From the IMG/VR virus record IMGVR_UViG_3300021963_000025, positions 135,670-199,669 of that record: 64,000 bases of DNA. One strand, written 5' to 3'. This DNA is from a virus. Its lineage: Duplodnaviria; Heunggongvirae; Uroviricota; Caudoviricetes. The position numbers and the translations under genes are program-made. A model generated the notes under the pieces. That model ran no database searches. It was not told the DNA's origin and was given only the letters and a program-made list of their open reading frames with translations. Shown here in pieces: positions 1 to 64,000 of this stretch; within the stretch, counting starts at the first letter, position 1, and every line of letters starts with the position of its first letter.

Positions 1-3000
1 ATTCAAATACCTGCATTTGGGTATTTGAAGAGAGAAATCGATCGTTTGAATAGTAATGTGAGTTCAATTAGTGGACTTGAAGGTTCGAATGCAAATGTAA
101 GATTAAAAGACGGTACTTTTAGAACTATTCATACTTCTAGATTAAAAGGACCATCTCCTTCTATTACAACTCTCGCATCACCTACCCAGTTTTCAACAAA
201 ATTAAATGACTTCTTTGAAAACTTTTTAAATCCATTACTTACAATTAATTTAGATGTAAGTAACCAAATTCCGGTGGAAACTGAAAAGGTATATGTTGAA
301 AGATATATCTTTAATGAAAATGACCTAACTTCAATTACTGCTTTCGATGAAATTTATAAAGGAAGTAGTGAGTTAGTTTACTCTGATTTTAAAACGCAAT
401 TGACTAATAATAACTTTGTCTATTATCTAGATTCTCAAGTTATTGATATGCCGATTAGAACGATCCAGTACACTGGATTTTTTGACGTTATTAAAATCGA
501 TAATGCCCAAAAGAATGTAGTTATTGACGGTACAACTCAAACAAAAACTGTTAAGTTATTTACACTTAATAAATTGAGTTTTAGCGATTCAACTAAAACA
601 TTAAAAGATACTGAAACCTTAAAAACTGGAGATTCTCTTATTGTAAACTCTGGTAATTATAGAACAAGATACCAAATCCTTTCAATTGATGGTTCTACGT
701 CACAAGTAGAATTATTATTATTAGAGGGTTCTGAACCTATTAAACTTGGTGTTAACCAACTTGGAATTTATAAAGATGTTGATACTGATTTGAATATAGA
801 AATCAATGTTGCATTTAACGAAAGACAGGTTATTTTTGTTAAACCAATAGACCCTGTTTCAAAAATACCTGCTGAAGACTTTTCACCAGGGGTTGGATTC
901 TATTCTAATGATTTAGAAATGGTTGACACTACTGGTGCAAGAATGACCCTAGCAGAGTATTACAAAAATGAGGTTGCTGATTTTGGACAATTCCTTAAAT
1001 CGCTAAAGGTAGATTACATTCCACCTGCAGCATCTGGAATTAAACCAACGCCACCCGTTATTAATGTTGAAAACTTTAAAGTTGTTCAAGTTAATAAACA
1101 CTTGACTGATAATACTACAACCGATAAAATCAAACAATTAAAGTCTGATAAATCGGCTACAGAGCAATCATTAAAACAGCTTGATGAATCTATTAAACAG
1201 AAAAAATCTCTTATTAATACTAAGAAGTTTGCATCTCAAGCAGAAAGTGATACACATAAAAATGAATTAAGTGCATTAATTACTCAAAGAGATTCTGAGT
1301 CAAAACTTTTTTCATCAGTTGTTAGTGAAATTAAATCTTCAGCAGAATCTGCAGATTTACAAACAGCCGCTCCAAAATATAAAGTTAGAGGATTTTGGGC
1401 AGTTCCAGAACCTAAAACAATTGGAAACCAAGTATCTCAAGAAGTTGTACAATTTAAAATTAGATATCGTTACGTTTCTACATCTGGAAAAACTTCAAAT
1501 GTTGACCAAATGAAATTCATTGATGCAACGAACCAAACTGAAAAAACAGCTGCTTTTTCAAATTGGATTGAAGTTGCTGGACCAGTTCGAAAGAGAGCGA
1601 TGGATTCTAATGGAAAATACACTTGGATTCTAGAAAGTGAAGAGGATGCTGATGCAATAAACTTTAACTCTTTTGATATTGCAATTAACCCTGGTGAAGT
1701 TGTTGAATTTATGATTAAATCAGTTTCAGAAGCTGGATTCCCTGCGAATCCTTTAGAATCTGACTGGTCAGCAATTCAAAAAATAGAATTCCCACAAGGA
1801 GAAGTAAACACTGACACTTTAGGGAACGTTATTAAGACTAATGAACTTGACTTATTAAAAGTACAAATTCAACAAGACTTAGAATCTGCAGGTGTATTTA
1901 AACACGTTGGAGAATCTTTTAATGTAGGTAGCCAAACTTTTGCTCATAGTGCAAACACAATTGCTTCAGGATTTATAACTGATAATCAAGCACCGATCAC
2001 CGTTTACGAAAAGTTATTGGCTCTTCAAAATGAGGTTCTGAGCTTAAGAGCGGTTATTGAGAAAACAACTGGAGAATTGCTTGTAAGAATTATTGATGAA
2101 AATGGAAACGTCACACCAGTAACAAACCATTCAACTGTACAGTTGTTTGCAGGTTACTATAGCCAAGAAATTCCAGCAGTTAATGGAAAAGGTGCTATCG
2201 TTACTAAAAACTTTAAAATTGAATTATCAAATACTAAAGCAACTGACCTTGAGTTAATTTCCAGAATTGTCGGAGACACTGCTCAACCTGCTCCTGTTTC
2301 TACAACAAACACTAAGTTTGGTCTTGGAACTGGAACAATAGACACAGTATACAACAGCGATTATTACACTAAAGAGGCTAGATATGATTTAGTTCCAGTA
2401 ATTTATCAAAATATTAGTACGCTTAATGAATCATATATACAAAGTGGTCCAGATCAATCATCACAATTAAAAGGACAATTCATTTATTCTAGATTTAAAA
2501 ACATTGCAAATGACGATAATCTATATGTAATTAATGAAGGTACCTTAGGAGATGGAGATATTAATACTGCAATTGATTATGGTACAAACTCTGCGTATGA
2601 TAAATACGAATATGGAATTTCATATAATCTTAGTACAGTTCCACAGATTGGAACTACTGGATTTAAAAACTTTTCTGCAGTAAATGGAACTCCATATACA
2701 GGTATAACTACTAGTCCAAATGATTTTGTTTGGTCTGGAAGTTACAGTGGAATTACTCCTCAGAAAATTGCAATAGGCTCTCAAGTAACATATTCTCAAT
2801 ATTCAAATGGTATTTACTTACACGTTGACCATCCGCTTTTACAAAGTCCAGATGGCGTAAATCCAGGTAATACTTTATTAGAAATTGCAAGTAATGGAAT
2901 GGTTGGAATGCCTAAAACAGCTTCTTTAAGAGCAACTGATTTACATGGTAAAAAACAAACACCTTTTAGAGTAATTGATACTATAAGTAATACAAATATT

Positions 3001-3516
3001 GCAGGTTTAAGAGAAACTGGTAAAGCTGGATTCTCCCCGGAAGACCAATACTTACTAGGTGGTCGTTCATGTGGGTCTTTCCTTTACATTTCTCCACTAA
3101 ACACTAATTCATTAGTTGTAGATGCTTCTAATAAGAGTGGTAAAAAGATAATTCCTGGAGGAAGCGCAAACGCAATAACAGTAGATTTGGTATTCCAATA
3201 TCGTATGACTGATTATTATGGACCTAAAGCATCTGGAACCGGTAGAATTGGTGGAGTTTTAGACAATACTTTTACAAATTTAAGTTATGCTAAAAAGATT
3301 GGTATTGATATAATCGATTTTGGAAATAATGATTTTAAATTTGATGTTGAAGTAACTGCTAAATACGCTGCAGAAGGTAGAAATATTAACAATGTAACTA
3401 GTACAATGTTAACTAATTACCAAAACAATTATGTTCCAGGAACTCGAGGAAGACGTAGATTTTTATCTGCAAGTTTCTTAAATCTTTCCTTCCCAGATAT
3501 TAACCAGTACTACTAG
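1..3516 (+). CDS. Large virion structural protein (baseplate/tail region), 5'-truncated
   Basis: Frame is open from base 1 (IQIPAFGYLKREIDRL...), so the TTG at 25 is probably not the start. Beta-rich with a coiled coil; heads the tail gene block. Confidence 0.55.
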   Translation: MQIPAFGYLKREIDRLNSNVSSISGLEGSNANVRLKDGTFRTIHTSRLKGPSPSITTLASPTQFSTKLNDFFENFLNPLLTINLDVSNQIPVETEKVYVERYIFNENDLTSITAFDEIYKGSSELVYSDFKTQLTNNNFVYYLDSQVIDMPIRTIQYTGFFDVIKIDNAQKNVVIDGTTQTKTVKLFTLNKLSFSDSTKTLKDTETLKTGDSLIVNSGNYRTRYQILSIDGSTSQVELLLLEGSEPIKLGVNQLGIYKDVDTDLNIEINVAFNERQVIFVKPIDPVSKIPAEDFSPGVGFYSNDLEMVDTTGARMTLAEYYKNEVADFGQFLKSLKVDYIPPAASGIKPTPPVINVENFKVVQVNKHLTDNTTTDKIKQLKSDKSATEQSLKQLDESIKQKKSLINTKKFASQAESDTHKNELSALITQRDSESKLFSSVVSEIKSSAESADLQTAAPKYKVRGFWAVPEPKTIGNQVSQEVVQFKIRYRYVSTSGKTSNVDQMKFIDATNQTEKTAAFSNWIEVAGPVRKRAMDSNGKYTWILESEEDADAINFNSFDIAINPGEVVEFMIKSVSEAGFPANPLESDWSAIQKIEFPQGEVNTDTLGNVIKTNELDLLKVQIQQDLESAGVFKHVGESFNVGSQTFAHSANTIASGFITDNQAPITVYEKLLALQNEVLSLRAVIEKTTGELLVRIIDENGNVTPVTNHSTVQLFAGYYSQEIPAVNGKGAIVTKNFKIELSNTKATDLELISRIVGDTAQPAPVSTTNTKFGLGTGTIDTVYNSDYYTKEARYDLVPVIYQNISTLNESYIQSGPDQSSQLKGQFIYSRFKNIANDDNLYVINEGTLGDGDINTAIDYGTNSAYDKYEYGISYNLSTVPQIGTTGFKNFSAVNGTPYTGITTSPNDFVWSGSYSGITPQKIAIGSQVTYSQYSNGIYLHVDHPLLQSPDGVNPGNTLLEIASNGMVGMPKTASLRATDLHGKKQTPFRVIDTISNTNIAGLRETGKAGFSPEDQYLLGGRSCGSFLYISPLNTNSLVVDASNKSGKKIIPGGSANAITVDLVFQYRMTDYYGPKASGTGRIGGVLDNTFTNLSYAKKIGIDIIDFGNNDFKFDVEVTAKYAAEGRNINNVTSTMLTNYQNNYVPGTRGRRRFLSASFLNLSFPDINQYY

Positions 3517-3549
3517 GAACTCTACCTCTTATATTGTTCCATAATCTGG

Positions 3550-3557
3550 GATATATA
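3550..3557 (+). promoter_or_regulatory. Putative late promoter GATATATA
   Basis: Octamer recurs just upstream of ten genes, mostly virion genes. Confidence 0.6.
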
Positions 3558-3582
3558 ATATAAATAAAAAGAGGTGTCCTAA

Positions 3583-6500
3583 ATGGCTGCAATTAATACA
3601 AGTGCTGTAAACAATTCAATAGATAATAAATCTTTTGCTTTATTAAGAACAAACCCAAAGTTAACAAGTAACTCAAAGTTACTTGTTAACTCAAATGGTG
3701 ATTTATTCTTGAGTTCTTTCAGAGCAAATAAAGAACTTTCTAAAATTGAGTATCAAAAATATGAAGTTAAATCTTCGGGAGTATATTCAATTGACATTGC
3801 TAATTTTTATAAACAACTTCCTCTAACTCAAAGATACGAAACTCTTCGATCATCTTCAGATATTACCCTATTTTCTGATTATGAATTTCAATATGAAGAC
3901 CAGTATCAGTACGGTGCTATTCAAAACATTACTAAATTATATGACGAGCAGTACAAGATATTTGCTCCAATTTGGCTTGAAAAACAAATACCTTCTAAAT
4001 TTGTAGTTTACAGAATTGAAGATGTTGATTTTAAGACTGATTATACTGAAGATACTGTTGGACAAAATTCTAGGATTTTAGAACTTCTTAAAAATGCAAC
4101 AATAATTAAAACATTTGACTTGGGTAAATCTTCAAAAATTGGAGAATACTTAAATACACACGTCAATGATAAAAGATTTCCAAACTCATTACTTACAGTA
4201 AACTTTAAGGAGGGTTCTCAATCGACATTTAATGGTATTGATATTGTTAATGGCGGATTTGTTAATAAATCTGAACAATTAGATAGAGATTATATTCAAG
4301 TTGATTATCCTGAAATTTTTAGCAATCAAACAATTACGAATGGATTTGAAAGAAATGGAATTGTTTCTGCTAATATAATTAACTTAGAGTTCCTATTTGA
4401 TGATTATACTGCAGAAAACTATAAAATCTACAGATACTTCGGTATCTATGTAGATGATATTAATGAAGGAAACTTTGGCTCTATAGGACTTGATAATTAT
4501 GGGCAATTGAGTGTTGAGTATACTACTTATAAAACTCTTTATGACCTTTCTCAATCAATATTTCCTTTAACAGATATCGATATGTTCCCTGGAACTGATC
4601 AATTTCAAATTCCAACCTTACAATATCTTAAAGATAAATCTGGTAATTTTTATAACATTAAAAATTCATCTGCTAAATTAATTGATGCTGGAGACCCTGG
4701 TTTAAATATACCAGAAATATGGTCTTATAAGTTTTTAATATCTCCAAACAATACCACTGCTGAATCTTTTATTGGATGGGCAAAAAATGGTAAAAAAATA
4801 ACGGCAGATTTAAAGCAACCAAGTTACAAAGGATTTCTTAAAGTAACTGTAAAAGATGTTCCAAGCCCTAATGATAAAATCTTTATTGGAGACAGAACTG
4901 AGCTTGAAATTTCACAATACAATTTAGGAGACTATGTTGTGATTGCAGATTCTACACTACTTCCAGGTAGGGCAGATGGTAATAAATTCTCAAATCAAGG
5001 AAGCTTACAACAAATTGCAATTGCTCTTGCGTCTGCAATTAACAATGGAGAAATCATAACTTATAAAACAAAGGTTGTTGACACTTCGATAATTATTGAA
5101 GAGATAGTTAATGGAAATAAAAGAAGACAGACTGGATTTGGAATATACAATCTAAATTTGGTTGATTGGATTGAAGTTGCAAATGGAGAGTCTAATGATA
5201 TTGGGCTAAATGCATATATTCCTAATGACTGGAATATATGGACGACTATTGCAGGTTCAGTTGAAGGACAGGGAATCCTTGTTAAATCTTCAGAAATTGG
5301 AAATGTACAGGTTGGAGAATACTTAAAGCAAAAAGATTCTGATAAATTTGTTAGAATTATAGAAATTGACCAAGACCCATTTGACACTGACTACTATAGA
5401 GTTATTTTAGACAAACCTACAAAACTTTCGAATGATAAAGTATATGAAGTTTACGATGAATATAAAACAGTTCATGGTAGATTTGCTGCGTATGACTTTA
5501 AAGATTTTGATTTTGATTTTTACTCAACTAGAAATTCAAACTTAGGAGACCTTGTATATGATGTGTACAAAAATCCTGCATATTTAGGATGGCAAATTAC
5601 ACCTGAAGAACCAGAATTTTTAACAGTAGATGCTCAATCATTCTATTCAGGTCTTAGAGATATTTTATCAGGTGAAACTTCAAAGGCAGTTGTTAAAACT
5701 GAATTACTAAATGAGTATGACCGTCTTAAAGAAAACAGTCTTAAGGAAACTGCTCTTTTAAGTAGAATGGTTCCTACAATCTGTAAATATGAACTTAAAA
5801 ATGCATCTAATGCTAGAAATTTACCATACATTTTAAATGTTAATGAGGCATTTGGAGATGACAATTTATCGCCAAATATAGAACTGGATTCAAAGAGAAA
5901 TATTGAGTTCCTAAATATGGAGCATTTTCATCTAAATAGGATTCCAACAAATATATTAAGTACTAGAAGAGACCTAAATAATTATTTAGATTTTGCGGCC
6001 GATGGTGGACTAACGATTGATAAATTAAAAGACACTAATTTTAACTACTTTGATAAGCATTTTAATTGGACTGGTTATTTTGACCAATTAGCTTTAAACT
6101 CACAGGGATCTAATGGAAAATGGCATAATAATACCTATAAGAAATTATGGTCTAAGTTTGATATTGGTAATTTCGAAAAAAACTCATCAACTGTTTTTAG
6201 AGGTCTTCGATACGTATTTCAAAAAAGAAAAGAACTTGTTAATGAAATTCCAACTGAATTTTTAAAAGGAATTGACATTAGCGATTATAAATTTGGTTCA
6301 TATCTTTCGTATAATACCGGACAAGACATTACATCAAATTCAATAGTATTTAACTGTGTTAAAAATGACAAGTTTAAATTTATTTGTGTTAACATCGAAT
6401 TAAACGTTGTTCAAAATGATATAGCAGAAGATGAACTAAATAGATATTTATTATACACTCTAAATGATATTGAATTTGGAGGAATCACAATTAACACATT

Positions 6501-8088
6501 GATTCCTTTTCGTATTGATTTTGCAGGAGCAACCCCAGATCTAGATCCGGATGTTCCTTTTATTATCAAAGCATCAGATATATCAATTCAAGATGGAACT
6601 GCAAAATTTACTGAATTGATTAAAAGAAATTCTTTAGGAGAATATTCATGGATATATTTTGACTTATCAGGCGTAACTTATGCGGTAAAAGTAACCGATG
6701 TTATAGATGATACTTCAATACTGGTAAGTGGACATCCTTGGGAATTTGATACAAATTTAGATCCGCCAGCACCACCGGTTGGAGCAATTCGATTAGCTCC
6801 TCAATTTATGGGTCTAGTTCCAGAAACAGGACCTTTTAATTATTCACAAGGAGGTGCCAATGAATTTGCTAACTTATTAGATTCGATAAGTGCCTACAAA
6901 TATTCTAAAAGATTTAATTCTTTTGAACAAGTAAACTATATTACTATTGCTGAAGATGGAACTCAATCAAATAATGATTTTGTTCTTTCGGTAGAGTCAG
7001 GAGTTGATGTTGTTAAACCTTCAATTGTTCAACCAGCAGCAGACCCAGAAAGACCAAAGGCATATAGACTATCTTCAAATCAAATTGGAAATGTTATTGA
7101 AGACAGGGAAGATGGTGGATACGCTACTATTTTGCGAAGAATGAATGGAGACTACAATCCTATTTTTAATGACATAGTAACATTCTCCGACATTAATTCA
7201 GAGAATAAAATCGATCCAGATGTTCCAAATGCCGGGTTAATAACATACAATGTATTAAATGGGAAAGGAATCTCGTTTGATTCTTTTAAAGAAAACACAA
7301 ACAACTATGGTTTTATTAGCAACTATTTTTATCATAAAGTTAATGAGCAAGACTCGAAAAACATATTAAAACTTTCGCAAACAACTGATAAATTACCGTT
7401 GTACCCATTAATTGGTGAGATTGCAATTGATAAAAAAGACATTAATGTTTTTAAATCAAAGTATTCAAAAAACTATTTTACAAGAGCCTTAAGTGCTGGA
7501 GAATCTGAAACAACAAATGGAACCTTAAGTCCTGTAGAAAAGAAAACTTTTATGACATCAACTATCATGAAGGTTCGAGATACGTATGACATAACGAAGT
7601 TTGATAATACCCAAGAGGCTACTATTGAAGCATTGGATAAAATAAGATTTGCACAATCAAATGTAACATCAATACATTGGGTTGAGGATAAATCTCAAGT
7701 TATTGCAGATTTTTATTTACCAACTGCAATCTTAAATGAATTAGTTGAAGATGGTATTGAACAACAATTTAGAAGATATGTTAATGCTGCAAATTCGTAT
7801 GGAGATAAGTCTTCGCTAAAAGACGATCTTCAAATATATTCAAAGTCAAATATATCTCCTCGTTTTATTATTGATTCGATTAAAATTTATGGAATTGAGG
7901 CCAAAGGATTAGAAACTAATTTTGTTTCAGTTACACAGACTTCACAATTAACAAATGATAATTATAGAGAGTTAACTAATTTTAACATTCAAAGTTATCA
8001 AAATGATGGTTTGAGTTTTAGACTAATATATAATAAAAAGCTTGGATATTCATATAACTTCAAGGTACACGTTAAAATACAAGCATAA
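3583..8088 (+). CDS. Large virion structural protein (1501 aa), probable baseplate/tail component
   Basis: Long ORF after a GATATATA motif, between structural genes; no enzyme motifs seen. Confidence 0.5.
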   Translation: MAAINTSAVNNSIDNKSFALLRTNPKLTSNSKLLVNSNGDLFLSSFRANKELSKIEYQKYEVKSSGVYSIDIANFYKQLPLTQRYETLRSSSDITLFSDYEFQYEDQYQYGAIQNITKLYDEQYKIFAPIWLEKQIPSKFVVYRIEDVDFKTDYTEDTVGQNSRILELLKNATIIKTFDLGKSSKIGEYLNTHVNDKRFPNSLLTVNFKEGSQSTFNGIDIVNGGFVNKSEQLDRDYIQVDYPEIFSNQTITNGFERNGIVSANIINLEFLFDDYTAENYKIYRYFGIYVDDINEGNFGSIGLDNYGQLSVEYTTYKTLYDLSQSIFPLTDIDMFPGTDQFQIPTLQYLKDKSGNFYNIKNSSAKLIDAGDPGLNIPEIWSYKFLISPNNTTAESFIGWAKNGKKITADLKQPSYKGFLKVTVKDVPSPNDKIFIGDRTELEISQYNLGDYVVIADSTLLPGRADGNKFSNQGSLQQIAIALASAINNGEIITYKTKVVDTSIIIEEIVNGNKRRQTGFGIYNLNLVDWIEVANGESNDIGLNAYIPNDWNIWTTIAGSVEGQGILVKSSEIGNVQVGEYLKQKDSDKFVRIIEIDQDPFDTDYYRVILDKPTKLSNDKVYEVYDEYKTVHGRFAAYDFKDFDFDFYSTRNSNLGDLVYDVYKNPAYLGWQITPEEPEFLTVDAQSFYSGLRDILSGETSKAVVKTELLNEYDRLKENSLKETALLSRMVPTICKYELKNASNARNLPYILNVNEAFGDDNLSPNIELDSKRNIEFLNMEHFHLNRIPTNILSTRRDLNNYLDFAADGGLTIDKLKDTNFNYFDKHFNWTGYFDQLALNSQGSNGKWHNNTYKKLWSKFDIGNFEKNSSTVFRGLRYVFQKRKELVNEIPTEFLKGIDISDYKFGSYLSYNTGQDITSNSIVFNCVKNDKFKFICVNIELNVVQNDIAEDELNRYLLYTLNDIEFGGITINTLIPFRIDFAGATPDLDPDVPFIIKASDISIQDGTAKFTELIKRNSLGEYSWIYFDLSGVTYAVKVTDVIDDTSILVSGHPWEFDTNLDPPAPPVGAIRLAPQFMGLVPETGPFNYSQGGANEFANLLDSISAYKYSKRFNSFEQVNYITIAEDGTQSNNDFVLSVESGVDVVKPSIVQPAADPERPKAYRLSSNQIGNVIEDREDGGYATILRRMNGDYNPIFNDIVTFSDINSENKIDPDVPNAGLITYNVLNGKGISFDSFKENTNNYGFISNYFYHKVNEQDSKNILKLSQTTDKLPLYPLIGEIAIDKKDINVFKSKYSKNYFTRALSAGESETTNGTLSPVEKKTFMTSTIMKVRDTYDITKFDNTQEATIEALDKIRFAQSNVTSIHWVEDKSQVIADFYLPTAILNELVEDGIEQQFRRYVNAANSYGDKSSLKDDLQIYSKSNISPRFIIDSIKIYGIEAKGLETNFVSVTQTSQLTNDNYRELTNFNIQSYQNDGLSFRLIYNKKLGYSYNFKVHVKIQA

Positions 8089-8091
8089 TTA

Positions 8092-10437
8092 ATGGCTATT
8101 AATATAAAAGAACTTTTTGTAACCGACCTCGATCCAAATAGTGGTGCCTGGTGGTCTAAAGACAAGGTCGATAAGATTAATTATAATTTTTATCTGCTTT
8201 CAAATGGAGGTATGCCAGGACCTCAGGGAACTATTGGAGTAGATGGTGGATTTGGTCCTATAGGAGCACAAGGAGCCACCGGATATCAAGGACAGCAGGG
8301 ATACCAGGGACCCCAGGGAGCAGGAAGTTTAAATGATTGGGTTCTATTTCCAGAGACTAATGGTTTTCCGGGATACTTATTTCCTAGGAAAAATCCCATC
8401 GCAGATACTCAATCAGCTCCAGTTTCATTGAGAATAGGATATTTAGATGCAGACACAGAATATCTTATCGGAGCGGATCCACAAGAGCCTGTTCAAATTG
8501 TAAAAACACCAGATAGTTCTTGGGTTAATTATAGAGTTGAATTTGATAACAATATAAGTGGTTACAATTTTAGTTTTAAAGGTGCTATTAACTTAGACCC
8601 GAGATTTGAAATTTCACCAGATATTACAAGTGCTGATTTTAAAATTGTGCATACTGCGCAAACTATAATATTTAGAACCGGATTAACTCTTGGTTCATTA
8701 GTCGATGCTATCAAAATAACCGACTCTCAAATTACTATTAATACTGGAGGAAGTACTGGACCTGCTTTTAATTTAAGTAATATTTCAGGTAAATTTACAA
8801 AATCCGAAGATCAATTTAGATACACTCCAGGAGCTGCTGCAAATAAAGTTCTAGTTTCAACAAATATTCAAGGAGATTTAGAATGGAAAAACATCAAGGA
8901 TGTTTTTGGAACGTTTCCAATAGGTTCTATAATTTCAATTAGACCTAGTGAATTTATACCTGCTCATTTTTGGTTAGATGATTCAATTAGTGTAACTGCA
9001 GGTTCTCCATTAAATAATATCTATGGTAGAGGAAAGGCTGGAACTGATTATGAAGGATGGTACCTTTGTAATGGTGAAACTTGGGAAACTTTGCAAGGAT
9101 TTAATCAATATTTAACACCAAATCTAAATAATTTTAGTTACACTATAGATGATAATGGAGATGTTCAAAATCCAGTTATAATTTCTGAAGGTGAGCCTGT
9201 TTTAATTGGAGGATATGACATGAGAATTACAGCAATTCCTGATGCTAATGGAATATATTCAGTAGGGTACTCAACTCCATTTCCAAATAATGATACATCA
9301 CCAGGTGGTAGTACAATTTCAATGGATACTGGCGGTGCATATTATACAAGTCGAATGATTCATATAGTTTATCTAGAAGATCCGAATTTAAAATGGTCAA
9401 ACACTGGAGTTTATATACCACCGGCTGCTACAACTACAATAACATTGACATTACCATTAGCATCGAGTACTCTATGCAGTGAGCCAGTCACAACGTATTA
9501 TAGTTGGACAGGGCCTGATGAAGTTACATGGAACACGTTTACTCCGCTTTCATCGTACAGTTTATTTAATTTTGGAACAACAAACTTTGCTCCAGTAGGA
9601 TGGTACATAAATGTAGATGGATATCCAATATATTGGGATGGTACTAGTTTTATACAAAGAGGAACTACTTGCGTTAGTGCTCCACCCCCTAACTATACAC
9701 CAAATCTTAGATATAGTGCATTAATAGATGATTTAAACGGACCAATATCTGCTATGGGAGGAACTCTTATTTATCTTGATATGAGTAACCCAACAGGTCT
9801 TGTAACATCATTAGATCAGGCAACCGGTTTAGTATGGTCTGATGACCAATTAGTATACCCTGTTGGAGATCCGGCTCCTAGCGGTTGGTACCGTGATATA
9901 AATACAGGAGTTAGAAGATACTGGAATGGAAATTCTTTCACAGCAAATTCAGTATCATTTACTGAAGATTATGTGCATTTTGTTTATGGACCTTCTTTAG
10001 AAGGTTTCCCAGAATATGGTTATGCTAACGTTAACACAAATCCAAGTTCAGGAAATTATCAAAATAGCCAGTGTGCTGTGCAATCGCCTACTGATAGACA
10101 ATCACAAATAACGTATGTTGCTGGAAATGGTCCTTTATTAATAAATGCACCGTCTGGGAATTCAATGACAGTATCTGTTGCTGGTTATGATTCTGCTTTA
10201 TATGTTTCAATTGGTTGGTTACCGCCTCTTATGGATATTGATGGAACTGTACTTGCAACACCGCCATTAATTAATATAAAAGACCAATTTAAACCGGGCT
10301 CAACAACTTTAAAATACAAATTTGCATATATGGATTTTTATTCAGGAAATCCAGGAGAACCTGGAGAATATTATGGCATAATTAGTGCAACAGGAATTGG
10401 AGCAACTGGAAAAATATCAGCAACATACGGTTGCTAA
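8092..10437 (+). CDS. Tail fibre-like protein with collagen Gly-X-Y repeat and tail-collar-like motif
   Basis: GMPGPQGTIGVDGGFGPIGAQGATGYQGQQGYQGPQG; FPIGSIISI...GWYLCNG; unique beta-rich C-terminus. Confidence 0.7.
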   Translation: MAINIKELFVTDLDPNSGAWWSKDKVDKINYNFYLLSNGGMPGPQGTIGVDGGFGPIGAQGATGYQGQQGYQGPQGAGSLNDWVLFPETNGFPGYLFPRKNPIADTQSAPVSLRIGYLDADTEYLIGADPQEPVQIVKTPDSSWVNYRVEFDNNISGYNFSFKGAINLDPRFEISPDITSADFKIVHTAQTIIFRTGLTLGSLVDAIKITDSQITINTGGSTGPAFNLSNISGKFTKSEDQFRYTPGAAANKVLVSTNIQGDLEWKNIKDVFGTFPIGSIISIRPSEFIPAHFWLDDSISVTAGSPLNNIYGRGKAGTDYEGWYLCNGETWETLQGFNQYLTPNLNNFSYTIDDNGDVQNPVIISEGEPVLIGGYDMRITAIPDANGIYSVGYSTPFPNNDTSPGGSTISMDTGGAYYTSRMIHIVYLEDPNLKWSNTGVYIPPAATTTITLTLPLASSTLCSEPVTTYYSWTGPDEVTWNTFTPLSSYSLFNFGTTNFAPVGWYINVDGYPIYWDGTSFIQRGTTCVSAPPPNYTPNLRYSALIDDLNGPISAMGGTLIYLDMSNPTGLVTSLDQATGLVWSDDQLVYPVGDPAPSGWYRDINTGVRRYWNGNSFTANSVSFTEDYVHFVYGPSLEGFPEYGYANVNTNPSSGNYQNSQCAVQSPTDRQSQITYVAGNGPLLINAPSGNSMTVSVAGYDSALYVSIGWLPPLMDIDGTVLATPPLINIKDQFKPGSTTLKYKFAYMDFYSGNPGEPGEYYGIISATGIGATGKISATYGC

Positions 10438-10465
10438 TTGTAATTAAAATAATATATAGTCTTAT

Positions 10466-11815
10466 ATGACAATTAACCTTAAACAAATAAGAGTATTTGA
10501 TACTGATAATATTAAGCTTGATAAAATTAATTATAATTTTGATCAGTTAATTGTCAATGGTGGAGGTCCTAAAGGAGCAATAGGAGTTGATGGACCACTA
10601 GGTGCACAAGGATATCAAGGTGCAATAGGAGTTCAAGGTGATAGAGGAGTTCAAGGAGTTCAAGGTGCCGATGCAGATTCTGCGGAATCATATTGGGAAG
10701 CAGTTCCTCAAGACCTATCGACTAGTGCAAACACAGTTGCAACCCTATTTGCAAAACATCCAATTTCCGGAAATCCAGCAGATGCTGCAGTGGTAGGAGC
10801 CGGATATTTAGATGGAGATTTTGCATATACTAATCAACAAGGAAATGGATTACCAAACTACAAATGGGTTGTTAATAGAAAACAATCAAAGGTAGTTTCA
10901 AATATAAGATTTACAAGTGGAGATGTTCTAGGAAATGCATTTGATATATCTATGAATTCTAATGGTTCGTTATATGAATTGCATTTAGGTTTTATTGATA
11001 ATCAAAATTCACAGTTAAATTTTCAAGCAACAGAACATATTATTAGAAGTACTGCTGGTTCTGGAGATAATTTACTAAAAGTTTCTAATATTGGCGGAGA
11101 AATCGATGTTGATACTGTTTTTGAAAAACCGGTTAAATTTAACCAACTATTAAGTGTTGATAATTCAGGAGCAGATGTTAATAAAGTTGTAACTGCAATA
11201 GATAATACAGGCCAAATAATATTTAAAACGGCTACAGAACTTGGAGGTTCTGTTAAAGTTGGTACTATTATTTCTATATTGCCTTCAATATTTAGAGATG
11301 TTACTAATTTTATATATAATCAAACAATAGATACTACATCAAATCCGGATGTACCAATACAAATAAGAATAGGTGCTGGTATAGGTAATTATGTTGGATG
11401 GTATGTATGTAATGGACAAGATTGGACTAACGGTGCTCAAACAATTTCAGTTCCTGACCTTAATTCATTTTCATATCAAATCATATCAAATCCTATTTCA
11501 ATCGATCCAAATAGTCAAGGATTTGTAAGCGTAACCAATAATGAAATACAATTAATTGGAGGTGCTGATATGATGGTTAATGCTGGAGAAAATGGAGTGA
11601 GCGGTCCATTATACGATATTAGTATTACAAATACTTCAAATAATCCGGAAATTGCAACAAATAATTCAGGAAGTGCATTTAAAATTAAAAAGTTACCTCA
11701 AATTATTTATTTAGGAATTGATAATTTATATTGGTCTCAAATAGGAACTGGACAACTTGCAGCAGCAGATTATAATCAATCCGACTATGCATTAACAGAC
11801 TTTGATGCATCTTAA
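10466..11815 (+). CDS. Tail fibre-like paralogue with collagen repeat
   Basis: Shared N-terminus (KLDKINYNFDQL..NGGGP), GXY run, GTIISILPS, GWYVCNG, LPQIIYLG. Confidence 0.7.
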   Translation: MTINLKQIRVFDTDNIKLDKINYNFDQLIVNGGGPKGAIGVDGPLGAQGYQGAIGVQGDRGVQGVQGADADSAESYWEAVPQDLSTSANTVATLFAKHPISGNPADAAVVGAGYLDGDFAYTNQQGNGLPNYKWVVNRKQSKVVSNIRFTSGDVLGNAFDISMNSNGSLYELHLGFIDNQNSQLNFQATEHIIRSTAGSGDNLLKVSNIGGEIDVDTVFEKPVKFNQLLSVDNSGADVNKVVTAIDNTGQIIFKTATELGGSVKVGTIISILPSIFRDVTNFIYNQTIDTTSNPDVPIQIRIGAGIGNYVGWYVCNGQDWTNGAQTISVPDLNSFSYQIISNPISIDPNSQGFVSVTNNEIQLIGGADMMVNAGENGVSGPLYDISITNTSNNPEIATNNSGSAFKIKKLPQIIYLGIDNLYWSQIGTGQLAAADYNQSDYALTDFDAS

Positions 11816-11839
11816 AAATAAAAATAAAAATTTAAAAAC

Positions 11840-12469
11840 ATGGCAGCATATAGTGATGTATTAAACTTAATTAACAGTTTACTAGCAAGTGGAACTGATA
11901 TAACAGCAGCGGAACACAGACAGGTTGAAATTGCTCTATTAGATTTTGCAGAAAGTCAATGGTTAACAGGTGATATTAAAGAAATTGATTGCACAGATGC
12001 TTATATTGCAGCTAATTTTGAATCAACAGGTCCAAATAAAGGAAAAGGAATAATAGGAACTGAAAGAGAAGGATGGGCTATTTGTAATGGATATAATGGA
12101 ACAAGAAACCGAACAGGTAGAGTTTCAGTTGCATGGGGTGATGTAACTCCTCTAGGTACTGTAGGAGATGCTACAACTCAACCATCGATAGGAGCAGCAA
12201 TAAATACTCCAGTTATATCTGGTAAAAAAGACCATGTTTTATCAGTTAATGAGTTGCCAGCTCATAATCACGTTTTCCCAGGCGATGACCAATTAGCAGG
12301 TGCAAATAATATTGGTGGATGGACTAATAGAACAACTGCTAATTTTAATTATGATGCATCTTCAGGAGGTGGAGGTGGAAAAATCTATAAAACATCAGAC
12401 GCTGGAACTGGAACAGCGCATAATATTATGCAGCCATACATAGTTACCCTTTTTATCCAAAAACTATAG
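11840..12469 (+). CDS. Tail collar / baseplate short-fibre domain protein
   Basis: GDIKE...GWAICNG...HVLSVNELPAHNH...AHNIMQPYIVTLFIQKL, typical of phage tail-collar proteins. Confidence 0.75.
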   Translation: MAAYSDVLNLINSLLASGTDITAAEHRQVEIALLDFAESQWLTGDIKEIDCTDAYIAANFESTGPNKGKGIIGTEREGWAICNGYNGTRNRTGRVSVAWGDVTPLGTVGDATTQPSIGAAINTPVISGKKDHVLSVNELPAHNHVFPGDDQLAGANNIGGWTNRTTANFNYDASSGGGGGKIYKTSDAGTGTAHNIMQPYIVTLFIQKL

Positions 12470-12517
12470 TAGCATGCCTTCTAAAAATTAGAATATATAA
12501 TCTAAATATAGATAGGT

Positions 12518-14845
12518 ATGCCAATTACTCTCAAACATATAAACATTTCAGATTCTGACTCTATTAAACTTGACAAAGTCAATTTTAATTTTGATCAGTT
12601 GGTTGCAAACGGAGGAGGACCTCAAGGACCTCAAGGTTCTATTGGACAAAGTGGACCGCAAGGAACAACCGGGCAACAAGGTGTTCAAGGACCTATAGGA
12701 ACTACAGGATTTCAAGGACCTGAGGGTCCAGTTTCTGAAAATTACTGGAAAAGAATACTTCCTGGGGCTATTGATGCTGACACTATAATTCCTAAACATG
12801 TTTCAACTAATCAATTCTCTCCAGTTGTAAATATTGGATATATTGAAAATGATCCGCAATATGGAGCAAAATTACCATTAATTTCCGGAAAAACCCCATA
12901 TCAATGGTTGATTCATCGAAAACAATATTCAATTTCAAATTTAAGACTCTTAAATGACGATGTTCCAGGGAATGCTATTGATTTTAGAATAGAGAAACTT
13001 GCCGGAAAAGACCAATTAACTATAGGTTTTCTAGATTATGAAAAAGCGGTAAGTACTTATAAAGCATCTTCAACTCATTTTAGAGGTTCAAGTACTTCAC
13101 CGGATAGTTTGGTGGTTGATGATATTACTGTGACATTTAAAACAAATACGGAATTTAATTCTCCAGTTATTATTAAAGAGCAGTTATTTATTGAAAATGC
13201 AAATGCAGACACTGATAAAATTGCTACTTCAGAAGACGCAACAGGATTGGTTAAATTTAAAAGTGTACAAGAGCTTGGAGGAACAGTTCCTTATGGTACA
13301 ATAGTTTCAATATTACCTTCTATATTTGCGGATGATAATAATTTTGTTAATAATGAACAGTACTTTCCAGGTAATTCTTCACCAATATCAATATCGGTAG
13401 GTAAAGGTGTTAATGACTATGATGGATGGTATCTTTGTCATGGATATACCTGGACGGACGGTACTACTGATTATCTAGTTCCTATGTTAGGAAATTTTAA
13501 CTACTCTATCGATGATAATCCGTTTTCAACAGATCCATCAAGCCAAGGTTCTGCAAGTACTTCAAATTTTAGAACACATATTACTGGAGGTTCAGATATA
13601 GATATGATTGCTACTTCGGTTCCAACATTGGTTTATAATATTACAGCAACTGTAGAGACTTCAAGTGTTAATGTTGACCCTGGAACTGGAACAATTTTTA
13701 AAATTAAACAATTACCTCAAATTATTTATTTAGGTAGAAACGATTTATATTGGTTTGACCTGGGAACTGGACAGGCACCTTCAGTACCATTAACATGGTT
13801 ACTAGATGATGCAAACACAACTGCGTCAAAATTAAATCCAGATCCTTACTCATTAGGTACAATAAGTAATCAACCTGCAGGTGCTTCATATTTGTTTACG
13901 ACTGATGTTGAGGCCCCAAGCGGCTATTATTGGTCAACATTGCCAACTACCGGAGATATTGGAGGACTACCAGCATGGGCTACAGTTACTGGTATAACTT
14001 TAAGTTCTGGTACATATCCGACTACAATTAGTATAACAATTAATGTGAGTTCGCATCCAGCAGCTTCGCCAAATCCATCGCCAGAAACCATAAGTATTGA
14101 TACTTCTACTTTTATCAGTCCATCTGCAGCGACAATACAATTAGAAATGACTGGATCTCCTGGAAATACAACAGTAATATCTCCGCCATTTATTCAAAAT
14201 ATTAGTTACAATTTTGTAACTGGATATACTTATACAATAGTATGTAATGCAAATTCTGGATATTATTTTGCTCCAAACCCAGCAACAAGTATAACTTCAT
14301 TAGTTGGAGGAGCTACATATACTATAAATAGTGTAATATATTCAAATCCATTAACGATAGGGTATAGTACTCTAACGATTAATGTTACTATAACAGGAGT
14401 AACATTGGGAACTACTAATCTAACATACGGTTTAACTGTACCTGTTTTTGCAAGTGCACCTAAAATAACATATAACCCATCAGGATATACAATAGATGGT
14501 CCATCAATGGTTGGAGGTAGCTCTCTTAGTGTATCAAAAACAATTACTGTAGAAAATAATACAGGTGGAAATGTTTATATATGGGCAGGTATTAATCAGT
14601 TTTATACAGGTAGCGGAACAACAGCTTCAATTTCAGGAGGATATGAATCTTTAGGAGTTTTTAACTTACCAGTTTCTGCTAGTACAACAACATCATATTA
14701 CTATAGCACCTCTTCAAAACTATTATCGAATGGACAATCAGTTATTGCTAATTTATATAGAGCGGCGACTACAGATTCACATCACACTGTACAATTATGG
14801 TGGTCTAGTACTATTGGAGGAACAAAACAAATTATAACCACTTAA
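12518..14845 (+). CDS. Tail fibre-like paralogue with collagen repeat and Ser/Thr-rich C-terminal domains
   Basis: GPQGPQGSIGQSGPQGTTGQQGVQGPIG; GTIVSILPS; GWYLCHG; LPQIIYLG. Confidence 0.7.
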   Translation: MPITLKHINISDSDSIKLDKVNFNFDQLVANGGGPQGPQGSIGQSGPQGTTGQQGVQGPIGTTGFQGPEGPVSENYWKRILPGAIDADTIIPKHVSTNQFSPVVNIGYIENDPQYGAKLPLISGKTPYQWLIHRKQYSISNLRLLNDDVPGNAIDFRIEKLAGKDQLTIGFLDYEKAVSTYKASSTHFRGSSTSPDSLVVDDITVTFKTNTEFNSPVIIKEQLFIENANADTDKIATSEDATGLVKFKSVQELGGTVPYGTIVSILPSIFADDNNFVNNEQYFPGNSSPISISVGKGVNDYDGWYLCHGYTWTDGTTDYLVPMLGNFNYSIDDNPFSTDPSSQGSASTSNFRTHITGGSDIDMIATSVPTLVYNITATVETSSVNVDPGTGTIFKIKQLPQIIYLGRNDLYWFDLGTGQAPSVPLTWLLDDANTTASKLNPDPYSLGTISNQPAGASYLFTTDVEAPSGYYWSTLPTTGDIGGLPAWATVTGITLSSGTYPTTISITINVSSHPAASPNPSPETISIDTSTFISPSAATIQLEMTGSPGNTTVISPPFIQNISYNFVTGYTYTIVCNANSGYYFAPNPATSITSLVGGATYTINSVIYSNPLTIGYSTLTINVTITGVTLGTTNLTYGLTVPVFASAPKITYNPSGYTIDGPSMVGGSSLSVSKTITVENNTGGNVYIWAGINQFYTGSGTTASISGGYESLGVFNLPVSASTTTSYYYSTSSKLLSNGQSVIANLYRAATTDSHHTVQLWWSSTIGGTKQIITT

Positions 14846-14847
14846 CC

Positions 14848-15663
14848 ATGATAGATTTTAAAAAATATATACCGACAAACCGAAACATTATCCTATTTGG
14901 AGCCCTAGTAATATTAGTTTTATTGCTAATGCAACAATGTGATAGAAATGCAACCCTTAAAGGTGAGGTTGAAACTGCTCAATCAATTGCAACCCGAAAT
15001 TTTAACAATTATAAAGCATCTCAAGATACTATAAAATTTGAAAGAAACCGAAATGGAGATTTGGTTGCTATTAAATTAGCATACGAATTTGATATTAATA
15101 CACTAACTGCTGAAAATAAAAGAGTTATTGCCGATTATCAAAAAGCATTGGGACTTAACAAAGACCTTAAAGGTGTAAATTCACTCTTAAGAGCTGAAAT
15201 AAAAGTAAAAGATTCGATTATTAATGCCCGAAGTTCAGTTGCAACTACAAGTGATTCAACTGCAACAATTACCATTAGTGATGAAAAAAATTGGGATAAA
15301 TATAATTGGAGAAAGTTTAATGGAACGGTCGACCTTTTAAGAAATAAAAAGACTAATAACATTAGTGTTGTTTCAAATAAATTTAACTTTGAGCAAGGAA
15401 TTGAACTTAAGGCCGCAATTATAAACGAAGAGGGTGTTAACAAATTAAAAATTACATCACCGTCTCCTGGAGTTCTATTTACTAACATTGAAAATATTAA
15501 TTTAGTTAACGATAAACTGAACCAAAAACAAGAACAAAGATCAGGATGGTCAGTTGGAGTTGGAGTTGGTTATGGAATTAACTTAAACAATAATCAAGTA
15601 ATTAGTGTTGGACCATCGATAAACGTTGGAATTATGTGGTCTCCAAAATGGCTTAGGTTTTAA
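14848..15663 (+). CDS. Membrane-anchored coiled-coil protein, spanin-like candidate
   Basis: N-terminal hydrophobic helix (IILFGALVILVLLLMQQC), coiled coil, C-terminal amphipathic beta strands (GWSVGVGVGYG) ending in Phe. Confidence 0.4.
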   Translation: MIDFKKYIPTNRNIILFGALVILVLLLMQQCDRNATLKGEVETAQSIATRNFNNYKASQDTIKFERNRNGDLVAIKLAYEFDINTLTAENKRVIADYQKALGLNKDLKGVNSLLRAEIKVKDSIINARSSVATTSDSTATITISDEKNWDKYNWRKFNGTVDLLRNKKTNNISVVSNKFNFEQGIELKAAIINEEGVNKLKITSPSPGVLFTNIENINLVNDKLNQKQEQRSGWSVGVGVGYGINLNNNQVISVGPSINVGIMWSPKWLRF

Positions 15664-15677
15664 AAAATTATAAAGTA

Positions 15678-17744
15678 ATGGCAAAATCATCAAGATTCGT
15701 CAAGTTAGACGAAGACATATTATTAGAATTTATTTATCATGACCAATCGCAACCTGATTTGGTCAAAATTGAAAATGACAATAATGGAAGTCAAATCAAG
15801 TATTTAGATACAGTTGATGGTGATGAAAGTGCTTCAAGATTTTTAATGCATGAGCTTGGAGCTGATGTTGTTGAATTTAAAGTGACGACTTCAAATGGAT
15901 TTGTTGTTATTAATAATTTTGCTTCAAGATTATTACTCTTAAAAAATGGAAGTACTTATAAATTTGACTTAAATGATATTACTGGAACTCTAGATAACCC
16001 TGCTGGATTTAATATTCCTGGAGGAAATGGTTACCTATCGGGAACCACTTATATTTATACGCCAACTACTAATGGTAAATATGGTTATGAATATACAAAT
16101 TTAGCAGGTACACAATTTGCTGGAGGAGAAATCCAAGTTTCAGACCGTGCAAGTTCACTATTCTCAGTTCCAGTAGCAGACACTGGAAATGATATTAGAA
16201 CCGGTGCTGGACAGTCTGGAAGATATTACGCAGTTCCTACTGCTGAGGCCGGAACATGGGCTCTTCTTGAAAATGATTTAGATTATTTAGATTCAACTGA
16301 ATGGTTAGGAACCCCTTCGAATGATTTACAACCAGTTTTAGTTGGAGATGTTCAAGCGGTATGGTATGACACTATTAAATTACACTTAAGAACGGGTTAC
16401 TCATTTAATGGTAGAGGTTATGATGGATTCTTATTTCAAACAAAGGTAAAAAGAAACTCCGGAATCTATAGTTATTTTAATTCAACAGTTTATTTAAACT
16501 CTTCAAGTTTTGAAATTCAAAATCCAAATCCATTTATATTAGGTGAATCTTCATATTCTAAGTACATTGAAATCAAGGTACCTTCACTAGTTGATATGTT
16601 TTCTCCTACAACAAATAAAGAATTTAAAGATACATTTTTTGCGGCGACCGGAGTAAATGATATTCCAACAACTGCAAACTATGAGTTTGATTTTAAATTG
16701 ATTGATAGTGTAGTTACTCTTGGAGGTTATAATTACATAAATGTTGCAGAAGGAAAATCATTAACACTATCCCAAGAGGATGAGTATACTGATATTGCAG
16801 TTAACGTTGAACATGCTACTGATGGAGACTATTTTAAAATCTACGGAACGTACAATGGAAATCAAGCAACGTTTGAAAACTATATAACTGGTAGAATTGC
16901 AACTTCGGGAGATGATATTACAGTGTTTTATGAGGTTCAAGTTGCAGAGCAATTGGGTCTTAATTATATTAATACGTTCAATAATACCTTTACGCAAACT
17001 TCGAATTATGATGAGGCAATTGTATTCAGACCGGTTATTTTAAATTCTTCAGTATCAAGTAACTTCTTGTTATCTGTTAATATGAGAATTTATAATGAAA
17101 CTGATAATACTCAAATCGTAAAGACAGCTTCTTTGATTTATGCTCAACCTAAAAAGTATGGTAAAAAATTACTGAAACTAGCTCTTAATTCAAATTTTGC
17201 ACCAAGTGTAGTATTTAATACCTTACCAAATACCAGTGTTAACAGAGAGATTAATCAATTTGTAAATTCTATCAGACCTAGTGTTGGAGAAACTAAATAC
17301 GTTCCAGTTGCATTAGATACTTATAGAATTATGGGAGGAAGTACGGCAGTTACAGTTGATGGAGCTGCAGTAAATGATGTAACTTCAATGGATTACAAAA
17401 AAGAGGGAGATGGAATCATAACACTTTCAAAAGTTTCTGATAATTATATCAAGTTTAAAGTTGCCCAACCTGACGGAGATTCTATGAAGAGTATAAGTCT
17501 AGTAAATGCAGAGGATTTGGTTCTTATTATTAAAAGTGGAACAATTGAACAACAAATATCTCATGACCCTAGCTTTCCAGGAGTAGACCTTGGAGTTGGA
17601 GAAGTTTTCTTTAAAGTGCCAAAAAGCGTAGCAGTTCGATTTGACCAAAGCGATACAAATCAAAATGCAGACAAATTTTATATTAACATCAAAAACGGAA
17701 GTACAGAATCCTTATTGTACTACGGAACAGTAAACATCATATAA
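15678..17744 (+). CDS. Virion structural protein (688 aa)
   Basis: Beta-rich ORF in the tail block, translationally coupled to the next gene (TAATG). Confidence 0.45.
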   Translation: MAKSSRFVKLDEDILLEFIYHDQSQPDLVKIENDNNGSQIKYLDTVDGDESASRFLMHELGADVVEFKVTTSNGFVVINNFASRLLLLKNGSTYKFDLNDITGTLDNPAGFNIPGGNGYLSGTTYIYTPTTNGKYGYEYTNLAGTQFAGGEIQVSDRASSLFSVPVADTGNDIRTGAGQSGRYYAVPTAEAGTWALLENDLDYLDSTEWLGTPSNDLQPVLVGDVQAVWYDTIKLHLRTGYSFNGRGYDGFLFQTKVKRNSGIYSYFNSTVYLNSSSFEIQNPNPFILGESSYSKYIEIKVPSLVDMFSPTTNKEFKDTFFAATGVNDIPTTANYEFDFKLIDSVVTLGGYNYINVAEGKSLTLSQEDEYTDIAVNVEHATDGDYFKIYGTYNGNQATFENYITGRIATSGDDITVFYEVQVAEQLGLNYINTFNNTFTQTSNYDEAIVFRPVILNSSVSSNFLLSVNMRIYNETDNTQIVKTASLIYAQPKKYGKKLLKLALNSNFAPSVVFNTLPNTSVNREINQFVNSIRPSVGETKYVPVALDTYRIMGGSTAVTVDGAAVNDVTSMDYKKEGDGIITLSKVSDNYIKFKVAQPDGDSMKSISLVNAEDLVLIIKSGTIEQQISHDPSFPGVDLGVGEVFFKVPKSVAVRFDQSDTNQNADKFYINIKNGSTESLLYYGTVNII

Positions 17745-18298
17745 TGATATTAAATAGTAGAAATAATTTATTCAATTTTAAGTTTCCTAGGACTTTTATT
17801 CCTAAGGAGGTAGCTGACAAATACAGAAAGTATTTGAATAGACTTCCAGGTAATTTAATTACCGAACCTATCGATTTTGTAAATTATTCAATTCAAGGAG
17901 TTGGACTTCCTGGAATTAGTTTTGACCCAATTGAAGTTGCACCAAATGACGGTACAATAACATATCATAGAGGTTCGATTCCGATACAGAATACAATCGA
18001 TAGACAGTTCAAAGTAACAATGCAACTTCTAGATGGTTATATAAATTATTGGATTATGCAGGACACCCTACTATATTATTATTCGAAAGGCGTTAAAGAC
18101 CCATTCATTAATGATATTAAACTACAAATAATGGATGCCGAAGGAATTCACCTTATGAGTGCTGTTTTTGAGAAACCTATACTTAATTCAATTTCAGACT
18201 TGGAATTAAATATGAGTTCAAATATTGCTGAATTTACAACGTTTGAACTGAACTTTTATTATAATAAATTCGACATAACATTAGAAATAGATAATTGA
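17744..18298 (+). CDS. Tail tube-fold protein (T4 gp3/gp19-like)
   Basis: IQGVGLPGIS...FKVTMQLLDGYINYW...SISDLEL...FELNFYY pattern of the tail tube/terminator family. Confidence 0.55.
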   Translation: MILNSRNNLFNFKFPRTFIPKEVADKYRKYLNRLPGNLITEPIDFVNYSIQGVGLPGISFDPIEVAPNDGTITYHRGSIPIQNTIDRQFKVTMQLLDGYINYWIMQDTLLYYYSKGVKDPFINDIKLQIMDAEGIHLMSAVFEKPILNSISDLELNMSSNIAEFTTFELNFYYNKFDITLEIDN

Positions 18299-18302
18299 TA
18301 AT

Positions 18303-18671
18303 ATGAAAACATTTTTAGATTATATTGCTGAGCAAAACATAACTGAGACTGAACTACAAGTATTAAACGAGTCCCTTCAAACAGAATGGACCGAAGAGCT
18401 TGAAGCAAAGGTTGACGCGGCTCTAGAGCAATTTTCAAAGACATATAAAAATGAGGACGGATCTTATAATATCCAGGCTTTCAATGATGAAATTACTAAT
18501 GAAGGAGTTTTAGGTAGTATCTTCGGAGGACTAGCAGGTTTTGCACTTGGTAAAACTGTTGGTAAAACGATTGCTAATATCCTAGGAATCCAAAGTGGTA
18601 TAATGTATGACATGTTAACTTCAAGACTAGTAGGAGCCGCTCTTGGTTCTTCTCTTGGTAAAAATCTATAA
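18303..18671 (+). CDS. Small internal head protein with CTS-like N-terminus and Gly-rich hydrophobic C-terminus
   Basis: MKTFLDYIAE resembles T4 internal-protein CTS MKTYQEFIAE; GVLGSIFGGLAGFALG. Confidence 0.5.
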   Translation: MKTFLDYIAEQNITETELQVLNESLQTEWTEELEAKVDAALEQFSKTYKNEDGSYNIQAFNDEITNEGVLGSIFGGLAGFALGKTVGKTIANILGIQSGIMYDMLTSRLVGAALGSSLGKNL

Positions 18672-19328
18672 ATGAATTTCGTAACAATTGACTTTTCTTT
18701 AAATTCCCCAGGAATTTGTATCTTCTCAGGTAATCAATATTTTTTTATTGGGTATTTAAAACCTGGAACAGGCACCAAAGCCGAACAAAAAATCCAAGAG
18801 GAATTACACTTACTTCAAGACACTCAGATCCACGATCAGCCGGATTGGACGAATAACGAGGCCTATTCGAAGAGTGAGATGATTAAGATTCAGCGCCACA
18901 CTCGAACTGCAAAGGATATTATTGATATGATTATTGAAATTATAGGCGATGATTCTCAGGTTGTGATTGCTTTTGAAGGCTCCTCTTATGGTTCTTCAGG
19001 TGGAACTAATAATATTATTGATATGGCGGCTGGAGCTGCAATCTTAAAGATGGAATTAATGTCGAGGCTTAAAGTCCATGACATGATGACTGTCGCACCT
19101 TCAACCATTAAGAAGCATGCTGGAAAGGGTAATATGAAGAAGGATGAACTTTGGGTTAAATTCCTGGATAACGTTTTAAACGATTCAGCGCTTGAAAACT
19201 CGTCACTGCTTAAATACTGTAAAACCAACATCGGAGAGACTAAAAAAGTCCCTAAGCCCTTAGATGATTTGGTGGATGCCTATTTTTTAAACCACTTAGC
19301 TCGGAACTTATTTTACCCGGAGGCTTAA
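18672..19328 (+). CDS. RuvC-like Holliday junction resolvase
   Basis: TIDFSLNSPG, IAFEG, APSTIKKHAGKGNMKKD, DDLVDAY motifs. Confidence 0.8.
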   Translation: MNFVTIDFSLNSPGICIFSGNQYFFIGYLKPGTGTKAEQKIQEELHLLQDTQIHDQPDWTNNEAYSKSEMIKIQRHTRTAKDIIDMIIEIIGDDSQVVIAFEGSSYGSSGGTNNIIDMAAGAAILKMELMSRLKVHDMMTVAPSTIKKHAGKGNMKKDELWVKFLDNVLNDSALENSSLLKYCKTNIGETKKVPKPLDDLVDAYFLNHLARNLFYPEA

Positions 19329-19336
19329 AGACATAA

Positions 19337-19367
19337 GTTATATTCAATGTTTCAGTTTTTGTTTCAA
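19337..19367 (-). promoter_or_regulatory. Reverse-oriented TTGAAAC-N18-TATAAC promoter-like element
   Basis: Reverse complement reads TTGAAACaaaaactgaaacattgaaTATAAC, matching the forward motif class. Confidence 0.45.
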
Positions 19368-19455
19368 AAATCTTAAAATATTTTTTAAGAAGGTAAATTT
19401 GTGTCTCCAGGGTAAGCTACCCCTAATAAAAAAGATATATAATTAATATAGATTC

Positions 19456-19485
19456 TTGAAACAAAAAAGAAAGTTTCTATATAAC
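19456..19485 (+). promoter_or_regulatory. Putative early/middle promoter TTGAAAC-N17-TATAAC
   Basis: Upstream of SSB; same spacing at several other loci. Confidence 0.65.
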
Positions 19486-19558
19486 TATCATAAGTAATTA
19501 AAGGGCCCTTAAGACTTATTAAATTAAAGTTTAAACAAAAATTAAAGCAATTAAAGAC

Positions 19559-20482
19559 ATGGCAGAATTTGACATTTTTAATCTTGGCGTAAATGACGTC
19601 GAAACACACGAAACCCAAGCTTCATCTGGAAGCGATCTTTACAAACCTACCGCAGATGACGGTAAGGATGGAACTTATAAAGCAATGATTCGCTTTGTTC
19701 CTAACCCAACAAACCCACGAAACTCTTTAGTGAAAAAATACGTACATTGGTTAACTAATGCCAATGGTGACGGTAAAATGGTAGATTCTCCATCAACAGT
19801 TGGAGCACCATGCCCTATCGCAGACGTATTCTTTAAGTTACGTAAAAGTGACTCAGCAGTTGACCGTAAAATGAGTGAAAAACTTAAAAGACGTGAGCAA
19901 TACTTTGCACTTATTAAAATTATTAAAGACCCACAAAATCCTGAATTAGAAGGTCAATACAAAGTTTTCAAATTTGGTTACAAAATCAAAGAGAAAATCG
20001 ATGAGGAATTAAAACCAGCATTTGGTGAGCCAACTCAAGTATTTGACTTATTTGCAGGTAAAAACTTCGAATTGATTATTACTCGTCAAGGAGATTTCAA
20101 CAACTACGATAAATCTAAATTCTCTTCTAAAACTTCACCTATTGAGGTTGAAGGTAAAGCAGCGACTAGAACTCCTGAAGCGATGAAAGCTATTAAAACT
20201 GAGTTGGAAGCAGCTCCAAGTTTAGAGCCATACGAATACAAAGCATGGGACGGAGAAACTCTTGATTTTGTTAATTCTATTCTTAGAAATTACTTAAATC
20301 CTGGAAGCTCAATAGATTCAGTTGTTAACAAACCTGCTGCTAAAAAAGCACCAGCGAAATCTGAACCAGTTGCAGAAGCTAATGACTTTGAATTCCCAGC
20401 CGACATGGTAGGAAATCCAGACTCTACGAATGTAGATTCTTCAGATGACTTAGATTCATTCTTGAACGACTTAGATATTTAA
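19559..20482 (+). CDS. gp32: Single-stranded DNA-binding protein (T4 gp32-like)
   Basis: AMIRFVP, CPI, KDPQNPELEGQYKVFKFGYKIKEKI, FDLFAGKNF, NYDKSKF, acidic tail DDLDSFLNDLDI. Confidence 0.92.
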   Translation: MAEFDIFNLGVNDVETHETQASSGSDLYKPTADDGKDGTYKAMIRFVPNPTNPRNSLVKKYVHWLTNANGDGKMVDSPSTVGAPCPIADVFFKLRKSDSAVDRKMSEKLKRREQYFALIKIIKDPQNPELEGQYKVFKFGYKIKEKIDEELKPAFGEPTQVFDLFAGKNFELIITRQGDFNNYDKSKFSSKTSPIEVEGKAATRTPEAMKAIKTELEAAPSLEPYEYKAWDGETLDFVNSILRNYLNPGSSIDSVVNKPAAKKAPAKSEPVAEANDFEFPADMVGNPDSTNVDSSDDLDSFLNDLDI

Positions 20483-20503
20483 TCTAAAGTTATTTTATAA
20501 ATT

Positions 20504-20533
20504 AAAGGGCTAATTAAACTTAGCCCTTTTTTT
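20504..20533 (+). terminator. Rho-independent terminator
   Basis: AAAGGGCTAA/TTAGCCCTTT stem plus T-run. Confidence 0.8.
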
Positions 20534-20545
20534 CTATATAATAGT

Positions 20546-21670
20546 ATGCAGAGTCAAAAAATCACAGAAGATTTAAAGATAAAAATCAGAAGCTTGGTAA
20601 AACAAGCAATTGTAAAAGCTCATAGTGAGCCAAGCAAGCATATGATTAAAGAGATGCCGGGTAGAATTACGATGGCATGCCCCTATTGTGGTGACTCGAC
20701 GACTGACCATAAAAAGAAGAGAGGAAATCTCTACTGGGACACATTACAATTCCACTGCTTTAACTGTGGAGTCCACTCAAATGCATATCAATTATTAAAA
20801 GACCATCATGTAAAATTCCAAAGTACCGATGATTCTATCCAAGTTATTGATTACATTCAAGAACACAAGATGGAAACAAATGAAATCGAAGTACTTGAGC
20901 ATGATGTGTTTAAATTGACCTATGATATGGCTCCTACCAGAGCTGAACTTATGGAATGGTTTAAATTTAAAGAGGTCGAACCTGGAGACCCTGCATTTTT
21001 CTATCTTAAGAATAGATTGTTATCCCAACAAATGCATCGATTTATGTACTCTCCTAAAGACAAAAGAATTGTGGTTCTCAATGTTGCACCAAATAACAAG
21101 GTTATCGGTTTCCAAACCCGTTCTATCGACAAGCGTTCTAATTCTCGTTATTTAACTTATGACCTTGAAAAGATATATCAAGAGACTCAACGAGAGATTG
21201 TGCTGACTGAAGAAGAGTTGGTAGGCGTTAAGAAACTTTCAACACTTTTTGGTGTAATGATCGTTGACTTTGAACGTGATGTTACGATGTTCGAAGGACC
21301 TATTGATGCAATGTTCATGCAAAATTCTATTGGATTGGCGACTGCAGGTCGTTCAACTCTTGAATTTGATGAGATACCTACAATTAGATATATGTTTGAT
21401 AATGATACTACCGGAAAAAAGAAGATGATGGAGAAGATTAAAAGAGGCAAACAAATATTCACTTGGGAAAAGTTCTTTAAAGATACTAAAATTGACGAAG
21501 ACTGGGAAAAGTTTCTCCAAAAATTGGACAAAGATGAAAGAGATAAATATCCTAAACATATAGGTGATTTAAACGATTTAGTAATCGCGTCGTGGCTAAC
21601 TAAAAATAAATGCTTAGCCCAAATTCAAAAATATTTTACTAACTCCAGGCTAGATGCATATTACCTATGA
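20546..21670 (+). CDS. gp61: DNA primase (T4 gp61-like)
   Basis: Zn finger CPYCGDS...FHCFNCG; TOPRIM FEGPIDAMF and FDND; GDLND. Confidence 0.9.
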   Translation: MQSQKITEDLKIKIRSLVKQAIVKAHSEPSKHMIKEMPGRITMACPYCGDSTTDHKKKRGNLYWDTLQFHCFNCGVHSNAYQLLKDHHVKFQSTDDSIQVIDYIQEHKMETNEIEVLEHDVFKLTYDMAPTRAELMEWFKFKEVEPGDPAFFYLKNRLLSQQMHRFMYSPKDKRIVVLNVAPNNKVIGFQTRSIDKRSNSRYLTYDLEKIYQETQREIVLTEEELVGVKKLSTLFGVMIVDFERDVTMFEGPIDAMFMQNSIGLATAGRSTLEFDEIPTIRYMFDNDTTGKKKMMEKIKRGKQIFTWEKFFKDTKIDEDWEKFLQKLDKDERDKYPKHIGDLNDLVIASWLTKNKCLAQIQKYFTNSRLDAYYL

Positions 21671-21885
21671 TAAAAATAGACTTTTTAAAAATGATCGATC
21701 AGGAATTCGAAGATTTTGAAAATGAAAAAAACAAAAGAAAGAATATTAAAATGATGTTAGATTTTAACTCATCAAAATATTCACACAACACAAAAGAATT
21801 TAAAATGACCAAGCCAAAATTAAAGGCAAAGTTAAAAAGTTCAGTATTCATTAAGGAAAACAATAAAGGAAATTCACTTTTTTAA
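21667..21885 (+). CDS. Hypothetical protein
   Basis: ATGA-type overlap with primase; fills the gap to uvsY. Confidence 0.5.
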   Translation: MIKIDFLKMIDQEFEDFENEKNKRKNIKMMLDFNSSKYSHNTKEFKMTKPKLKAKLKSSVFIKENNKGNSLF

Positions 21886-21896
21886 AAGCATCATAT

Positions 21897-22325
21897 ATGA
21901 CAGATGTTAAAGACAAGATAACACAGCTCGACGAATATTTAATCAAACAAAGAGAAGATTGGACCGGAAAAATAAAGGGTCTAACCGAAGAACTTAAGTT
22001 GGGTAATAATCTTGAAAGCGTAAGTGCTTACACGCTTAGTTATCGACAAATATTGGTTGAACACTTAGCAACCATGGGTAATCGAATCAAAACCCAAAAA
22101 TCAGTAGTAGATAGAAAATATAAAGATAAATGGATTGAGTACTATAGTTACGACTATAAACTCACCGATAAAATGCGTGAAAAATTCGTCGAAGCAGACA
22201 TTGCCGACGACACAAATATCCTTGAGTTATTAGTAACTCAGAAAAACTTTTTTGAGGGTTCAATTAAGACACTCGATAATATGGGCTTTGCAATAAAGAA
22301 TCGCCTCGATATTAGTCGTTTATAA
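21897..22325 (+). CDS. uvsY: Recombination mediator UvsY-like
   Basis: Helical 142 aa, YY...KFVEAD...IKTLDNMGFAIKN; adjacent to uvsW. Confidence 0.75.
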   Translation: MTDVKDKITQLDEYLIKQREDWTGKIKGLTEELKLGNNLESVSAYTLSYRQILVEHLATMGNRIKTQKSVVDRKYKDKWIEYYSYDYKLTDKMREKFVEADIADDTNILELLVTQKNFFEGSIKTLDNMGFAIKNRLDISRL

Positions 22326-22341
22326 AAAGATCACATGAGAT

Positions 22342-23850
22342 TTGATTTTAACATTAACGGACGATAATCAATTTTTAAGAATTGATGAAGCTTCCGAAAT
22401 TGAGTTAGAGCAGATTAGAATCTCTCTGACCAAAAGAATAGAAAGCTGGCGCTTTCACCCACTAGTTAAACGCGGAGTTTGGGATGGATACGTATCATAT
22501 ATTAAAGATGATAAATGGATTCCTGCCGGACTTTGGCGTCATGTTATGACAATATGCAAAGAATACCGATACGAACTTAAAATTGAGGGTATTAAAAGAC
22601 TTATTGACTCAAACATTAATGCAGAACAGTTTGAGGAATGGGCTCTAGAATTTTTTAAAGGTTCACATTTCACTCCTCGTGATTATCAAATAGAAACTGC
22701 ATATAACATTTTAAAATTTAGAAAGTGTCTAGCAGAGCTTGCAACTTCAGCAGGTAAGACACTTATTAGCTTCTTGACCGTTGCATACATGCTTGAAAAG
22801 GGACATGCTCAAAGAATTCTTTTTATTGTACCTAACGTTTCATTGGTAGTTCAAGCTCATGAAGATTTCCACGAATATAATGTTAGAAATAGAATTGACC
22901 TAAGAATTCAACAAATATTTGCGGGACAAGAGGTTAAAAAGAACAAAAACATAATTATTGGAACCTATCAATCATTGATTAAAAAGGATGCTGCCTATTT
23001 TGCAGAATTTGATGCAGTTATTGTCGATGAAACCCACAAAGCAAAAGGAGCTAGTATTAAGGAAATCCTAGGTAAATGTGTAAATGCAAAGTACAGATTT
23101 GGACTTTCAGGTACAATTCCAAAAGATGGTACACTTGACAAATTAACCCTGATGAGCCAGACTGGACCAGTTATTAGTGAAGTTAAGGCAAGTTTCTTAC
23201 AAGAGCAGGGACATATTGCTCAATGTGTTGTTAAGGTTATTGAAATGAACTATGCAACTCCAAAACAGCGAACAGCTTTTATGGAATTGGCCCAAAACCG
23301 ATATGAAAATAAAGATGTGTTCTCATTAGAACAAAACTTTGTAATCACTAGCGAGGCCCGACTTAATTTTATCTCAAACGTAATTGCAAGAGTACCCAGG
23401 AATTCATTAGTACTTTTCCATCGAATCGAACATGGACAAAGACTATATGAGAAGTTGAGACAAGAAAGTAACAAGAGGGTATTTTATGTCGATGGTGGAA
23501 CCGATTCAGATATTAGAGAGGAATATAAAAAGAAGATGGAGGCTGGAGATGAAATTGTAATTGTTGCAAGTTTCGGAACATTCTCAACTGGTATCTCTAT
23601 TAAAAAAATTCACAACATATTTTTTACAGAATCATTCAAATCAGAAGTGATTATTAGACAATCAATTGGACGTGGACTGAGACAACATGCCTCAAAAGAC
23701 AAGGTACTAATTGTTGATTTTGTAGACGATATTAGAACCTTAGAGTGGGATAATTACCTATACAAACATGGAAAGGTACGCCAATCTATTTATAAGCAAG
23801 AGAAATTCGAATACACTATAAAGAAAGTGGATTTTGATGGAGATATATAA
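22342..23850 (+). CDS. uvsW: SF2 DNA helicase UvsW
   Basis: PRDYQ, ATSAGKT, VDETH, GLSGT, FSTGISIK, QSIGRGLR. Confidence 0.92.
   Translation: MILTLTDDNQFLRIDEASEIELEQIRISLTKRIESWRFHPLVKRGVWDGYVSYIKDDKWIPAGLWRHVMTICKEYRYELKIEGIKRLIDSNINAEQFEEWALEFFKGSHFTPRDYQIETAYNILKFRKCLAELATSAGKTLISFLTVAYMLEKGHAQRILFIVPNVSLVVQAHEDFHEYNVRNRIDLRIQQIFAGQEVKKNKNIIIGTYQSLIKKDAAYFAEFDAVIVDETHKAKGASIKEILGKCVNAKYRFGLSGTIPKDGTLDKLTLMSQTGPVISEVKASFLQEQGHIAQCVVKVIEMNYATPKQRTAFMELAQNRYENKDVFSLEQNFVITSEARLNFISNVIARVPRNSLVLFHRIEHGQRLYEKLRQESNKRVFYVDGGTDSDIREEYKKKMEAGDEIVIVASFGTFSTGISIKKIHNIFFTESFKSEVIIRQSIGRGLRQHASKDKVLIVDFVDDIRTLEWDNYLYKHGKVRQSIYKQEKFEYTIKKVDFDGDI
23842..23849 (+). promoter_or_regulatory. Putative late promoter GATATATA overlapping the uvsW stop
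   Basis: Exact octamer upstream of the 825-aa head protein. Confidence 0.6.
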
Positions 23851-23883
23851 AACATAATAACGTAATAAAAAAACATATTTAAA

Positions 23884-26361
23884 ATGGCACAGGTTAACAA
23901 AATCTCTTCATTTAAAAGTTTTACTGAAGTTAAGAATCAGGAAGCTTCTATGAAACTAAGAGAAGAAAACAATGCAAAAAGACAGGAAACTGTTGGTAAA
24001 ATTGGAGCAATCCTTGACGAAATGGGATTAACTTCTCTATCTGAATTAGACGAAGAGAAAAAACAAGCCCTAATCAACAAAATGTTTGGAAGCGTTTCAG
24101 AAGACGAAGCAGAAGAAATTGAAGACGAACTTAATAAATTAGGAGAACCTAAAAAATTAGAAGAGGGAAATGCATTTATTTTTGCGGCTAGTAAAGCAAA
24201 ACAAGATGGAAAAACCGAATTCGAATTTAATGGTAAAAAATATAAAGTAACCATTAAGAAAGATACAGGTCTTAAAGAAGGTAATGCTTTCGGAGATGCT
24301 GTTAAAAAAGCAAAAGAGGCTGGAGAGAAAGAATTTGAATTTGAAGGAGAAACTTACAAAGTTGAAGAGTCTATCGATGAGGCCAAAAGAACTAAATTCA
24401 CTGGTAAAACAGCGCACGATTTATATACTCAAATTGGTGGAAAACCAGTAGAGGTATTTGTTAAAAACGACTGGTACTCAGTTAACCCTTCGGAATTAAA
24501 AGACGACAAAGGTGATTATTTCACTGGATATACAAAAGACGGAAGTGATTACGAATTTTACCTAAAAGATATTGATTTTATCCAAGAATCTTTAAATGAA
24601 GGTCGTGTTAAAGCAGCTACCCTACTACAAGAATTAGTTGATGGAAATACTTCTAGAGCAGAAGGTATTAAAATGTCAAAGGGTTTAGCTGAACATTATT
24701 TATATTGGTTAAGAACTTCACCTTACGGTAAGAAAAATGCTGACTTACCTCTTTACATGTTAATTAAAGCAAGTTTTGTTTGGGGAATTGAAAGACAATT
24801 AGACCCTAAATTAAAAGTAGAACTTGAGGCCTTAAAGGGTAGCATTAAAGAATCAGTAGAATCTATTGATGAAGCTCGTTCAATTAATAAAATCCAATAC
24901 GACTGGTCTAAACTAACAACTACGATGGCTGCAACTGCACAAAATTGGAAAGCTGCCGAAGGATCCGCTAAAGAAATGTTACTTGGAAAATTAAAAGAGA
25001 TGACTGCTCAAAAGAAAGCTCTAGAAGCTGAATTGGATGCTGCTATTGCTGACAAAGACAAAGACATCGAATTGGTAGTTTCTGAAGCATTCTTTAGATT
25101 ACCAAAAGATGTTATTGGAAACGAATTATACTTAGCAACTCAAAATTTATCTAACCTATACGGTAGAACTTCAGCTGGAAATGATATTGACACTGGAGTT
25201 ATTGATACAATTATTAAAGCCCTAACAACTGTTAAAAAATCTGTTAAGAAATTTAATAACAAAGAAGAGGTTGTAGGAACTGTTTATGAAGGAGAAGTTA
25301 ATGAAGCCGATATGACCAAGTTTTACGATGGTTTTATTGTACTAGATTCAAAGGCAAAAAAGACATATAAGTTCAAGTACGTTAAAGGAACTAGTAATGT
25401 TAATGTTGAAAATGCGGCTATTGACAAATTAGTAAAAGCAACTGGAGAATCAAGAGCAAATTTCATGGTTCATGGTTTTGTTAAAAAAGGTGAATGGAAC
25501 TCAGATAAAACTGAAGTATTTGAATCTCAAGTTAATGAAGCTGAAAAATTTAAAAGTACTAAAGACTTTGAAGAGTTCTTAGAGGAAATCGATGGCATGC
25601 CAGAGGTTAGAATAAAAAGAATCATGGGTAAAGATTACATCGATACTCCAGGAGGTTTCAGAGATGAAGCAGATGATTACGATAATGACATAGTAGAGTA
25701 TACTCTTTCTAACATGGGTCGTAAAGATTTTGAAGCACTTAAAGCATGGTGGGAAAACAATGTTCAAGAATCTTTAAATGAAGGTGAAGTAAAATCTGAT
25801 GATGAATTTAAAGAATATGCAATGGCTGTTTTGAAAAAAGCATTTGGAGATGACTTTGATGAGGCAAAAGCTGGAGAAGTAGTTGATGGAATTCTTAAAA
25901 AATGCGGTGATGATTACGGAGCTGCAGTTGGAATGTTAACAAGTTCATTAGGAGAATCAGTAGTTACTGAAAGAGAAGAAACACAAATAGGTACTCATAG
26001 ATACCAAGGAAAATCATATCCTTTATATACAGATGACGAACACAATCATTATATCAAAGTAAATGGTAGAATAATTGAAGTTGATGAATCAGTAGTTACT
26101 GAAGGTTTTGATGCAAACTACTGGGAAGACTATCATGATAGTGGAGAATCTGGAAAAACAAAAAACCCAACTGGTATGCAAGTACAACAACAAGTATCAG
26201 GTTGTGTAGAAGATTGGAATGATAACAATGAAGTTGGACCTGAAAATGAAGTTACATCATCTGGAGAAAAGAAAGTCTTAAAACTTGCAAAAGAATTCGT
26301 TAAAGCAAAAGGATGGATTTCATCTGATGTTATAGATGCTATGATAGCCCAAGAATCTTAA
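23884..26361 (+). CDS. Modular internal head (poly)protein with repeated ES(L/V/I)xE protease-site linkers
   Basis: N-terminal ISSFKSFTE tag; linkers ESIDEA, ESLNEG, EVNEA, ESVVTE; tandem EGNAF...EFEF.G..YKV repeat. Confidence 0.6.
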   Translation: MAQVNKISSFKSFTEVKNQEASMKLREENNAKRQETVGKIGAILDEMGLTSLSELDEEKKQALINKMFGSVSEDEAEEIEDELNKLGEPKKLEEGNAFIFAASKAKQDGKTEFEFNGKKYKVTIKKDTGLKEGNAFGDAVKKAKEAGEKEFEFEGETYKVEESIDEAKRTKFTGKTAHDLYTQIGGKPVEVFVKNDWYSVNPSELKDDKGDYFTGYTKDGSDYEFYLKDIDFIQESLNEGRVKAATLLQELVDGNTSRAEGIKMSKGLAEHYLYWLRTSPYGKKNADLPLYMLIKASFVWGIERQLDPKLKVELEALKGSIKESVESIDEARSINKIQYDWSKLTTTMAATAQNWKAAEGSAKEMLLGKLKEMTAQKKALEAELDAAIADKDKDIELVVSEAFFRLPKDVIGNELYLATQNLSNLYGRTSAGNDIDTGVIDTIIKALTTVKKSVKKFNNKEEVVGTVYEGEVNEADMTKFYDGFIVLDSKAKKTYKFKYVKGTSNVNVENAAIDKLVKATGESRANFMVHGFVKKGEWNSDKTEVFESQVNEAEKFKSTKDFEEFLEEIDGMPEVRIKRIMGKDYIDTPGGFRDEADDYDNDIVEYTLSNMGRKDFEALKAWWENNVQESLNEGEVKSDDEFKEYAMAVLKKAFGDDFDEAKAGEVVDGILKKCGDDYGAAVGMLTSSLGESVVTEREETQIGTHRYQGKSYPLYTDDEHNHYIKVNGRIIEVDESVVTEGFDANYWEDYHDSGESGKTKNPTGMQVQQQVSGCVEDWNDNNEVGPENEVTSSGEKKVLKLAKEFVKAKGWISSDVIDAMIAQES
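24583..25785 (+). repeat. Exact 21-bp direct repeat CAAGAATCTTTAAATGAAGGT (24583-24603, 25765-25785)
   Basis: Read directly; encodes QESLNEG. Confidence 0.85.
25954..26103 (+). repeat. Exact 18-bp direct repeat GAATCAGTAGTTACTGAA (25954-25971, 26086-26103)
   Basis: Read directly; encodes ESVVTE and flanks a ~38-aa module. Confidence 0.85.
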
Positions 26362-26378
26362 AAATAATCTAAATAAAT

Positions 26379-26422
26379 AATACCTGATGTTTTACCATGT
26401 CAGGTATTTTTATTATATTTAC
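26379..26422 (+). terminator. Hairpin/T-run followed by TATTATATTTAC motif
   Basis: AATACCTGAT/GTCAGGTATT inverted repeat, then T-run; similar arrangement at 37118-37188. Confidence 0.5.
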
Positions 26423-26437
26423 AAAAAACAAATTATT

Positions 26438-26986
26438 ATGAAACACATACAATTATTCGAACAATTTATTAACGAAGGAAAAAATGACTACGTTAAATAT
26501 GTAAAAGACGCATCTAAAAAAATATTTGCACGCGGTGGTAATGGTCAAAATGTACTTGATTACTTAACAGACTTAGGAAAATATATTGATAGTACAATTG
26601 ACCCAAAGGCAGACCAATGGTATGGCCCACAAACACCATCACTATTCCAAGAATTGGTTAATAATATGGGACTCGACGATATTGAACATAATAACATATC
26701 AGGTAATAAAAGCAGTAAAAAACCAGAAGCATTTAGAGGTGCAAGTGATTTAATTGCCGTTACAAATGATGCAATTAAACGTGCTAAAACTAATGGAGGA
26801 AATGACGCTGGATGGGGTAAAGCCGCATTAGAACTTGCTGGACACCTTCAAGCTTATAAAGTAGGTGCTGGTAATGCTGGTCCTGGAGAAGACGGATTTT
26901 ATACTGCTCCAACCTTAAGTACATTTACAAGATTAGTTGATGATATTGCGATGGAAAATATCAAAAAGAATAGAGTAGCAAAATAA
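26438..26986 (+). CDS. CTS-tagged internal head protein
   Basis: Likely start MKHIQLFEQFINE at 26438 rather than 26387. Confidence 0.65.
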   Translation: MKHIQLFEQFINEGKNDYVKYVKDASKKIFARGGNGQNVLDYLTDLGKYIDSTIDPKADQWYGPQTPSLFQELVNNMGLDDIEHNNISGNKSSKKPEAFRGASDLIAVTNDAIKRAKTNGGNDAGWGKAALELAGHLQAYKVGAGNAGPGEDGFYTAPTLSTFTRLVDDIAMENIKKNRVAK

Positions 26987-26991
26987 TCGAT

Positions 26992-28281
26992 ATGAAAACA
27001 AAAATCCTTAATTTTAATCAATTCATAACTGAAAGGTATGAAGTTAAATTGAATGAGCAATTATTATTAGAAGGTGGAGCCGCTGGACATATGTCGCATC
27101 CATTCGATAATAATGACCTAACATTTGGAGACTTCAAGAATATGATTATTGGTGGACTTCAAGGTGAATTAAACTTCGAAGAGGAACCTACTGAAAAAAC
27201 AGACGGTCAAAATGTATTTGCAACAATTCAAAATGGCGAGGTTAAATTTGCCAGAAATAAAACTGAGTTGCAAAACCCTATGAGTCTTAAGGATTTCCAA
27301 AATAAATTTGAGGGACATGCTAGCAAACTGGTACAAGATACCTTTCAATTTGCAGCCGCTGATTTAGCAACCCTGCTTATAAAGTTACCGGCTAAAACGC
27401 AAGAGGAAGTGTTCCAGAATGGGCTGAACTTCATGAACATGGAGTTGATATATTCTGCTAACCCTAATGTTATTCACTATGATGTTGATGTAATTCAATT
27501 TCATGGTATCAAGAAAACTGATGGTGCTGGAAATATAGTTGGAGATGACAATAGTGCGGCAAAAAGTGTTGCGGGAGTTCTTAAATCTCTAAATGCTGAT
27601 GTCGGAAAAACATTTACAATAATTCCCCCACAAGTTATTAAACTACAAAAAGATATAAACTTCGAAGAGAATCAAGCTAAATTCTTAGGAAAACTTGAAG
27701 TTCTTAGAAAGAGATATAATTTAACCGATGCTGATGCAGTTGCCCGTTACCATGAAATGTGGTGGAGAGAGCAAATTGAAGCCGCATTTGGTGACCTACC
27801 GCAAAACATCAAAGAGGGTCTATTACTTCGTTGGGCTTATGACGACAAGAAAACCTTAAATATGCGTTCATTGGACAAAGAATTAACTCCAGCTCAAGCT
27901 GAAGCAGTTAAGAAATTTGACAAAGAGGACGTTAAAAAGAAATTCAAGGAAAACATTCGACCATTTGAAGACCTTTTCTTAGAATTAGGAAGTGTTATCT
28001 TAAAGAACGCAAGTAATTTTGTTGCTGCTTCACCAGACAAAGAAATGCAAAGGCTACATAATGAAATCAGAACTGAAGCTGACAAGATTAAACTTAATGG
28101 AGACCTTACTCAAATCGACAAAGTTGCAAAAGAACTTGACCGATTAGAGAGAATTGGAGGAATCCAGTCTATTATACCGACTGAAGGTATTGTATTTTCA
28201 TACAAAGGACACATGTACAAATTAACAGGAACATTCGCTGCTATTAATCAGTTGATGGGAATTATAAAATACGGAAGATAA
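26992..28281 (+). CDS. ATP-dependent ligase/capping-type nucleotidyltransferase-fold protein, CTS-tagged
   Basis: Motif I TEKTDGQN, motif IV TEGIVF, motif V YKL; N-terminal LNFNQFITE then LLEGGAAGHMSHPFD. Confidence 0.65.
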   Translation: MKTKILNFNQFITERYEVKLNEQLLLEGGAAGHMSHPFDNNDLTFGDFKNMIIGGLQGELNFEEEPTEKTDGQNVFATIQNGEVKFARNKTELQNPMSLKDFQNKFEGHASKLVQDTFQFAAADLATLLIKLPAKTQEEVFQNGLNFMNMELIYSANPNVIHYDVDVIQFHGIKKTDGAGNIVGDDNSAAKSVAGVLKSLNADVGKTFTIIPPQVIKLQKDINFEENQAKFLGKLEVLRKRYNLTDADAVARYHEMWWREQIEAAFGDLPQNIKEGLLLRWAYDDKKTLNMRSLDKELTPAQAEAVKKFDKEDVKKKFKENIRPFEDLFLELGSVILKNASNFVAASPDKEMQRLHNEIRTEADKIKLNGDLTQIDKVAKELDRLERIGGIQSIIPTEGIVFSYKGHMYKLTGTFAAINQLMGIIKYGR

Positions 28282-28282
28282 A

Positions 28283-28603
28283 ATGAAACACATTAAACTA
28301 TTTGAAGAGCATATAAACGAGGCTAATGATAAACCATCATTAGATTCTTCGACAGGATTAATTTACTATTTTGATATACCTTTCACAACAGAGGATATTG
28401 AAGAGATTTTAGCATCTAGCAAATCTATATTAAATGCAAAATTTACTCCAAATAAACAATTTGATATTCAACCAATGGTTTTTATTAAAGATAAAGTTAA
28501 TGGTGGAGAACACACTTTTAGTGTTGCACAAATTGGAATATTAGGAGCATTTTACGATAAGAATAAAAACAACACCGCATCCCGAAAAGATTTTACTAAT
28601 TAA
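28283..28603 (+). CDS. CTS-tagged small protein
   Basis: MKHIKLFEEHINE. Confidence 0.65.
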   Translation: MKHIKLFEEHINEANDKPSLDSSTGLIYYFDIPFTTEDIEEILASSKSILNAKFTPNKQFDIQPMVFIKDKVNGGEHTFSVAQIGILGAFYDKNKNNTASRKDFTN

Positions 28604-28614
28604 AAAACAAAGAG

Positions 28615-30486
28615 ATGGCATTACAAAAATTAAGAGAGTATTTTAACGAAACCAATAGAGAAACCTTTATTGATATGTTAAAAAATAGAGTGTTAGTAAC
28701 TGAGAAGGTTGCAGCACCTACATTTCTTGTTAAAAGAAATCTTGATGGGTTTGAATATTTTAAATCTTCAAATTCAGACAAATTAAATCTAGTTGACCGA
28801 ACTATTATCTCTCTATATGAGATTGCAATCAATTACATGCAAAGTTTGCCAAATTCGGTTAAAGGTCAAATGCCAATTGATTGGAGATTTGGTTTTGAAT
28901 ACCTTCCAGAAGTTAAAGTATCTAAGATTAAATACGGAAAGACACCAAAAAACAATTTAATATTAACTCATATTCAACAAGTTGGAGAGGGTAATAAAGT
29001 TAAGAAAACCATTAATGACCCAGTTATCTTAAATAAATGGGCAAAAATTCTTGATGTTCAACAACCAAGCGTATTATTTGATGGCTATTTATCTCAATTA
29101 CAAAGAGATGAACTTCTTGAATTATTGGCAATGGGCGATAGACAATTTAGTGAATCATTCGACTATTTACCAGAAACTAAAGACAAAACAAGTTTCACCG
29201 CTAAAATAGTTAAACTTTTTAATCCAAATGCATTCGAAACTACACTAAACGCAGATATTGAAGAGGAATTTGATGGATTGGTAGTTAATTTTATCGATGG
29301 AAACTCAATAAAATCTTTTAAATTAGAGGATTTTATCAGAAAAAATGGAATTGATACATCTTCAAGCCACATGTACCAAATTGCAGTGACTGACTTTTTA
29401 GAATTTATAACTCAATTTAATATCGATGATATACAACTTGAAGACGAGAGAGCTGACTATCGATACCTTGAAATAATGTCGATTATATTTAATGAATATG
29501 TAGACAAACACTCTTCAAAATATATTGGAGTTAATTTTGAAAGCGCTGAATTTTCATCAGCAGATTCTTTTAAATTAAATCTAAAATATATTACCGATGA
29601 AAAAACCCTGAAATATGTTTCTAACGATATTTTAGCGGAACTTTATAAAATGATTTTAGGTTCTTTTAGAAAGAAAAGAACTAAGACATCAGACTTAATA
29701 GATGAGGACACTATGAAACGTATGAATGAAATAATCGAAAAAATCAACGAAAAAATATTTGTTGAAAACACCGATGAAAATGCAATTTATGACTATCAAA
29801 ATTTCATGTTGCGCGATAAAATCAAGTCTTCAGTTAACTTAAATGAGGCACTTAAACTTACTCATGTTGAACAAGGAAAACAACCAGTAAATATGTTTGT
29901 TGGAAGATTCCAGCCATTTACATTAGGACACGCCAAAGTTTTAGAGACTATTCACAAAGAGAATGGTTATCCAGTTGTTGTATTCTTAGTTAAAGCAAAA
30001 ACCAAAAAGAAAGGTGATGAATTTAGCAGACCATACGACGAGAAGACTCAAATCAACATGTTCAATCATGTTAAAAAGCAATACCCATTCTTAAAAGAAA
30101 TATTTGTAATTCCAACTGGAGGTATCGACATTATGTTTAATGAAATGAGACCTAAATATGAACCAGTACTTTGGGGAACGGGAAGCGACAGAATGACAAG
30201 TTATGGTTATCAAGTTAATAATGATGCTTATAGAGACCAATTGAACTGTAGAGCTGATTTTGGACTTTTTGAAATTCCAAGAACTGACGATGATATTTCG
30301 GCCACTGCAGTTAGAAATGCTCTATTAGATGGTAATGAAAAACAATTCCAGAATTTAACACCAAAGGCAGTTCATGGAATGTATAATGAACTAAAATCTA
30401 AAATTGAAGACTCTATGGGAGTAGTTGCTGAAAATGTTTCTACTGAAATTATGACATTCGAACAATTTATTAACAAAGATATATAA
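28615..30486 (+). CDS. Fusion of a degenerate ligase-like N-domain and an HxGH cytidylyl/adenylyltransferase domain
   Basis: TEKVAAP...FDGLVV...FKL; LNEA linker; GRFQPFTLGHAKV, WGTGSDR, ISATAVRNAL; C-terminal IMTFEQFINK tag. Confidence 0.7.
   Translation: MALQKLREYFNETNRETFIDMLKNRVLVTEKVAAPTFLVKRNLDGFEYFKSSNSDKLNLVDRTIISLYEIAINYMQSLPNSVKGQMPIDWRFGFEYLPEVKVSKIKYGKTPKNNLILTHIQQVGEGNKVKKTINDPVILNKWAKILDVQQPSVLFDGYLSQLQRDELLELLAMGDRQFSESFDYLPETKDKTSFTAKIVKLFNPNAFETTLNADIEEEFDGLVVNFIDGNSIKSFKLEDFIRKNGIDTSSSHMYQIAVTDFLEFITQFNIDDIQLEDERADYRYLEIMSIIFNEYVDKHSSKYIGVNFESAEFSSADSFKLNLKYITDEKTLKYVSNDILAELYKMILGSFRKKRTKTSDLIDEDTMKRMNEIIEKINEKIFVENTDENAIYDYQNFMLRDKIKSSVNLNEALKLTHVEQGKQPVNMFVGRFQPFTLGHAKVLETIHKENGYPVVVFLVKAKTKKKGDEFSRPYDEKTQINMFNHVKKQYPFLKEIFVIPTGGIDIMFNEMRPKYEPVLWGTGSDRMTSYGYQVNNDAYRDQLNCRADFGLFEIPRTDDDISATAVRNALLDGNEKQFQNLTPKAVHGMYNELKSKIEDSMGVVAENVSTEIMTFEQFINKDI
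30478..30485 (+). promoter_or_regulatory. Putative late promoter GATATATA
   Basis: Exact octamer overlapping the upstream stop codon. Confidence 0.6.
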
Positions 30487-30510
30487 AACTAAATAAAATA
30501 GAAAAATATT

Positions 30511-32616
30511 ATGAATTTTAATCAATTCCTAAACGAAAATACTTCTTCATTTGGCGGAAGAGCTGGACTTACTAAAGCTGAAACACTTAAAATTGCACAA
30601 AAATTTGCAGATGCCGCTGCTAGCGTTGACCCTGAAAAAGGAAAATGGAGTGTAAATAAAAGAACCTTAGAAGAGGATGGGTTTGACTTAGACTATAATG
30701 ACGAGGAATACGATGGTGGTTCATACAATATCTACAAAAATGGTAATGTTGTAAACATGGCTCTTCGTGAAAATCCAGTTTTAGGTAAAATTACTGACGA
30801 TATTAAAACTATTGCAAAAGGTTTTAAAAAGATGATGGCAAATGAATCAGTTACTAATGAGGCTAAATTAGTTTTAGGTTTATCAACTAACAATTATCCA
30901 GCTGGAACAATTGGTAGATATCGTATAGAATCTTCTGTAATTAACCTAAGAAAAGTTGCCGATTTATCAAAAGACTCATGGAAAAAATATTCAAGAGCAT
31001 TTGCTGACGATGAAATTGGTTTTGAAAAATCAAGTGATAGAAAAGAGGCATTAGACGCTATTCAAAAATCATTTGACAACGGACATAATGATATTAGAGA
31101 GTTTGGTTTAAATGAATCTGTAGTTAACGAAAGAAACATCACAATCAAAAGACAATACACTGATAAAAACCCTGCAGTTACTGTAGGTAAAGCTGCTAAA
31201 ATTCGTAATAGAATGTTAGAGGCTATTAAAGATGGTAAAATTTCTCAAGAGGAATTCGATACAATTCTTAAAGAAATGACAACAGATTCTAAAAGATGGT
31301 TAAGAAGAAATGCTCAATGTTTTAATGTATCTGAAGATGGAATAGCACTATCAAAAACAGGTTCAAGAATCCTTAAAAATGTAATGGTTTCAGAAGCAAC
31401 CACAAAGGCACCAAAGATTTGGGTTCCTGGAGGATTTGATAAAGAAATTTCAAAATACCCAAACCAAAAAATCACAAGAAAAATTGTATTAGATGCTGCA
31501 CTTAAATGGGATGTAGATCCGGAAGATGCAATTAAATACGTTGAATACGCTTGGGTTATTGACTTAGACGAAAATAAAAATAACAACGATATGAAAACAA
31601 AATTTATCTACGAATCTTTCCAAGAATTTGTTGAAAACAAACTAAATGAAGGTACCTTAAATGAGGCATTTAAAAGTGCTAAATTGGCTAACCTTTTTTC
31701 AGTAGGAAGTGCTAGCACTAAAAACTTAGCAGGAGCTTTCTATAATTTCTCAAAATTAGCGATTGACAAAATCGAAGATTATGACATTATTGAAATGGAA
31801 CCTCAAGCTGCACGTAAAGAAAAAAGAGCAAACGCTGTTTATTTTTATGTAGTAAATAACCAAAAAGTAAATCCATACGCTGAAACTAGTAACCCATCTA
31901 CTTGGAATAATGGACTTATTCAGTCAAATACTCTATTAGCAATAACTAATGGTCAAAATGAATGGTACTCAACAGCATACAATAGATATTCAGGAGGTTC
32001 TGAAACTTTGAAACTCGCTACTTCAAGAGAAGCTGCCGCAGGATTTGATAAAAGAGACTCTAAAAGATACGATGGTTCAGGAATTACTTCTATCACCAAA
32101 GTTGCAGAATTAGCCGATATCGCTTACGTTATTGACTTAGACGTTCTTAGAGCAAGATATTCTACACAATCTTTAACATTTAAAAGATCTGAAGATAAAC
32201 GTGGAGCTACTGCTTTCCAAAGCGACAAAGACTTTAAAGCGGCGAACAAAGCACGTTATAACGAAATCTTAGCGCAAAAAGCAGCTGCAATGCCAATTGA
32301 TGCTGTAGTATTAGGAGCTATTGATACTCTTGCTACTCAAATTAAAGATGCTCTAACTACAGGAGAAAAAGGAAGATATGGAGAACTTATTGTTGGATTA
32401 GACCCTAAAGGTAGAGAAATCAAAATGAGCGATGCTTCTAACTTAATGAGAAACATTTTGGACGAGTATAACAGATACGTTGGATATGTTGTTCAAAGTG
32501 AAAGTGAAGAAAAAGCTGGATATAGTTCAAAATTCTACGAAAGTAGATTAAAAGAAAGCGCTAAAACAATCACTGACTACGTTAAGAAAGTAGAGGCTAA
32601 AAATTACGCTTGGTAA
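30511..32616 (+). CDS. Modular CTS-tagged internal head protein
   Basis: MNFNQFLNE; linkers NESVTNEA, NESVVNER, LNEGTLNEA; second tag MKTKFIYESFQEFVE at 31591. Confidence 0.6.
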   Translation: MNFNQFLNENTSSFGGRAGLTKAETLKIAQKFADAAASVDPEKGKWSVNKRTLEEDGFDLDYNDEEYDGGSYNIYKNGNVVNMALRENPVLGKITDDIKTIAKGFKKMMANESVTNEAKLVLGLSTNNYPAGTIGRYRIESSVINLRKVADLSKDSWKKYSRAFADDEIGFEKSSDRKEALDAIQKSFDNGHNDIREFGLNESVVNERNITIKRQYTDKNPAVTVGKAAKIRNRMLEAIKDGKISQEEFDTILKEMTTDSKRWLRRNAQCFNVSEDGIALSKTGSRILKNVMVSEATTKAPKIWVPGGFDKEISKYPNQKITRKIVLDAALKWDVDPEDAIKYVEYAWVIDLDENKNNNDMKTKFIYESFQEFVENKLNEGTLNEAFKSAKLANLFSVGSASTKNLAGAFYNFSKLAIDKIEDYDIIEMEPQAARKEKRANAVYFYVVNNQKVNPYAETSNPSTWNNGLIQSNTLLAITNGQNEWYSTAYNRYSGGSETLKLATSREAAAGFDKRDSKRYDGSGITSITKVAELADIAYVIDLDVLRARYSTQSLTFKRSEDKRGATAFQSDKDFKAANKARYNEILAQKAAAMPIDAVVLGAIDTLATQIKDALTTGEKGRYGELIVGLDPKGREIKMSDASNLMRNILDEYNRYVGYVVQSESEEKAGYSSKFYESRLKESAKTITDYVKKVEAKNYAW

Positions 32617-32617
32617 G

Positions 32618-33058
32618 ATGAAACACATTAAACTATATGAAGAGTTTGTAAATGAGGCTACTAATGAAATTACATTAAATGACTCTGAAGTAGATACAAT
32701 TTTTAATGAAATTGTCAGACTTACAAATATTGCAAAAGAGAGAGGATATGTTCCTGGCGTAGTTGCAGCTGGTGCTATTAAAACACCTAGTTCAAACGAT
32801 TCTATGGTAGATGCTTCTGGTGAATTTGGAGAAAATCCAAATAACAAAAAATTTAAGATTTCAAATATTACCGCAAATAATTTTCAGATACTTGCAACTA
32901 TTACATCAACAGACGGAAAACTAGTATGTTACATTACCTTTCCTTATGATGTTAAAAAGAAATCTATTTGGTCAAAAGAAGTAAACATGCGTTTTTATAA
33001 CGGAAAAGAGTCTGATTTTTCAAAAGTTAAAAGAAATCACGAAACAATAGTATATTAA
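32618..33058 (+). CDS. CTS-tagged hypothetical protein
   Basis: MKHIKLYEEFVNE. Confidence 0.65.
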   Translation: MKHIKLYEEFVNEATNEITLNDSEVDTIFNEIVRLTNIAKERGYVPGVVAAGAIKTPSSNDSMVDASGEFGENPNNKKFKISNITANNFQILATITSTDGKLVCYITFPYDVKKKSIWSKEVNMRFYNGKESDFSKVKRNHETIVY

Positions 33059-33059
33059 A

Positions 33060-33569
33060 ATGAAACACATACCTACATTCGAAAGTTTTGTTAATGAATC
33101 CCTAAATGAAGCCTGGGGAATGGATGACATTGTAAAAATCCATTTTGAAACTGACCCTGATAAACAAGAGGAGCTTAAAAGAGCCTATGGTAAAAAAACC
33201 GGTGCAATGTCACGTACTAGTCAAATCGAGGCTGCTGATTATGCATTGGCTAAATATAGAAGACAAATTGGTTATGACAATGGTAAGTCAGGTAGCGCAG
33301 GTTTAACTGACGTATTTATTCCAAGTTCATCAATGGCCGCATTTTCTACAGTAGGTAATGGACCACATTCTAAGCCTAAAAAATGGAACCAAAAGGAATA
33401 CAACAAATGGATTAAAGATATGGCTGGAGACGGTGGAGCTAACCATGCATATGATATGGCACAAAATGCTAAATTTGAACCAGGACTTATTGATTGGGTT
33501 AAGAGAAATGTAGCTTATGGTGAAAAACCATTAGACAGAATTCAATGGGACATCGAAGCCTATTCATAA
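33060..33569 (+). CDS. CTS-tagged hypothetical protein
   Basis: MKHIPTFESFVNESLNEA. Confidence 0.65.
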   Translation: MKHIPTFESFVNESLNEAWGMDDIVKIHFETDPDKQEELKRAYGKKTGAMSRTSQIEAADYALAKYRRQIGYDNGKSGSAGLTDVFIPSSSMAAFSTVGNGPHSKPKKWNQKEYNKWIKDMAGDGGANHAYDMAQNAKFEPGLIDWVKRNVAYGEKPLDRIQWDIEAYS

Positions 33570-33582
33570 TAAGATAACCAAT

Positions 33583-34119
33583 ATGAAATACATAAAACTA
33601 TACGAAGACTTCGTAAATGAAAAAGCATACCGATTAACTGGACCTTATGCCTCTAAAGGTATTATTGGTAAAGTTATGCAGGCCTTTAAAAAAGAAATTG
33701 AAAAAGTTACTTTTGAAGGAGAAGTCAAAGATACTTTAGAACAAGTTAATGGCGCTTGGGGAGATTTTAGTAAAGATGCCCAAAAAATCATTTTAGCCGA
33801 AGTTCAAAAGGCAGTAAAAGACATGGACCAAGTTGTCTATGTTCATGTTCAAGGATTAAACAAAACATGGGAGCCAGACACAGTCAATCAATTAAATAGA
33901 GACGGTGCACCATTACATATTTCAATTCTTGGAGACTTTGTAATTAATGTTGGTTTCATGGATGATGTTGATGGTAACAAATTTAAGAATAAATTAGGAG
34001 GTATGTTAAATACCGCAATTGCAGGTGGAGAAGACATTTATGGTACTTTTGACGCTGAAATTGGAGAAAATAACGTTGAAATCAGAGGTTCTGAGATTAT
34101 TCAAATAGACGAAAAATAA
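33583..34119 (+). CDS. CTS-tagged hypothetical protein
   Basis: MKYIKLYEDFVNE. Confidence 0.65.
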   Translation: MKYIKLYEDFVNEKAYRLTGPYASKGIIGKVMQAFKKEIEKVTFEGEVKDTLEQVNGAWGDFSKDAQKIILAEVQKAVKDMDQVVYVHVQGLNKTWEPDTVNQLNRDGAPLHISILGDFVINVGFMDDVDGNKFKNKLGGMLNTAIAGGEDIYGTFDAEIGENNVEIRGSEIIQIDEK

Positions 34120-34120
34120 T

Positions 34121-34669
34121 ATGCCAAGTACAAGTAAAGCTCAACAACAACTTATGGGTATGGCCTACGCTCTTAAAAAAGGAGATATGGACCCAAAAGA
34201 CGCAAGTCAAGAGGTTAAAGACCTAGCAGATTCTATGACACTTCAACAGTTGAAGGATTTTGCAAGCACAAAACATGAAGGACTACCTGACCATGTTAAA
34301 GAAGGTGAAGACCATGAGGTTGGAATGGCAATGAGTCAACTTAATGCAATTTCAAAAGCAGTTGGAGAATTACTTCAAAAAATTGGAAGAGAGGAAAAGG
34401 ACCTACCAGGCTGGCTACAGGACCATATTTCACAGTCTTATAATTATATTAAACAGGCTAATGATGGTTACCATGAACTAGATGAGATGGTTTCTCCTGA
34501 TAGTATTGGAGGAATGGGAGCAACTGCTCTACCTTCACCAACATCAGTAGGTTCTGGAGACGTTCCAAAAGGTTCTGGAGATGCCAAAGAGGAAGAGGAA
34601 GAGGAAAAGAAGAGACGTAAAGAATTCTTAAAAAAGTTTAAATCTTTTGAAGAGTTTACAAGCAAATAA
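34121..34669 (+). CDS. DUF3008-like protein with C-terminal tag
   Basis: MPSTSKAQQQLMGMAYA...LKDFASTKHEGLP; ends KKFKSFEEFTSK. Confidence 0.55.
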   Translation: MPSTSKAQQQLMGMAYALKKGDMDPKDASQEVKDLADSMTLQQLKDFASTKHEGLPDHVKEGEDHEVGMAMSQLNAISKAVGELLQKIGREEKDLPGWLQDHISQSYNYIKQANDGYHELDEMVSPDSIGGMGATALPSPTSVGSGDVPKGSGDAKEEEEEEKKRRKEFLKKFKSFEEFTSK

Positions 34670-34675
34670 TAAAAA

Positions 34676-34705
34676 TTGAAACAATATTTAAAACCTCAGT
34701 ATAAC
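34676..34705 (+). promoter_or_regulatory. TTGAAAC-N17-TATAAC promoter-like element
   Basis: Read directly. Confidence 0.6.
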
Positions 34706-34720
34706 TACTGAGGTTTTTTT
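34690..34720 (+). terminator. Rho-independent terminator
   Basis: AAAACCTCAGTA/TACTGAGGTTTT stem plus T-run. Confidence 0.75.
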
Positions 34721-34729
34721 AATTTAACA

Positions 34730-34987
34730 ATGATGCAATATTTTTTTAAACCAGACAATTTTGAAAGATGGTCAGAGCTGGCTACCGAAAAGATAAATAG
34801 TACAATTGAGTCGTGTACTAATCTGAGGCACCTAGAATCAGCTAAACGAATGATAGACACATTCATAATGATTACTGCTCTCGAGGACAATATTGAAACA
34901 GAGGAACTAGAATGGATTATAAATTTATATTGGTTAAAAATAAATTTAAAAAAACAAAATATTTTTGAAACAAAATTAAAACAATAA
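34730..34987 (+). CDS. Hypothetical protein
   Basis: 85-aa ORF behind a promoter motif; IESCTNLRHLESAKRMIDTF. Confidence 0.55.
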   Translation: MMQYFFKPDNFERWSELATEKINSTIESCTNLRHLESAKRMIDTFIMITALEDNIETEELEWIINLYWLKINLKKQNIFETKLKQ

Positions 34988-34994
34988 GTATAAA
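34965..34994 (+). promoter_or_regulatory. TTGAAAC-N17-TATAAA promoter-like element
   Basis: Directly upstream of the TROVE-like gene. Confidence 0.6.
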
Positions 34995-35018
34995 TTAAGA
35001 ACTTAAAAATAAATTAAA

Positions 35019-36455
35019 ATGGAATTCTTAGACGCATTAAGACAAGAAGATATGGTAACTGAAAACGGAATGGCAACTAATTCGACATCGTTGAATGCTT
35101 GCGTTGACCTTTTCTTTAACATTGGAGCAATGAGAGGACAAGACAAACAACGTTTGATTGCAACCTTCTCTAAAGCATTCAATGAAGATCCGAAGCGTGC
35201 TATGAAACTCCTTTTTTGGGCTAGAGATGTTCGAGGTGGAGCTGGAGAACGTCAAGTTTTCAAGGACATTTTAGTTTATTTGGCAGAAAACCATGATTTG
35301 GTACTTAGACCAAATTTACACTTAATTCCTGAGTATGGTCGTTGGGATGACTTATTAGTCCTTGTAGGAACTTACTTAGAGAAAGAAGCAATGACCCTAA
35401 TCTCTGACGCATTAATCAACGAAAATGGTTTATGTGCAAAATGGATGCCACGTAAAGGTGCAGTAGCTGAAAAGTTACGTAAATTTACTGGAATGTCGCC
35501 AAAACAATACAGAAAATCTCTTGTAGGTTTAACAAACGTAGTTGAAACTAAGATGTGTGCTAAAGATTGGAATTCTATCGATTTCGGTAAATTACCATCT
35601 GTCGCTTCAGCAAGATACCAAAAAGCCTTTGGTAAAAATGCATACGAAAGTTATTCAGCCTATATTGCTTCTCTTGTAAAAGGTGAGGCTAAAATTAATG
35701 CAGGTGCAGTTTACCCATACGACGTGACTAAGTCTCTAAACTATGGAAACTCAAGCGTAGCAAACGAACAATGGAAAGCTCTTCCAAACTATATGGAAGG
35801 CGCAAACGATATGATTTTACCAGTGGTTGATGTCTCAGGTTCTATGTCTTGCCCAGCAGGCGGTAGTAAATCTGTAACATGTATGGATGTTGCAATCTCG
35901 TTAGGTCTTTATATTTCTGAAAGAAATGAAGGTCCTTTCAAAGATGCATTCATTACTTTCTCAAGTAAACCACAGTTGCAAGTATTAAGTGGCTCATTGA
36001 ACGATCGCTACACACAGATGTCAAACTCTGATTGGGGAATGTCAACGGATCTTGAGGCGACCTTCAAATTGATTTTAGATCAGGCCACTAAGCATAAACT
36101 ATCGCAAGATAAAATGCCAAATAAAATCCTAATCCTATCAGATATGGAATTTAATGCAGCAGTTTATTCTGGAGGTTATAGTACTAGACTTAAAGGTGGA
36201 ACGTGGAATCCAACTGCTCAGCAAATGATTGAGCAAATGTATGCTGACGCAGGTTACAAAGTACCTCAAATTGTTTACTGGAATATTCAATCCCGAAATG
36301 GAGGAGTACCGGTTGCATTTGATACTCAAGGAACTGCATTAGTTTCAGGATTCTCTCCAGCAATTATGACTAGTTTACTTGGAGGAGATATTGAATCTCC
36401 ACAACAAATCATGGACAAAACAATTTTGAGTGAGAGATACGCTCCAGTTGTTTAA
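35019..36455 (+). CDS. TROVE/Ro60-related vWA protein (DUF2828-like)
   Basis: TENG, LFWARDVRGGAGER, YGRWDDL, AKWMPR, MIDAS VDVSGSM, ILSDMEF, YWN, VSGFSP. Confidence 0.85.
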   Translation: MEFLDALRQEDMVTENGMATNSTSLNACVDLFFNIGAMRGQDKQRLIATFSKAFNEDPKRAMKLLFWARDVRGGAGERQVFKDILVYLAENHDLVLRPNLHLIPEYGRWDDLLVLVGTYLEKEAMTLISDALINENGLCAKWMPRKGAVAEKLRKFTGMSPKQYRKSLVGLTNVVETKMCAKDWNSIDFGKLPSVASARYQKAFGKNAYESYSAYIASLVKGEAKINAGAVYPYDVTKSLNYGNSSVANEQWKALPNYMEGANDMILPVVDVSGSMSCPAGGSKSVTCMDVAISLGLYISERNEGPFKDAFITFSSKPQLQVLSGSLNDRYTQMSNSDWGMSTDLEATFKLILDQATKHKLSQDKMPNKILILSDMEFNAAVYSGGYSTRLKGGTWNPTAQQMIEQMYADAGYKVPQIVYWNIQSRNGGVPVAFDTQGTALVSGFSPAIMTSLLGGDIESPQQIMDKTILSERYAPVV

Positions 36456-36482
36456 GATATATAAAAGAAATATATCTCAAAG

Positions 36483-36803
36483 ATGAAACACATCAAATTA
36501 TTCGAAGACTTTGTAACTGAAGGTTCGGTTTGGAAAACAAGAGATGGTTTAGGAATTAATCAAATAAGCTCTAAATCTATTAACTCTGAAATTAAAAAAA
36601 TTATCAAAGCCCAAAATACAATTGAAGGTGAAGATGGTAAAATTTTAACAGACCTTGATGGAAACGTTGTTTTCTTTGAAGTTCCTACTGTTGGAGAAGA
36701 TGTTGCTTCTGAATTAGGTGGAAAAACAGTATCTAAAATAACAACAAAAGATGGTTTATCAAATGCTGCCTCTTCAAGAGGTGGAGTAATGGTAATTATC
36801 TAA
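36483..36803 (+). CDS. CTS-tagged small protein
   Basis: MKHIKLFEDFVTE; GATATATA at 36456-36463. Confidence 0.65.
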   Translation: MKHIKLFEDFVTEGSVWKTRDGLGINQISSKSINSEIKKIIKAQNTIEGEDGKILTDLDGNVVFFEVPTVGEDVASELGGKTVSKITTKDGLSNAASSRGGVMVII

Positions 36804-36810
36804 AAATAAT

Positions 36811-36867
36811 TGGTTCCTTACAGCAATCCATACAAGCAATTTATAAACTACGCAAACATTGGAACCA
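36811..36867 (+). ncRNA. Candidate small RNA 1 (stem-closed, TACAGCAA)
   Basis: TGGTTCC (36811-17) pairs with GGAACCA (36861-67); TACAGCAA follows the 5' arm. Confidence 0.5.
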
Positions 36868-36869
36868 GG

Positions 36870-37108
36870 CGGATCGGTACAGCAAAAAGTACACAAACAG
36901 CTATGATAGCCAGAAGTATTACAGAGATAGTATCAAGTATAACAGGCAAATGGAGATTCAACCAGGATAAAAAAAGGATAAACGTCATACCACCCCAATA
37001 GGTGATAAGTAGGATGGGTCGAAGTTTAGTAGACGCTCGCGAAAATCAAAGCCGAAGACGTTAAACAGGGTTATTCCGCCGGGAAGAAAATCACGAAAAA
37101 CGATCCCG
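36870..37108 (+). ncRNA. Candidate ~240-nt structured RNA 2 (stem-closed, TACAGCAA)
   Basis: GGATCG (36871-76) pairs with CGATCC (37101-06); TACAGCAA at 36878; inner helices AACGTC/GACGTT, CACC/GGTG, GCTA/TAGC; GC-richer than other intergenic DNA. Confidence 0.5.
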
Positions 37109-37117
37109 TAATAATTT

Positions 37118-37162
37118 AATCCTGACAAAATTGTTAATAACTTTTTTAGTCAGGATTTTTTT
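37118..37162 (+). terminator. Terminator-like inverted repeat
   Basis: AATCCTGAC/GTCAGGATT plus T-run; long loop. Confidence 0.55.
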
Positions 37163-37252
37163 ATGTCGTTTTTTTGTATTATATTTACATATCAAATTAA
37201 AGTGCGCAAAAAACAAAACCAATATATAACATATAATACTTAAAAGAAACTT

Positions 37253-37546
37253 ATGAATATTTTAGATGAAGCAAGCGGAATAGTTAATAACCGCTCAGAA
37301 GAAGCAGACAGACAATATGGTCCTTTCTCAGAAGGCATGGACAGAGCTGCAATGATTTTTAAAGGTATGACCGGACTTGAAGTTACAGGTGAACACATGT
37401 TTAAAGCGCTAGTTGCACTTAAATTCTCTAGAGAATCTTACAATCACAAGCGTGATAACTTATTAGATGCAGTTGCATATATCCAAGGATTAGACAACTA
37501 TATTGAAGAAAACAAGAACGATATCGATGATGCATTCAATGGTTAA
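37253..37546 (+). CDS. DUF6378-like small protein (nucleotide-modification-associated)
   Basis: ILDEASGIV..R....YG...ALKFSRE..NHKRDNLLDAVAY. Confidence 0.6.
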   Translation: MNILDEASGIVNNRSEEADRQYGPFSEGMDRAAMIFKGMTGLEVTGEHMFKALVALKFSRESYNHKRDNLLDAVAYIQGLDNYIEENKNDIDDAFNG

Positions 37547-38588
37547 TATTTATGCAGTTTTAGATTCATTAAAGGGCAAGAAGATCGCAATTGATGATGT
37601 TGTAACTACGTATAGCTCAAAGAAGGCTAGCCATAAAAGTGCATGGGCCTTTCTCCTAGCTAATCAATTGAGGTCTCTCGGATTGAATGTTGAAGTACTT
37701 ACCAAGTCAGAAGATATTCACCAATATGATGTTTGGTTAGTAGCACTTCCAATGGAATTCCAAGGGTCTTATAACCTATTTGGTGGAGCCACTGACGAAC
37801 CAGCAGAGCGAATTAAAAGATTCTTAGATTTTGGTGGAACAATATATTGTTTGAATCGAGAAATGCCAGATGTTGGAGCATTCGCACGAAGTCGAATGAA
37901 ATCATGTTCACCTTTATGGGCATCTCTTGATGTTGAAGCACTTACAAAGAAGAGTAAAGAAACCCAAACAATTGAATTGAAATTGGCTTCCGGAACTTTT
38001 GTCTTAGGTGATTCCCATTCAGTTTCAGTATACCATCCCGGCACAAATATCAGCCGAAATGACGGTAAAACCTTATTTGGCGTCCTGAAAGAGGGAATGC
38101 AATTATATATTCCTGAAGGAACTGACCACCTAATCACATACTTTGGAAACATCGATGTTCGTCATCACTTATGTCGACAAGAAAAACCAATTGATGCTGT
38201 TAAAGCACTTGTAAAAAATTACTTTGAACACTTACAATCACTAGGAATTCAAAAGAATACTGTTGTAAAATTGCTGCCTATAGAATTTGAAGGTCGCAGA
38301 ATTCCTAAAACTGGGTACTACAAAGGAACTCCATTTATCGGTACTCAAAGAGAACGGACTCAATTGATGGAAATATTTAACGAAGAGGTTGACAAACTCT
38401 CGGCAATATATAATATGAACGTAATCGAATGGCCGATTCACTGGTACTCAGCAGACCCTCAATACTTTGCCGATACCTATATGGAAAAGCCAGGTTCAGT
38501 TCACCTGTCTAGAGAGTTTTACCAATATGATTTCGAGACGTCCGAAAAAAATGTTGCCCTAAAGAAGACTATCAATACTCTTTTTTGA
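37539..38588 (+). CDS. Protein with C-terminal SGNH/GDSL-like domain
   Basis: VLGDSH, GKTLFG, FGNIDVRHH, SVHL; ATG at 37539 overlaps the upstream stop. Confidence 0.5.
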   Translation: MVNIYAVLDSLKGKKIAIDDVVTTYSSKKASHKSAWAFLLANQLRSLGLNVEVLTKSEDIHQYDVWLVALPMEFQGSYNLFGGATDEPAERIKRFLDFGGTIYCLNREMPDVGAFARSRMKSCSPLWASLDVEALTKKSKETQTIELKLASGTFVLGDSHSVSVYHPGTNISRNDGKTLFGVLKEGMQLYIPEGTDHLITYFGNIDVRHHLCRQEKPIDAVKALVKNYFEHLQSLGIQKNTVVKLLPIEFEGRRIPKTGYYKGTPFIGTQRERTQLMEIFNEEVDKLSAIYNMNVIEWPIHWYSADPQYFADTYMEKPGSVHLSREFYQYDFETSEKNVALKKTINTLF

Positions 38589-38613
38589 AACTTTTTAAAT
38601 AAACCAAGTATAA
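38585..38613 (+). promoter_or_regulatory. TTGAAAC-N17-TATAA promoter-like element
   Basis: Upstream of inositol-3-phosphate synthase. Confidence 0.6.
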
Positions 38614-38639
38614 AAATTATAAATTAAATTTTAAGAAAA

Positions 38640-39827
38640 ATGAACAAAATTAAAGTAGGAATTATTGGAACTGGAAATTGTGCCAAATCATTAGTCGAAG
38701 GTGTACAGTATTACACAGAGAACCCAAATGATATTACTGGGATGATGAAATCCGACATCGGAGGTTACAAAGCAGAAAATATTGAATTTGTTTGTGGATT
38801 CGAAATTGATGAACGTAAAGTTAATCAAACGTTAGGATACGCACTTAAACAAAGACCAAACTCTGCATGGGACATTGTTGATGTTATTCACTCTGAAGCG
38901 CCAGTTTACGAGGCTCCAGTAATTGATGGTTATGCAGCCCTTATGGATAACTATCCAGAACAAAACCGTTTCTTAGTTGATGAAAAATTAAGAAACTCTA
39001 CAGACATGAATCGTACTGATTGGACACCTAAAAAATCACGCGAATGGAAAGACCAAATCATTGCTAAATTAAAAGACCATGGTGTTGAAGTATTGATTAA
39101 CTACTTACCAGTAGGTTCTCAAAAAACAACTGAATTCTGGGCTGAAATTTGTCTTGAAACAGGAATCTCTCTAGTAAACTGTATTCCAGTATTTATTGCC
39201 TCTGACCCAGCTTGGGAGCAAAGATTTATCGATGCTGGTATTCCAATCATCGGAGACGATATGCGTTCTCAATTTGGAGCAAGTATTCTTTCTCAAATGT
39301 TACAAGAACTTGCCTTTGAAAGAGGACATCATGTAAAAGCCCACATCCAAAGAAATGTTGGAGGTAACACAGACTTCTTAAATATGGAAGATAAATCTCG
39401 TCTTGCTTCTAAAAAGATTTCTAAAGAAAACGTTATCCGTGCACAAAATGAAATTCGTGGAATTTCAACTGAAGATTCATTCCTACATGCAGGTCCTTCT
39501 GAGTATATCGCATTCTATGGTGATAACAAAGTTGCTAACTTCCGTTTAGAACTTACAGGATTCGGTGGAGCACCAGTTCTTTTTGATGCTCAATTAAGTG
39601 TACAAGACTCTCCAAACTCAGCTGGAGTAGTAATCGACGCAGTTCGTTATTTAAGAGTTGCAAGAGAATTAGGAGTTGTAGGAGCCTTAAGAGGTCCTTC
39701 AGCGTTCACACAAAAAACTCCACCAGATCAAATGATGTTTGCTGATGCTGTTTATGAGTGTACTGAATTGGCTGCAAGACGCTTAACAGATTCTACAAGA
39801 AAACAGTTAGCTGCTAAAAAAGCCTAA
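38640..39827 (+). CDS. ino1: Inositol-3-phosphate (myo-inositol-1-phosphate) synthase
   Basis: IIGTGNCAKSLVEG, INYLPVGS, NCIPVFIA, IGDDMRSQFGA, NVGGNTDFLNM, SKKISK, DSPNSAGVVIDAVR. Confidence 0.93.
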   Translation: MNKIKVGIIGTGNCAKSLVEGVQYYTENPNDITGMMKSDIGGYKAENIEFVCGFEIDERKVNQTLGYALKQRPNSAWDIVDVIHSEAPVYEAPVIDGYAALMDNYPEQNRFLVDEKLRNSTDMNRTDWTPKKSREWKDQIIAKLKDHGVEVLINYLPVGSQKTTEFWAEICLETGISLVNCIPVFIASDPAWEQRFIDAGIPIIGDDMRSQFGASILSQMLQELAFERGHHVKAHIQRNVGGNTDFLNMEDKSRLASKKISKENVIRAQNEIRGISTEDSFLHAGPSEYIAFYGDNKVANFRLELTGFGGAPVLFDAQLSVQDSPNSAGVVIDAVRYLRVARELGVVGALRGPSAFTQKTPPDQMMFADAVYECTELAARRLTDSTRKQLAAKKA

Positions 39828-39842
39828 CAATTACATTAATCC

Positions 39843-39873
39843 AAAAGGGAGAGAAGCAACTCTCCCTTTTTTT
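39843..39873 (+). terminator. Rho-independent terminator
   Basis: AAAAGGGAGAG/CTCTCCCTTTT plus T-run. Confidence 0.8.
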
Positions 39874-39888
39874 ATCAAAACTTTAAGC

Positions 39889-40287
39889 ATGTTAAACATT
39901 TTTAAAACCAAAAAACCAGTCGATATCTACGGATATGATTTTGATGGGGTAATTTCAATTGGAATAACTCCAAGAGCATCTAGTGATTTTGTTATTACCG
40001 GAAGATGCATTGATGAACAAGACGAAATCAAAGCAATCCTTAAAGAGAGAGGAATTAAATGCAAAGTCTATTTTAATCCAATGACCCTTGAAGAACGTGG
40101 AAACCATACGGTTGCCGCAAGAAGAAATTCTGGGCATCATAAGGCACATACAATTAATCGTTTAAAAAATGAAGGTGTTATTGTTTCACGTTTTTTTGAA
40201 GATGACCCAATACAATACCAAATCATTCAGGAAAACTGTCCAGATGTAGAATTGGTTAACATTGTATCAAAATTAGTACAAAAATAA
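39889..40287 (+). CDS. Capless HAD-superfamily phosphatase
   Basis: YDFDGV (motif I), ITGR (II), K (III), FEDD (IV). Confidence 0.8.
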   Translation: MLNIFKTKKPVDIYGYDFDGVISIGITPRASSDFVITGRCIDEQDEIKAILKERGIKCKVYFNPMTLEERGNHTVAARRNSGHHKAHTINRLKNEGVIVSRFFEDDPIQYQIIQENCPDVELVNIVSKLVQK

Positions 40288-40288
40288 A

Positions 40289-40990
40289 ATGAGCAGAGTT
40301 AAACTTCCTGAGCTTCCAATTTCAAAATTGGAAAAGACCCGACTTAAAAAGAAATATGTTAAGATACTAGGAGCATCTGAAGGTGTTGATGATAGTATGA
40401 TTGGTGAAAGTATTGCTAATTATTTAATTCCTGAGGTTGACTATAAGGGAATGGTTTGTCTTGACCTTGGAGCCAATATTGGAGCTTTTACTCAAATTGC
40501 ACTGGATTCCGGAGCAAGTAAAGTTTGTACAGTAGAGTGTGATGCCCGAAACTTTGAAAAACTACAATCAACATACAAGAATGATGATTATGTCGATTTG
40601 GTTTATGCTGCCGTTTCTGGACTACCTGATAAGACCTTAAAAATATTCAAATCTTCAAGCCAAAATGCACATTGTTCAACATCAATTGAGAGCAAAATGA
40701 AGTTTAGTGAATATGACTATGTTGAAAATATCCATCTGAAAAAGTTACTAAAGAAGTACAGTCCAGATATTATTAAAATGGATATTGAATCTGCTGAGTA
40801 TACCCTAATCGATACCTTAATCGATTACGAACCTAAATATTTATTTATTGAATTGCATGCCGGAAAACATAGAGCTGAAATGTATGAAGTGTTAGGAAGA
40901 CTACAGTCAATTTATCCATATTCAAAAGTGGTTCCATTGGTTATATTTACCGACAATTTAATAGCACATGACTGCTTCTTTAAAAAATAA
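40289..40990 (+). CDS. FkbM-family SAM-dependent methyltransferase
   Basis: LDLGANIGAF, TVE, AAVS, IIKMDIESAEY, FIELH. Confidence 0.85.
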   Translation: MSRVKLPELPISKLEKTRLKKKYVKILGASEGVDDSMIGESIANYLIPEVDYKGMVCLDLGANIGAFTQIALDSGASKVCTVECDARNFEKLQSTYKNDDYVDLVYAAVSGLPDKTLKIFKSSSQNAHCSTSIESKMKFSEYDYVENIHLKKLLKKYSPDIIKMDIESAEYTLIDTLIDYEPKYLFIELHAGKHRAEMYEVLGRLQSIYPYSKVVPLVIFTDNLIAHDCFFKK

Positions 40991-40998
40991 AAATTAAA

Positions 40999-42189
40999 AT
41001 GACTTCAAATAAACACTTGCTTGAGATGGATTCTCAAGCACTGTTGGATTTAATACCAACAGAAAAAAGACAACTTATTCGAGATTTCGTTCATGAAATG
41101 AATCGAAGAGAGTATGAGGTTCGTTTTGCAAAAACATGCACCTTCGATACATTTAGACATCGAGAAGGCACTGGAAAAGAAGACACATTTGGACATGGAT
41201 TTATTGTAGAGGGACGTTCAGTTCCATACTTCCACCCAAATCGTTCTTTTCACGATGAGATTATTTGGTTAAATGAAAATGTGTTCTACAATCCAGACTG
41301 TACATTTGAGGACCGATTAATTAATGCCGCAATTGTAAAATTCTATGGGCCGTCAAACACAATTAGTCTATTAACGCATGACACTGGATTTCCATTCGTT
41401 AAATATGACAGATTAGTTAATGACGAGAAGTATGTTCTACAGTGTATGGTTAATATGGAGAATGCAAAAAGACGTGGAGAAAAGATTTATGGTACTACTG
41501 AATTACGAACAAGTCTTCAAACTGAATCGAGAAACCATGCAAGAGTAATTAAAACTCCTTATGATGTATTAATTGGTGCCGAACCGGATCCAACTAGACA
41601 GAGTCGAACCAGCGATATGTTCTTTTGGTTTACCCTACTAGGTCCGCGTTTTGCAGAATTTTATTCTAAGAAGCCGACAATGGAAGAGTCGTTTGATTTC
41701 CTAACATCACATCGAGGAATTGGAAACTATTATGGTTACCACTTTAGTACCAACCTTGCCCGAATGCCTGAAATCGGTACTCCCGACCTATTGCGACCTA
41801 ATGCTCCTTTTGGAAATCTTAACGAAGATGATGACTTTGTTGCACCCGGAGTTGGAGCGATGACCACAATCAACTGGTTCTATGAACACTTAGGTTTTTC
41901 AATCTCGTCTGACGTTGGAGCCAAGGTTATCAGACAAATCCGGGACACTCAACACGAGTTCTTTGATTTTACTGGAGAAAATCTTGACTATTTAAAAGTA
42001 ATCACCGAGACCGGAAGATTTACAACGTTTGGTACAGAAATTAGTTGTTGTCAGTTTGGTGTATTTTTACGATTGAGAGATAGTAAAAAGATGGCCCTAA
42101 ACCGTGCAAATGCTCCAATTTCTAAAGAACAAATCGGTGAATCATGTGAAGTAGATGAACCAACATTTAAAAGTTCATGTTTATTTTAA
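40999..42189 (+). CDS. aGPT-Pplase1 / 5-hmdU DNA kinase helical-domain-like (HhH) DNA base-modification protein
   Basis: RGIGNYYGYHFSTNL...DDFVAPGVGA...EISCCQF matches the GIG.F.AY...DL...FV..GPGA...E..LCE pattern of this family as recalled. Confidence 0.6.
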   Translation: MTSNKHLLEMDSQALLDLIPTEKRQLIRDFVHEMNRREYEVRFAKTCTFDTFRHREGTGKEDTFGHGFIVEGRSVPYFHPNRSFHDEIIWLNENVFYNPDCTFEDRLINAAIVKFYGPSNTISLLTHDTGFPFVKYDRLVNDEKYVLQCMVNMENAKRRGEKIYGTTELRTSLQTESRNHARVIKTPYDVLIGAEPDPTRQSRTSDMFFWFTLLGPRFAEFYSKKPTMEESFDFLTSHRGIGNYYGYHFSTNLARMPEIGTPDLLRPNAPFGNLNEDDDFVAPGVGAMTTINWFYEHLGFSISSDVGAKVIRQIRDTQHEFFDFTGENLDYLKVITETGRFTTFGTEISCCQFGVFLRLRDSKKMALNRANAPISKEQIGESCEVDEPTFKSSCLF

Positions 42190-42230
42190 ACAAGTTCAAA
42201 ATTACCTATAAAACTATTATATAAAAACTT

Positions 42231-42698
42231 ATGGCAAATATAGACAATCAATGTAAAGACCTGGAAGTTAAAGACTTCTATTCAGATTCGACCACTCACT
42301 TGGCGGATATAATGGAAAACCAAAAGAAAATGCAGGAGCAGACTTATGGTTTCAATTTTGAAAATATGTCAATTAGAGAAATTATGAACTTTTGGCATGT
42401 TAATACGCATGCAGTAGTTGATGAAATTCACGAGATGACTGATGCCCTTGGAGGTATTAAAGATGGTAGTGGAAATGCAGTTTGGAAATACTGGAAAAAA
42501 GACTTTTCAAAGTATGAAACTATGAAAATCAGTGACCTATCTGAAGAGGACAAAAAAGAACTTTATATGGAATGGGTAGACATACTACACTTCTTTATAA
42601 ATTATGCGTCTTCAATCGGATTAGATGCAAAAACAGCTTACAATTATTACTTCGCGAAAGCAGAAGAAAATGTTAACCGTCAAAAAAGAGGATATTAA
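42231..42698 (+). CDS. Dimeric all-alpha dUTPase/dCTPase (T4 gp56-like)
   Basis: DEIHE, WKYWKK, EWVDILHF, YFAKAEENVNRQKRGY. Confidence 0.8.
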   Translation: MANIDNQCKDLEVKDFYSDSTTHLADIMENQKKMQEQTYGFNFENMSIREIMNFWHVNTHAVVDEIHEMTDALGGIKDGSGNAVWKYWKKDFSKYETMKISDLSEEDKKELYMEWVDILHFFINYASSIGLDAKTAYNYYFAKAEENVNRQKRGY

Positions 42699-44095
42699 TG
42701 ATACTTGACATCGAACAGCGTGAAAAAGATGTAATCATTTCATATTACAATGACAAAGGAGAAGTAGCATTCAAACAATACCCAGTGGATAAATTCCAAA
42801 ATTGGTATGTTTGTGATGACAAAGACAAAGCGGCTAGCCCAGATTATAAAAACTGGGATGGCCGTCCTGTTAAACTAGGATATGGAAAACAATTCAATAA
42901 GTTCTCCATTCTTTATTTTTTAGATAATATTTCAGAGAAAGACAAAAAAGACCTGACAGCATACAATATGCCAAAAACCTATTTTGTCGATATTGAAACT
43001 GAAATTGTTGATGGCTTTCCAAAAGCCGAAGAGGCCAAAAGTAGAATTCTTTCATTCTCAATAATCACTCCAGACCGTAAAGCAATCGTCTTAGGTTTGG
43101 AAGATATGGCTCCAGATAAAATCCAAAAGATTCAAGATGATACCAATGAGTACTTTAAAGATTTTGATATGGACTGGGAATTTAAGTACCATAAGTTCAA
43201 GTCAGAGTATGATATGGTGTACACATTCTTAATGAAATTCTTACCAAAGTTTCCAATGATGACTGGATGGAATTTTATCAACTATGACTGGCAATATATT
43301 GTTAATCGATGCAAAAGACTTCAAATTGATATTAAAGAAGTTGGTATGACTAATTCAATCGATCATACTGATGGTCGACCTCTTCATATCGGAATTCTTG
43401 ACTACATGCAATTGTATGACAAATATGACCGAACTGTAAAAGTTAAAGAATCCAACTCTTTGGATTATGTTTCAAGTCAAGTTTTGAACGTTAACAAAAT
43501 CAAGTTCACTGGCTCACTACAGGACTTATACCGAGATAATTTTGTCAAGTACATATATTATAACGTTGTCGATTCAGTGCTTGTGTATTACATTGACCAG
43601 AAGTTGAAGTCGATGGAAGTACTTTTAACATTGGCAAATATTACAAATATGCCTCTATACAAAGCAAGTTCTCCAGTGGCAGTTACTGAGGCGATTATGG
43701 CCAGAAAACTTGCTGAGCAAGGAATGCGAATTGGAAGTGAAGAGAAAACTGATAGTCAAAAAGATGGCCAATATGCTGGAGCATTCGTAAAAGAACCAAT
43801 ACTTGGATTCTATGAAGGTGTAAGTGCATTTGACTTTGCGTCACTATACCCTTCTATCATGAGACAATTTAATATATCTCCAGATGCCTACATCGAAAAG
43901 ATTTATAAAAGTGAAATTGAAGAGAGACGTAAAGACAAAGAGGTTATTGTTTGTGATAATGGTGTAGTATATAAGACCGAAGATTCAATCTTAAGAAAGA
44001 TATTAAGTGACCTTTATGCGCAACGTAAAGATTATAAAAAAACTTCTTATGAATATTTCACAAAAGCTGACCGGTTGAAAAAACTGCTCCAATAA
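42698..44095 (+). CDS. gp43A: Split family-B DNA polymerase, N-terminal subunit (3'-5' exonuclease + motif A)
   Basis: DIETE, GWNFINYD, YNVVD, YAGAFV, DFASLYPSIM; ends after LYAQRKDYKK. Confidence 0.9.
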   Translation: MILDIEQREKDVIISYYNDKGEVAFKQYPVDKFQNWYVCDDKDKAASPDYKNWDGRPVKLGYGKQFNKFSILYFLDNISEKDKKDLTAYNMPKTYFVDIETEIVDGFPKAEEAKSRILSFSIITPDRKAIVLGLEDMAPDKIQKIQDDTNEYFKDFDMDWEFKYHKFKSEYDMVYTFLMKFLPKFPMMTGWNFINYDWQYIVNRCKRLQIDIKEVGMTNSIDHTDGRPLHIGILDYMQLYDKYDRTVKVKESNSLDYVSSQVLNVNKIKFTGSLQDLYRDNFVKYIYYNVVDSVLVYYIDQKLKSMEVLLTLANITNMPLYKASSPVAVTEAIMARKLAEQGMRIGSEEKTDSQKDGQYAGAFVKEPILGFYEGVSAFDFASLYPSIMRQFNISPDAYIEKIYKSEIEERRKDKEVIVCDNGVVYKTEDSILRKILSDLYAQRKDYKKTSYEYFTKADRLKKLLQ

Positions 44096-44130
44096 AACGT
44101 ATATATAAATTTCTAAAAAAATAATCACCA

Positions 44131-45108
44131 ATGAGCAATATCTTCGAAAAAAGAGTAAATATTTTACCCTACGAATATCCTTCGCTATTAGCATACAAAG
44201 ATGCAATCCGACACTCGTATTGGATTCACACTGAATTTAACTTCACAACTGATATTGATGACTTTATGACTAAAGTAACTGACTCAGAGCGTGAAGTAAT
44301 TAAAAGAGCAATGTTAGCCATCGCACAAATCGAGGTTAATGTTAAAACTTTTTGGGCAGACCTTTACAAAAGAATGCCAATCACTGAAATTGGAGATGTT
44401 GGCATGACATTTGCTGAAAGTGAAGTAAGACATAAAGATGCTTACGCACAATTATTAAGAATCCTAGGATTAGAAGACGAATTCCAACATGTAGTAGAGA
44501 TTCCAGCAATTAAAGATAGAATTGCATACTTAAGCAAGTATTTGGACGGTACAAGAAGTAAGGACAATAAAATGTATACGAAATCCGTATTGTTATTTTC
44601 ATTGTTTATTGAGCATGTTAGTTTATTTAGTCAATTTTTCATTATGATGTCTTTCAACAAAGAGAAAAACCTATTTAAGGGTATTTCAAATGTAGTTGAG
44701 GCGACGAGTAAAGAGGAGGAAATCCATGGAAACTTCGGATCTGAATTGATTAACATTATTAAAAAAGAGAACCCAGAATGGTTCGATGCGGAATTTGAAC
44801 ATCTTATAGATTCTGCTTGTAAAAAAGCATACTTAGCAGAGGTTAAAATTCTTGATTGGATTTTTGAAAAGGGTGAACTTGATTTCCTATCAAAAGAAAC
44901 TATCAAACAATTTATTCAAAATCGTTTTAATAATTCTCTACAACGAATTGGAATGAAACCCGTATTTGATGTTGATTTTACAGAAATTGAAAAGTCTCTT
45001 TGGTTTGATGTTGAGATTCTTTCAACAAAAGAAGGTGATTTCTTCTATAAAAAATCAATCGATTATAACAAAAAGTCTAAGGCAATTACCGAAGACGACT
45101 TATTTTAA
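44131..45108 (+). CDS. nrdB: Ribonucleotide reductase class I beta subunit
   Basis: ESEVRHKDAY, EHVSLFSQF, EEEIH, DFF. Confidence 0.93.
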   Translation: MSNIFEKRVNILPYEYPSLLAYKDAIRHSYWIHTEFNFTTDIDDFMTKVTDSEREVIKRAMLAIAQIEVNVKTFWADLYKRMPITEIGDVGMTFAESEVRHKDAYAQLLRILGLEDEFQHVVEIPAIKDRIAYLSKYLDGTRSKDNKMYTKSVLLFSLFIEHVSLFSQFFIMMSFNKEKNLFKGISNVVEATSKEEEIHGNFGSELINIIKKENPEWFDAEFEHLIDSACKKAYLAEVKILDWIFEKGELDFLSKETIKQFIQNRFNNSLQRIGMKPVFDVDFTEIEKSLWFDVEILSTKEGDFFYKKSIDYNKKSKAITEDDLF

Positions 45109-45128
45109 AATTAAAAACAAAGGACTAA

Positions 45129-46754
45129 ATGGAATACGAGAAGAATTACTGGCTTAACGAGGACAGTAGAACATTTTTATCTAGAGGTTATATTACAGAA
45201 TCTCCAGAGCAGCGAATTAAAGATGTGGCAAACACCGCGGAGAGACAATTAAAAATCGAAGGATTTGCAAAAAAGTTTGAAGACTATATGACTAGAGGTT
45301 TTTATAGTTTATCGACTCCAGTTTGGATTAATTATGGAAAAGACAAAGGTCTTCCAGTTAGTTGTTATGGTAGTAATGTTGATGATACTTTAGATAGTAT
45401 CTTAAATGGTAGTAGAGAAATTGGAATGATGTCAAAATACGGAGGAGGAACTTCGGCATTTTTAGGAAACATCAGAGCAAGAGGTACTAAAATTTCGACA
45501 GGTGGAACTGCAGATGGTCCAGTACATTATGCCAGATTATATGATACAACCGTTGATGTATGTAAACAATCAGAGGCCAGAAGAGGAGCATGTGCAGTTT
45601 GGTTACCAGTTGAACACAATGACATTTTAGAATTTTTAGATATTGGAACAGAAGGTAATCCAATTCAAAATTTACAATATGGTGTTACGGTTACTGATGC
45701 TTGGTTAAACGATATGAAAGCAGGAGATGCTGACAAACGTAAAATTTGGGCTAAAGTAATTCAAAGACGTAACGAGTTTGGATTCCCTTACATTATGTTT
45801 AAGGACAATTCAAATAATAATTCACCTTACAAAGAGTTAGGACTTGATATTACTGCAAGTAACTTATGTAGTGAAATTCAATTACCAACAGATAGTTTTA
45901 ATTCATTTGTTTGTTGTTTAGGTTCTATCAATTTATTACATTGGGACGAAATTAAGAAAACTGACGCAATCGAAGTTTACACAATGTTCTTAAATGCAGT
46001 TATGGACGAATTCGTTAACAAGTCTTATAATATGCCTGGAATGAAAAGAGCATGGAGATTTGCAAATGACCATAGAGCACTGGGTCTTGGAGTATTGGGT
46101 TACCATTCATTATTTCAGTCTAAATTAATTACATTTGATTCACTTCAAGCAAAACAATTAAACCACGAAATCTTCTCAACTCTTAAAGAAAAGAGCGAAG
46201 AGGCTTCAAGATGGTTACATGATGAGAAAGGTTACCGTTCAATCAGACCAGGATATGCTAACACTACCCTAATTGCGATTGCTCCAACCAAAAGTAGTTC
46301 ATTTATCTTAGGACAAGTAAGTATGGGAATTGAACCAATCAAATCTAATTATTTTATTAAAGATTTGGCTAAGTCAAAAACAATTTACAAAAATCCTTTC
46401 TTAATTCAAGAACTTGAAAAGTACGGTTTAAATACACCAGACGTTTGGGAAGGAATCTTAAAGAGAGACGGAAGTGTACAACATTTAGACTTTCCAACTA
46501 AAGAGGTTTTTAAATCTTTTGTTGAAATCTCTCCAAAGGAAATAGTACTACAAGCGGCTCAAAGACAACATTTTATTGACCAATCACAGTCACTAAATTT
46601 AATGATACATCCATCAGTTTCGGCTAAGGATATTAATACACTATACCTTTACGCTCATGAGGAAGGGGTTAAAACATTATACTATCAATTTAGTCAAAGT
46701 TCAGCCCAGTCTTTTGCAAGAGACATTTTAGAATGCTCAAGCTGTGAGGCATAA
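45129..46754 (+). CDS. nrdA: Ribonucleotide reductase class I alpha subunit (short, no ATP cone)
   Basis: PVSC, GGG, SNLCSEI, VCCLGS, APTKSSS, KTLYY, C-terminal CSSC. Confidence 0.93.
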   Translation: MEYEKNYWLNEDSRTFLSRGYITESPEQRIKDVANTAERQLKIEGFAKKFEDYMTRGFYSLSTPVWINYGKDKGLPVSCYGSNVDDTLDSILNGSREIGMMSKYGGGTSAFLGNIRARGTKISTGGTADGPVHYARLYDTTVDVCKQSEARRGACAVWLPVEHNDILEFLDIGTEGNPIQNLQYGVTVTDAWLNDMKAGDADKRKIWAKVIQRRNEFGFPYIMFKDNSNNNSPYKELGLDITASNLCSEIQLPTDSFNSFVCCLGSINLLHWDEIKKTDAIEVYTMFLNAVMDEFVNKSYNMPGMKRAWRFANDHRALGLGVLGYHSLFQSKLITFDSLQAKQLNHEIFSTLKEKSEEASRWLHDEKGYRSIRPGYANTTLIAIAPTKSSSFILGQVSMGIEPIKSNYFIKDLAKSKTIYKNPFLIQELEKYGLNTPDVWEGILKRDGSVQHLDFPTKEVFKSFVEISPKEIVLQAAQRQHFIDQSQSLNLMIHPSVSAKDINTLYLYAHEEGVKTLYYQFSQSSAQSFARDILECSSCEA

Positions 46755-46814
46755 GAAACCGGCAATCTGAAACATGATTGCATTTTAGGACCGGGACTAG
46801 TTCACGGAGGTGTC

Positions 46815-46845
46815 AAGCAGGGAATTCGCTACTCCCTGCTTTTTT
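46815..46845 (+). terminator. Rho-independent terminator
   Basis: AAGCAGGGA/TCCCTGCTT plus T-run. Confidence 0.8.
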
Positions 46846-46888
46846 ATGTTTAAAAGCCAGGGATATATAATAAAAATAATGAAATTAT

Positions 46889-47971
46889 ATGGTTCCAATT
46901 AAGCTTTTTGAAGAATTCTTGTACGAAGAAAATCTTAAAAACAAATATGCTAAAAAAGTAGCATGGGTTATGAAAACTCATGATATTCATGCAACTTCAG
47001 GTGATGTGAATGGCCGCGAAAAGAAATACAATATTGCCGCAAAAGGTAATTTATTTCTAAATTATGCAACCAAAGAAGATTTTGAAAACGATAAAATCGT
47101 TGTTCCTGATAATGTTCCAATCCTTTATTACGGTGGAGCAGTAGACCCAGAAGCTATTGGATTCTTAAAGAATAAAGGTATCAACAATGATAATCTTTAC
47201 AACAAAAGAGAATTACTTCCAATCTCTGGAGACAAAGTAAAATTTGCAAAAGCAGCCGCAAAATTTGATTGGCTTCCAAAAACAGTTTTCACAAAAGAGG
47301 AGGCAGTCAATGGAGATGTTGGTTTCCCAGTTATTGCAAAAATAAAAGATGGCCATAGCGGACTTGGTATTCAAAAGTTTGACACTGCAAAAGAACTTGA
47401 AGATAGCAAAGACGAATTCGATATCTTTTGTCAATTTATAGATTTTGCAAGAGAATATAGAGTAATGTTTTGTAGAGACAAGATTTTTGTTATTAATGAA
47501 AGAGTACCGAGAATTGAAGATGACCGTTCGATTAAAACAAAAACTGCCGATGAAAAAATAAGTTTCACTTATGTTTATCAAGACAGAAAGAAAGTCGACC
47601 CTGAATTTATTGAAAATGTGCTATCAATTTGCAAAGACGTTAAAACATTCTTAGACCTAGACTTATGGGCCTTAGATATTGTCGTAGATAAAAAAGGTAA
47701 AATGTGGATTATGGAAACATCATCTGCAACTGGACTTGGAAGCGTTAAAATGTGCGAAGTTTATAAGGCAATGTACGAAGATTTTTATGGAGAAGCGCTA
47801 GATGATGAATTCTTAGAGGATATTTACCTAAAATATGTAGTTCCTGGACATCAAAATTACTATCCAAAATTTAAAAAAGAAATTGAGTCTTCTCAGTGGC
47901 CAATGGACTATAAAATATTGACAGATCCAAAGGCAAAAGATGGATATCGATATTTTTTTAATTTAGATTAA
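46889..47971 (+). CDS. RimK-like ATP-grasp ligase with CTS-like N-terminus
   Basis: DK, LPKT, FPVIAKIKDGHSGLGI, QFID..REYRV, ALDIV, IMETSS; starts MVPIKLFEEFLYE; GATATATA at 46862. Confidence 0.8.
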   Translation: MVPIKLFEEFLYEENLKNKYAKKVAWVMKTHDIHATSGDVNGREKKYNIAAKGNLFLNYATKEDFENDKIVVPDNVPILYYGGAVDPEAIGFLKNKGINNDNLYNKRELLPISGDKVKFAKAAAKFDWLPKTVFTKEEAVNGDVGFPVIAKIKDGHSGLGIQKFDTAKELEDSKDEFDIFCQFIDFAREYRVMFCRDKIFVINERVPRIEDDRSIKTKTADEKISFTYVYQDRKKVDPEFIENVLSICKDVKTFLDLDLWALDIVVDKKGKMWIMETSSATGLGSVKMCEVYKAMYEDFYGEALDDEFLEDIYLKYVVPGHQNYYPKFKKEIESSQWPMDYKILTDPKAKDGYRYFFNLD

Positions 47972-47975
47972 TCAC

Positions 47976-49037
47976 ATGAAAACAGGAGTATTTAAAACAT
48001 CATTAAAGGAAAACGAAAAACGTATTCCAATTCACCCTTCGCATATTGAAAGATTATCTAGAGACATTATCAAAGAACTCTTATTTGAAGAGGGATATGG
48101 TGAAGATTACGGATATTCAGACCATCAACTTCAACAAATGGGTTGTGAGTTTGCCAGTCGTGAGGATCTTTTTAAAGAGTGCAGTATAATTATACTACCA
48201 AAACCCGTTGCCGAAGACCTAAAACAAATGCAAGATGGAGCAACCCTATGCGGTTGGACCCATGCAGTTCAACAGCGAGACATTACTGATATTGCAATTG
48301 AAAAGGGTTTAACACTTCTTGCATGGGAAGAGATGAACCATGTTTCTAAAAACCAAAAGTTACATACATTTTATCGAAACAATGAATTAGCCGGCTATGC
48401 TGGAGTTATTCATTACTTACAATTAGCAGGTCTTGATGGACACTATGGCGAACGCAAGAAAGTTGTTATTTTTGGATTTGGTTCTGTTAGTAAAGGAGCA
48501 ATATATGCCTTACAAGGTAGAGGTTTTAACAACATTACAGTTTATACACAAAGACCTACTCACCTAGTTGCCGATAAAAATCCTGATGTTTGGTATAAGA
48601 ACTTTAATGATGATGATATTTGGGAAGACATGTATTCTGCTCATATTATATTTAATGGAGTCCTGCAGGATGTAAATAATCCTCTAATGTTTATTAAAGA
48701 TTTGAATCAATTAGACCAATTACGTAGAAATTGTGCAATCATCGATATTAGTTGTGACAAGGGAATGGGATTCTTTTTTGCTGAACCTACAACATTTGAA
48801 AATCCAATTATCAAAATGAGAAGAGGTATTCAATACTACTCTGTCGATCATACTCCAACATACTTATGGAATGCTGCTTCTAGAGAAATTTCTGCCGCGT
48901 TGGTTCCATACTTAAGTACTATAATAGAACCCCAAAAATGGGAAGATAATCCGGTTATTAGTGGTTGTATAGATATTAAATCTGGAGTTATTATCAATCA
49001 AAACATAAACAGATTTCAAAAAAGGATATATAAATAA
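47976..49037 (+). CDS. N5-(carboxyethyl)ornithine synthase-like (AlaDH/PNT family) oxidoreductase
   Basis: KENEKRIP, EEGYG, RNNELAGYAGV, GFGSVSKGA, DISCD, VDHTP. Confidence 0.8.
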   Translation: MKTGVFKTSLKENEKRIPIHPSHIERLSRDIIKELLFEEGYGEDYGYSDHQLQQMGCEFASREDLFKECSIIILPKPVAEDLKQMQDGATLCGWTHAVQQRDITDIAIEKGLTLLAWEEMNHVSKNQKLHTFYRNNELAGYAGVIHYLQLAGLDGHYGERKKVVIFGFGSVSKGAIYALQGRGFNNITVYTQRPTHLVADKNPDVWYKNFNDDDIWEDMYSAHIIFNGVLQDVNNPLMFIKDLNQLDQLRRNCAIIDISCDKGMGFFFAEPTTFENPIIKMRRGIQYYSVDHTPTYLWNAASREISAALVPYLSTIIEPQKWEDNPVISGCIDIKSGVIINQNINRFQKRIYK

Positions 49038-49051
49038 AATAAAAAGAAATT

Positions 49052-49384
49052 ATGAAACATATCCAATTATTTGAAGACTTTATAAATGAGGCTTCTGACG
49101 CAAAACCAGCAATTTTAGTTAAATTATACAATGAACTATCTAAAGCCAAAAACAAAGTATCACTTTCTTGGGAATTTGATAGAATGGAAGAGTTTCCACA
49201 TGTTGTTAAATTTGCAAATGGATTAGAATCTGAAGCACATAGACATGAAGGAGATATGGAAGAATTTTCATTCTACCTAAATGATGATGGTAAAACTATC
49301 TTAGGAATCTATGATTTAAACGGCTACGCTCAAGAGTTAAAAACTCCAAAGGATGCTATTGTATGGTGTAGAGCCAACGAATAA
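49052..49384 (+). CDS. CTS-tagged small protein
   Basis: MKHIQLFEDFINE; GATATATA at 49025. Confidence 0.65.
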   Translation: MKHIQLFEDFINEASDAKPAILVKLYNELSKAKNKVSLSWEFDRMEEFPHVVKFANGLESEAHRHEGDMEEFSFYLNDDGKTILGIYDLNGYAQELKTPKDAIVWCRANE

Positions 49385-49434
49385 TAAGAACCACTCCTCA
49401 GGATAGAATCGGAGGACCAACTCATAAGAGTTTC

Positions 49435-49461
49435 AACCTGTCAGTAATGGCAGGTTTTTTT
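49435..49461 (+). terminator. Rho-independent terminator
   Basis: AACCTGTCA-gtaa-TGGCAGGTT plus T-run. Confidence 0.8.
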
Positions 49462-49463
49462 AT

Positions 49464-49492
49464 GTGAAACAAAATCATATTTTTGTTTATAA
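49464..49492 (+). promoter_or_regulatory. GTGAAAC-N17-TATAA promoter-like element
   Basis: Upstream of the clamp/polymerase operon. Confidence 0.6.
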
Positions 49493-49524
49493 TACTTAAA
49501 TAAATTAAACAAAAAACAACAAAT

Positions 49525-50280
49525 ATGAAAATTAGCATTGACAAAGTAGACCAAAACAACTTCATCGGTTTTGTGAATCGACTTAAAGTGATCGACACGT
49601 TCATCTACTTTAAAATTAAGGATGGAGTAGTACAAGCATCTGCATATCTTCCACAAAGAGATGCCGTTAAACATCACAGAATTCCAGTTGGACAAGTATT
49701 CCAATTAGATGAAAATGAAATTAACACAACAAAAGAATTAAAAATTGCATTCTTTGATGCTGGTCGTTTGACTGATGCATTTAAACAATTTGAATTTGGA
49801 AATATCCAAGCTGAAATTGAATTCGTAGAAAATGACGAGGATTTCGTAGCAACTGAATTCCGTATTTTTAACAACGAATTAGAAATTAAACTTGCATGTT
49901 CTGAGCCTTCATTAGGTTATAAAGACCTTACAGATGCTCAAATTGCTGGAATTTTCAATATTGACGCAGCAAACTATGTATTTGACATGGACTACACTGC
50001 AACTTCAAAAGTTCGTTCTCTTTTTGGATTGGACAAAGAAGAAACTTTCACTATCGCAACAAATGGAGATGGTGTCAGAATGAAAGGTAAAACTTACAAC
50101 TACCTTGTTACAGATTCATACCAAGGAAACAATCCTGGTAATGTAACTCTTTTCAAAAAATATTTAAACCTATTAGACAAAGAAGATTATTCAGCAAATG
50201 TTATGGATAACCGAGTTGTATTGCGCTCAAAAGATTCAGAAACATTACTAACTATCGCTACTTGCCAAACTGCTGAATAA
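49525..50280 (+). CDS. Probable sliding clamp (gp45-like)
   Basis: 251 aa with a two-domain alpha/beta pattern, directly upstream of the polymerase subunit; similarity is weak. Confidence 0.5.
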   Translation: MKISIDKVDQNNFIGFVNRLKVIDTFIYFKIKDGVVQASAYLPQRDAVKHHRIPVGQVFQLDENEINTTKELKIAFFDAGRLTDAFKQFEFGNIQAEIEFVENDEDFVATEFRIFNNELEIKLACSEPSLGYKDLTDAQIAGIFNIDAANYVFDMDYTATSKVRSLFGLDKEETFTIATNGDGVRMKGKTYNYLVTDSYQGNNPGNVTLFKKYLNLLDKEDYSANVMDNRVVLRSKDSETLLTIATCQTAE

Positions 50281-50283
50281 TTT

Positions 50284-51480
50284 ATGACAATCGACGAATT
50301 AATACTAAAACCAGAGAGTGAGTTATCACAGGATGAAATTAAAATCTTGGTTGAGCATTATTCTATGTTGTCAGCAAAGTTCGGTGCCTATGAGCAAGCA
50401 GTAAAAGTAATGCTTAACTCTATTTATGGTGCATTTGGAAACAAATGGTTTCACTTTTTTAATATAGACATCGCAGAATCGATCACACTACAAGGTCAAT
50501 CTGCGATTCTATATTCTGAAAAGATTCTAAACAAATATTTTCAAGAGTTTTGGACCAAAGATAGGGCAGTTCATGAATTTTTTAACATTCAAGTTAAGAG
50601 TAAATTGGTCCGACCATCGGTAGTTTATATCGATACCGATTCTTGTTACGTGCAATTTGAAGAGATGTATGAATCTATTGAATGGCTTGGAGACAAGTTA
50701 ACTATTGACCAATTCATTATGAAATTGTACAACTTCAGACTTAAAGATTATATCTTTAAATGTATGGAGAAATATGCGGAAGCCACCAATACTGAAAACT
50801 TCCTTGTGTTTGAATTAGAGACTATTGCATACTCTGGAATTTGGTTAGCTAAGAAAAAATACTTGCAGAATATTGCTTGGGAAGATAAGATTGGAATCGA
50901 AGAACGTTATCCTTCGCTTAAGAAGGTAAAAACTATCGGTTTTGATACTATTCAAAGTTCAACTCCAGCCCTTGCAAGAAAGCAATTAACTGAGATTCTT
51001 AAACTGATTCTTTCAGAAAAACCTACTGCTTCTCTATTGAAAAGACTTGTAGATTATTTGAAACAATGTAAAAAAGAATTTCAATTAGCAAGCGTTGATG
51101 AAATTTGTTTCAATAAAAGAACTAACAATCTTGAAAAATATATTGTAGATGATACTATAGAATTTCAATATGGTTTAAAATGTCCACCAAACGTAAAAGC
51201 TGCTGGGTTTTATAACTTCTTAATGAATCAAAATCCAAAGTTCAAGAACAAGTATAAGATGATTGGTAATGGAGAAAAGTTAAAGTTGTACCATTGTAAG
51301 CACGGAACTTGTGAGATATTTGCATACCAACCAGGCGCTCATCCTTATGAAATTGCTCCGCAAGTTGACTATGAAATGCAATTTGAAAAGAGTGTTATAG
51401 ACCCATTGAACCGAGTATTAACCGCAGTTGGTTTACACACATTAAATAGAAACTTAATTTATTCAACTTCATTATTTTAA
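50284..51480 (+). CDS. gp43B: Split family-B DNA polymerase, C-terminal subunit
   Basis: Motif B QAVKVMLNSIYGAFG, SITLQGQ, motif C YIDTDS, KKKY, SSTP; C-terminal clamp-binding-like SLF. Confidence 0.9.
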   Translation: MTIDELILKPESELSQDEIKILVEHYSMLSAKFGAYEQAVKVMLNSIYGAFGNKWFHFFNIDIAESITLQGQSAILYSEKILNKYFQEFWTKDRAVHEFFNIQVKSKLVRPSVVYIDTDSCYVQFEEMYESIEWLGDKLTIDQFIMKLYNFRLKDYIFKCMEKYAEATNTENFLVFELETIAYSGIWLAKKKYLQNIAWEDKIGIEERYPSLKKVKTIGFDTIQSSTPALARKQLTEILKLILSEKPTASLLKRLVDYLKQCKKEFQLASVDEICFNKRTNNLEKYIVDDTIEFQYGLKCPPNVKAAGFYNFLMNQNPKFKNKYKMIGNGEKLKLYHCKHGTCEIFAYQPGAHPYEIAPQVDYEMQFEKSVIDPLNRVLTAVGLHTLNRNLIYSTSLF

Positions 51481-51482
51481 TT

Positions 51483-51674
51483 ATGGACATCAACATCGAC
51501 GACTTAACACCGGATCAAAAAGATTATGTCAATCAATACAAGAGAATCAATACAAGACTTGAAACTCTTATGACACAAATGGCAGTAATACAAAACGAAA
51601 CTCAAGTTCTAATAGAGGAACTTGAAGACCTTAGAAAAAAAGAAACAAAACAATATAAAAATGGCGAAAAATAA
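51483..51674 (+). CDS. Small coiled-coil hypothetical protein
   Basis: In-operon 63-aa ORF. Confidence 0.55.
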   Translation: MDINIDDLTPDQKDYVNQYKRINTRLETLMTQMAVIQNETQVLIEELEDLRKKETKQYKNGEK

Positions 51675-52779
51675 ATTTACATTCGACGACTTAAACTCAG
51701 AACTTGCGGGATTAAACCCATTAGGTTCTGTTATGGACAAATCAGATTTCTCTGAAGTTACCGAATGGATTCATACCGGAAACTATCACTTAAATGCATG
51801 CCTATCTGGAAGTTTATTTGGTGGATGGCCAAATAACCGATCTTGCTCGATCGCTGGACCTTCAGGAACCGGTAAAACATTCTTGACCTTGAACTCAGTT
51901 AGAGAGGCAATCAATATGGGTTACTACGTAATCTATTATGATTCAGAAGCTGCCGTCGACAAAGACCAGATGTTGAAATTTGGTATTGATACAAGTAAAG
52001 TAAACTACCAGCCAGTAAATACAGTGCAAGAGTTCAGAACTTCGATTACTTCGATTACTCAAAAAATGCAAGAGGTTAAAAGAAAAGGCGGAGAGATTCC
52101 AAAGATTATGATTATTTTGGATAGTGCTGGTAACCTTGCAACTGCAAAAGAAATCGAAGATGCGGCGACTGGAAGTGAGAAAGCAGATATGACACGTTCT
52201 AAAATTTTAAAGTCAATCTTTAGAATTATTATGACCCCATTGGCTGACTTAAAGATTCCATTCTTATTTACAAATCACACTTACCAAACACAAGACTTTA
52301 TTTCACGACAAGTTGCCGGAGGTGGTACTGGACCTGAATATGCCGCTTCAATAGTTCTTATGTTAAATAAGGCACAATTGAAAGACGGAGCTGAAAAAGT
52401 TGGTATTATTGTAACCGCAAAACCTGACAAGAATCGATTTGCCAAACCACACCCAATTAAATTCCACCTGGACTTTACTAAAGGTATGAACCCTTATGTT
52501 GGATTAGAACAATATGCAACATGGGATATTTGTGGAATCACTAGAGGTTCTATCGAAAAGGGTATTAAAACTCCTAAAGCGACTGCAAGAGGTTGGATTT
52601 GTAAACACTTAGATGAAACTGTTTCAAATGCAGAATTCTTTACTGAAAAGGTTTTCACTAAAGAGGTACTTGAGCAAATCAACGAGCACATCAAACCACT
52701 TTTTAACTACAACACTTCGGCTGAAACTCTTGATAATGAAATTGGAGAGTTATTAAACGAGGACTTACGCATGGAATAA
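51661..52779 (+). CDS. uvsX: RecA-like recombinase UvsX
   Basis: GPSGTGKT, YYDSE, ILDS, ADMTR, TNHTY, GGG; ATG at 51661. Confidence 0.92.
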   Translation: MAKNKFTFDDLNSELAGLNPLGSVMDKSDFSEVTEWIHTGNYHLNACLSGSLFGGWPNNRSCSIAGPSGTGKTFLTLNSVREAINMGYYVIYYDSEAAVDKDQMLKFGIDTSKVNYQPVNTVQEFRTSITSITQKMQEVKRKGGEIPKIMIILDSAGNLATAKEIEDAATGSEKADMTRSKILKSIFRIIMTPLADLKIPFLFTNHTYQTQDFISRQVAGGGTGPEYAASIVLMLNKAQLKDGAEKVGIIVTAKPDKNRFAKPHPIKFHLDFTKGMNPYVGLEQYATWDICGITRGSIEKGIKTPKATARGWICKHLDETVSNAEFFTEKVFTKEVLEQINEHIKPLFNYNTSAETLDNEIGELLNEDLRME

Positions 52780-52780
52780 T

Positions 52781-53092
52781 ATGGAAGTGAATCTTAATCG
52801 ACTAGATGAAGACAAACTACCCATTAAATATATTTTAGGCATCCATGAACAACTAGAAAGTTTTCCGGATGCCTTTGATATTATCCATGTTTATGTTGTC
52901 GAAACTATGAAAAAACCAGACCGACCTCGTATCAATTTTACAAAGCACTCATTGATGACATATCATGCATGTGGTAATATTGAAAATGCGGAGAGAGGTT
53001 TACAACAAGCAATTCAACTTGGTTTAATTGAACAAACGCACTTTGAAGAGGGAAAAGAGGCATACAAAATTTTAATTAACCCGTTCCAATAA
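52781..53092 (+). CDS. Hypothetical protein (possible winged helix)
   Basis: In-operon ORF. Confidence 0.5.
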   Translation: MEVNLNRLDEDKLPIKYILGIHEQLESFPDAFDIIHVYVVETMKKPDRPRINFTKHSLMTYHACGNIENAERGLQQAIQLGLIEQTHFEEGKEAYKILINPFQ

Positions 53093-53120
53093 GAAACTTT
53101 ACCCTAAAACTGCTTATAAT
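53091..53120 (+). promoter_or_regulatory. AAGAAAC-N17-TATAAT promoter-like element
   Basis: Upstream of the helicase. Confidence 0.5.
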
Positions 53121-53132
53121 CTAAAAAAATAT

Positions 53133-54446
53133 ATGAAATTCGGACAAGATTTTGAAAAAATATTCTTTAAGTTATCTTTGGCAAAACCAAAGTACCTAGA
53201 GAAAATACATAAAGGCTTTTATACTTCAGACGAAATAGACACGATGCACTTTTTGGCAACGAAGTTCTATGACAAATTCCATGAGTCGCCAAAAGCGGAT
53301 CAAATGAAAATTCTATCTCAAAGTCCTAAATTTAAAGGAATGATAGATGAAAATATCATTGAATTGGTTTACAAAACTGACCTTACTCAATATGATGAGG
53401 AATGGCTAGTTTCTACCGCTGAGGCTTGGATTAAATGGAGAACGTTCGATACTACCCTAATCGATACGATTGAGTACATTAAAACTACTGAAGTTACTCC
53501 AGAGAATGCAGATTCAATCATCTCAAAAGTTAAGAGTTTAATCAATGACCGAAATTCAATCGTATTTAACTCAGATATTGGATTAGATTTCTTTAATCCA
53601 GAAGACCACCATCAAAAGAATGGTTCCAAAGTATCAACTGGATATAACTTTTTAGACAGATTACTTTCAGGAGGTTATGACAAAGATGGTTCATTAGTAG
53701 TTTATGTTGGAGAACAAAATATTGGTAAGTCTATTTTCTTAGCAAATGACGCTTCAAACTTTGTTAAAATGGGCGTTAACACTGCATTTGTTTCAGCAGA
53801 GATGGCAGCTCATAAAGTTCTTAAAAGAATTGGAGCAAACCTACTTACAATACCAATGAACGAATATGACGCCAAAGCCGAAAATAAAGACTTAATGAAA
53901 AGAAAGCTTGAAAATGTAGGTGATGGTTTAACTCCACCAGGACAATTATTTGTTAAACAATTTCCAACGTCACAAGCAACCGTACCAGATATTGAAGCCT
54001 ATTTAAAACAAATAGAAGAGGAACGTAAAATAAAACTAGGAGCTATTGTTATTGACTACATTAACATCTTAGCAAACCATAGAAATCCAAACTCTGAAAA
54101 CACATATCTTAAAATCAAGCAAATTGCCGAAGATTTACGTGCAATGGGAGTAAGAAATGGATGGTTGATAGTTACTGCAACACAGATTAATCGAAACAAC
54201 TATAATTCAAGTGATATTGGAATGGGAGACGTTGCAGAATCCGCTGGTCTTTCACATACTGCAGATTTGATGCTTGGAATTATTCAAGACGATATTATGA
54301 GAGCATCATTTGAATATTGGCTTAAAGTACTAAAAATTAGAGATGGTGAAGGTAAGGGAGTTAAATGCCGACTAGATATTAATTATCAATACATGAGACT
54401 TACTGAAACCGATGACGTTACAAATTCGAACATACACAACTTATAA
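53133..54446 (+). CDS. gp41: Replicative DnaB-family helicase (T4 gp41-like)
   Basis: GEQNIGKS, SAEM, IDYINI, AEDLRA, TATQINR, AESAGL, KIRDG. Confidence 0.92.
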   Translation: MKFGQDFEKIFFKLSLAKPKYLEKIHKGFYTSDEIDTMHFLATKFYDKFHESPKADQMKILSQSPKFKGMIDENIIELVYKTDLTQYDEEWLVSTAEAWIKWRTFDTTLIDTIEYIKTTEVTPENADSIISKVKSLINDRNSIVFNSDIGLDFFNPEDHHQKNGSKVSTGYNFLDRLLSGGYDKDGSLVVYVGEQNIGKSIFLANDASNFVKMGVNTAFVSAEMAAHKVLKRIGANLLTIPMNEYDAKAENKDLMKRKLENVGDGLTPPGQLFVKQFPTSQATVPDIEAYLKQIEEERKIKLGAIVIDYINILANHRNPNSENTYLKIKQIAEDLRAMGVRNGWLIVTATQINRNNYNSSDIGMGDVAESAGLSHTADLMLGIIQDDIMRASFEYWLKVLKIRDGEGKGVKCRLDINYQYMRLTETDDVTNSNIHNL

Positions 54447-54448
54447 AA

Positions 54449-54892
54449 ATGAGAACACAAAGAGACAAAATATTCGACAACACATTTGAAGAGAGTGAAT
54501 TTGAATTAGACAGTTCATTTTCTTTTGAAATTGCACCAAGTTATTTAGACAATCGAGACGAAGAGGACAAAATTGAAACGCAAATAATAGTTACAAAAAT
54601 TCATGAGCTAATTGAATCTTCTCGATTCAAACACTTTAATAACATCAACGAATTTAATGAGACTGTTAAATTAAAAAAGAATGAAATTAACGAAATCTAT
54701 GAATTTATTTCAGACGAACTTAGACCACATCATTCAATCATAGAAGTATTTTCAGAATTGTGCGATTACTTTAATGTAAATCCAACAAAATTCTACCAAT
54801 CACTAGGAAACAAATTTAAAGAGGAGCTAATCGAGGTATTAGACAAGAAGACAAACGTACTAAAGAAAAAGCATATAAATAGATTATTCTAA
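54449..54892 (+). CDS. Hypothetical protein, possibly gp33-like late coactivator
   Basis: C-terminal SIIEVFSELCDYFNV...LGNKFKEELIE loosely resembles gp33. Confidence 0.3.
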   Translation: MRTQRDKIFDNTFEESEFELDSSFSFEIAPSYLDNRDEEDKIETQIIVTKIHELIESSRFKHFNNINEFNETVKLKKNEINEIYEFISDELRPHHSIIEVFSELCDYFNVNPTKFYQSLGNKFKEELIEVLDKKTNVLKKKHINRLF

Positions 54893-54894
54893 CT

Positions 54895-56007
54895 ATGATT
54901 GAGCAAGCAACTTTAAACAAGCCAGTAAAAAGAATTTGGATTCTGGGTGATATGCACCTAGGTGTCCGATCGAGTTCATTGGAATGGTTAGAAATGCAAA
55001 AAGATTTCTATGACAATCAATTTATTCCGACACTTTTAGAAAACTACGAAGAGGGAGATATATTGGTTCAAGTTGGAGATGCTTTCGATAATAGACAAAG
55101 TGTAAACATTCGAGTTCTACATTATGCAATCGATCTATTTGAAAGACTTGGTAAAATTTTACCAACTCATGTAATTTGCGGGAACCATGATATTTGGGCA
55201 AAGAAAAGTAATGATGTAAGTTCTATTGACGCCCTTAAATGGATTCCAAATGTAAGTATTTACAAAGAACCCCAAACATTTAACTGGGGTGGAAGAGAAG
55301 TCTTATTGATGCCATGGAGACGAGATACAGAACATGAGATCGAAACTTTAGATGCCTACCCAAATACTGAAATTGTATTTTGCCATTCAGAAGTTCGAGG
55401 TATTAAATTAAACAAGAAGGTTGATAATCACCACGGAACAGATTCTACATCTTACGATCGATTTACTGCAGTTTATTCAGGACATATTCATTATAGACAG
55501 AGAAGAGGCCAATTAAGAATGGTTGGAACTCCATACGAACTTACCCGTTCAGATATGGATAACACTAAAGGATTTGACTTGGTTAATTTAGAAGACATGC
55601 AGGAAACTTTCTTTGAGAATACAATATCACCAAAGTTTGTTAAATTCAATCTAACTAATCTTTATAATACACCTCTTGGGGAATTTAAAGATGCTATTAG
55701 AAACAATTTTGTAGACCTCTATGTTCCATCAAATATTGCAACCACATCGGCTCTATCGCGACTGATTAATAAAGTACAAACAATAAGTAGAAAAATTGAC
55801 CCCAATATCTACGAACAAGACACATTCTTAGACGAGGATTCATACGACATGGACCAGATCGAGGACCTATACAAAAATTATAATATCCTGCATCTTTGTA
55901 ATATCTATGTTGATAATACTGTGCATGCTGAGGATGTTAAAACACAAATCAAAGATCGTTTAAAGAAACTTCACGATTTTTATGCATATAATAATCAAAT
56001 GGATTAA
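54895..56007 (+). CDS. gp47: Recombination nuclease, Mre11/SbcD-like (gp47)
   Basis: GDMHLG, GDAFDNR, GNHD, SGHIH. Confidence 0.9.
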   Translation: MIEQATLNKPVKRIWILGDMHLGVRSSSLEWLEMQKDFYDNQFIPTLLENYEEGDILVQVGDAFDNRQSVNIRVLHYAIDLFERLGKILPTHVICGNHDIWAKKSNDVSSIDALKWIPNVSIYKEPQTFNWGGREVLLMPWRRDTEHEIETLDAYPNTEIVFCHSEVRGIKLNKKVDNHHGTDSTSYDRFTAVYSGHIHYRQRRGQLRMVGTPYELTRSDMDNTKGFDLVNLEDMQETFFENTISPKFVKFNLTNLYNTPLGEFKDAIRNNFVDLYVPSNIATTSALSRLINKVQTISRKIDPNIYEQDTFLDEDSYDMDQIEDLYKNYNILHLCNIYVDNTVHAEDVKTQIKDRLKKLHDFYAYNNQMD

Positions 56008-56009
56008 AT

Positions 56010-57683
56010 ATGAAAATACAAAGTATTGAACTAAAAAACTTTGCATCCTATGGTAATCAAGTTCAAACAATAAAATTCGAAGATGATAAATCTGAGCTAT
56101 TTTTAACACTGGGTAAAAATGGTGAAGGCAAGACAACTATTGCTAACGCGATAGTTTTTGCGCTTTACGGTAAAGTCGAAGGTGTTAAAATGTCTGACCT
56201 TCCAAATCGAATTAATAAAGAACTTTGGGTCAGAATAACCCTACACTGTAAAAGTATTGAGGTTGTTATTGAAAGAGGTCTGGCTCCTGGAATTTTTAAA
56301 GTTCTCCTAAATGGAATTGAATTTGATAAGGCAGGAAAACGTTCAGTACAAGAATATCTTGAAGAGGAAATCTTTGGGATCCCATATCATGTATTCAAAA
56401 ACATCATTATTCTTTCTGTTAATGACTTTAAGTCTTTTTTAACGATGAGTAATAGTGACAAGCGTCAAATTATAGACAAAATGTTTGGATTCTCTATCTT
56501 AAATGAAATGCAAAATGCACTTAAAGAGGAGAGACGAAACCTTAAAAACGATATCGATGGATTTGCCAGAGAATTGGTACAAATAAATGAGAACATACAA
56601 TCAGTTCAAACTAAATTGGACCAATTAATGGCCGAAAGCCAGGAAAAGGACAAAAAGAAAATTCAACATCTTAAAGATTCTCTTGTTAAATACGATGAGA
56701 ATAAAAAGAAATTGGAAGAGGCCCAAGGTAAAATTACTGCAAGTATTAAAGGTTTAAATTTAGAACTCCAAACAAAACAATCGACTGAAACTGAACTTAA
56801 GTTTAAAATAAACGAACTTAAAAAGAAATTGGAATTGTATGAAAATAATACATGCCCAACTTGCGAACATGAACTTACTGGAGAATTTCATAACTCTAGA
56901 AAGGATGAGCTTGAAAGCGAACTAAAGGATATTCCAAGTCGACTACTAAAAGTTTCAAAAGAAGTTTCAAACGTAAGAGATTCTATTAGCGATCTTAGAG
57001 ACAAAGACAGCGCTGTGCGCGACAAAGTATCTTCTCTTAATGCAAACATTGCAAACTTTAAAAAAGAATTATTGGCAATTTCAGCAGCAATCAAAGGTTC
57101 TACTGATTTCTCCCACATGGAGCAAATTATTGCCGACTTTGAAACACAAGAATTGGAGAAGGGAAATCTAAAAGATACTAAAACAGTTGACTACAATTTC
57201 TTAGAAATGGTTGAAGAGGTTCTTGGAGAGGATGGAGTTAAAAATCTTGCAATTAAGACTATATTGCCCGGATTGAATGCAAACATTGCAGCTATGACCC
57301 AGACAATGCACCTTCACTTCCACCTCCGATTTGATGAGAAATTCAATTGTATTATCAATCACTTAGGAGAGGAAATAAATCCAATGACCCTTTCAACAGG
57401 TGAACGAAAGAAGGCAGACTTTATAATTATCATTGCAATTATCAAAATCTTAAAGTTAAGATTCCCACAATTAAATCTACTTTTCTTAGATGAGTTGTTA
57501 AGTTCTGTCGATCAAGACGGGATCCATAATATTTTAAAAATCTTGAGTGGAGTAATTAAAGAGAGCAAAATAAATTGTTTTGTGATAAACCATACACCGT
57601 TACCTCACGAGATATTTGATAAAAAGATTCAAATTTTTAGAGAAAATGGATTCTCTAAGTTTGATATTGAACTAATAGAATAA
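56010..57683 (+). CDS. gp46: Recombination ATPase, Rad50/SbcC-like (gp46)
   Basis: GKNGEGKTT, zinc hook CPTC, LSTGE, LFLDE. Confidence 0.92.
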   Translation: MKIQSIELKNFASYGNQVQTIKFEDDKSELFLTLGKNGEGKTTIANAIVFALYGKVEGVKMSDLPNRINKELWVRITLHCKSIEVVIERGLAPGIFKVLLNGIEFDKAGKRSVQEYLEEEIFGIPYHVFKNIIILSVNDFKSFLTMSNSDKRQIIDKMFGFSILNEMQNALKEERRNLKNDIDGFARELVQINENIQSVQTKLDQLMAESQEKDKKKIQHLKDSLVKYDENKKKLEEAQGKITASIKGLNLELQTKQSTETELKFKINELKKKLELYENNTCPTCEHELTGEFHNSRKDELESELKDIPSRLLKVSKEVSNVRDSISDLRDKDSAVRDKVSSLNANIANFKKELLAISAAIKGSTDFSHMEQIIADFETQELEKGNLKDTKTVDYNFLEMVEEVLGEDGVKNLAIKTILPGLNANIAAMTQTMHLHFHLRFDEKFNCIINHLGEEINPMTLSTGERKKADFIIIIAIIKILKLRFPQLNLLFLDELLSSVDQDGIHNILKILSGVIKESKINCFVINHTPLPHEIFDKKIQIFRENGFSKFDIELIE

Positions 57684-57695
57684 GATATATACCTA

Positions 57696-58517
57696 ATGGC
57701 AAACTATAACCAAAAATTTAACTCTGACGATAGTGTAATTAGACACATCATTATTGGATTTTTAGCCGATTTGAATTCTAAATTGTATTTTCATCGACAA
57801 ATATCTAATACTGAAAGAATTGTCGTAGATGTTCCATTCTACTATTCAATAACTGGGGATGACCAGTTCTTGAGAGACCAGTTCTTATTTTCAACGGCTT
57901 CTGGACCAAATTGTACACCTGATAAGGCGCATGCAGATGCAAATTATGATGCAGTACCAAGAGGAATTGTAAACCTTAGTGGACTTACAATTGATTCTGC
58001 AAAATTGGTTAATAAAAGAACCATGGGTAATTATACCAAAATGAACGAAGAAGGAATTATAGAAGCCTATGTTGCTGAATTTGATATGATTCCAGTGAAT
58101 ATAAACTTTGACATTGAAATATTGGTATCTTCAACGCTTGATTCTTTTAAAATAACTGAAGCAATCATTAAAAGAATGTACAAATCAAACTATTTTAACG
58201 TAGAAGTTGGACATTTAGAAGAGGGCAATTACAGAATTTCATCTTATTATGCTCTTCCAGAAGATTATTCACAAGAGAGACCGGTCGGATTTACATACGA
58301 AGACAAAGACAGATACAAAATAACATTTCCAATTGAAGTTAACTCATTCCTTCCAGCATTTAACTGGGGTAATGAACAAAGTTTCGGTATTAATAAACGT
58401 TCTACTGAACAATTTGCAGGAAACCGAATGTTTACGATCGATACTAATGTAATCAATAAAGCAACTAACGAAGAAAGTAATAGAGTTATTGATGAAACTG
58501 ATATTGATAATAGGTAA
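57696..58517 (+). CDS. Tail sheath stabiliser/terminator (gp15-like)
   Basis: IRHIIIGF...VPFYY...VPR...PVNINFDIEI; GATATATA at 57684. Confidence 0.65.
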   Translation: MANYNQKFNSDDSVIRHIIIGFLADLNSKLYFHRQISNTERIVVDVPFYYSITGDDQFLRDQFLFSTASGPNCTPDKAHADANYDAVPRGIVNLSGLTIDSAKLVNKRTMGNYTKMNEEGIIEAYVAEFDMIPVNINFDIEILVSSTLDSFKITEAIIKRMYKSNYFNVEVGHLEEGNYRISSYYALPEDYSQERPVGFTYEDKDRYKITFPIEVNSFLPAFNWGNEQSFGINKRSTEQFAGNRMFTIDTNVINKATNEESNRVIDETDIDNR

Positions 58518-58556
58518 ATAATTAATGATATATAAATAAAATAAAAATAAAACAAT

Positions 58557-59636
58557 ATGACAACTAATATTCTAGCACCATTTGTTAAATTAGACGAATC
58601 TTTCCAGTTTTACGTAAGCGGAAGATTATTCGAAATGAATGAAACTGAAATTAAAGAAGTTGAAGGGACTACCAATTCAACCTTAATTAATGCAATCAAT
58701 GCATTTGAATCTTTTCAATTCGCAGAAGATTCAGTAAAATGGTTCCATGGACCAAGCAAATTTATCTACAATTTAACTGAAGGTATTTTCCAACATAACA
58801 ATTCAGAAATTATTGGAAATTCATTCTCAAATCACGTAATGGCTGCCGGTCATATTAGATATGGAGAAAAACCAATTGCTGAATTATTTGAATCTCTTCC
58901 AACCCTATTAGAGAACTTTGTAACTCTTGATTTTGCTGCGACATTTGAAGGAAATGAAGTAACTGTAAATCTTTTTATCTTAAATGAAGATGTTTATGTT
59001 GCACGTACAAATCACTCAAACAAAATTTCAAAATTCTTTAAAGCAAAAAATGCTAACGAAGCGGTAGACTACGTTACTAAAGAAACTGGAGAATCTGCGC
59101 TTTCTTTCTTAAAAGAGATGGTTGAAGGAGAATCTGCTGAACTTGCAATCAAAGAAGAAAAACTTGCAACTTACGAATCGATGATTTCTTTCTTAAAAGA
59201 CCAAAAAGGTTTATTAGCAAACGCTGATAGAAACGATGAGTCTATTAAAGAGGCTGAGTCTTTAATCAATGGAGAAATCAAAGTATGGGAGGACAAGATT
59301 GCTCAATTAGATGAAGCCGTTAAGTTTATTGATTTTCTTTTTAATTCACATCTAGACCATAACCCATGTTGTGATATATTAGAAGGACACTTGGACAGAG
59401 ATACCTTTATAACATACGGAATCTATGTTAAAGACGATGGTTCTAGAAAGGTTGGAGATGAATTTATGGAATACTACACAGGTGAAAACTATATGGTAGG
59501 TTCTTCTAAAAAATCTAACAGTAGAGTATATGAGCCTAGTAAAATACCAGCAAAGTATAAAGCTGCTTGGGAAGAATTGCGTACTACTTACCAAAATGAA
59601 TATAAAGGTTCAGGAGTATCGACAAGAAATAGATAA
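58557..59636 (+). CDS. Hypothetical virion protein
   Basis: Follows GATATATA at 58527; coiled coil, then an LDEA linker and an extra C-terminal module. Confidence 0.5.
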   Translation: MTTNILAPFVKLDESFQFYVSGRLFEMNETEIKEVEGTTNSTLINAINAFESFQFAEDSVKWFHGPSKFIYNLTEGIFQHNNSEIIGNSFSNHVMAAGHIRYGEKPIAELFESLPTLLENFVTLDFAATFEGNEVTVNLFILNEDVYVARTNHSNKISKFFKAKNANEAVDYVTKETGESALSFLKEMVEGESAELAIKEEKLATYESMISFLKDQKGLLANADRNDESIKEAESLINGEIKVWEDKIAQLDEAVKFIDFLFNSHLDHNPCCDILEGHLDRDTFITYGIYVKDDGSRKVGDEFMEYYTGENYMVGSSKKSNSRVYEPSKIPAKYKAAWEELRTTYQNEYKGSGVSTRNR

Positions 59637-59666
59637 TAAAAATGAATCACTTTCATATAATAAACT

Positions 59667-59691
59667 AGAGGGGTCGCCAAGCGTCCCCTTT
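59667..59691 (+). terminator. Terminator-like hairpin
   Basis: AGAGGGG-T-CGC/GCG-T-CCCCTTT; short T-run. Confidence 0.55.
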
Positions 59692-59707
59692 GGTGTCTAA
59701 GCTGGAA

Positions 59708-59737
59708 TTGAAACAGAATCAACAATCCATTATATAA
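59708..59737 (+). promoter_or_regulatory. TTGAAAC-N18-TATAA promoter-like element
   Basis: Upstream of the late sigma factor. Confidence 0.55.
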
Positions 59738-59758
59738 ACCTAAACTAAATAAAATAAA

Positions 59759-60130
59759 ATGGCTAAAACTAAGAACTATTTAAACAATAAGGACTTACAC
59801 AATGCAATGAGTGAATCTAAGAACCTAGATAAATTAACACCAACTGCAGAAAAAATGTTAATCCTATTAGCTGAACGAGCAATCAATAGAATGTCGTATG
59901 TAAATTCTGACGATAGAGATGATTGTCTCCAGTTCGCAATGTTAGACCTCCTAAAATACTGGAGAGGTTTTAACCCAGAATATCCAAATGCATTTGCGTA
60001 CTTTACAGAAATTGCAAAGCGAGGATATGCAAAAGGTTGGAATAAAATTCACCCACAAAAATACAAAGGTACCATTTCTATGAGCAGAACATCAGGTGAT
60101 GATGATAGCGGCGGGATCTATTCTATTTAA
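59759..60130 (+). CDS. gp55: Late-transcription sigma factor (gp55-like)
   Basis: NYLNNKDL, FNPEYPNAFAYFTEI. Confidence 0.85.
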   Translation: MAKTKNYLNNKDLHNAMSESKNLDKLTPTAEKMLILLAERAINRMSYVNSDDRDDCLQFAMLDLLKYWRGFNPEYPNAFAYFTEIAKRGYAKGWNKIHPQKYKGTISMSRTSGDDDSGGIYSI

Positions 60131-60618
60131 TGTCAATTAAGAATTTAAAACCAACCAAAAAATCCGGATTTAATCAAGGATATTTTAATCCCAAGAACCC
60201 TGAAAAATACATTGGACCATCTCCTATTATTTACAGAAGTTCTTGGGAATATAAGTTTATGATTTGGTGTGATATCAATGACAAAGTCCTTTGTTGGTCC
60301 AGCGAGCCTGTTGAGATTAAATATTGGTCGCGACAGGGAAACAAACAAAGAACATATCACCCAGACTTTTACTTTAAAATCTTAAAACAAGATGGCTCAA
60401 GCGAGGAATTTCTTGCTGAGATAAAACCAAAAGAACAAATACAAAAGCCAAAACCTCCGGCAAACCCAACTAAAAAAAGCTTGGCATCCTACAAATTTCT
60501 TACCGAGCAATACATTAAAAACATGGATAAATATAATGCTGCTAAAGAATATGCGGCAAGTCGTTGTTGGCGATTTATTGTCCTAACTGAAGATACAATT
60601 AAAAATGGGTTACATTAA
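60130..60618 (+). CDS. gp4: Head completion nuclease (gp4-like)
   Basis: PKNPEKYIG, IYRSSWE, WSSE, YHPDF, EIKP, FIVLTE. Confidence 0.9.
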   Translation: MSIKNLKPTKKSGFNQGYFNPKNPEKYIGPSPIIYRSSWEYKFMIWCDINDKVLCWSSEPVEIKYWSRQGNKQRTYHPDFYFKILKQDGSSEEFLAEIKPKEQIQKPKPPANPTKKSLASYKFLTEQYIKNMDKYNAAKEYAASRCWRFIVLTEDTIKNGLH

Positions 60619-61240
60619 ACAAAGAATAGCCGAGTTGAGCAAAGAATTTGGAGGTAAAGTAAAAGCTTCTATTGCATGCATGGAATGGTTTGAGGCTGGA
60701 GTTAAGTCTAAAACAACAAATGAGGCAAAAATGACCCGAACTCGATTTCAACCCGGAAAGATTTATGTTTTTAAATATGACCCAAAATATAAAGAACAAC
60801 TTCCGTGGTTCGATCAGAATCCAGTAGTATTTGCAATAGAGCAAGTTAATAATAATGACTTAGGAATTAATTTAAACCTACTACCAGTTCCATACAAAGA
60901 AAAACTATTGGATGAACTATTTACCAAAATGAATATCAAAGTCGATAAAAAAGAAACAGATATAATTTCTGAAATTCTTGGGCTTGAAAACTCAAGTGGG
61001 GTTGATGCACTTAAAGAAAAACCTCTCCGAATAACTTATGAGGGAATCAAAGCATATCTTGAAAAGGATGGATATGAATTTGCCCTAAGACAATATATAC
61101 CTTCAAGAAAAAAGGACCAAGCTGTTGTTAGTTATTCAAAATGGCCAGAAATTGCACTATGTGATTTCTTCCACTTTAAGAACACAAATATAATGGCAGT
61201 TCGATTAATGTTTAGAGACTATTTAAAAAAGAATATATAA
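60605..61240 (+). CDS. gp2: DNA end protector (gp2-like)
   Basis: PGKIYVFKYDPKYKEQLPWFDQNP, GINLNLLP. Confidence 0.85.
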   Translation: MGYIKQRIAELSKEFGGKVKASIACMEWFEAGVKSKTTNEAKMTRTRFQPGKIYVFKYDPKYKEQLPWFDQNPVVFAIEQVNNNDLGINLNLLPVPYKEKLLDELFTKMNIKVDKKETDIISEILGLENSSGVDALKEKPLRITYEGIKAYLEKDGYEFALRQYIPSRKKDQAVVSYSKWPEIALCDFFHFKNTNIMAVRLMFRDYLKKNI

Positions 61241-61262
61241 CTTAAATTAATATAATAATATA

Positions 61263-62858
61263 ATGGCAGGATTTGTACAAAGAAATGGTCCATTGACTAA
61301 GCGACCTTTTAACCTAAGTAGTACCCTTAAGAAGTTATCTTCATTTGGTATGTACTACGATGACTTGGTGCTTAGACAATCTCAAGCAATTGGGCCAGTA
61401 GAAGATGAAATTGGTTACGGCCAAATGAACCCAACTGGACTTGATAGTGATGATATGTATGGCGCATTTGCAGCCCTTTCGATGGCTGATACTACAATGC
61501 GTAAGAATATTCCATTTTTTGACCAGGCATATCGTGGTAAAAGAGATGAACTTAGAGCATTCGCGCAACATGATGAGATCGAAGACATTTTAGATATACT
61601 TTGCGATGAATCGATTGTATATGACAGTAAAAACTTCATGGCAAATCCAGAGATTATTGGTATGGAAGTTTCTGAAGATGTTCAAAAATATCTTAATAAA
61701 GCATATAGAGACCTTTACCAATATTTTGGATTTAACTTAGACCAATCAGCTTGGTACTTCTTTAGAAAATGGTTAATTGACGGTTACCTTTCATTCGAGA
61801 TTATTTATAATCCTGAAATGACCGAAGTTATTGGATTTAAAGAAATTGACCCAATCACATTGGTTCCAGGATATAACCACGAAGATGGTAAAAAAGTTTG
61901 GATTCAGTTTAAAGACGATCCAGTTAAACAAAGAAAATTGTATGATTCACAGATTGTGTACATATCATACTCTTCGATTACTACTGCATCAAGGGTTTCT
62001 TACCTTGAAAGACTTGTAAGAGCATTCAACTTAATGAGAATTATGGAGCATACCAGAGTTATTTGGGCTGTTACAAACTCTTCTTATAGAATGAAATTTA
62101 TTATACCAGTCGGTGGTAAATCTAAAACAAGAGCAAAACAATCCCTTGCTCAATTAATGAATAACTATAAAGAAGTTGTTGATTTCGATTGGGATAGTGC
62201 ATCCCTTACAACTAACGGTAAACCAATGTTACAATTTAACAAAGAATATTGGTTACCTAGTAAAGACGGAGAACAACCTGAGATTGAAACCCTTGGTGGT
62301 GATGGTCCAGAATTAAGTGACACAGAATCCCTAAAATATTTCTCAGATAAACTTAAAGCAGTTTCAAAAATTCCTTACAATAGATTCATGTATGAAGATG
62401 GTGGAGGAGATTTCAATCTAGCAGCCGATGGTATGATTAGAGATGAGATTAAATTTGCTAAGTTCATTAATCGTTTACGTAGTTCATTCCAAGAGATATT
62501 GATTAAACCATTATGGATTCAAATGTGTCTTAAATTCCCAGAATTTAAAGAGGACGCAGGATTCAGAACTCAAATTGCCCTAAGATTTAACGAAGATAAT
62601 ATGTTCGCTGAATTAAAGACAATGGAAATCATGCAAAAGAGACTTGAGTTCATCGGTACAATGAAAGATTCATTAGTTAAAACTGATCCAATGACTATGG
62701 AAGAGACTCCATACTTTGATATGGAATTCTTAGTTGATAGATACTTAAAACTAAGTCCAGATGACAAAGCAGCAAATGAGGCTTATAAAGCCAGAACTGC
62801 CGCTAAAAAAGCCGAAGAGCCAGAAGTTGATCCAATGGCTGCAATGGGAGGAATGTAA
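61263..62858 (+). CDS. gp20: Portal protein (gp20-like)
   Basis: FRKWLIDG, SYLE, EYWLP, IETLGG, YFSDKL...KIP, RDEIKFAKFINRLR. Confidence 0.93.
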   Translation: MAGFVQRNGPLTKRPFNLSSTLKKLSSFGMYYDDLVLRQSQAIGPVEDEIGYGQMNPTGLDSDDMYGAFAALSMADTTMRKNIPFFDQAYRGKRDELRAFAQHDEIEDILDILCDESIVYDSKNFMANPEIIGMEVSEDVQKYLNKAYRDLYQYFGFNLDQSAWYFFRKWLIDGYLSFEIIYNPEMTEVIGFKEIDPITLVPGYNHEDGKKVWIQFKDDPVKQRKLYDSQIVYISYSSITTASRVSYLERLVRAFNLMRIMEHTRVIWAVTNSSYRMKFIIPVGGKSKTRAKQSLAQLMNNYKEVVDFDWDSASLTTNGKPMLQFNKEYWLPSKDGEQPEIETLGGDGPELSDTESLKYFSDKLKAVSKIPYNRFMYEDGGGDFNLAADGMIRDEIKFAKFINRLRSSFQEILIKPLWIQMCLKFPEFKEDAGFRTQIALRFNEDNMFAELKTMEIMQKRLEFIGTMKDSLVKTDPMTMEETPYFDMEFLVDRYLKLSPDDKAANEAYKARTAAKKAEEPEVDPMAAMGGM

Positions 62859-62879
62859 TTAAATAAAAATATAGATAAA

Positions 62880-63230
62880 ATGAAAATAATTAAAACATTT
62901 GAGGAATTTACAAATTCACTTCAAGAAGATGCAATCGATGCAGGTGAAGATTCAAAAGTAGTAGTTGATGATGTTACTCTCGACTCAGGAAAAGAAATTA
63001 AATCAACTGAAATCTTAGGTACGATATTGTCGTCTAATAGTGAAAAAGATTTTAAAGACTATTTCTATAAAGAGTACGGAAATACAGCGTTTACTGAAGA
63101 GGATATGTTTACTCTAGTTAAATTTTATAACGATTATCAAGAGGAAGTTGCCCAAAAAGAAAAGGATGCTGAAAAAGATGCAGAAGGTGGAGATGCCGGC
63201 AAAGAGGAAGACCCACTAGCCGATATCTAA
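62880..63230 (+). CDS. Acidic prohead core-like protein with CTS-like N-terminus
   Basis: MKIIKTFEEFTNSLQE; lies between portal and protease like T4 gp67/68. Confidence 0.55.
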   Translation: MKIIKTFEEFTNSLQEDAIDAGEDSKVVVDDVTLDSGKEIKSTEILGTILSSNSEKDFKDYFYKEYGNTAFTEEDMFTLVKFYNDYQEEVAQKEKDAEKDAEGGDAGKEEDPLADI

Positions 63231-63266
63231 AAACCATAATTTTCAAAAATCTTTAAAAATTAACTG

Positions 63267-63274
63267 GATATATA
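63267..63274 (+). promoter_or_regulatory. Putative late promoter GATATATA
   Basis: Upstream of the prohead protease. Confidence 0.6.
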
Positions 63275-63299
63275 ATAGAAATATAATAAAATAATACTT

Positions 63300-64000
63300 A
63301 TGACTAATAACTTACTGATCTTAGAAAGATCGTCAACAGAATTAGAGTTTAAACAAGAAGGTGGAACCTATGTTCTAGAGGGTATCTTTGGAGAAATCGA
63401 TAAGAAAAATCGTAACAACCGAATCTATACTGAATCTGAATATTTACCACAAATTGAAGCTCTTCAAGCAAAAATTAAAGCGTCAAAACTTTTAGGTGAA
63501 TTAGACCACCCACAAACTTTTGATGTTTCCCTAAAAAATGTTTCTCATATCATTGAAGAACTTAATTATGACTCTAACACTAAACAAGTTAAAGGTCGTA
63601 TTAGATTATTAGATACAGAGGCTGGAAGACAGGCAAAAGCACTTGTTGATGCTGGTGTTCCATTACAAATTTCAAGTAGAGCAGCTGGTGCAGTTGAATC
63701 TAATGGAACTGTAAAAATCAAACAATTATTTACTTATGATTTAGTAGCAGACCCTGGGTTTGAAAACGCTGAATTGAAAAGAGTTAATGAGGCTTATGGT
63801 TTCCTTAATGAAGGAAATGACCTATTTATTTACGAGATAAATAAAGAAAACGAAAAACAACCAATCGAAAATATAAACGAAACAAAAATGGCAGAGTCTA
63901 AATTTATTACGGTTGAGGATTTTAATAAATACTCTAAATATCTTTCTGAAGAAATCAAATCTATTAAAGAAGGTATGAATTCTTTAACAGAATCAGAGTC
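63300..64000 (+). CDS. gp21: Prohead protease (gp21-like), 3'-truncated, continuing into a scaffold-like region
   Basis: Absent from the ORF track; manual translation gives MTNNLL...LEGIF...NRNNRIY...GELDHP...VSH...ISSRAAG...YDLVADPGF with no stop before the window end. Confidence 0.9.
   Translation, partial: MTNNLLILERSSTELEFKQEGGTYVLEGIFGEIDKKNRNNRIYTESEYLPQIEALQAKIKASKLLGELDHPQTFDVSLKNVSHIIEELNYDSNTKQVKGRIRLLDTEAGRQAKALVDAGVPLQISSRAAGAVESNGTVKIKQLFTYDLVADPGFENAELKRVNEAYGFLNEGNDLFIYEINKENEKQPIENINETKMAESKFITVEDFNKYSKYLSEEIKSIKEGMNSLTESE

Follow-up and report, generated by a model that had tools for sequence, protein, structure and literature searches.

An uncultured T4 relative with a genome of roughly 270 kb carries a common N-terminal leader on about 30 otherwise unrelated proteins, and this tag is probably an expanded form of the T4-type capsid targeting sequence (CTS) system, lengthened to 13 residues. 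A position matrix built from the tags and run over the whole 199.7-kb contig of this phage (G000; 74% complete) identified 27 ORFs with strong N-terminal copies of M-K-x-[IV]-K-L-[FY]-E-x-F-[ILV]-N-E spanning residues 1-13, each of them on the plus (coding) strand. Three further ORFs have weaker variants. The motif starts exactly three residues past Met in 26 of the 27 strong copies. Shuffling the proteome (62,757 residues, 20 shuffles) yielded 0-4 matches (mean about 1.5) at a much laxer score threshold. A preliminary description of the window, i.e., the whole 64,000-nucleotide stretch of the contig that was analysed, had claimed at least 15 tagged and unrelated proteins, 13 of them with N-terminal and two with C-terminal tags. 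Each of the 13 does begin an ORF with the N-terminus that was quoted, the two C-terminal copies were found at the ends of ORFs 28615-30486 and 34121-34669, and the contig-wide count shows that the set reaches beyond the window.

The shared leader and its carriers

Four positions of the tag are best conserved: F/Y at position 7 (25 of 26 copies), F/Y at position 10 (25/26), [ILV] at position 11 (24/26) and Glu at position 13 (25/26). These align with residues 4, 7, 8 and 10 of the T4 CTS, MKTYQEFIAE, which is present at the N-termini of IPII and IPIII in the T4 record, confirming the precedent invoked earlier. In T4, CTS residues 4 and 7 are needed for targeting and residues 8 and 10 for processing by gp21, which cuts after L/I-x-E (PMC9026906). 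In 18 of 27 tags Glu13 is followed by A, S or G (binomial p=6e-8), which fits the Glu-Ala bonds cut by gp21. The T4 CTS itself scores weakly with the tag matrix (7.9), so the link to T4 rests on the four positions and on context rather than on overall similarity. The codons for F, E, N, I and Q within the tag vary synonymously much as they do elsewhere in the genome, indicating that the peptide, and not the DNA, is conserved and under selection.

Once the tag was removed, BLASTP among the 27 tagged proteins gave no match at E<=0.01, and the proteins are therefore unrelated at the sequence level, as had been proposed. The two cargoes modelled with AlphaFold also differ in fold (2H phosphoesterase versus GNAT-like), and each model shows the tag as an N-terminal extension of low confidence, with pLDDT <50 at residues 1-14 in one case and at residues 1-3 and 5-12 in the second. 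Of the roughly 30 cargoes, most belong to no known family. None of the tail, baseplate, portal and replication proteins identified in the contig is tagged; the contig lacks the genes for the major capsid protein and the scaffold. Homologues in G001, a complete 256-kb relative with about 23 tagged genes, were found for 52% of tagged genes and 62-70% of other small genes, a difference that is not significant (p=0.08-0.27).

One tagged cargo (genome 2478-3020, plus strand) is recognisable as a predicted Acb1-like anti-CBASS cyclic-nucleotide phosphodiesterase of the 2H type. It matches Pfam PF23474 at 31.5 bits (cut-off 27), and both HxT motifs (H61-x-T63 and H136-x-T138) as well as Glu13 are invariant in an alignment of 46 Acb1-like sequences. 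The best Foldseek matches of its AF2 model (pLDDT 87.5) are the Acb1 structures 7T27 and 7T26 (E 3e-6, TM 0.48-0.60), followed by other 2H enzymes, and there is a weak sequence match to 7T26 (E 0.013). Taken together, the Pfam, sequence and Foldseek matches lend support to the earlier suggestion of probable anti-defence cargo for at least one tagged protein.

Tagged genes, protease and promoter-like motif in the window

The promoter-like motif GATATATA occurs 29 times on the plus strand of the contig and never on the minus strand, upstream of structural genes, the protease gene and runs of tagged genes. The claim that many tagged genes follow it holds in part: it lies 4-34 nt upstream of five of the 13 window genes and of nine tagged genes or cluster heads genome-wide, while the remaining tagged genes sit downstream inside the same gene runs.

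All window features discussed here are on the plus strand, and the tags were assigned by the matrix unless noted otherwise. A 122-aa protein (18303..18671) begins with the 10-residue leader MKTFLDYIAE (ORF N-terminus), almost identical to the T4 10-mer, with agreement at M1, K2, T3, the aromatic residues 4 and 7, I8, A9 and E10; its G001 homologue begins MKTFVQHLEE. The ORF at 23884..26361 encodes an 825-aa, multi-module polyprotein-like cargo with the weak N-terminal tag ISSFKSFTE (ORF and matrix) and an internal tag-like copy, TKDFEEFLEE, at about 25558; GATATATA is nearby at 23842, and the modules are spread across several tagged genes in G001. Three tagged proteins follow. The first (182 aa, 26438..26986, MKHIQLFEQFINE), whose tag Met lies inside a longer ORF (26387), has no Pfam or PHROG family. 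The second (429 aa, 26992..28281, MKTKILNFNQFITE) has a 60% identical homologue in G001 and another in LR756500.1 that bears that phage's own leader, MKFLKSYEEFLNE. The third (106 aa, 28283..28603) begins MKHIKLFEEHINE followed by ANDKPSLDSS..., and the same module is internal in G001, where ADEKPSLDSS comes after a linker ending ...ESIVNE.

Two proteins carry the C-terminal copies. A 623-aa cytidylyltransferase-like protein (28615..30486; ORF, matrix and family search) ends ...IMTFEQFINKDI, with the tag-like IMTFEQFINK at about 30448-30477; its stop codon overlaps GATATATA at 30478, and the C-terminal end of its G001 homologue reads ...VLTFEQFKLN.... A DUF3008 protein (34121..34669; ORF and Pfam) ends in FKSFEEFTSK, and its G001 homologue in ...KSYESFIFEKYGKL. 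Between them lie a 701-aa protein with the short 9-residue leader MNFNQFLNE (30511..32616; ORF and matrix) and three tagged proteins of 146 aa (32618..33058, MKHIKLYEEFVNE), 169 aa (33060..33569, MKHIPTFESFVNE) and 178 aa (33583..34119, MKYIKLYEDFVNE), the last with a G001 homologue that is likewise tagged. The 701-aa protein gave no PDB, Pfam or Atlas lead, and in G001 its module is part of a longer frame, after a linker ...ESNELDE followed by A. Farther along are tagged proteins of 106 aa (36483..36803, MKHIKLFEDFVTE), 360 aa (46889..47971, MVPIKLFEEFLYE) and 110 aa (49052..49384, MKHIQLFEDFINE), each with GATATATA 19 nt upstream; the 360-aa protein is weakly ATP-grasp-like, with every ATP-grasp match under the Pfam cut-offs.

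At the end of the window, a T4-type portal protein (gp20; 61263..62858; Pfam Portal_T4, 237 bits) is followed by a small acidic protein at the T4 gp67/gp68 position (62880..63230; ORF and matrix). Its tag-like N-terminus, MKIIKTFEEFTNS, is without the final Glu, and that of its G001 homologue is MKKLIKTFEQFIFE followed by A. The next gene encodes a gp21-family prohead protease truncated by the contig end (63300..64000; GATATATA at 63267), with a Peptidase_S77 match of 45.6-46.2 bits against a cut-off of 27. The order in the T4 record is 20-67-68-21. In G001, the protease homologue is a 604-aa protease-scaffold fusion, and the major capsid protein comes next.

Relatives, known systems and alternative readings

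The tag-bearing phage and its close relatives are all metagenomic. The exact tag core was found in 43 IMG/VR contigs, with 123 of 146 matches three residues after a Met. Leaders of Acb1-like homologues fall into several classes (MKxIKLFEEFxxE, MIKLxDLLxE, ...KLAGIITE and ...MGLxE), all ending hydrophobic-x-E, and a second cargo family has the same leader classes with the same ending. In another lineage, three adjacent genes begin MIRLRDLLTE, MIKLKDILKE and MIKLLEILQE, a class with no member in G000 or G001. Modules tagged in this phage also follow ...VNE or ...LDE linkers, with A next, in G001 polyproteins. These lineage-specific leaders on the same cargo families and the interchange of tag and polyprotein linker support the CTS reading, to judge from the sequences compared. 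The proposal of an expanded cargo-loading system thus gains from the protease gene, the four T4 positions and the lineage-specific leaders that all end hydrophobic-x-Glu.

Like the tag, the T4 CTS is a short, extreme N-terminal leader common to unrelated proteins (the gp21-removed propeptides of IPI, IPII, IPIII and Alt), with two aromatic residues three apart and then [IL]-x-E, and in both phages a protease of the gp21 family (S77) is encoded beside the portal. The C-terminal copies of the tag echo T4 Alt, which is processed at both ends. The tag system differs in its length (13 versus 10 residues), in its carriers (about 30 per genome versus a handful), in the use of the same cutting site as a polyprotein linker and in having several lineage-specific leader classes. 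Its cargo is mostly acidic to neutral (median pI of the mature cargo 5.5) and in part enzymatic, whereas T4 internal proteins are basic, and some tagged proteins may therefore be degraded core components rather than injected effectors.

The cultured Sphingomonas phage PAU (219 kb) has a portal of the same broad group (32% identity). Around its portal, protease and scaffold genes, 17 genes begin MK[TS][LI]xxL[YF]E, a common leader ending hydrophobic-aromatic-Glu for which no published description was found in the literature searched. Its carriers include the scaffold gene and two genes annotated by the depositors as internal capsid proteins; the leader differs in sequence from the tag and is shorter. 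In phiKZ-like giant phages (SPN3US, 201phi2-1), many head-internal proteins are cut by a T4-related prohead protease after x-x-Glu, and the propeptides are thought to serve as targeting signals (PMC5694885). The removal of head-internal propeptides by a T4-related protease is shared with the scheme proposed for the tag, but these propeptides are 80-130 residues long, have no single shared short motif and end in A/S/G-x-E rather than [ILV]-x-E. Encapsulin cargo-loading peptides are short terminal peptides that send diverse enzymes inside an HK97-fold shell. In contrast to the scheme proposed for the tag, these peptides usually occupy the C-terminus, attach to the shell protein itself and undergo no proteolytic removal, and encapsulin contents are not passed to another cell.

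The acidity of many mature products (pI 4.1-5.5), as in T4 core proteins, raises the possibility that the leader does target the prohead and is cut, but that the bulk of the tagged set consists of disposable components of core or scaffold type, comparable to T4 gp67, gp68 and gp22, and would be broken down and expelled ahead of DNA packaging instead of acting as delivered effectors. The tagged protein at the gp67 position, the leader on the PAU scaffold gene and the richness of the polyprotein-like genes in cutting sites would agree with this. However, the Acb1-like and GNAT-like cargoes are compact enzyme domains in confident models, a scaffolding role is implausible for Acb1, and a set of roughly 30 distinct core proteins would have no precedent. 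The small tagged proteins of this contig are also depleted in internal [ILV]xE (43 observed versus 65 +/- 6 expected), in a test that gave opposite results in G000 and G001. We consider this explanation unlikely. The leader might instead be a sorting, assembly or chaperone signal for another destination, such as the lumen of the tail or baseplate, a replication compartment or a pathway of regulated proteolysis in the cytoplasm, given that C-terminal and internal copies occur (ORFs 23884, 28615 and 34121) and that a conserved tagged gene (genome 124513) with a weak Dit_C match lies among baseplate and tail genes. There is still less to recommend this, as the motif ends in a T4-type prohead protease specificity site and matches the functional T4 CTS positions, the product of the gene lying between those for portal and protease has a tag, an analogous leader is found on PAU proteins annotated as internal capsid proteins, and the identified tail, baseplate, portal and replication proteins are free of the tag.

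A function at the nucleic-acid level, either as a translation-initiation region in Shine-Dalgarno-poor phages or as a promoter-leader cassette for gene shuffling, seems very improbable. The genes do open with A/T-rich codons, the tag makes excess use of AAA (Lys) and CTA (Leu), ribosomal protein bS21 is encoded in relatives (PMC9723584), and modules shift between genes at tag or linker positions. On the other hand, TTT/TTC, GAA/GAG, ATT/ATA/ATC and AAT/AAC vary as elsewhere in the genome, the upstream sequences differ among tagged genes, leader classes of very different sequence retain the Glu and, two positions ahead of it, the hydrophobic residue, and C-terminal or internal copies are unable to serve initiation. 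It is least probable of all, and hardly credible, that the tagged genes are paralogues that have diverged, with the N-terminus simply the best-conserved part of the family: although they form tandem arrays of similar-sized small genes, there is no pairwise similarity past the tag, the folds of the two modelled members are unrelated, and Acb1 homologues outside these phages (for instance T4 57B and those of Maribacter phages) are without the leader.

Proposed route of the cargo and its meaning

If the tag is an expanded CTS, the amphipathic leader, with I4, L6, F7, F10 and I11 as its hydrophobic face, would dock each new protein to the scaffold or core of the assembling prohead. The gp21-family protease would then cut after Glu13, at [ILV]-x-E and before what is mostly Ala, Ser or Gly, releasing the mature product within the head; this product would then leave along with the DNA at the following infection. 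The same address would have been placed on about 30 unrelated proteins, among them the Acb1-like phosphodiesterase, the GNAT-like protein and the multi-module polyproteins, the linkers of which would present the same cutting site as the tag end. Docking, cleavage, residence in the head and injection are steps that we infer.

With the same leader ending in a head-protease site on about 30 proteins, the packaged and probably injected cargo is likely readable from sequence. On a wider view, about which we are evenly divided, T4-like phages of 200-260 kb, forming a large uncultured group that probably infects Bacteroidota, would use peptide "address labels" specific to each lineage and co-evolving with the head core. 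A tenth of their gene products would be preloaded into the capsid, including counter-defence enzymes such as Acb1 that are delivered before phage gene expression, and there would be free exchange of cargo modules between tagged genes that stand alone and polyproteins cut by the protease. If so, the injected proteome of uncultured phages could be read directly from their genomes.

If the leader acts as in T4, it marks the head-carried, probably injected proteins of an uncultured giant phage, a list normally obtained only via virion proteomics. Most of the roughly 30 cargoes, being without a known family, are thus focused candidates for novel roles in host takeover or anti-defence. The lineage-specific leaders may represent further packaging tags beyond that of T4 and, together with the protease-scaffold fusion, would offer a natural system for the co-evolution of cargo recognition with the capsid core. 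The tagged Acb1-like enzyme suggests that some phages deliver anti-CBASS activity as pre-made protein, which, if true, would alter the view of the timing of defence and counter-defence.

Occurrence of the tag in the contig

The preliminary description had reported 13 N-terminal tags and two C-terminal copies in the window, and each of these was found in place. From the tags we derived a position matrix of 10 columns; a scan of the whole contig in all six frames gave 27 strong matches, each at the beginning of a + strand ORF. The motif starts exactly three residues past the initial Met in 26 of these 27, defining a 13-residue leader, M-K-x-[IV]-K-L-[FY]-E-x-F-[ILV]-N-E. Together with three weaker N-terminal forms at window 18303 (MKTFLDYIAE), 23884 (...ISSFKSFTE), and 30511 (MNFNQFLNE), the tagged proteins number about 30, or roughly a tenth of the ORFs, while 20 shuffles of the proteome produced 0-4 matrix matches at a threshold far lower than that for real tags. 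Outside the window, runs of tagged genes lie at genome 1790-3020, 66248-69808 (ten genes), and 84499-87430, and single ones at 110120 and 124513. The tag is absent from the portal, protease, polymerase, and other identified replication and tail proteins of the contig. An untagged DUF2828/DUF7788 protein (window 35019-36455) lies amid a run of tagged genes.

A leader on so many proteins could have spread by duplication of one gene family, or as a DNA repeat or recombination cassette. Descent from a paralogous family is rejected, as no pair of the 27 proteins, once stripped of the tag, gave a BLASTP match at E<=0.01, which also bears out, at the sequence level, the earlier claim that the sequences after the tag are unrelated. 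Turning to the repeat or cassette, codon use in the tags is roughly that of the genome for TTT/TTC, GAA/GAG, AAT/AAC, and ATT/ATC/ATA, with an excess confined to AAA (Lys), CTA (Leu), and CAC (His), and the regions upstream of the start codons are dissimilar between genes. Because synonymous codons vary and upstream sequences differ, this explanation is likewise rejected, and conservation acts at the level of the peptide.

The 199,669-bp linear contig (34% G+C; 74% complete according to CheckV), of which the window is the final third, carries nearly all of its genes on the + strand and belongs to a distant relative of T4. The window encodes a portal of T4 type (Pfam Portal_T4, 237 bits), and the final ORF, interrupted by the contig end, encodes a prohead protease of the gp21 family (46 bits to Peptidase_S77, cut-off 27); a major capsid protein gene is absent from the contig. 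By portal similarity, the nearest database record is the metagenomic "huge phage" LR756500.1 (58%); other near records are further LR7565xx entries and Lak phages, as well as Sphingomonas phage PAU and Tenacibaculum phage PTm1 (32-37%). IMG/VR relatives are far closer, among them G001 (IMGVR_UViG_3300012346_000380; 256,444 bp, with direct terminal repeats and rated complete), whose portal is 80% identical. Ribosomal protein bS21 is encoded in G001 (C1:141831-141971) and in two further relatives, G002 and G003; a gene for it was not detected in the present contig, which is 74% complete. For published phages that encode both bS21 and a "prohead core scaffolding and protease" gene, the predicted hosts are Bacteroidetes (PMC9723584); by analogy, bS21 in the relatives may hint at a Bacteroidetes host. 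Elsewhere in the contig, a 398-aa ORF (window 50284-51480) matches only part of a T4-like cyanophage DNA polymerase, and the polymerase may be split between ORFs. An array of 24 tRNA genes lies outside the window at genome 4.7-10.1 kb (L002:4696-10140), interspersed with two GIY-YIG-like ORFs that have near-identical N-termini, RRKYHYIYKTTCIIT.

Correspondence to the T4 signal and head-gene context

In the T4 record, IPII and IPIII start with MKTYQEFIAE and IPI with MKTFKEFTST, and the gene order is 20-67-68-21-22-23. The first 10 residues of IPIII are sufficient for its packaging; targeting depends on residues 4 and 7 of the capsid targeting sequence (CTS) and processing on residues 8 and 10, and gp21 cleaves after L/I-x-E, originally observed as a Glu-Ala bond (PMC9026906). 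The record and this review agree with the signal invoked in the preliminary description, i.e., a CTS of ~10 aa (MKTYQEFIAE) cut by gp21 after (I/L)xE. When the two leaders are aligned at their cleavage ends, CTS positions 4, 7, 8, and 10 correspond to tag positions 7, 10, 11, and 13, and these same four are the best conserved in the tag (F/Y7, F/Y10, and E13 in 25/26 each; I/V/L11 in 24/26). In addition, Ala, Ser, or Gly directly follows Glu13 in 18 of 27 tags, vs. 19% expected (p=6e-8). The helical hydrophobic moment of the leader, 0.54, is about twice that of its shuffles (0.29 +/- 0.14), and two AlphaFold models show it, at low confidence, as an appendage ahead of a confident globular domain. 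The 10-residue leader of window gene 18303 differs from the T4 leader at four positions, two of them aromatic-for-aromatic; the T4 CTS scores only 7.9 with the tag matrix because the three extra N-terminal residues differ.

Between the portal and protease genes, at the position of T4 gp67/gp68, lies a gene for a small acidic protein with a tag-like N-terminus, and its G001 homologue also has one, MKKLIKTFEQFIFE followed by Ala. The next genes in G001 encode a 604-aa protease-scaffold fusion and then the major capsid protein, which begins with MAQLINE, then AEIRETWSPIIE, then Ala, so that [IL]-x-E sites are found near the N-terminus there too.

The motif GATATATA occurs 29 times on the + strand of the contig and never on the - strand, with nearly all copies 4-34 nt upstream of a start codon. 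Large structural genes, the protease gene, and nine tagged genes or heads of runs follow such copies, and we therefore regard the motif as a promoter-like element common to virion and tagged genes, with presumably late timing. The copy ahead of gene 30511 (window 30478-30486) overlaps the final codons and stop of gene 28615-30486 (AAA GAT ATA TAA), so that part of the DNA for the C-terminal tag-like peptide also belongs to the promoter-like motif. Downstream of the copy at genome 87775 lies a ~7-kb region (genome 87.8-94.6 kb; L004:7800-14600) with only short, doubtful + strand ORFs and four minus-strand genes, in which we found no tRNA and no Rfam family at the gathering threshold.

Identity and turnover of the cargo

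Most tagged proteins matched no Pfam or PHROG family; the exceptions are an Acb1-like protein, a DUF5824 protein, and weak matches to ATP-grasp (46889) and Dit_C. The protein at 28615, which bears a C-terminal copy of the tag, is cytidylyltransferase-like. The Acb1-like enzyme (genome 2478-3020; 180 aa; leader MKKIKLFEEFLNE) matches Pfam Acb1 (anti-CBASS) above the cut-off as well as phrog_755, presumed here to be the T4 57B family. Both of its HxT motifs are invariant across 46 homologues, and the top structure matches of its model (pLDDT 87.5) are Acb1 7T27 and 7T26. The most conserved cargo (genome 67888-68442; model pLDDT 88.9) shows a modest resemblance to GNAT acetyltransferases (E 2e-4, TM ~0.5). 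The 701-aa and 429-aa cargoes had no match in PDB sequence searches or the ESM Atlas. The median pI of the mature cargo is 5.5, whereas the internal proteins of T4 are basic; part of the tagged set may therefore be core material that is disposed of, and not effectors for injection.

If the cargo were engaged in an arms race, tagged genes might turn over faster than others. A G001 homologue exists for 14 of 27 tagged genes vs. 136 of 195 non-tagged genes, a difference that is not significant (p=0.08; 0.27 vs. size-matched genes), and such a turnover signature is not supported. Whether tagged proteins avoid internal [ILV]xE sites received conflicting answers: such sites are depleted in the tagged proteins of this contig (43 observed vs. 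65 +/- 6 expected) but not in those of G001 (61 vs. 61); the enrichment of [ILV]xE[ASG] in G001 tagged proteins is probably due to multi-module proteins. Two tagged proteins (L002:1790-2491 and L004:6508-6915) match separate segments of a single 740-position PHROG, phrog_2859, a pattern that would fit small cargo modules here being parts of long fusion proteins in other phages.

Leader classes and modules across relatives

An exact-codon scan of IMG/VR for K-L-F-E-E-F-I-N-E returned 43 contigs, in whose loci 123 of 146 matrix matches lie three residues past Met, mostly in tandem runs of small genes. The complete genome of G001 has ~23 tagged genes, on the coding strand only. The cultured phage PAU (L059, JQ362498.1) has 17 genes starting with MK[TS][LI]xxL[YF]E, whereas the opposite strand and the control each gave zero. 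These cluster near the portal, protease, and scaffold genes, and include scaffold gp152 as well as gp142 and gp154, annotated by the depositors as internal capsid proteins; no description of this leader was found in the literature searched. The huge phage LR756500.1 (462 kb; L009, L010, L011) has its own N-terminal variant, MKYIKEYEEF[IV]xE, and a C-terminal copy ending in FIKTFNEFKTEYK and the stop; these variant tags lie outside its 41-kb head region, which has none. PTm1 showed none of the leader patterns tried.

The Acb1-like protein has 398 metagenomic homologues, of which 46 were aligned, with all observed leader classes among them. Identity to the query is 47-96% in the catalytic domain, whereas the 9-24 residues at the N-terminus are of several distinct kinds: the 13-mer found here, a 10-mer MIKLxDLLxE, ...KLAGIITE, and ...MGLxE. 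All of these end in hydrophobic-x-Glu, with the Glu invariant in the alignment. T4 57B has no leader, and the alignment of Maribacter phage homologues begins only at residue 35, i.e., without a matching leader. A second cargo family has the same leader classes, and its longer fusion proteins carry the tag internally. Leaders of the MIKLxDLLxE type, found on many metagenomic Acb1-like and GNAT-like homologues, are absent from both this contig and G001. In another lineage (IMGVR_UViG_3300042291_000844, 238 kb; L075:9141-10549), three adjacent, otherwise different genes start with MIRLRDLLTE, MIKLKDILKE, and MIKLLEILQE, forming a small island on the strand opposite to most neighbours.

Modules are also rearranged between relatives. 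Two modules that are fully tagged in this contig are internal in G001, each behind a short linker of tag-like form: the 28283 module (...HINE/ANDKPSLDSS) comes after ...ESIVNE/ADEKPSLDSS, and the 30511 module after ...ESNELDE/A. The 825-aa protein at 23884 is represented in G001 by pieces distributed over several tagged genes. The C-terminal tag-like motifs, retained in G001 homologues despite diverged flanks, are reminiscent of the two-ended processing of T4 Alt.

Overall, the tag agrees with a T4-type CTS in every respect testable at the sequence level, and it is quite likely that it would represent an expanded form of that mechanism. It differs from the T4 CTS in leader length and scale (~30 carriers), in that much of the cargo is enzymatic and acidic, and in serving both as a stand-alone leader and as a polyprotein linker. 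The literature searched covers the T4 CTS, the variety of internal proteins among T-even phages, and the long propeptides found in phiKZ-like phages; within it, neither an expanded, lineage-coded leader system nor a tagged Acb1 was described. Packaging, cleavage, and injection are predicted fates of the tagged proteins. The leader classes compared indicate that each lineage has a leader of its own, placed on many cargo proteins, with an unchanged cutting site. Such a pattern would be expected of a leader that binds a head-core partner with which it co-evolves and is removed afterwards.

Follow-up and report, generated by a model that had tools for sequence, protein, structure and literature searches.

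A candidate DNA hypermodification module in a T4-like phage that may place a self-made cyclitol on 5-hydroxymethylcytosine

Why would a phage carry a gene for inositol-3-phosphate synthase a few genes away from that for its DNA polymerase? The locus lies in a 64,000-nucleotide stretch of DNA (the window, analyzed as a whole) from the 199.7 kb record of an uncultured T4-like phage. Seven closely spaced genes and gp43A occupy positions 37253–44095 of the + strand. The gene set (DUF6378, SGNH, Ino1, HAD, FkbM, HhH, pyrophosphatase, and gp43A) was confirmed, with every gene at the coordinates given in the original prediction. Minus-strand open reading frames in the region are at most 127 amino acids long and all fall inside the cluster genes; neither Rfam families nor tRNAs were found within the window. 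The original prediction took the cluster to be an inositol-based pathway for hypermodifying DNA. This interpretation is supported, and the in silico comparisons that could have contradicted it (family membership of the HhH protein and synteny of ino1, described below) all came out in its favor. We put the chances at slightly better than even that this locus of a T4-like phage serves DNA hypermodification by placing a self-made cyclitol on 5-hydroxymethylcytosine (5hmC). The prediction knew of no inositol-modified DNA base, and the literature likewise yielded no description of inositol-modified DNA.

The gene that raises the question (38640..39827, + strand) encodes a myo-inositol-3-phosphate synthase (Ino1/MIPS-type cyclitol-phosphate synthase; PF01658, 1.5e-22), as predicted. 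Among solved structures, M. tuberculosis Ino1 (1gr0; 4e-77, 263 bits) is far nearer to it than the second-best relative, Ari2 (6k96; 1.3e-40, 143 bits), and the A. fulgidus MIPS residues N255, D261, K274, K278, K306, D332, and K367 are all conserved. Judged by its sequence, the protein is a catalytically intact cyclitol-phosphate synthase that most resembles enzymes converting glucose-6-phosphate to inositol-3-phosphate. The product of Ari2 is a five-membered cyclitol phosphate, with fructose-6-phosphate as the substrate. The checked catalytic residues are all shared with Ari2, so they do not fix the substrate, and the score against TIGR03450 (287 bits) is well below the equivalog cut-off (638 bits).

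Downstream, after a 61-nt spacer, lies a gene for a minimal capless HAD-type phosphatase of 132 amino acids (39889..40287, + strand). HMM searches gave no match for this protein, and its assignment rests on motifs: all four HAD motifs (D17-x-D19-G-V, T37-G-R, K85, and E104-D-D) are present and are invariant across nine lineages. ESM look-alikes carry Acid_phosphat_B/HAD_PNKP (0.87–0.89). From these motifs we infer that the mini-HAD dephosphorylates inositol-3-phosphate. The spacer contains a G+C-rich hairpin followed by a T-run (39847..39864, + strand), a candidate terminator-like or transcript-processing/stability element. The relationship to Ari2 and the sub-threshold TIGR03450 score favor a variant in which DNA is modified, but the Ino1-like enzyme makes another carbocycle or uses another sugar phosphate, or the cyclitol phosphate itself is attached, giving a non-myo cyclitol or phospho-cyclitol adduct. 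No kinase was found, which makes a donor-borne phosphate conceivable. We regard this variant as unlikely, given the much closer match to M. tuberculosis Ino1 and the presence, beside ino1 in 77 of 80 loci, of a HAD protein with the full phosphatase motif set, which fits phosphate removal.

The next gene (40289..40990, + strand) encodes the predicted FkbM-family SAM-dependent methyltransferase (PF05050, 2.9e-12; TIGR01444, 5.4e-16). Of the 63 relatives whose sequence covers this position, 19 lack it, and it accompanies ino1-HAD in clusters of both the HhH and the ADDT type; it is an accessory tailoring enzyme. The original prediction had inositol made and perhaps dephosphorylated, O-methylated, or acylated. 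Synthesis and phosphate removal are supported by the motifs, methylation has become an accessory step, and acylation survives as a guess for the SGNH protein discussed below, with 5hmC and not inositol as its target.

If an inositol is made, which enzyme would attach it? The HhH DNA-glycosylase-like protein (40999..42189, + strand) was predicted to belong to the aGPT-Pplase1/HMUDK_hel superfamily, and it does so by several measures. It matches PF18723 HMUDK_hel (1.1e-7, 31.9 bits; cut-off 25), and its AF2 model (pLDDT 90.9) matches the SP10 5-hmdU DNA kinase and Pplase1 proteins in BFVD with a probability of 1.0. The best solved-structure match is the PaMx11 gp46 transferase (8z2m; VIA Z 9.3), with HhH glycosylases at VIA Z 5–7.7. 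Motif alignments revealed an invariant Glu347-x3-Cys351-Gln352. Sets of 40 and of 22 homologues all keep Glu347-x3-Cys351, and the pair lines up with the catalytic Glu/Cys of ADDT, in a profile alignment that is itself weak (E 0.005, probability 7%). In ADDT, the Cys and Glu are essential and a hydroxyl can act as the nucleophile (PMC8989533); the catalytic pair of PaMx11 gp46 is Glu243/Cys247 (PMC11472151). Because Glu-x3-Cys is conserved, the HhH protein is probably, by analogy, the base-flipping transferase itself, with 5hmC in DNA as its candidate substrate. A canonical HMUDK_hel protein has the motif too, which leaves room for a role in base recognition and not in catalysis.

The HhH enzyme has an obligate partner, a two-domain SGNH-fold protein (37539..38588, + strand). 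Its start is uncertain: the frame is open from 37503, with ATGs at 37527, 37530, and 37539, the last of which overlaps the stop of the upstream DUF6378 gene. The protein has no Pfam match; the SGNH-like call is borne out by the AF2 model (pLDDT 90), whose C-terminal SGNH-hydrolase fold resembles TesA and GDSL esterases (Foldseek probability 1.0) and GDSL/SGNH esterases (VIA Z 12.3). GDSH (157–160), GN-x-D (203–206), and His322 are invariant in this domain. The N-terminal α/β domain (about residues 1–148) gave no matches. SGNH and HhH are fused in one polypeptide in Aeromonas phages 31 and 44RR2.8t (PHROG 17781), and the FkbM methyltransferase is fused to HhH in one contig (L186:7685-9847). The DUF6378 protein (37253..37546, + strand; 97 amino acids; PF19905, 9.5e-9, above cut-off) is encoded in this clade (80 loci) invariably just 5′ of SGNH and also occurs in L088, the locus of a Pol III-α phage.

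The acceptor base could not be settled from the window, and there the original prediction was right: the window has no thymidylate synthase (TS) homologue, and both copies lie elsewhere in the record. The second TS-family gene (G000 97544-98398, outside the window) is the kind of hydroxymethylase candidate that the prediction proposed to look for. It is closest to T4 dCMP hydroxymethylase (1b49, 5.3e-15), retains Cys148, and matches T4 Asp179 with an Asp (cytosine-type), where true TS enzymes have Asn. Every genome that has the SGNH gene, the HhH gene, or both (Aeromonas phages 31 and 25, L088, L090) also has this Asp-type paralogue. The full genome thus indicates an acceptor that, on sequence grounds, is probably 5hmC and not a thymine derivative; the paralogue could instead be a dCMP methylase. 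The pyrophosphatase gene (42231..42698, + strand), originally called a dimeric dUTPase/dCTPase, can be refined to a homologue of the T-even gp56 dCTPase/dUTPase, an all-α NTP pyrophosphohydrolase (PHROG 173, 1.9e-13; tblastn to phage JSE gp56 dCTPase, 34% identity, 7e-17, 1441 phage records). Its predicted role is to remove dCTP and thereby let the modified nucleotide be used. The gene ends in a TAATG overlap with the start of the polymerase gene (42696–42700), as noted originally. That gene, gp43A (42698..44095, + strand; PF03104, PF00136), encodes the N-terminal part (exonuclease and polymerase start) of a split family-B DNA polymerase whose second part lies at about 50395–51141 of the window; it is context, outside the modification chemistry.

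The prediction also envisaged a kinase alongside the hydroxymethylase, and here the search of the genome failed. It revealed no activating kinase or other proven activating enzyme: a P-loop 5-HMUDK or HMUD2 kinase is absent, PF18724 gave no match, and phmmer detected no homologues of RP13 HMUD2 or Cr30 ADDT. The genome does encode one GT2 domain (6.5e-16) in a 612-amino-acid open reading frame (genome ~100.7–102.5 kb), only 2.3 kb from the gp42-like gene. An ordinary glycosyltransferase might then decorate 5hmC, leaving the HhH, SGNH, and inositol genes to act on RNA, the nucleotide pool, or another base. We consider this improbable. The GT2 domain is embedded mid-protein, the sole PHROG match is weak and GtrB-like (O-antigen conversion), and no T4-type α/β-glucosyltransferase or GT-B enzyme was found in the genome. 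Furthermore, the characterized relatives of the HhH protein all act on 5-substituted pyrimidines in DNA (PMC8989533, PMC11472151).

The association of ino1 with HhH genes was examined across phage genomes. The order DUF6378, SGNH, ino1, HAD, (methyltransferase), HhH is kept in 80/80 IMG/VR relatives, and ino1, HAD, and HhH are adjacent in all five distant lineages sampled, among them the Pol III-α phage. In a census of 80 other viral ino1 loci, 52 were of the HhH type (48 of them with SGNH and 45 with the gp42-like TS), 14 of the ADDT type, and five of the 7-deazaguanine type; loci left without a type are short or truncated contigs. Among cultured phages, Cr30 has ino1-HAD beside ADDT, RP13 between HMUDK_hel and HMUD2, and Mendera within a FolE/QueC/QueE cluster; none combines the HhH type with ino1. 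The three types are interleaved on the Ino1 tree, whose well-supported branches require four or more switches each for the ADDT and the deazaguanine types. Its recurrence next to three kinds of DNA-modification system in many phage contigs suggests that the ino1-HAD kit serves a putative inositol-bearing DNA base.

Two other roles for the kit were weighed. T4-like phages have many metabolic genes in such early-gene regions, and ino1-HAD could be an auxiliary metabolic cassette (osmolyte, lipid head-group, signaling) unrelated to DNA, in a plastic region near nucleotide-metabolism genes. In Cr30, Mendera, and Ps15, ino1 is annotated as a stand-alone metabolic gene, and one paper lists it merely as a gene (PMC9025141). 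We think this very improbable: the two genes that flank the cassette are fused elsewhere, a DNA-base-modifying enzyme adjoins it in 71 of 81 census loci (the remainder are truncated), the association arose repeatedly on the Ino1 tree, and in L186 the methyltransferase that goes with the cassette forms one protein with the HhH enzyme. Alternatively, ino1-HAD (with or without the methyltransferase) might act indirectly, inositol being a transient carrier, cofactor, leaving group, or regulator that is absent from DNA while HhH and SGNH install another group. Inositol is not intrinsic to the HhH family, which operates without ino1 in the Aeromonas phages, where the HhH/SGNH pair presumably installs such a group, and a general helper metabolite fits more easily with three chemically different acceptor systems, 7-deazaguanine included. 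Even so, an indirect role seems quite unlikely. ADDT-type enzymes directly use small free nucleophiles, hydroxyls included (PMC8989533), the combination of a dedicated synthesis in two steps with a tailoring methyltransferase, itself fused to HhH, resembles donor supply, and no enzyme for carrier regeneration or release is evident.

If inositol is indeed the donor, the parts suggest the following scheme. By homology to T4, the gp56-like dCTPase and gp42-like hydroxymethylase would replace dC with 5-hm-dC at replication. Ino1 and the mini-HAD would yield free myo-inositol, as expected from an intact synthase active site and a complete phosphatase motif set, and the FkbM enzyme, where encoded, would O-methylate it. 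The HhH protein would flip 5hmC out of the helix, as amino-acid:DNA transferases suggest. By the same analogy, Cys351, assisted by Glu347, would attack C6; the substituent on 5-CH2-O would depart to give an exocyclic methylene, to which an inositol hydroxyl would add, forming an ether-linked 5-(inosityl-oxymethyl)cytosine. The SGNH protein probably stands in for the P-loop kinase of the thymidine pathway, for example by O-acylating 5hmC to create the leaving group; this is a guess and the least certain step of the scheme.

The first steps resemble cellular inositol synthesis by MIPS/Ino1 and inositol monophosphatase, with the same fold, catalytic residues, and synthase-then-phosphatase logic (the phage Ino1 is ~55% identical to actinobacterial Ino1 over the catalytic half). 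Unlike in cells, the phosphatase is a capless HAD protein of 120–140 amino acids and not an IMPase-fold enzyme, phages carry the pair inside DNA-modification operons, and Ino1 falls under the NCBIfam equivalog cut-off. The direct homologue of SGNH plus HhH is ORF233c of Aeromonas phages 31 and 44RR2.8t (795 amino acids, uncharacterized), whose N-terminal half corresponds to the SGNH protein (39% identity) and C-terminal half to the HhH protein (41% identity). A gp42-like Asp-type paralogue is likewise present in these phages. ORF233c is a single polypeptide in genomes that lack ino1, HAD, and FkbM, whereas the window has two genes with the inositol cassette between them.

Thymidine hypermodification in phages ViI, M6, PaMx11, PhiW-14, and SP10 employs a 5-hmdU DNA kinase and an amino-acid:DNA transferase (aGPT-Pplase2/ADDT) (PMC5889632, PMC8989533, PMC11472151). 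Both systems would have a TS paralogue that makes the hydroxymethyl-pyrimidine as a nucleotide, a glycosylase-like HhH enzyme with Glu-x3-Cys that acts on the base in DNA, and a small free metabolite as the nucleophile, with tailoring enzymes in the same operon. They differ in that the acceptor here is probably 5hmC rather than 5hmU, a two-domain SGNH-fold protein is the fixed partner in place of a P-loop kinase, and the phage encodes its own donor pathway, the donor being a cyclitol instead of an amino acid or polyamine.

The hydroxymethylcytosine pathway of T4 consists of gp42 dCMP hydroxymethylase, gp56 dCTPase, and α- and β-glucosyltransferases. The window's phage shares the gp42-like Asp-type paralogue and has its gp56 homologue immediately 5′ of the DNA polymerase gene; as in T4, 5hmC is predicted to be decorated after replication with a C6H12O6 unit, so that the adduct would be isobaric with glucosyl-5hmC. 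Unlike in T4, with its glucosyltransferases, a nucleotide-sugar donor is not implied, and the predicted bond is an ether to a carbocycle in place of a glycosidic bond. Such a linkage should resist glycosidases and possibly nucleases specific for glucosyl-hmC.

The interval 37253–44095 of the window holds eight consecutive plus-strand genes with overlaps or gaps of no more than 61 nt, and every gene in the inositol-based DNA hypermodification cluster of the original prediction is present there. In order, they encode a DUF6378 protein (37253–37546, Pfam), an SGNH-fold protein of 349–361 aa (37539–38588, no Pfam match), Ino1 (38640–39827; PF01658, 1gr0), a 132-aa protein with HAD motifs (39889–40287), an FkbM methyltransferase (40289–40990; PF05050, TIGR01444), an HMUDK_hel protein of the helix-hairpin-helix (HhH) type (40999–42189; PF18723), an NTP pyrophosphohydrolase homologous to the T4 dCTPase gp56 (42231–42698; PHROG, tblastn) and the N-terminal part of a family-B polymerase, gp43A (42698–44095, Pfam). 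The TAATG overlap behind the proposed coupling of the pyrophosphohydrolase to gp43A was confirmed at 42696–42700. The methyltransferase lies above both curated cut-offs (47.5 bits vs 22.7 for PF05050; 59.3 bits vs 37.7 for TIGR01444). Minus-strand ORFs in the interval are short and all nested within plus-strand genes. Neither Rfam families nor tRNAs were found in the window, the DUF6378 and dCTPase proteins gave no useful match in the PDB, and the region had no megablast match among 50,697 phage records. The window is the terminal 64 kb (135670–199669) of a 199.7-kb IMG/VR virus record (G000), which has a G+C content of ∼33% and a CheckV completeness of 74%.

Several neighboring features were recorded. 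The gene for a 478-aa protein with DUF2828 and DUF7788 (35019–36455) precedes the cluster, a position conserved in many close relatives. The polymerase is split: gp43A (exonuclease/N-terminal, 42698–44095) and the remaining polymerase part (∼50395–51141) lie ∼6 kb apart, with nrdB, nrdA and other genes between them. Just downstream of the ribonucleotide reductase genes, an ATP-grasp protein (46889–47971; weak R2K-clade and D-Ala-D-Ala-ligase-like matches) is directly followed by an alanine dehydrogenase/PNT-like NAD enzyme (47976–49037).

Ino1 scored 80.2 bits against PF01658 (curated cut-off 27), and its best solved relative is M. tuberculosis Ino1 (1gr0, 4e-77), with Ari2 at 1.3e-40. Its score against the bacterial equivalog TIGR03450 (287 bits) falls below the 638-bit cut-off, and the sequence represents a divergent, phage-specific branch. 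We take the catalytic residues of A. fulgidus MIPS to be N255, D261, K274, K278, K306, D332, and K367. The residue types were verified on the 1u1i chain; by alignment, all seven are kept in the phage protein and none varies among 10 viral Ino1 sequences. Judged in this way, the enzyme is intact. Ari2, a synthase of a five-membered cyclitol phosphate, carries the same seven residues, which thus do not fix the substrate. The predicted conversion of glucose-6-phosphate to inositol-3-phosphate rests on overall similarity.

The 132-aa protein has no match in Pfam or NCBIfam, one homologue matches PF00702 at 0.049 only, and a profile of the family found nothing significant in the PDB. We looked for HAD motifs I (DxDx[TV]), II (S/T), III (K), and IV (DD/ED) in order. 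All four occur in order and spacing, and D17-x-D19-G-V, T37-G-R, K85, and E104-D-D are invariant across nine phage lineages. These motifs are the sole basis for calling the protein a putative HAD phosphatase; its look-alikes by ESM are small viral proteins with Acid_phosphat_B or HAD_PNKP (0.87–0.89 only, a lead). In the stretch separating ino1 from the HAD gene, a G+C-rich hairpin with a T-run (39847–39864), terminator-like on both strands, may adjust how much one gene is expressed relative to the other.

The HhH protein matched PF18723 over residues 90–358 (31.9 bits, cut-off 25; E 1.1e-7), as do most of its homologues. Its model (pLDDT 90.9) was compared with known structures. The top VIA match was PaMx11 gp46 (8z2m), the 5-phosphomethyl-dU glycinyltransferase (Z 9.3, rmsd 5.0 over 237 residues, model 22–382 on chain 5–291), a Z that is only moderately specific for helical proteins. 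Queuine-salvage DUF2419 proteins came next, followed by HhH DNA glycosylases; EndoIII, AlkA, OGG, and MutY gave Z of 5–7.7. In BFVD, the model matched the SP10 5-hmdU DNA kinase (6.5e-5) and the HMUDK_hel proteins of phiRSL1, Lucky3, and PhiW-14, with probability 1.0; aGPT-Pplase1 proteins were matched at this probability. Foldseek against the PDB gave no match at E ≤ 0.001 and the family profile found nothing useful there by sequence search; the wider aligner and the viral library alone were informative. The model thus has a helical fold like that of HhH DNA glycosylases, which 5-hmdU DNA kinases share, and its earlier assignment to the aGPT-Pplase1/HMUDK-helical superfamily agrees with PF18723, BFVD, and VIA alike.

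Within the family, Glu347-x3-Cys351-Gln is invariant. A profile-profile alignment places Glu347 and Cys351 on the invariant Glu276 and Cys280 (Cr30 numbering) of the amino-acid:DNA transferases (ADDTs), a weak match (E 0.0048, probability 7%); the aligned Glu-x3-Cys-Gln motif is invariant in the ino1-linked ADDTs. The HhH protein had no match to PF18724 (ADDT/aGPT-Pplase2) at E ≤ 0.01, and hhalign of its profile against the single sequences of the Cr30 ADDT and Mendera gp042 was not significant. RP13 ORF120, a canonical HMUDK_hel protein, aligns over residues 83–377 and has the same Glu-x3-Cys motif.

Two domains make up the model of the SGNH protein (pLDDT 90), an alpha/beta domain at the N terminus and an SGNH-hydrolase domain at the C terminus. 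In Foldseek, it matched TesA, GDSL esterases, and sugar O-acetylesterases with probability 1.0; VIA gave Z 12.3 to 4rsh (rmsd 2.8 over 148 residues) and Z ∼10 to the O-acetyltransferases PatB and OatA. The C-terminal domain of 37539–38588 is therefore modeled as an alpha/beta/alpha SGNH fold, as the first reading of this gene had it. The catalytic blocks sought were the Ser of GDS (I), Gly (II), Asn (III), and His (V, usually DxxH). Across 36 homologues, GDSH 157–160, G203-N204-x-D206, and H322 are invariant; block V reads S-V-H, not D-x-x-H, and the blocks were assigned by position in the sequence, not by superposition. A family-profile sequence search of the PDB returned nothing useful. For the N-terminal domain, an Atlas search with residues 1–148 had no usable match, and the VIA matches cover mainly residues 147–338.

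Comparison with other phages links these proteins. In Aeromonas phages 31 and 44RR2.8t, whose genomes are without ino1, the SGNH and HhH proteins form one 795-aa polypeptide (PHROG 17781); in the window, the ino1-HAD-methyltransferase cassette sits exactly between the halves that are fused there. The order DUF6378, SGNH, ino1, HAD, (methyltransferase), HhH is invariant in 80 IMG/VR relatives with Ino1 82–99% identical, and among the 63 loci that extend across the site of the methyltransferase, 19 lack it. In all five of the sampled, more distant HhH homologues (42–57% identity), ino1, a small HAD gene, and the HhH gene stand in a row. A gp42-like gene (a thymidylate synthase (TS)-family paralogue resembling T4 dCMP hydroxymethylase) and a gene for dCMP deaminase or dUTPase are likewise present at these loci, frequently with a C5 DNA methylase gene; one locus belongs to a phage with a Pol III-alpha replicase. 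The suspected co-occurrence of ino1 with aGPT-Pplase1 genes thus holds as synteny in the 80 relatives and in the five distant loci.

The ino1-HAD pair also occurs elsewhere. It adjoins an ADDT in Cr30, lies between HMUDK_hel and HMUD2 in RP13, and is found inside a FolE/QueC/QueE cluster in the Mendera group. A relative of Ino1 is encoded on 531 IMG/VR contigs, and we surveyed the best 80 of these, the loci most like RP13's Ino1. Beside ino1 in this sample were an adjacent HAD gene (77), the HhH family (52), SGNH (48), a gp42-like TS (45), an ADDT (14), and 7-deazaguanine genes (5); contigs outside the HhH, ADDT, and 7-deazaguanine types were short or ended at ino1. SGNH was never found with an ADDT in the surveyed loci, whereas ino1-HAD of either the HhH or the ADDT type can have the FkbM methyltransferase beside it. 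In a tree of 57 Ino1 proteins (a quick maximum-likelihood search with midpoint root and some long branches), the three system types are interleaved, and well-supported branches force at least four ADDT switches and at least four deazaguanine switches. Because of this interleaving, we conclude that the association of ino1-HAD with DNA-base-modifying enzymes arose repeatedly and was not inherited as a single arrangement.

On a 10-kb metagenome contig (L186:7685–9847), directly after dUTPase/DCD, ino1, and HAD genes, one 718-aa open frame encodes an FkbM domain, a lysine-rich linker, and an HhH domain. As the corresponding 720-aa protein had been flagged for TGA read as Trp, a gene-calling artefact was considered; this was rejected, since table 11 gives an open frame of 718 residues and TGA touches the last two only. 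Through this fusion, methyltransferase and DNA enzyme are physically linked.

Other genes were noted at loci of these types. Mendera gp042 (L001:9485–10696; 403 aa, no Pfam match) lies between QueC-like and QueE-like genes, is found together with FolE/QueC and ino1-HAD at three IMG/VR loci, and is a candidate for the enzyme that would join inositol to a 7-deazaguanine base. Two related T4-like contigs (L090:6895–7368 and L097:8167–8637) encode a nucleoside 2-deoxyribosyltransferase-like protein (PF15891, 1.1e-34) between ino1 and HAD. A C5 cytosine DNA methylase (PF00145) occurs with the HhH-type module on contigs L088, L090, L097, and L099 and in 33 of the 80 surveyed loci, despite the gp42-like enzyme; none was found in G000, a record 74% complete. 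Cr30 gp125 (L002:3901–4428), encoded a few genes upstream of the ADDT, a GT-like gene, ino1, and HAD, is a dATP/dGTP diphosphohydrolase (PF18909, 5e-34), which hints at purine replacement in the same phage.

The nature of the acceptor base was sought in the rest of the genome, where the original prediction had looked to a hydroxymethylase and a kinase. G000 has two TS-family genes, both outside the window, one of which is an ordinary ThyA. The other (284 aa, 97544–98398 of the record) is closest to T4 dCMP hydroxymethylase and MilA, with 1b49 as its best PDB match (5.3e-15). This candidate hydroxymethylase answers one part of the expectation; a homologue of RP13 HMUD2 was absent from the 74%-complete record by phmmer. 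The paralogue keeps the catalytic Cys (Cys148 equivalent) and has Asp at the T4 Asp179 position, which is Asn in true TS enzymes. Hydroxymethylase and methylase are indistinguishable by sequence, and the Asp-type paralogue could be a methylase. It is present in every examined genome with SGNH and/or HhH genes. The pyrophosphohydrolase matched phage JSE gp56 dCTPase (tblastn, 7e-17) and many further records annotated as dCTPase. A gp42-like paralogue together with a gp56 homologue directly before the polymerase follows the T4 logic of replacing dC by 5-hm-dC. A thymine acceptor, as in ADDT systems, was rejected for G000 because the sole divergent TS paralogue is cytosine-type and the pyrophosphatase gp56-like.

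The alpha- and beta-glucosyltransferase families PF09198 and PF11440 had no match in G000, where controls were also silent and the record is 74% complete; GT-B (PF00534) likewise had none, and these negative results are weak. A 612-aa ORF with a GT2 domain (PF00535) in mid-protein and a weak GtrB-like PHROG match lies outside the window, 2.3 kb from the gp42-like gene (L185:553–2391; ∼100.7–102.5 kb of G000). This ORF may encode a DNA glycosyltransferase or an unrelated protein.

ADDT chemistry offers a possible model for transfer to 5hmC. In ADDT, an essential Cys, assisted by a neighboring Glu, attacks C6 of 5-phosphomethyl-dU and phosphate is expelled, leaving an exocyclic methylene to which a free nucleophile adds, the hydroxyl of serine in ViI (PMC8989533). 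Glu243 and Cys247 are the essential residues of PaMx11 gp46 (PMC11472151). Because of its Glu-x3-Cys motif, its alignment with ADDT, and its match to RP13 ORF120, we propose that the HhH protein would act as a cyclitol:DNA transferase on 5hmC, for which free (methyl-)inositol would be the nucleophile. No kinase was found in any listed HhH-type locus, nor any P-loop 5-hmdU DNA kinase working with, or fused to, the HhH protein; the partner is the SGNH protein, which is fixed, sometimes fused, and holds the place of the P-loop kinase in SP10-type HMUDK fusions. Our best guess is that the SGNH protein would O-acylate the hydroxymethyl group and so create a leaving group.

On balance, we lean slightly toward a cyclitol ending up on 5hmC in the DNA of this phage. 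The full scheme is put forward tentatively, with rather less than even confidence: a carbocyclic polyol (myo-inositol, optionally O-methylated) would be ether-linked to DNA 5hmC by a Cys-dependent HhH enzyme without nucleotide-sugar or kinase, the SGNH partner would provide a new, acyl-type activation, and ino1-HAD would be a portable cassette also plugged into 5hmU (ADDT) and 7-deazaguanine systems. If true, DNA bases bearing inositol would form a whole family, spread over hundreds of uncultured phages and several cultured ones. The module is widespread, with an Ino1 relative on 531 IMG/VR contigs, and cultured carriers (Cr30, RP13, and the Mendera/IME-SM1 group) represent two of its three system types. 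The adduct predicted here, for 5hmC an ether nucleoside C16H25N3O10 with a calculated monoisotopic mass of 419.154, would be isobaric with glucosyl-5hmC without being a glycoside, and mass data could have led to its misidentification. Enzymes that recognize or remove glucosyl groups should not act on it, which bears on phage resistance to type IV restriction and on 5hmC sequencing and enzymatic tools. Two of the putative enzymes are offered for study: a transferase of the HhH type for 5hmC DNA, and an enzyme of SGNH fold that would take part in nucleic-acid modification, a role for which we know of no precedent.

Our literature search for inositol- or cyclitol-modified DNA found only unrelated mentions (glycosyltransferase structural neighbors called inositol-phosphate glycosyltransferases), and no paper came up on the DNA chemistry of Aeromonas phage 44RR2.8t. 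The DNA hypermodifications known so far bear sugars, amino acids, or polyamines; with a cyclitol, natural DNA bases would gain a further chemical class. Relative to known hydroxymethyl-pyrimidine hypermodification, what is new in the proposed system is the donor class, the partner enzyme, and the cytosine acceptor.
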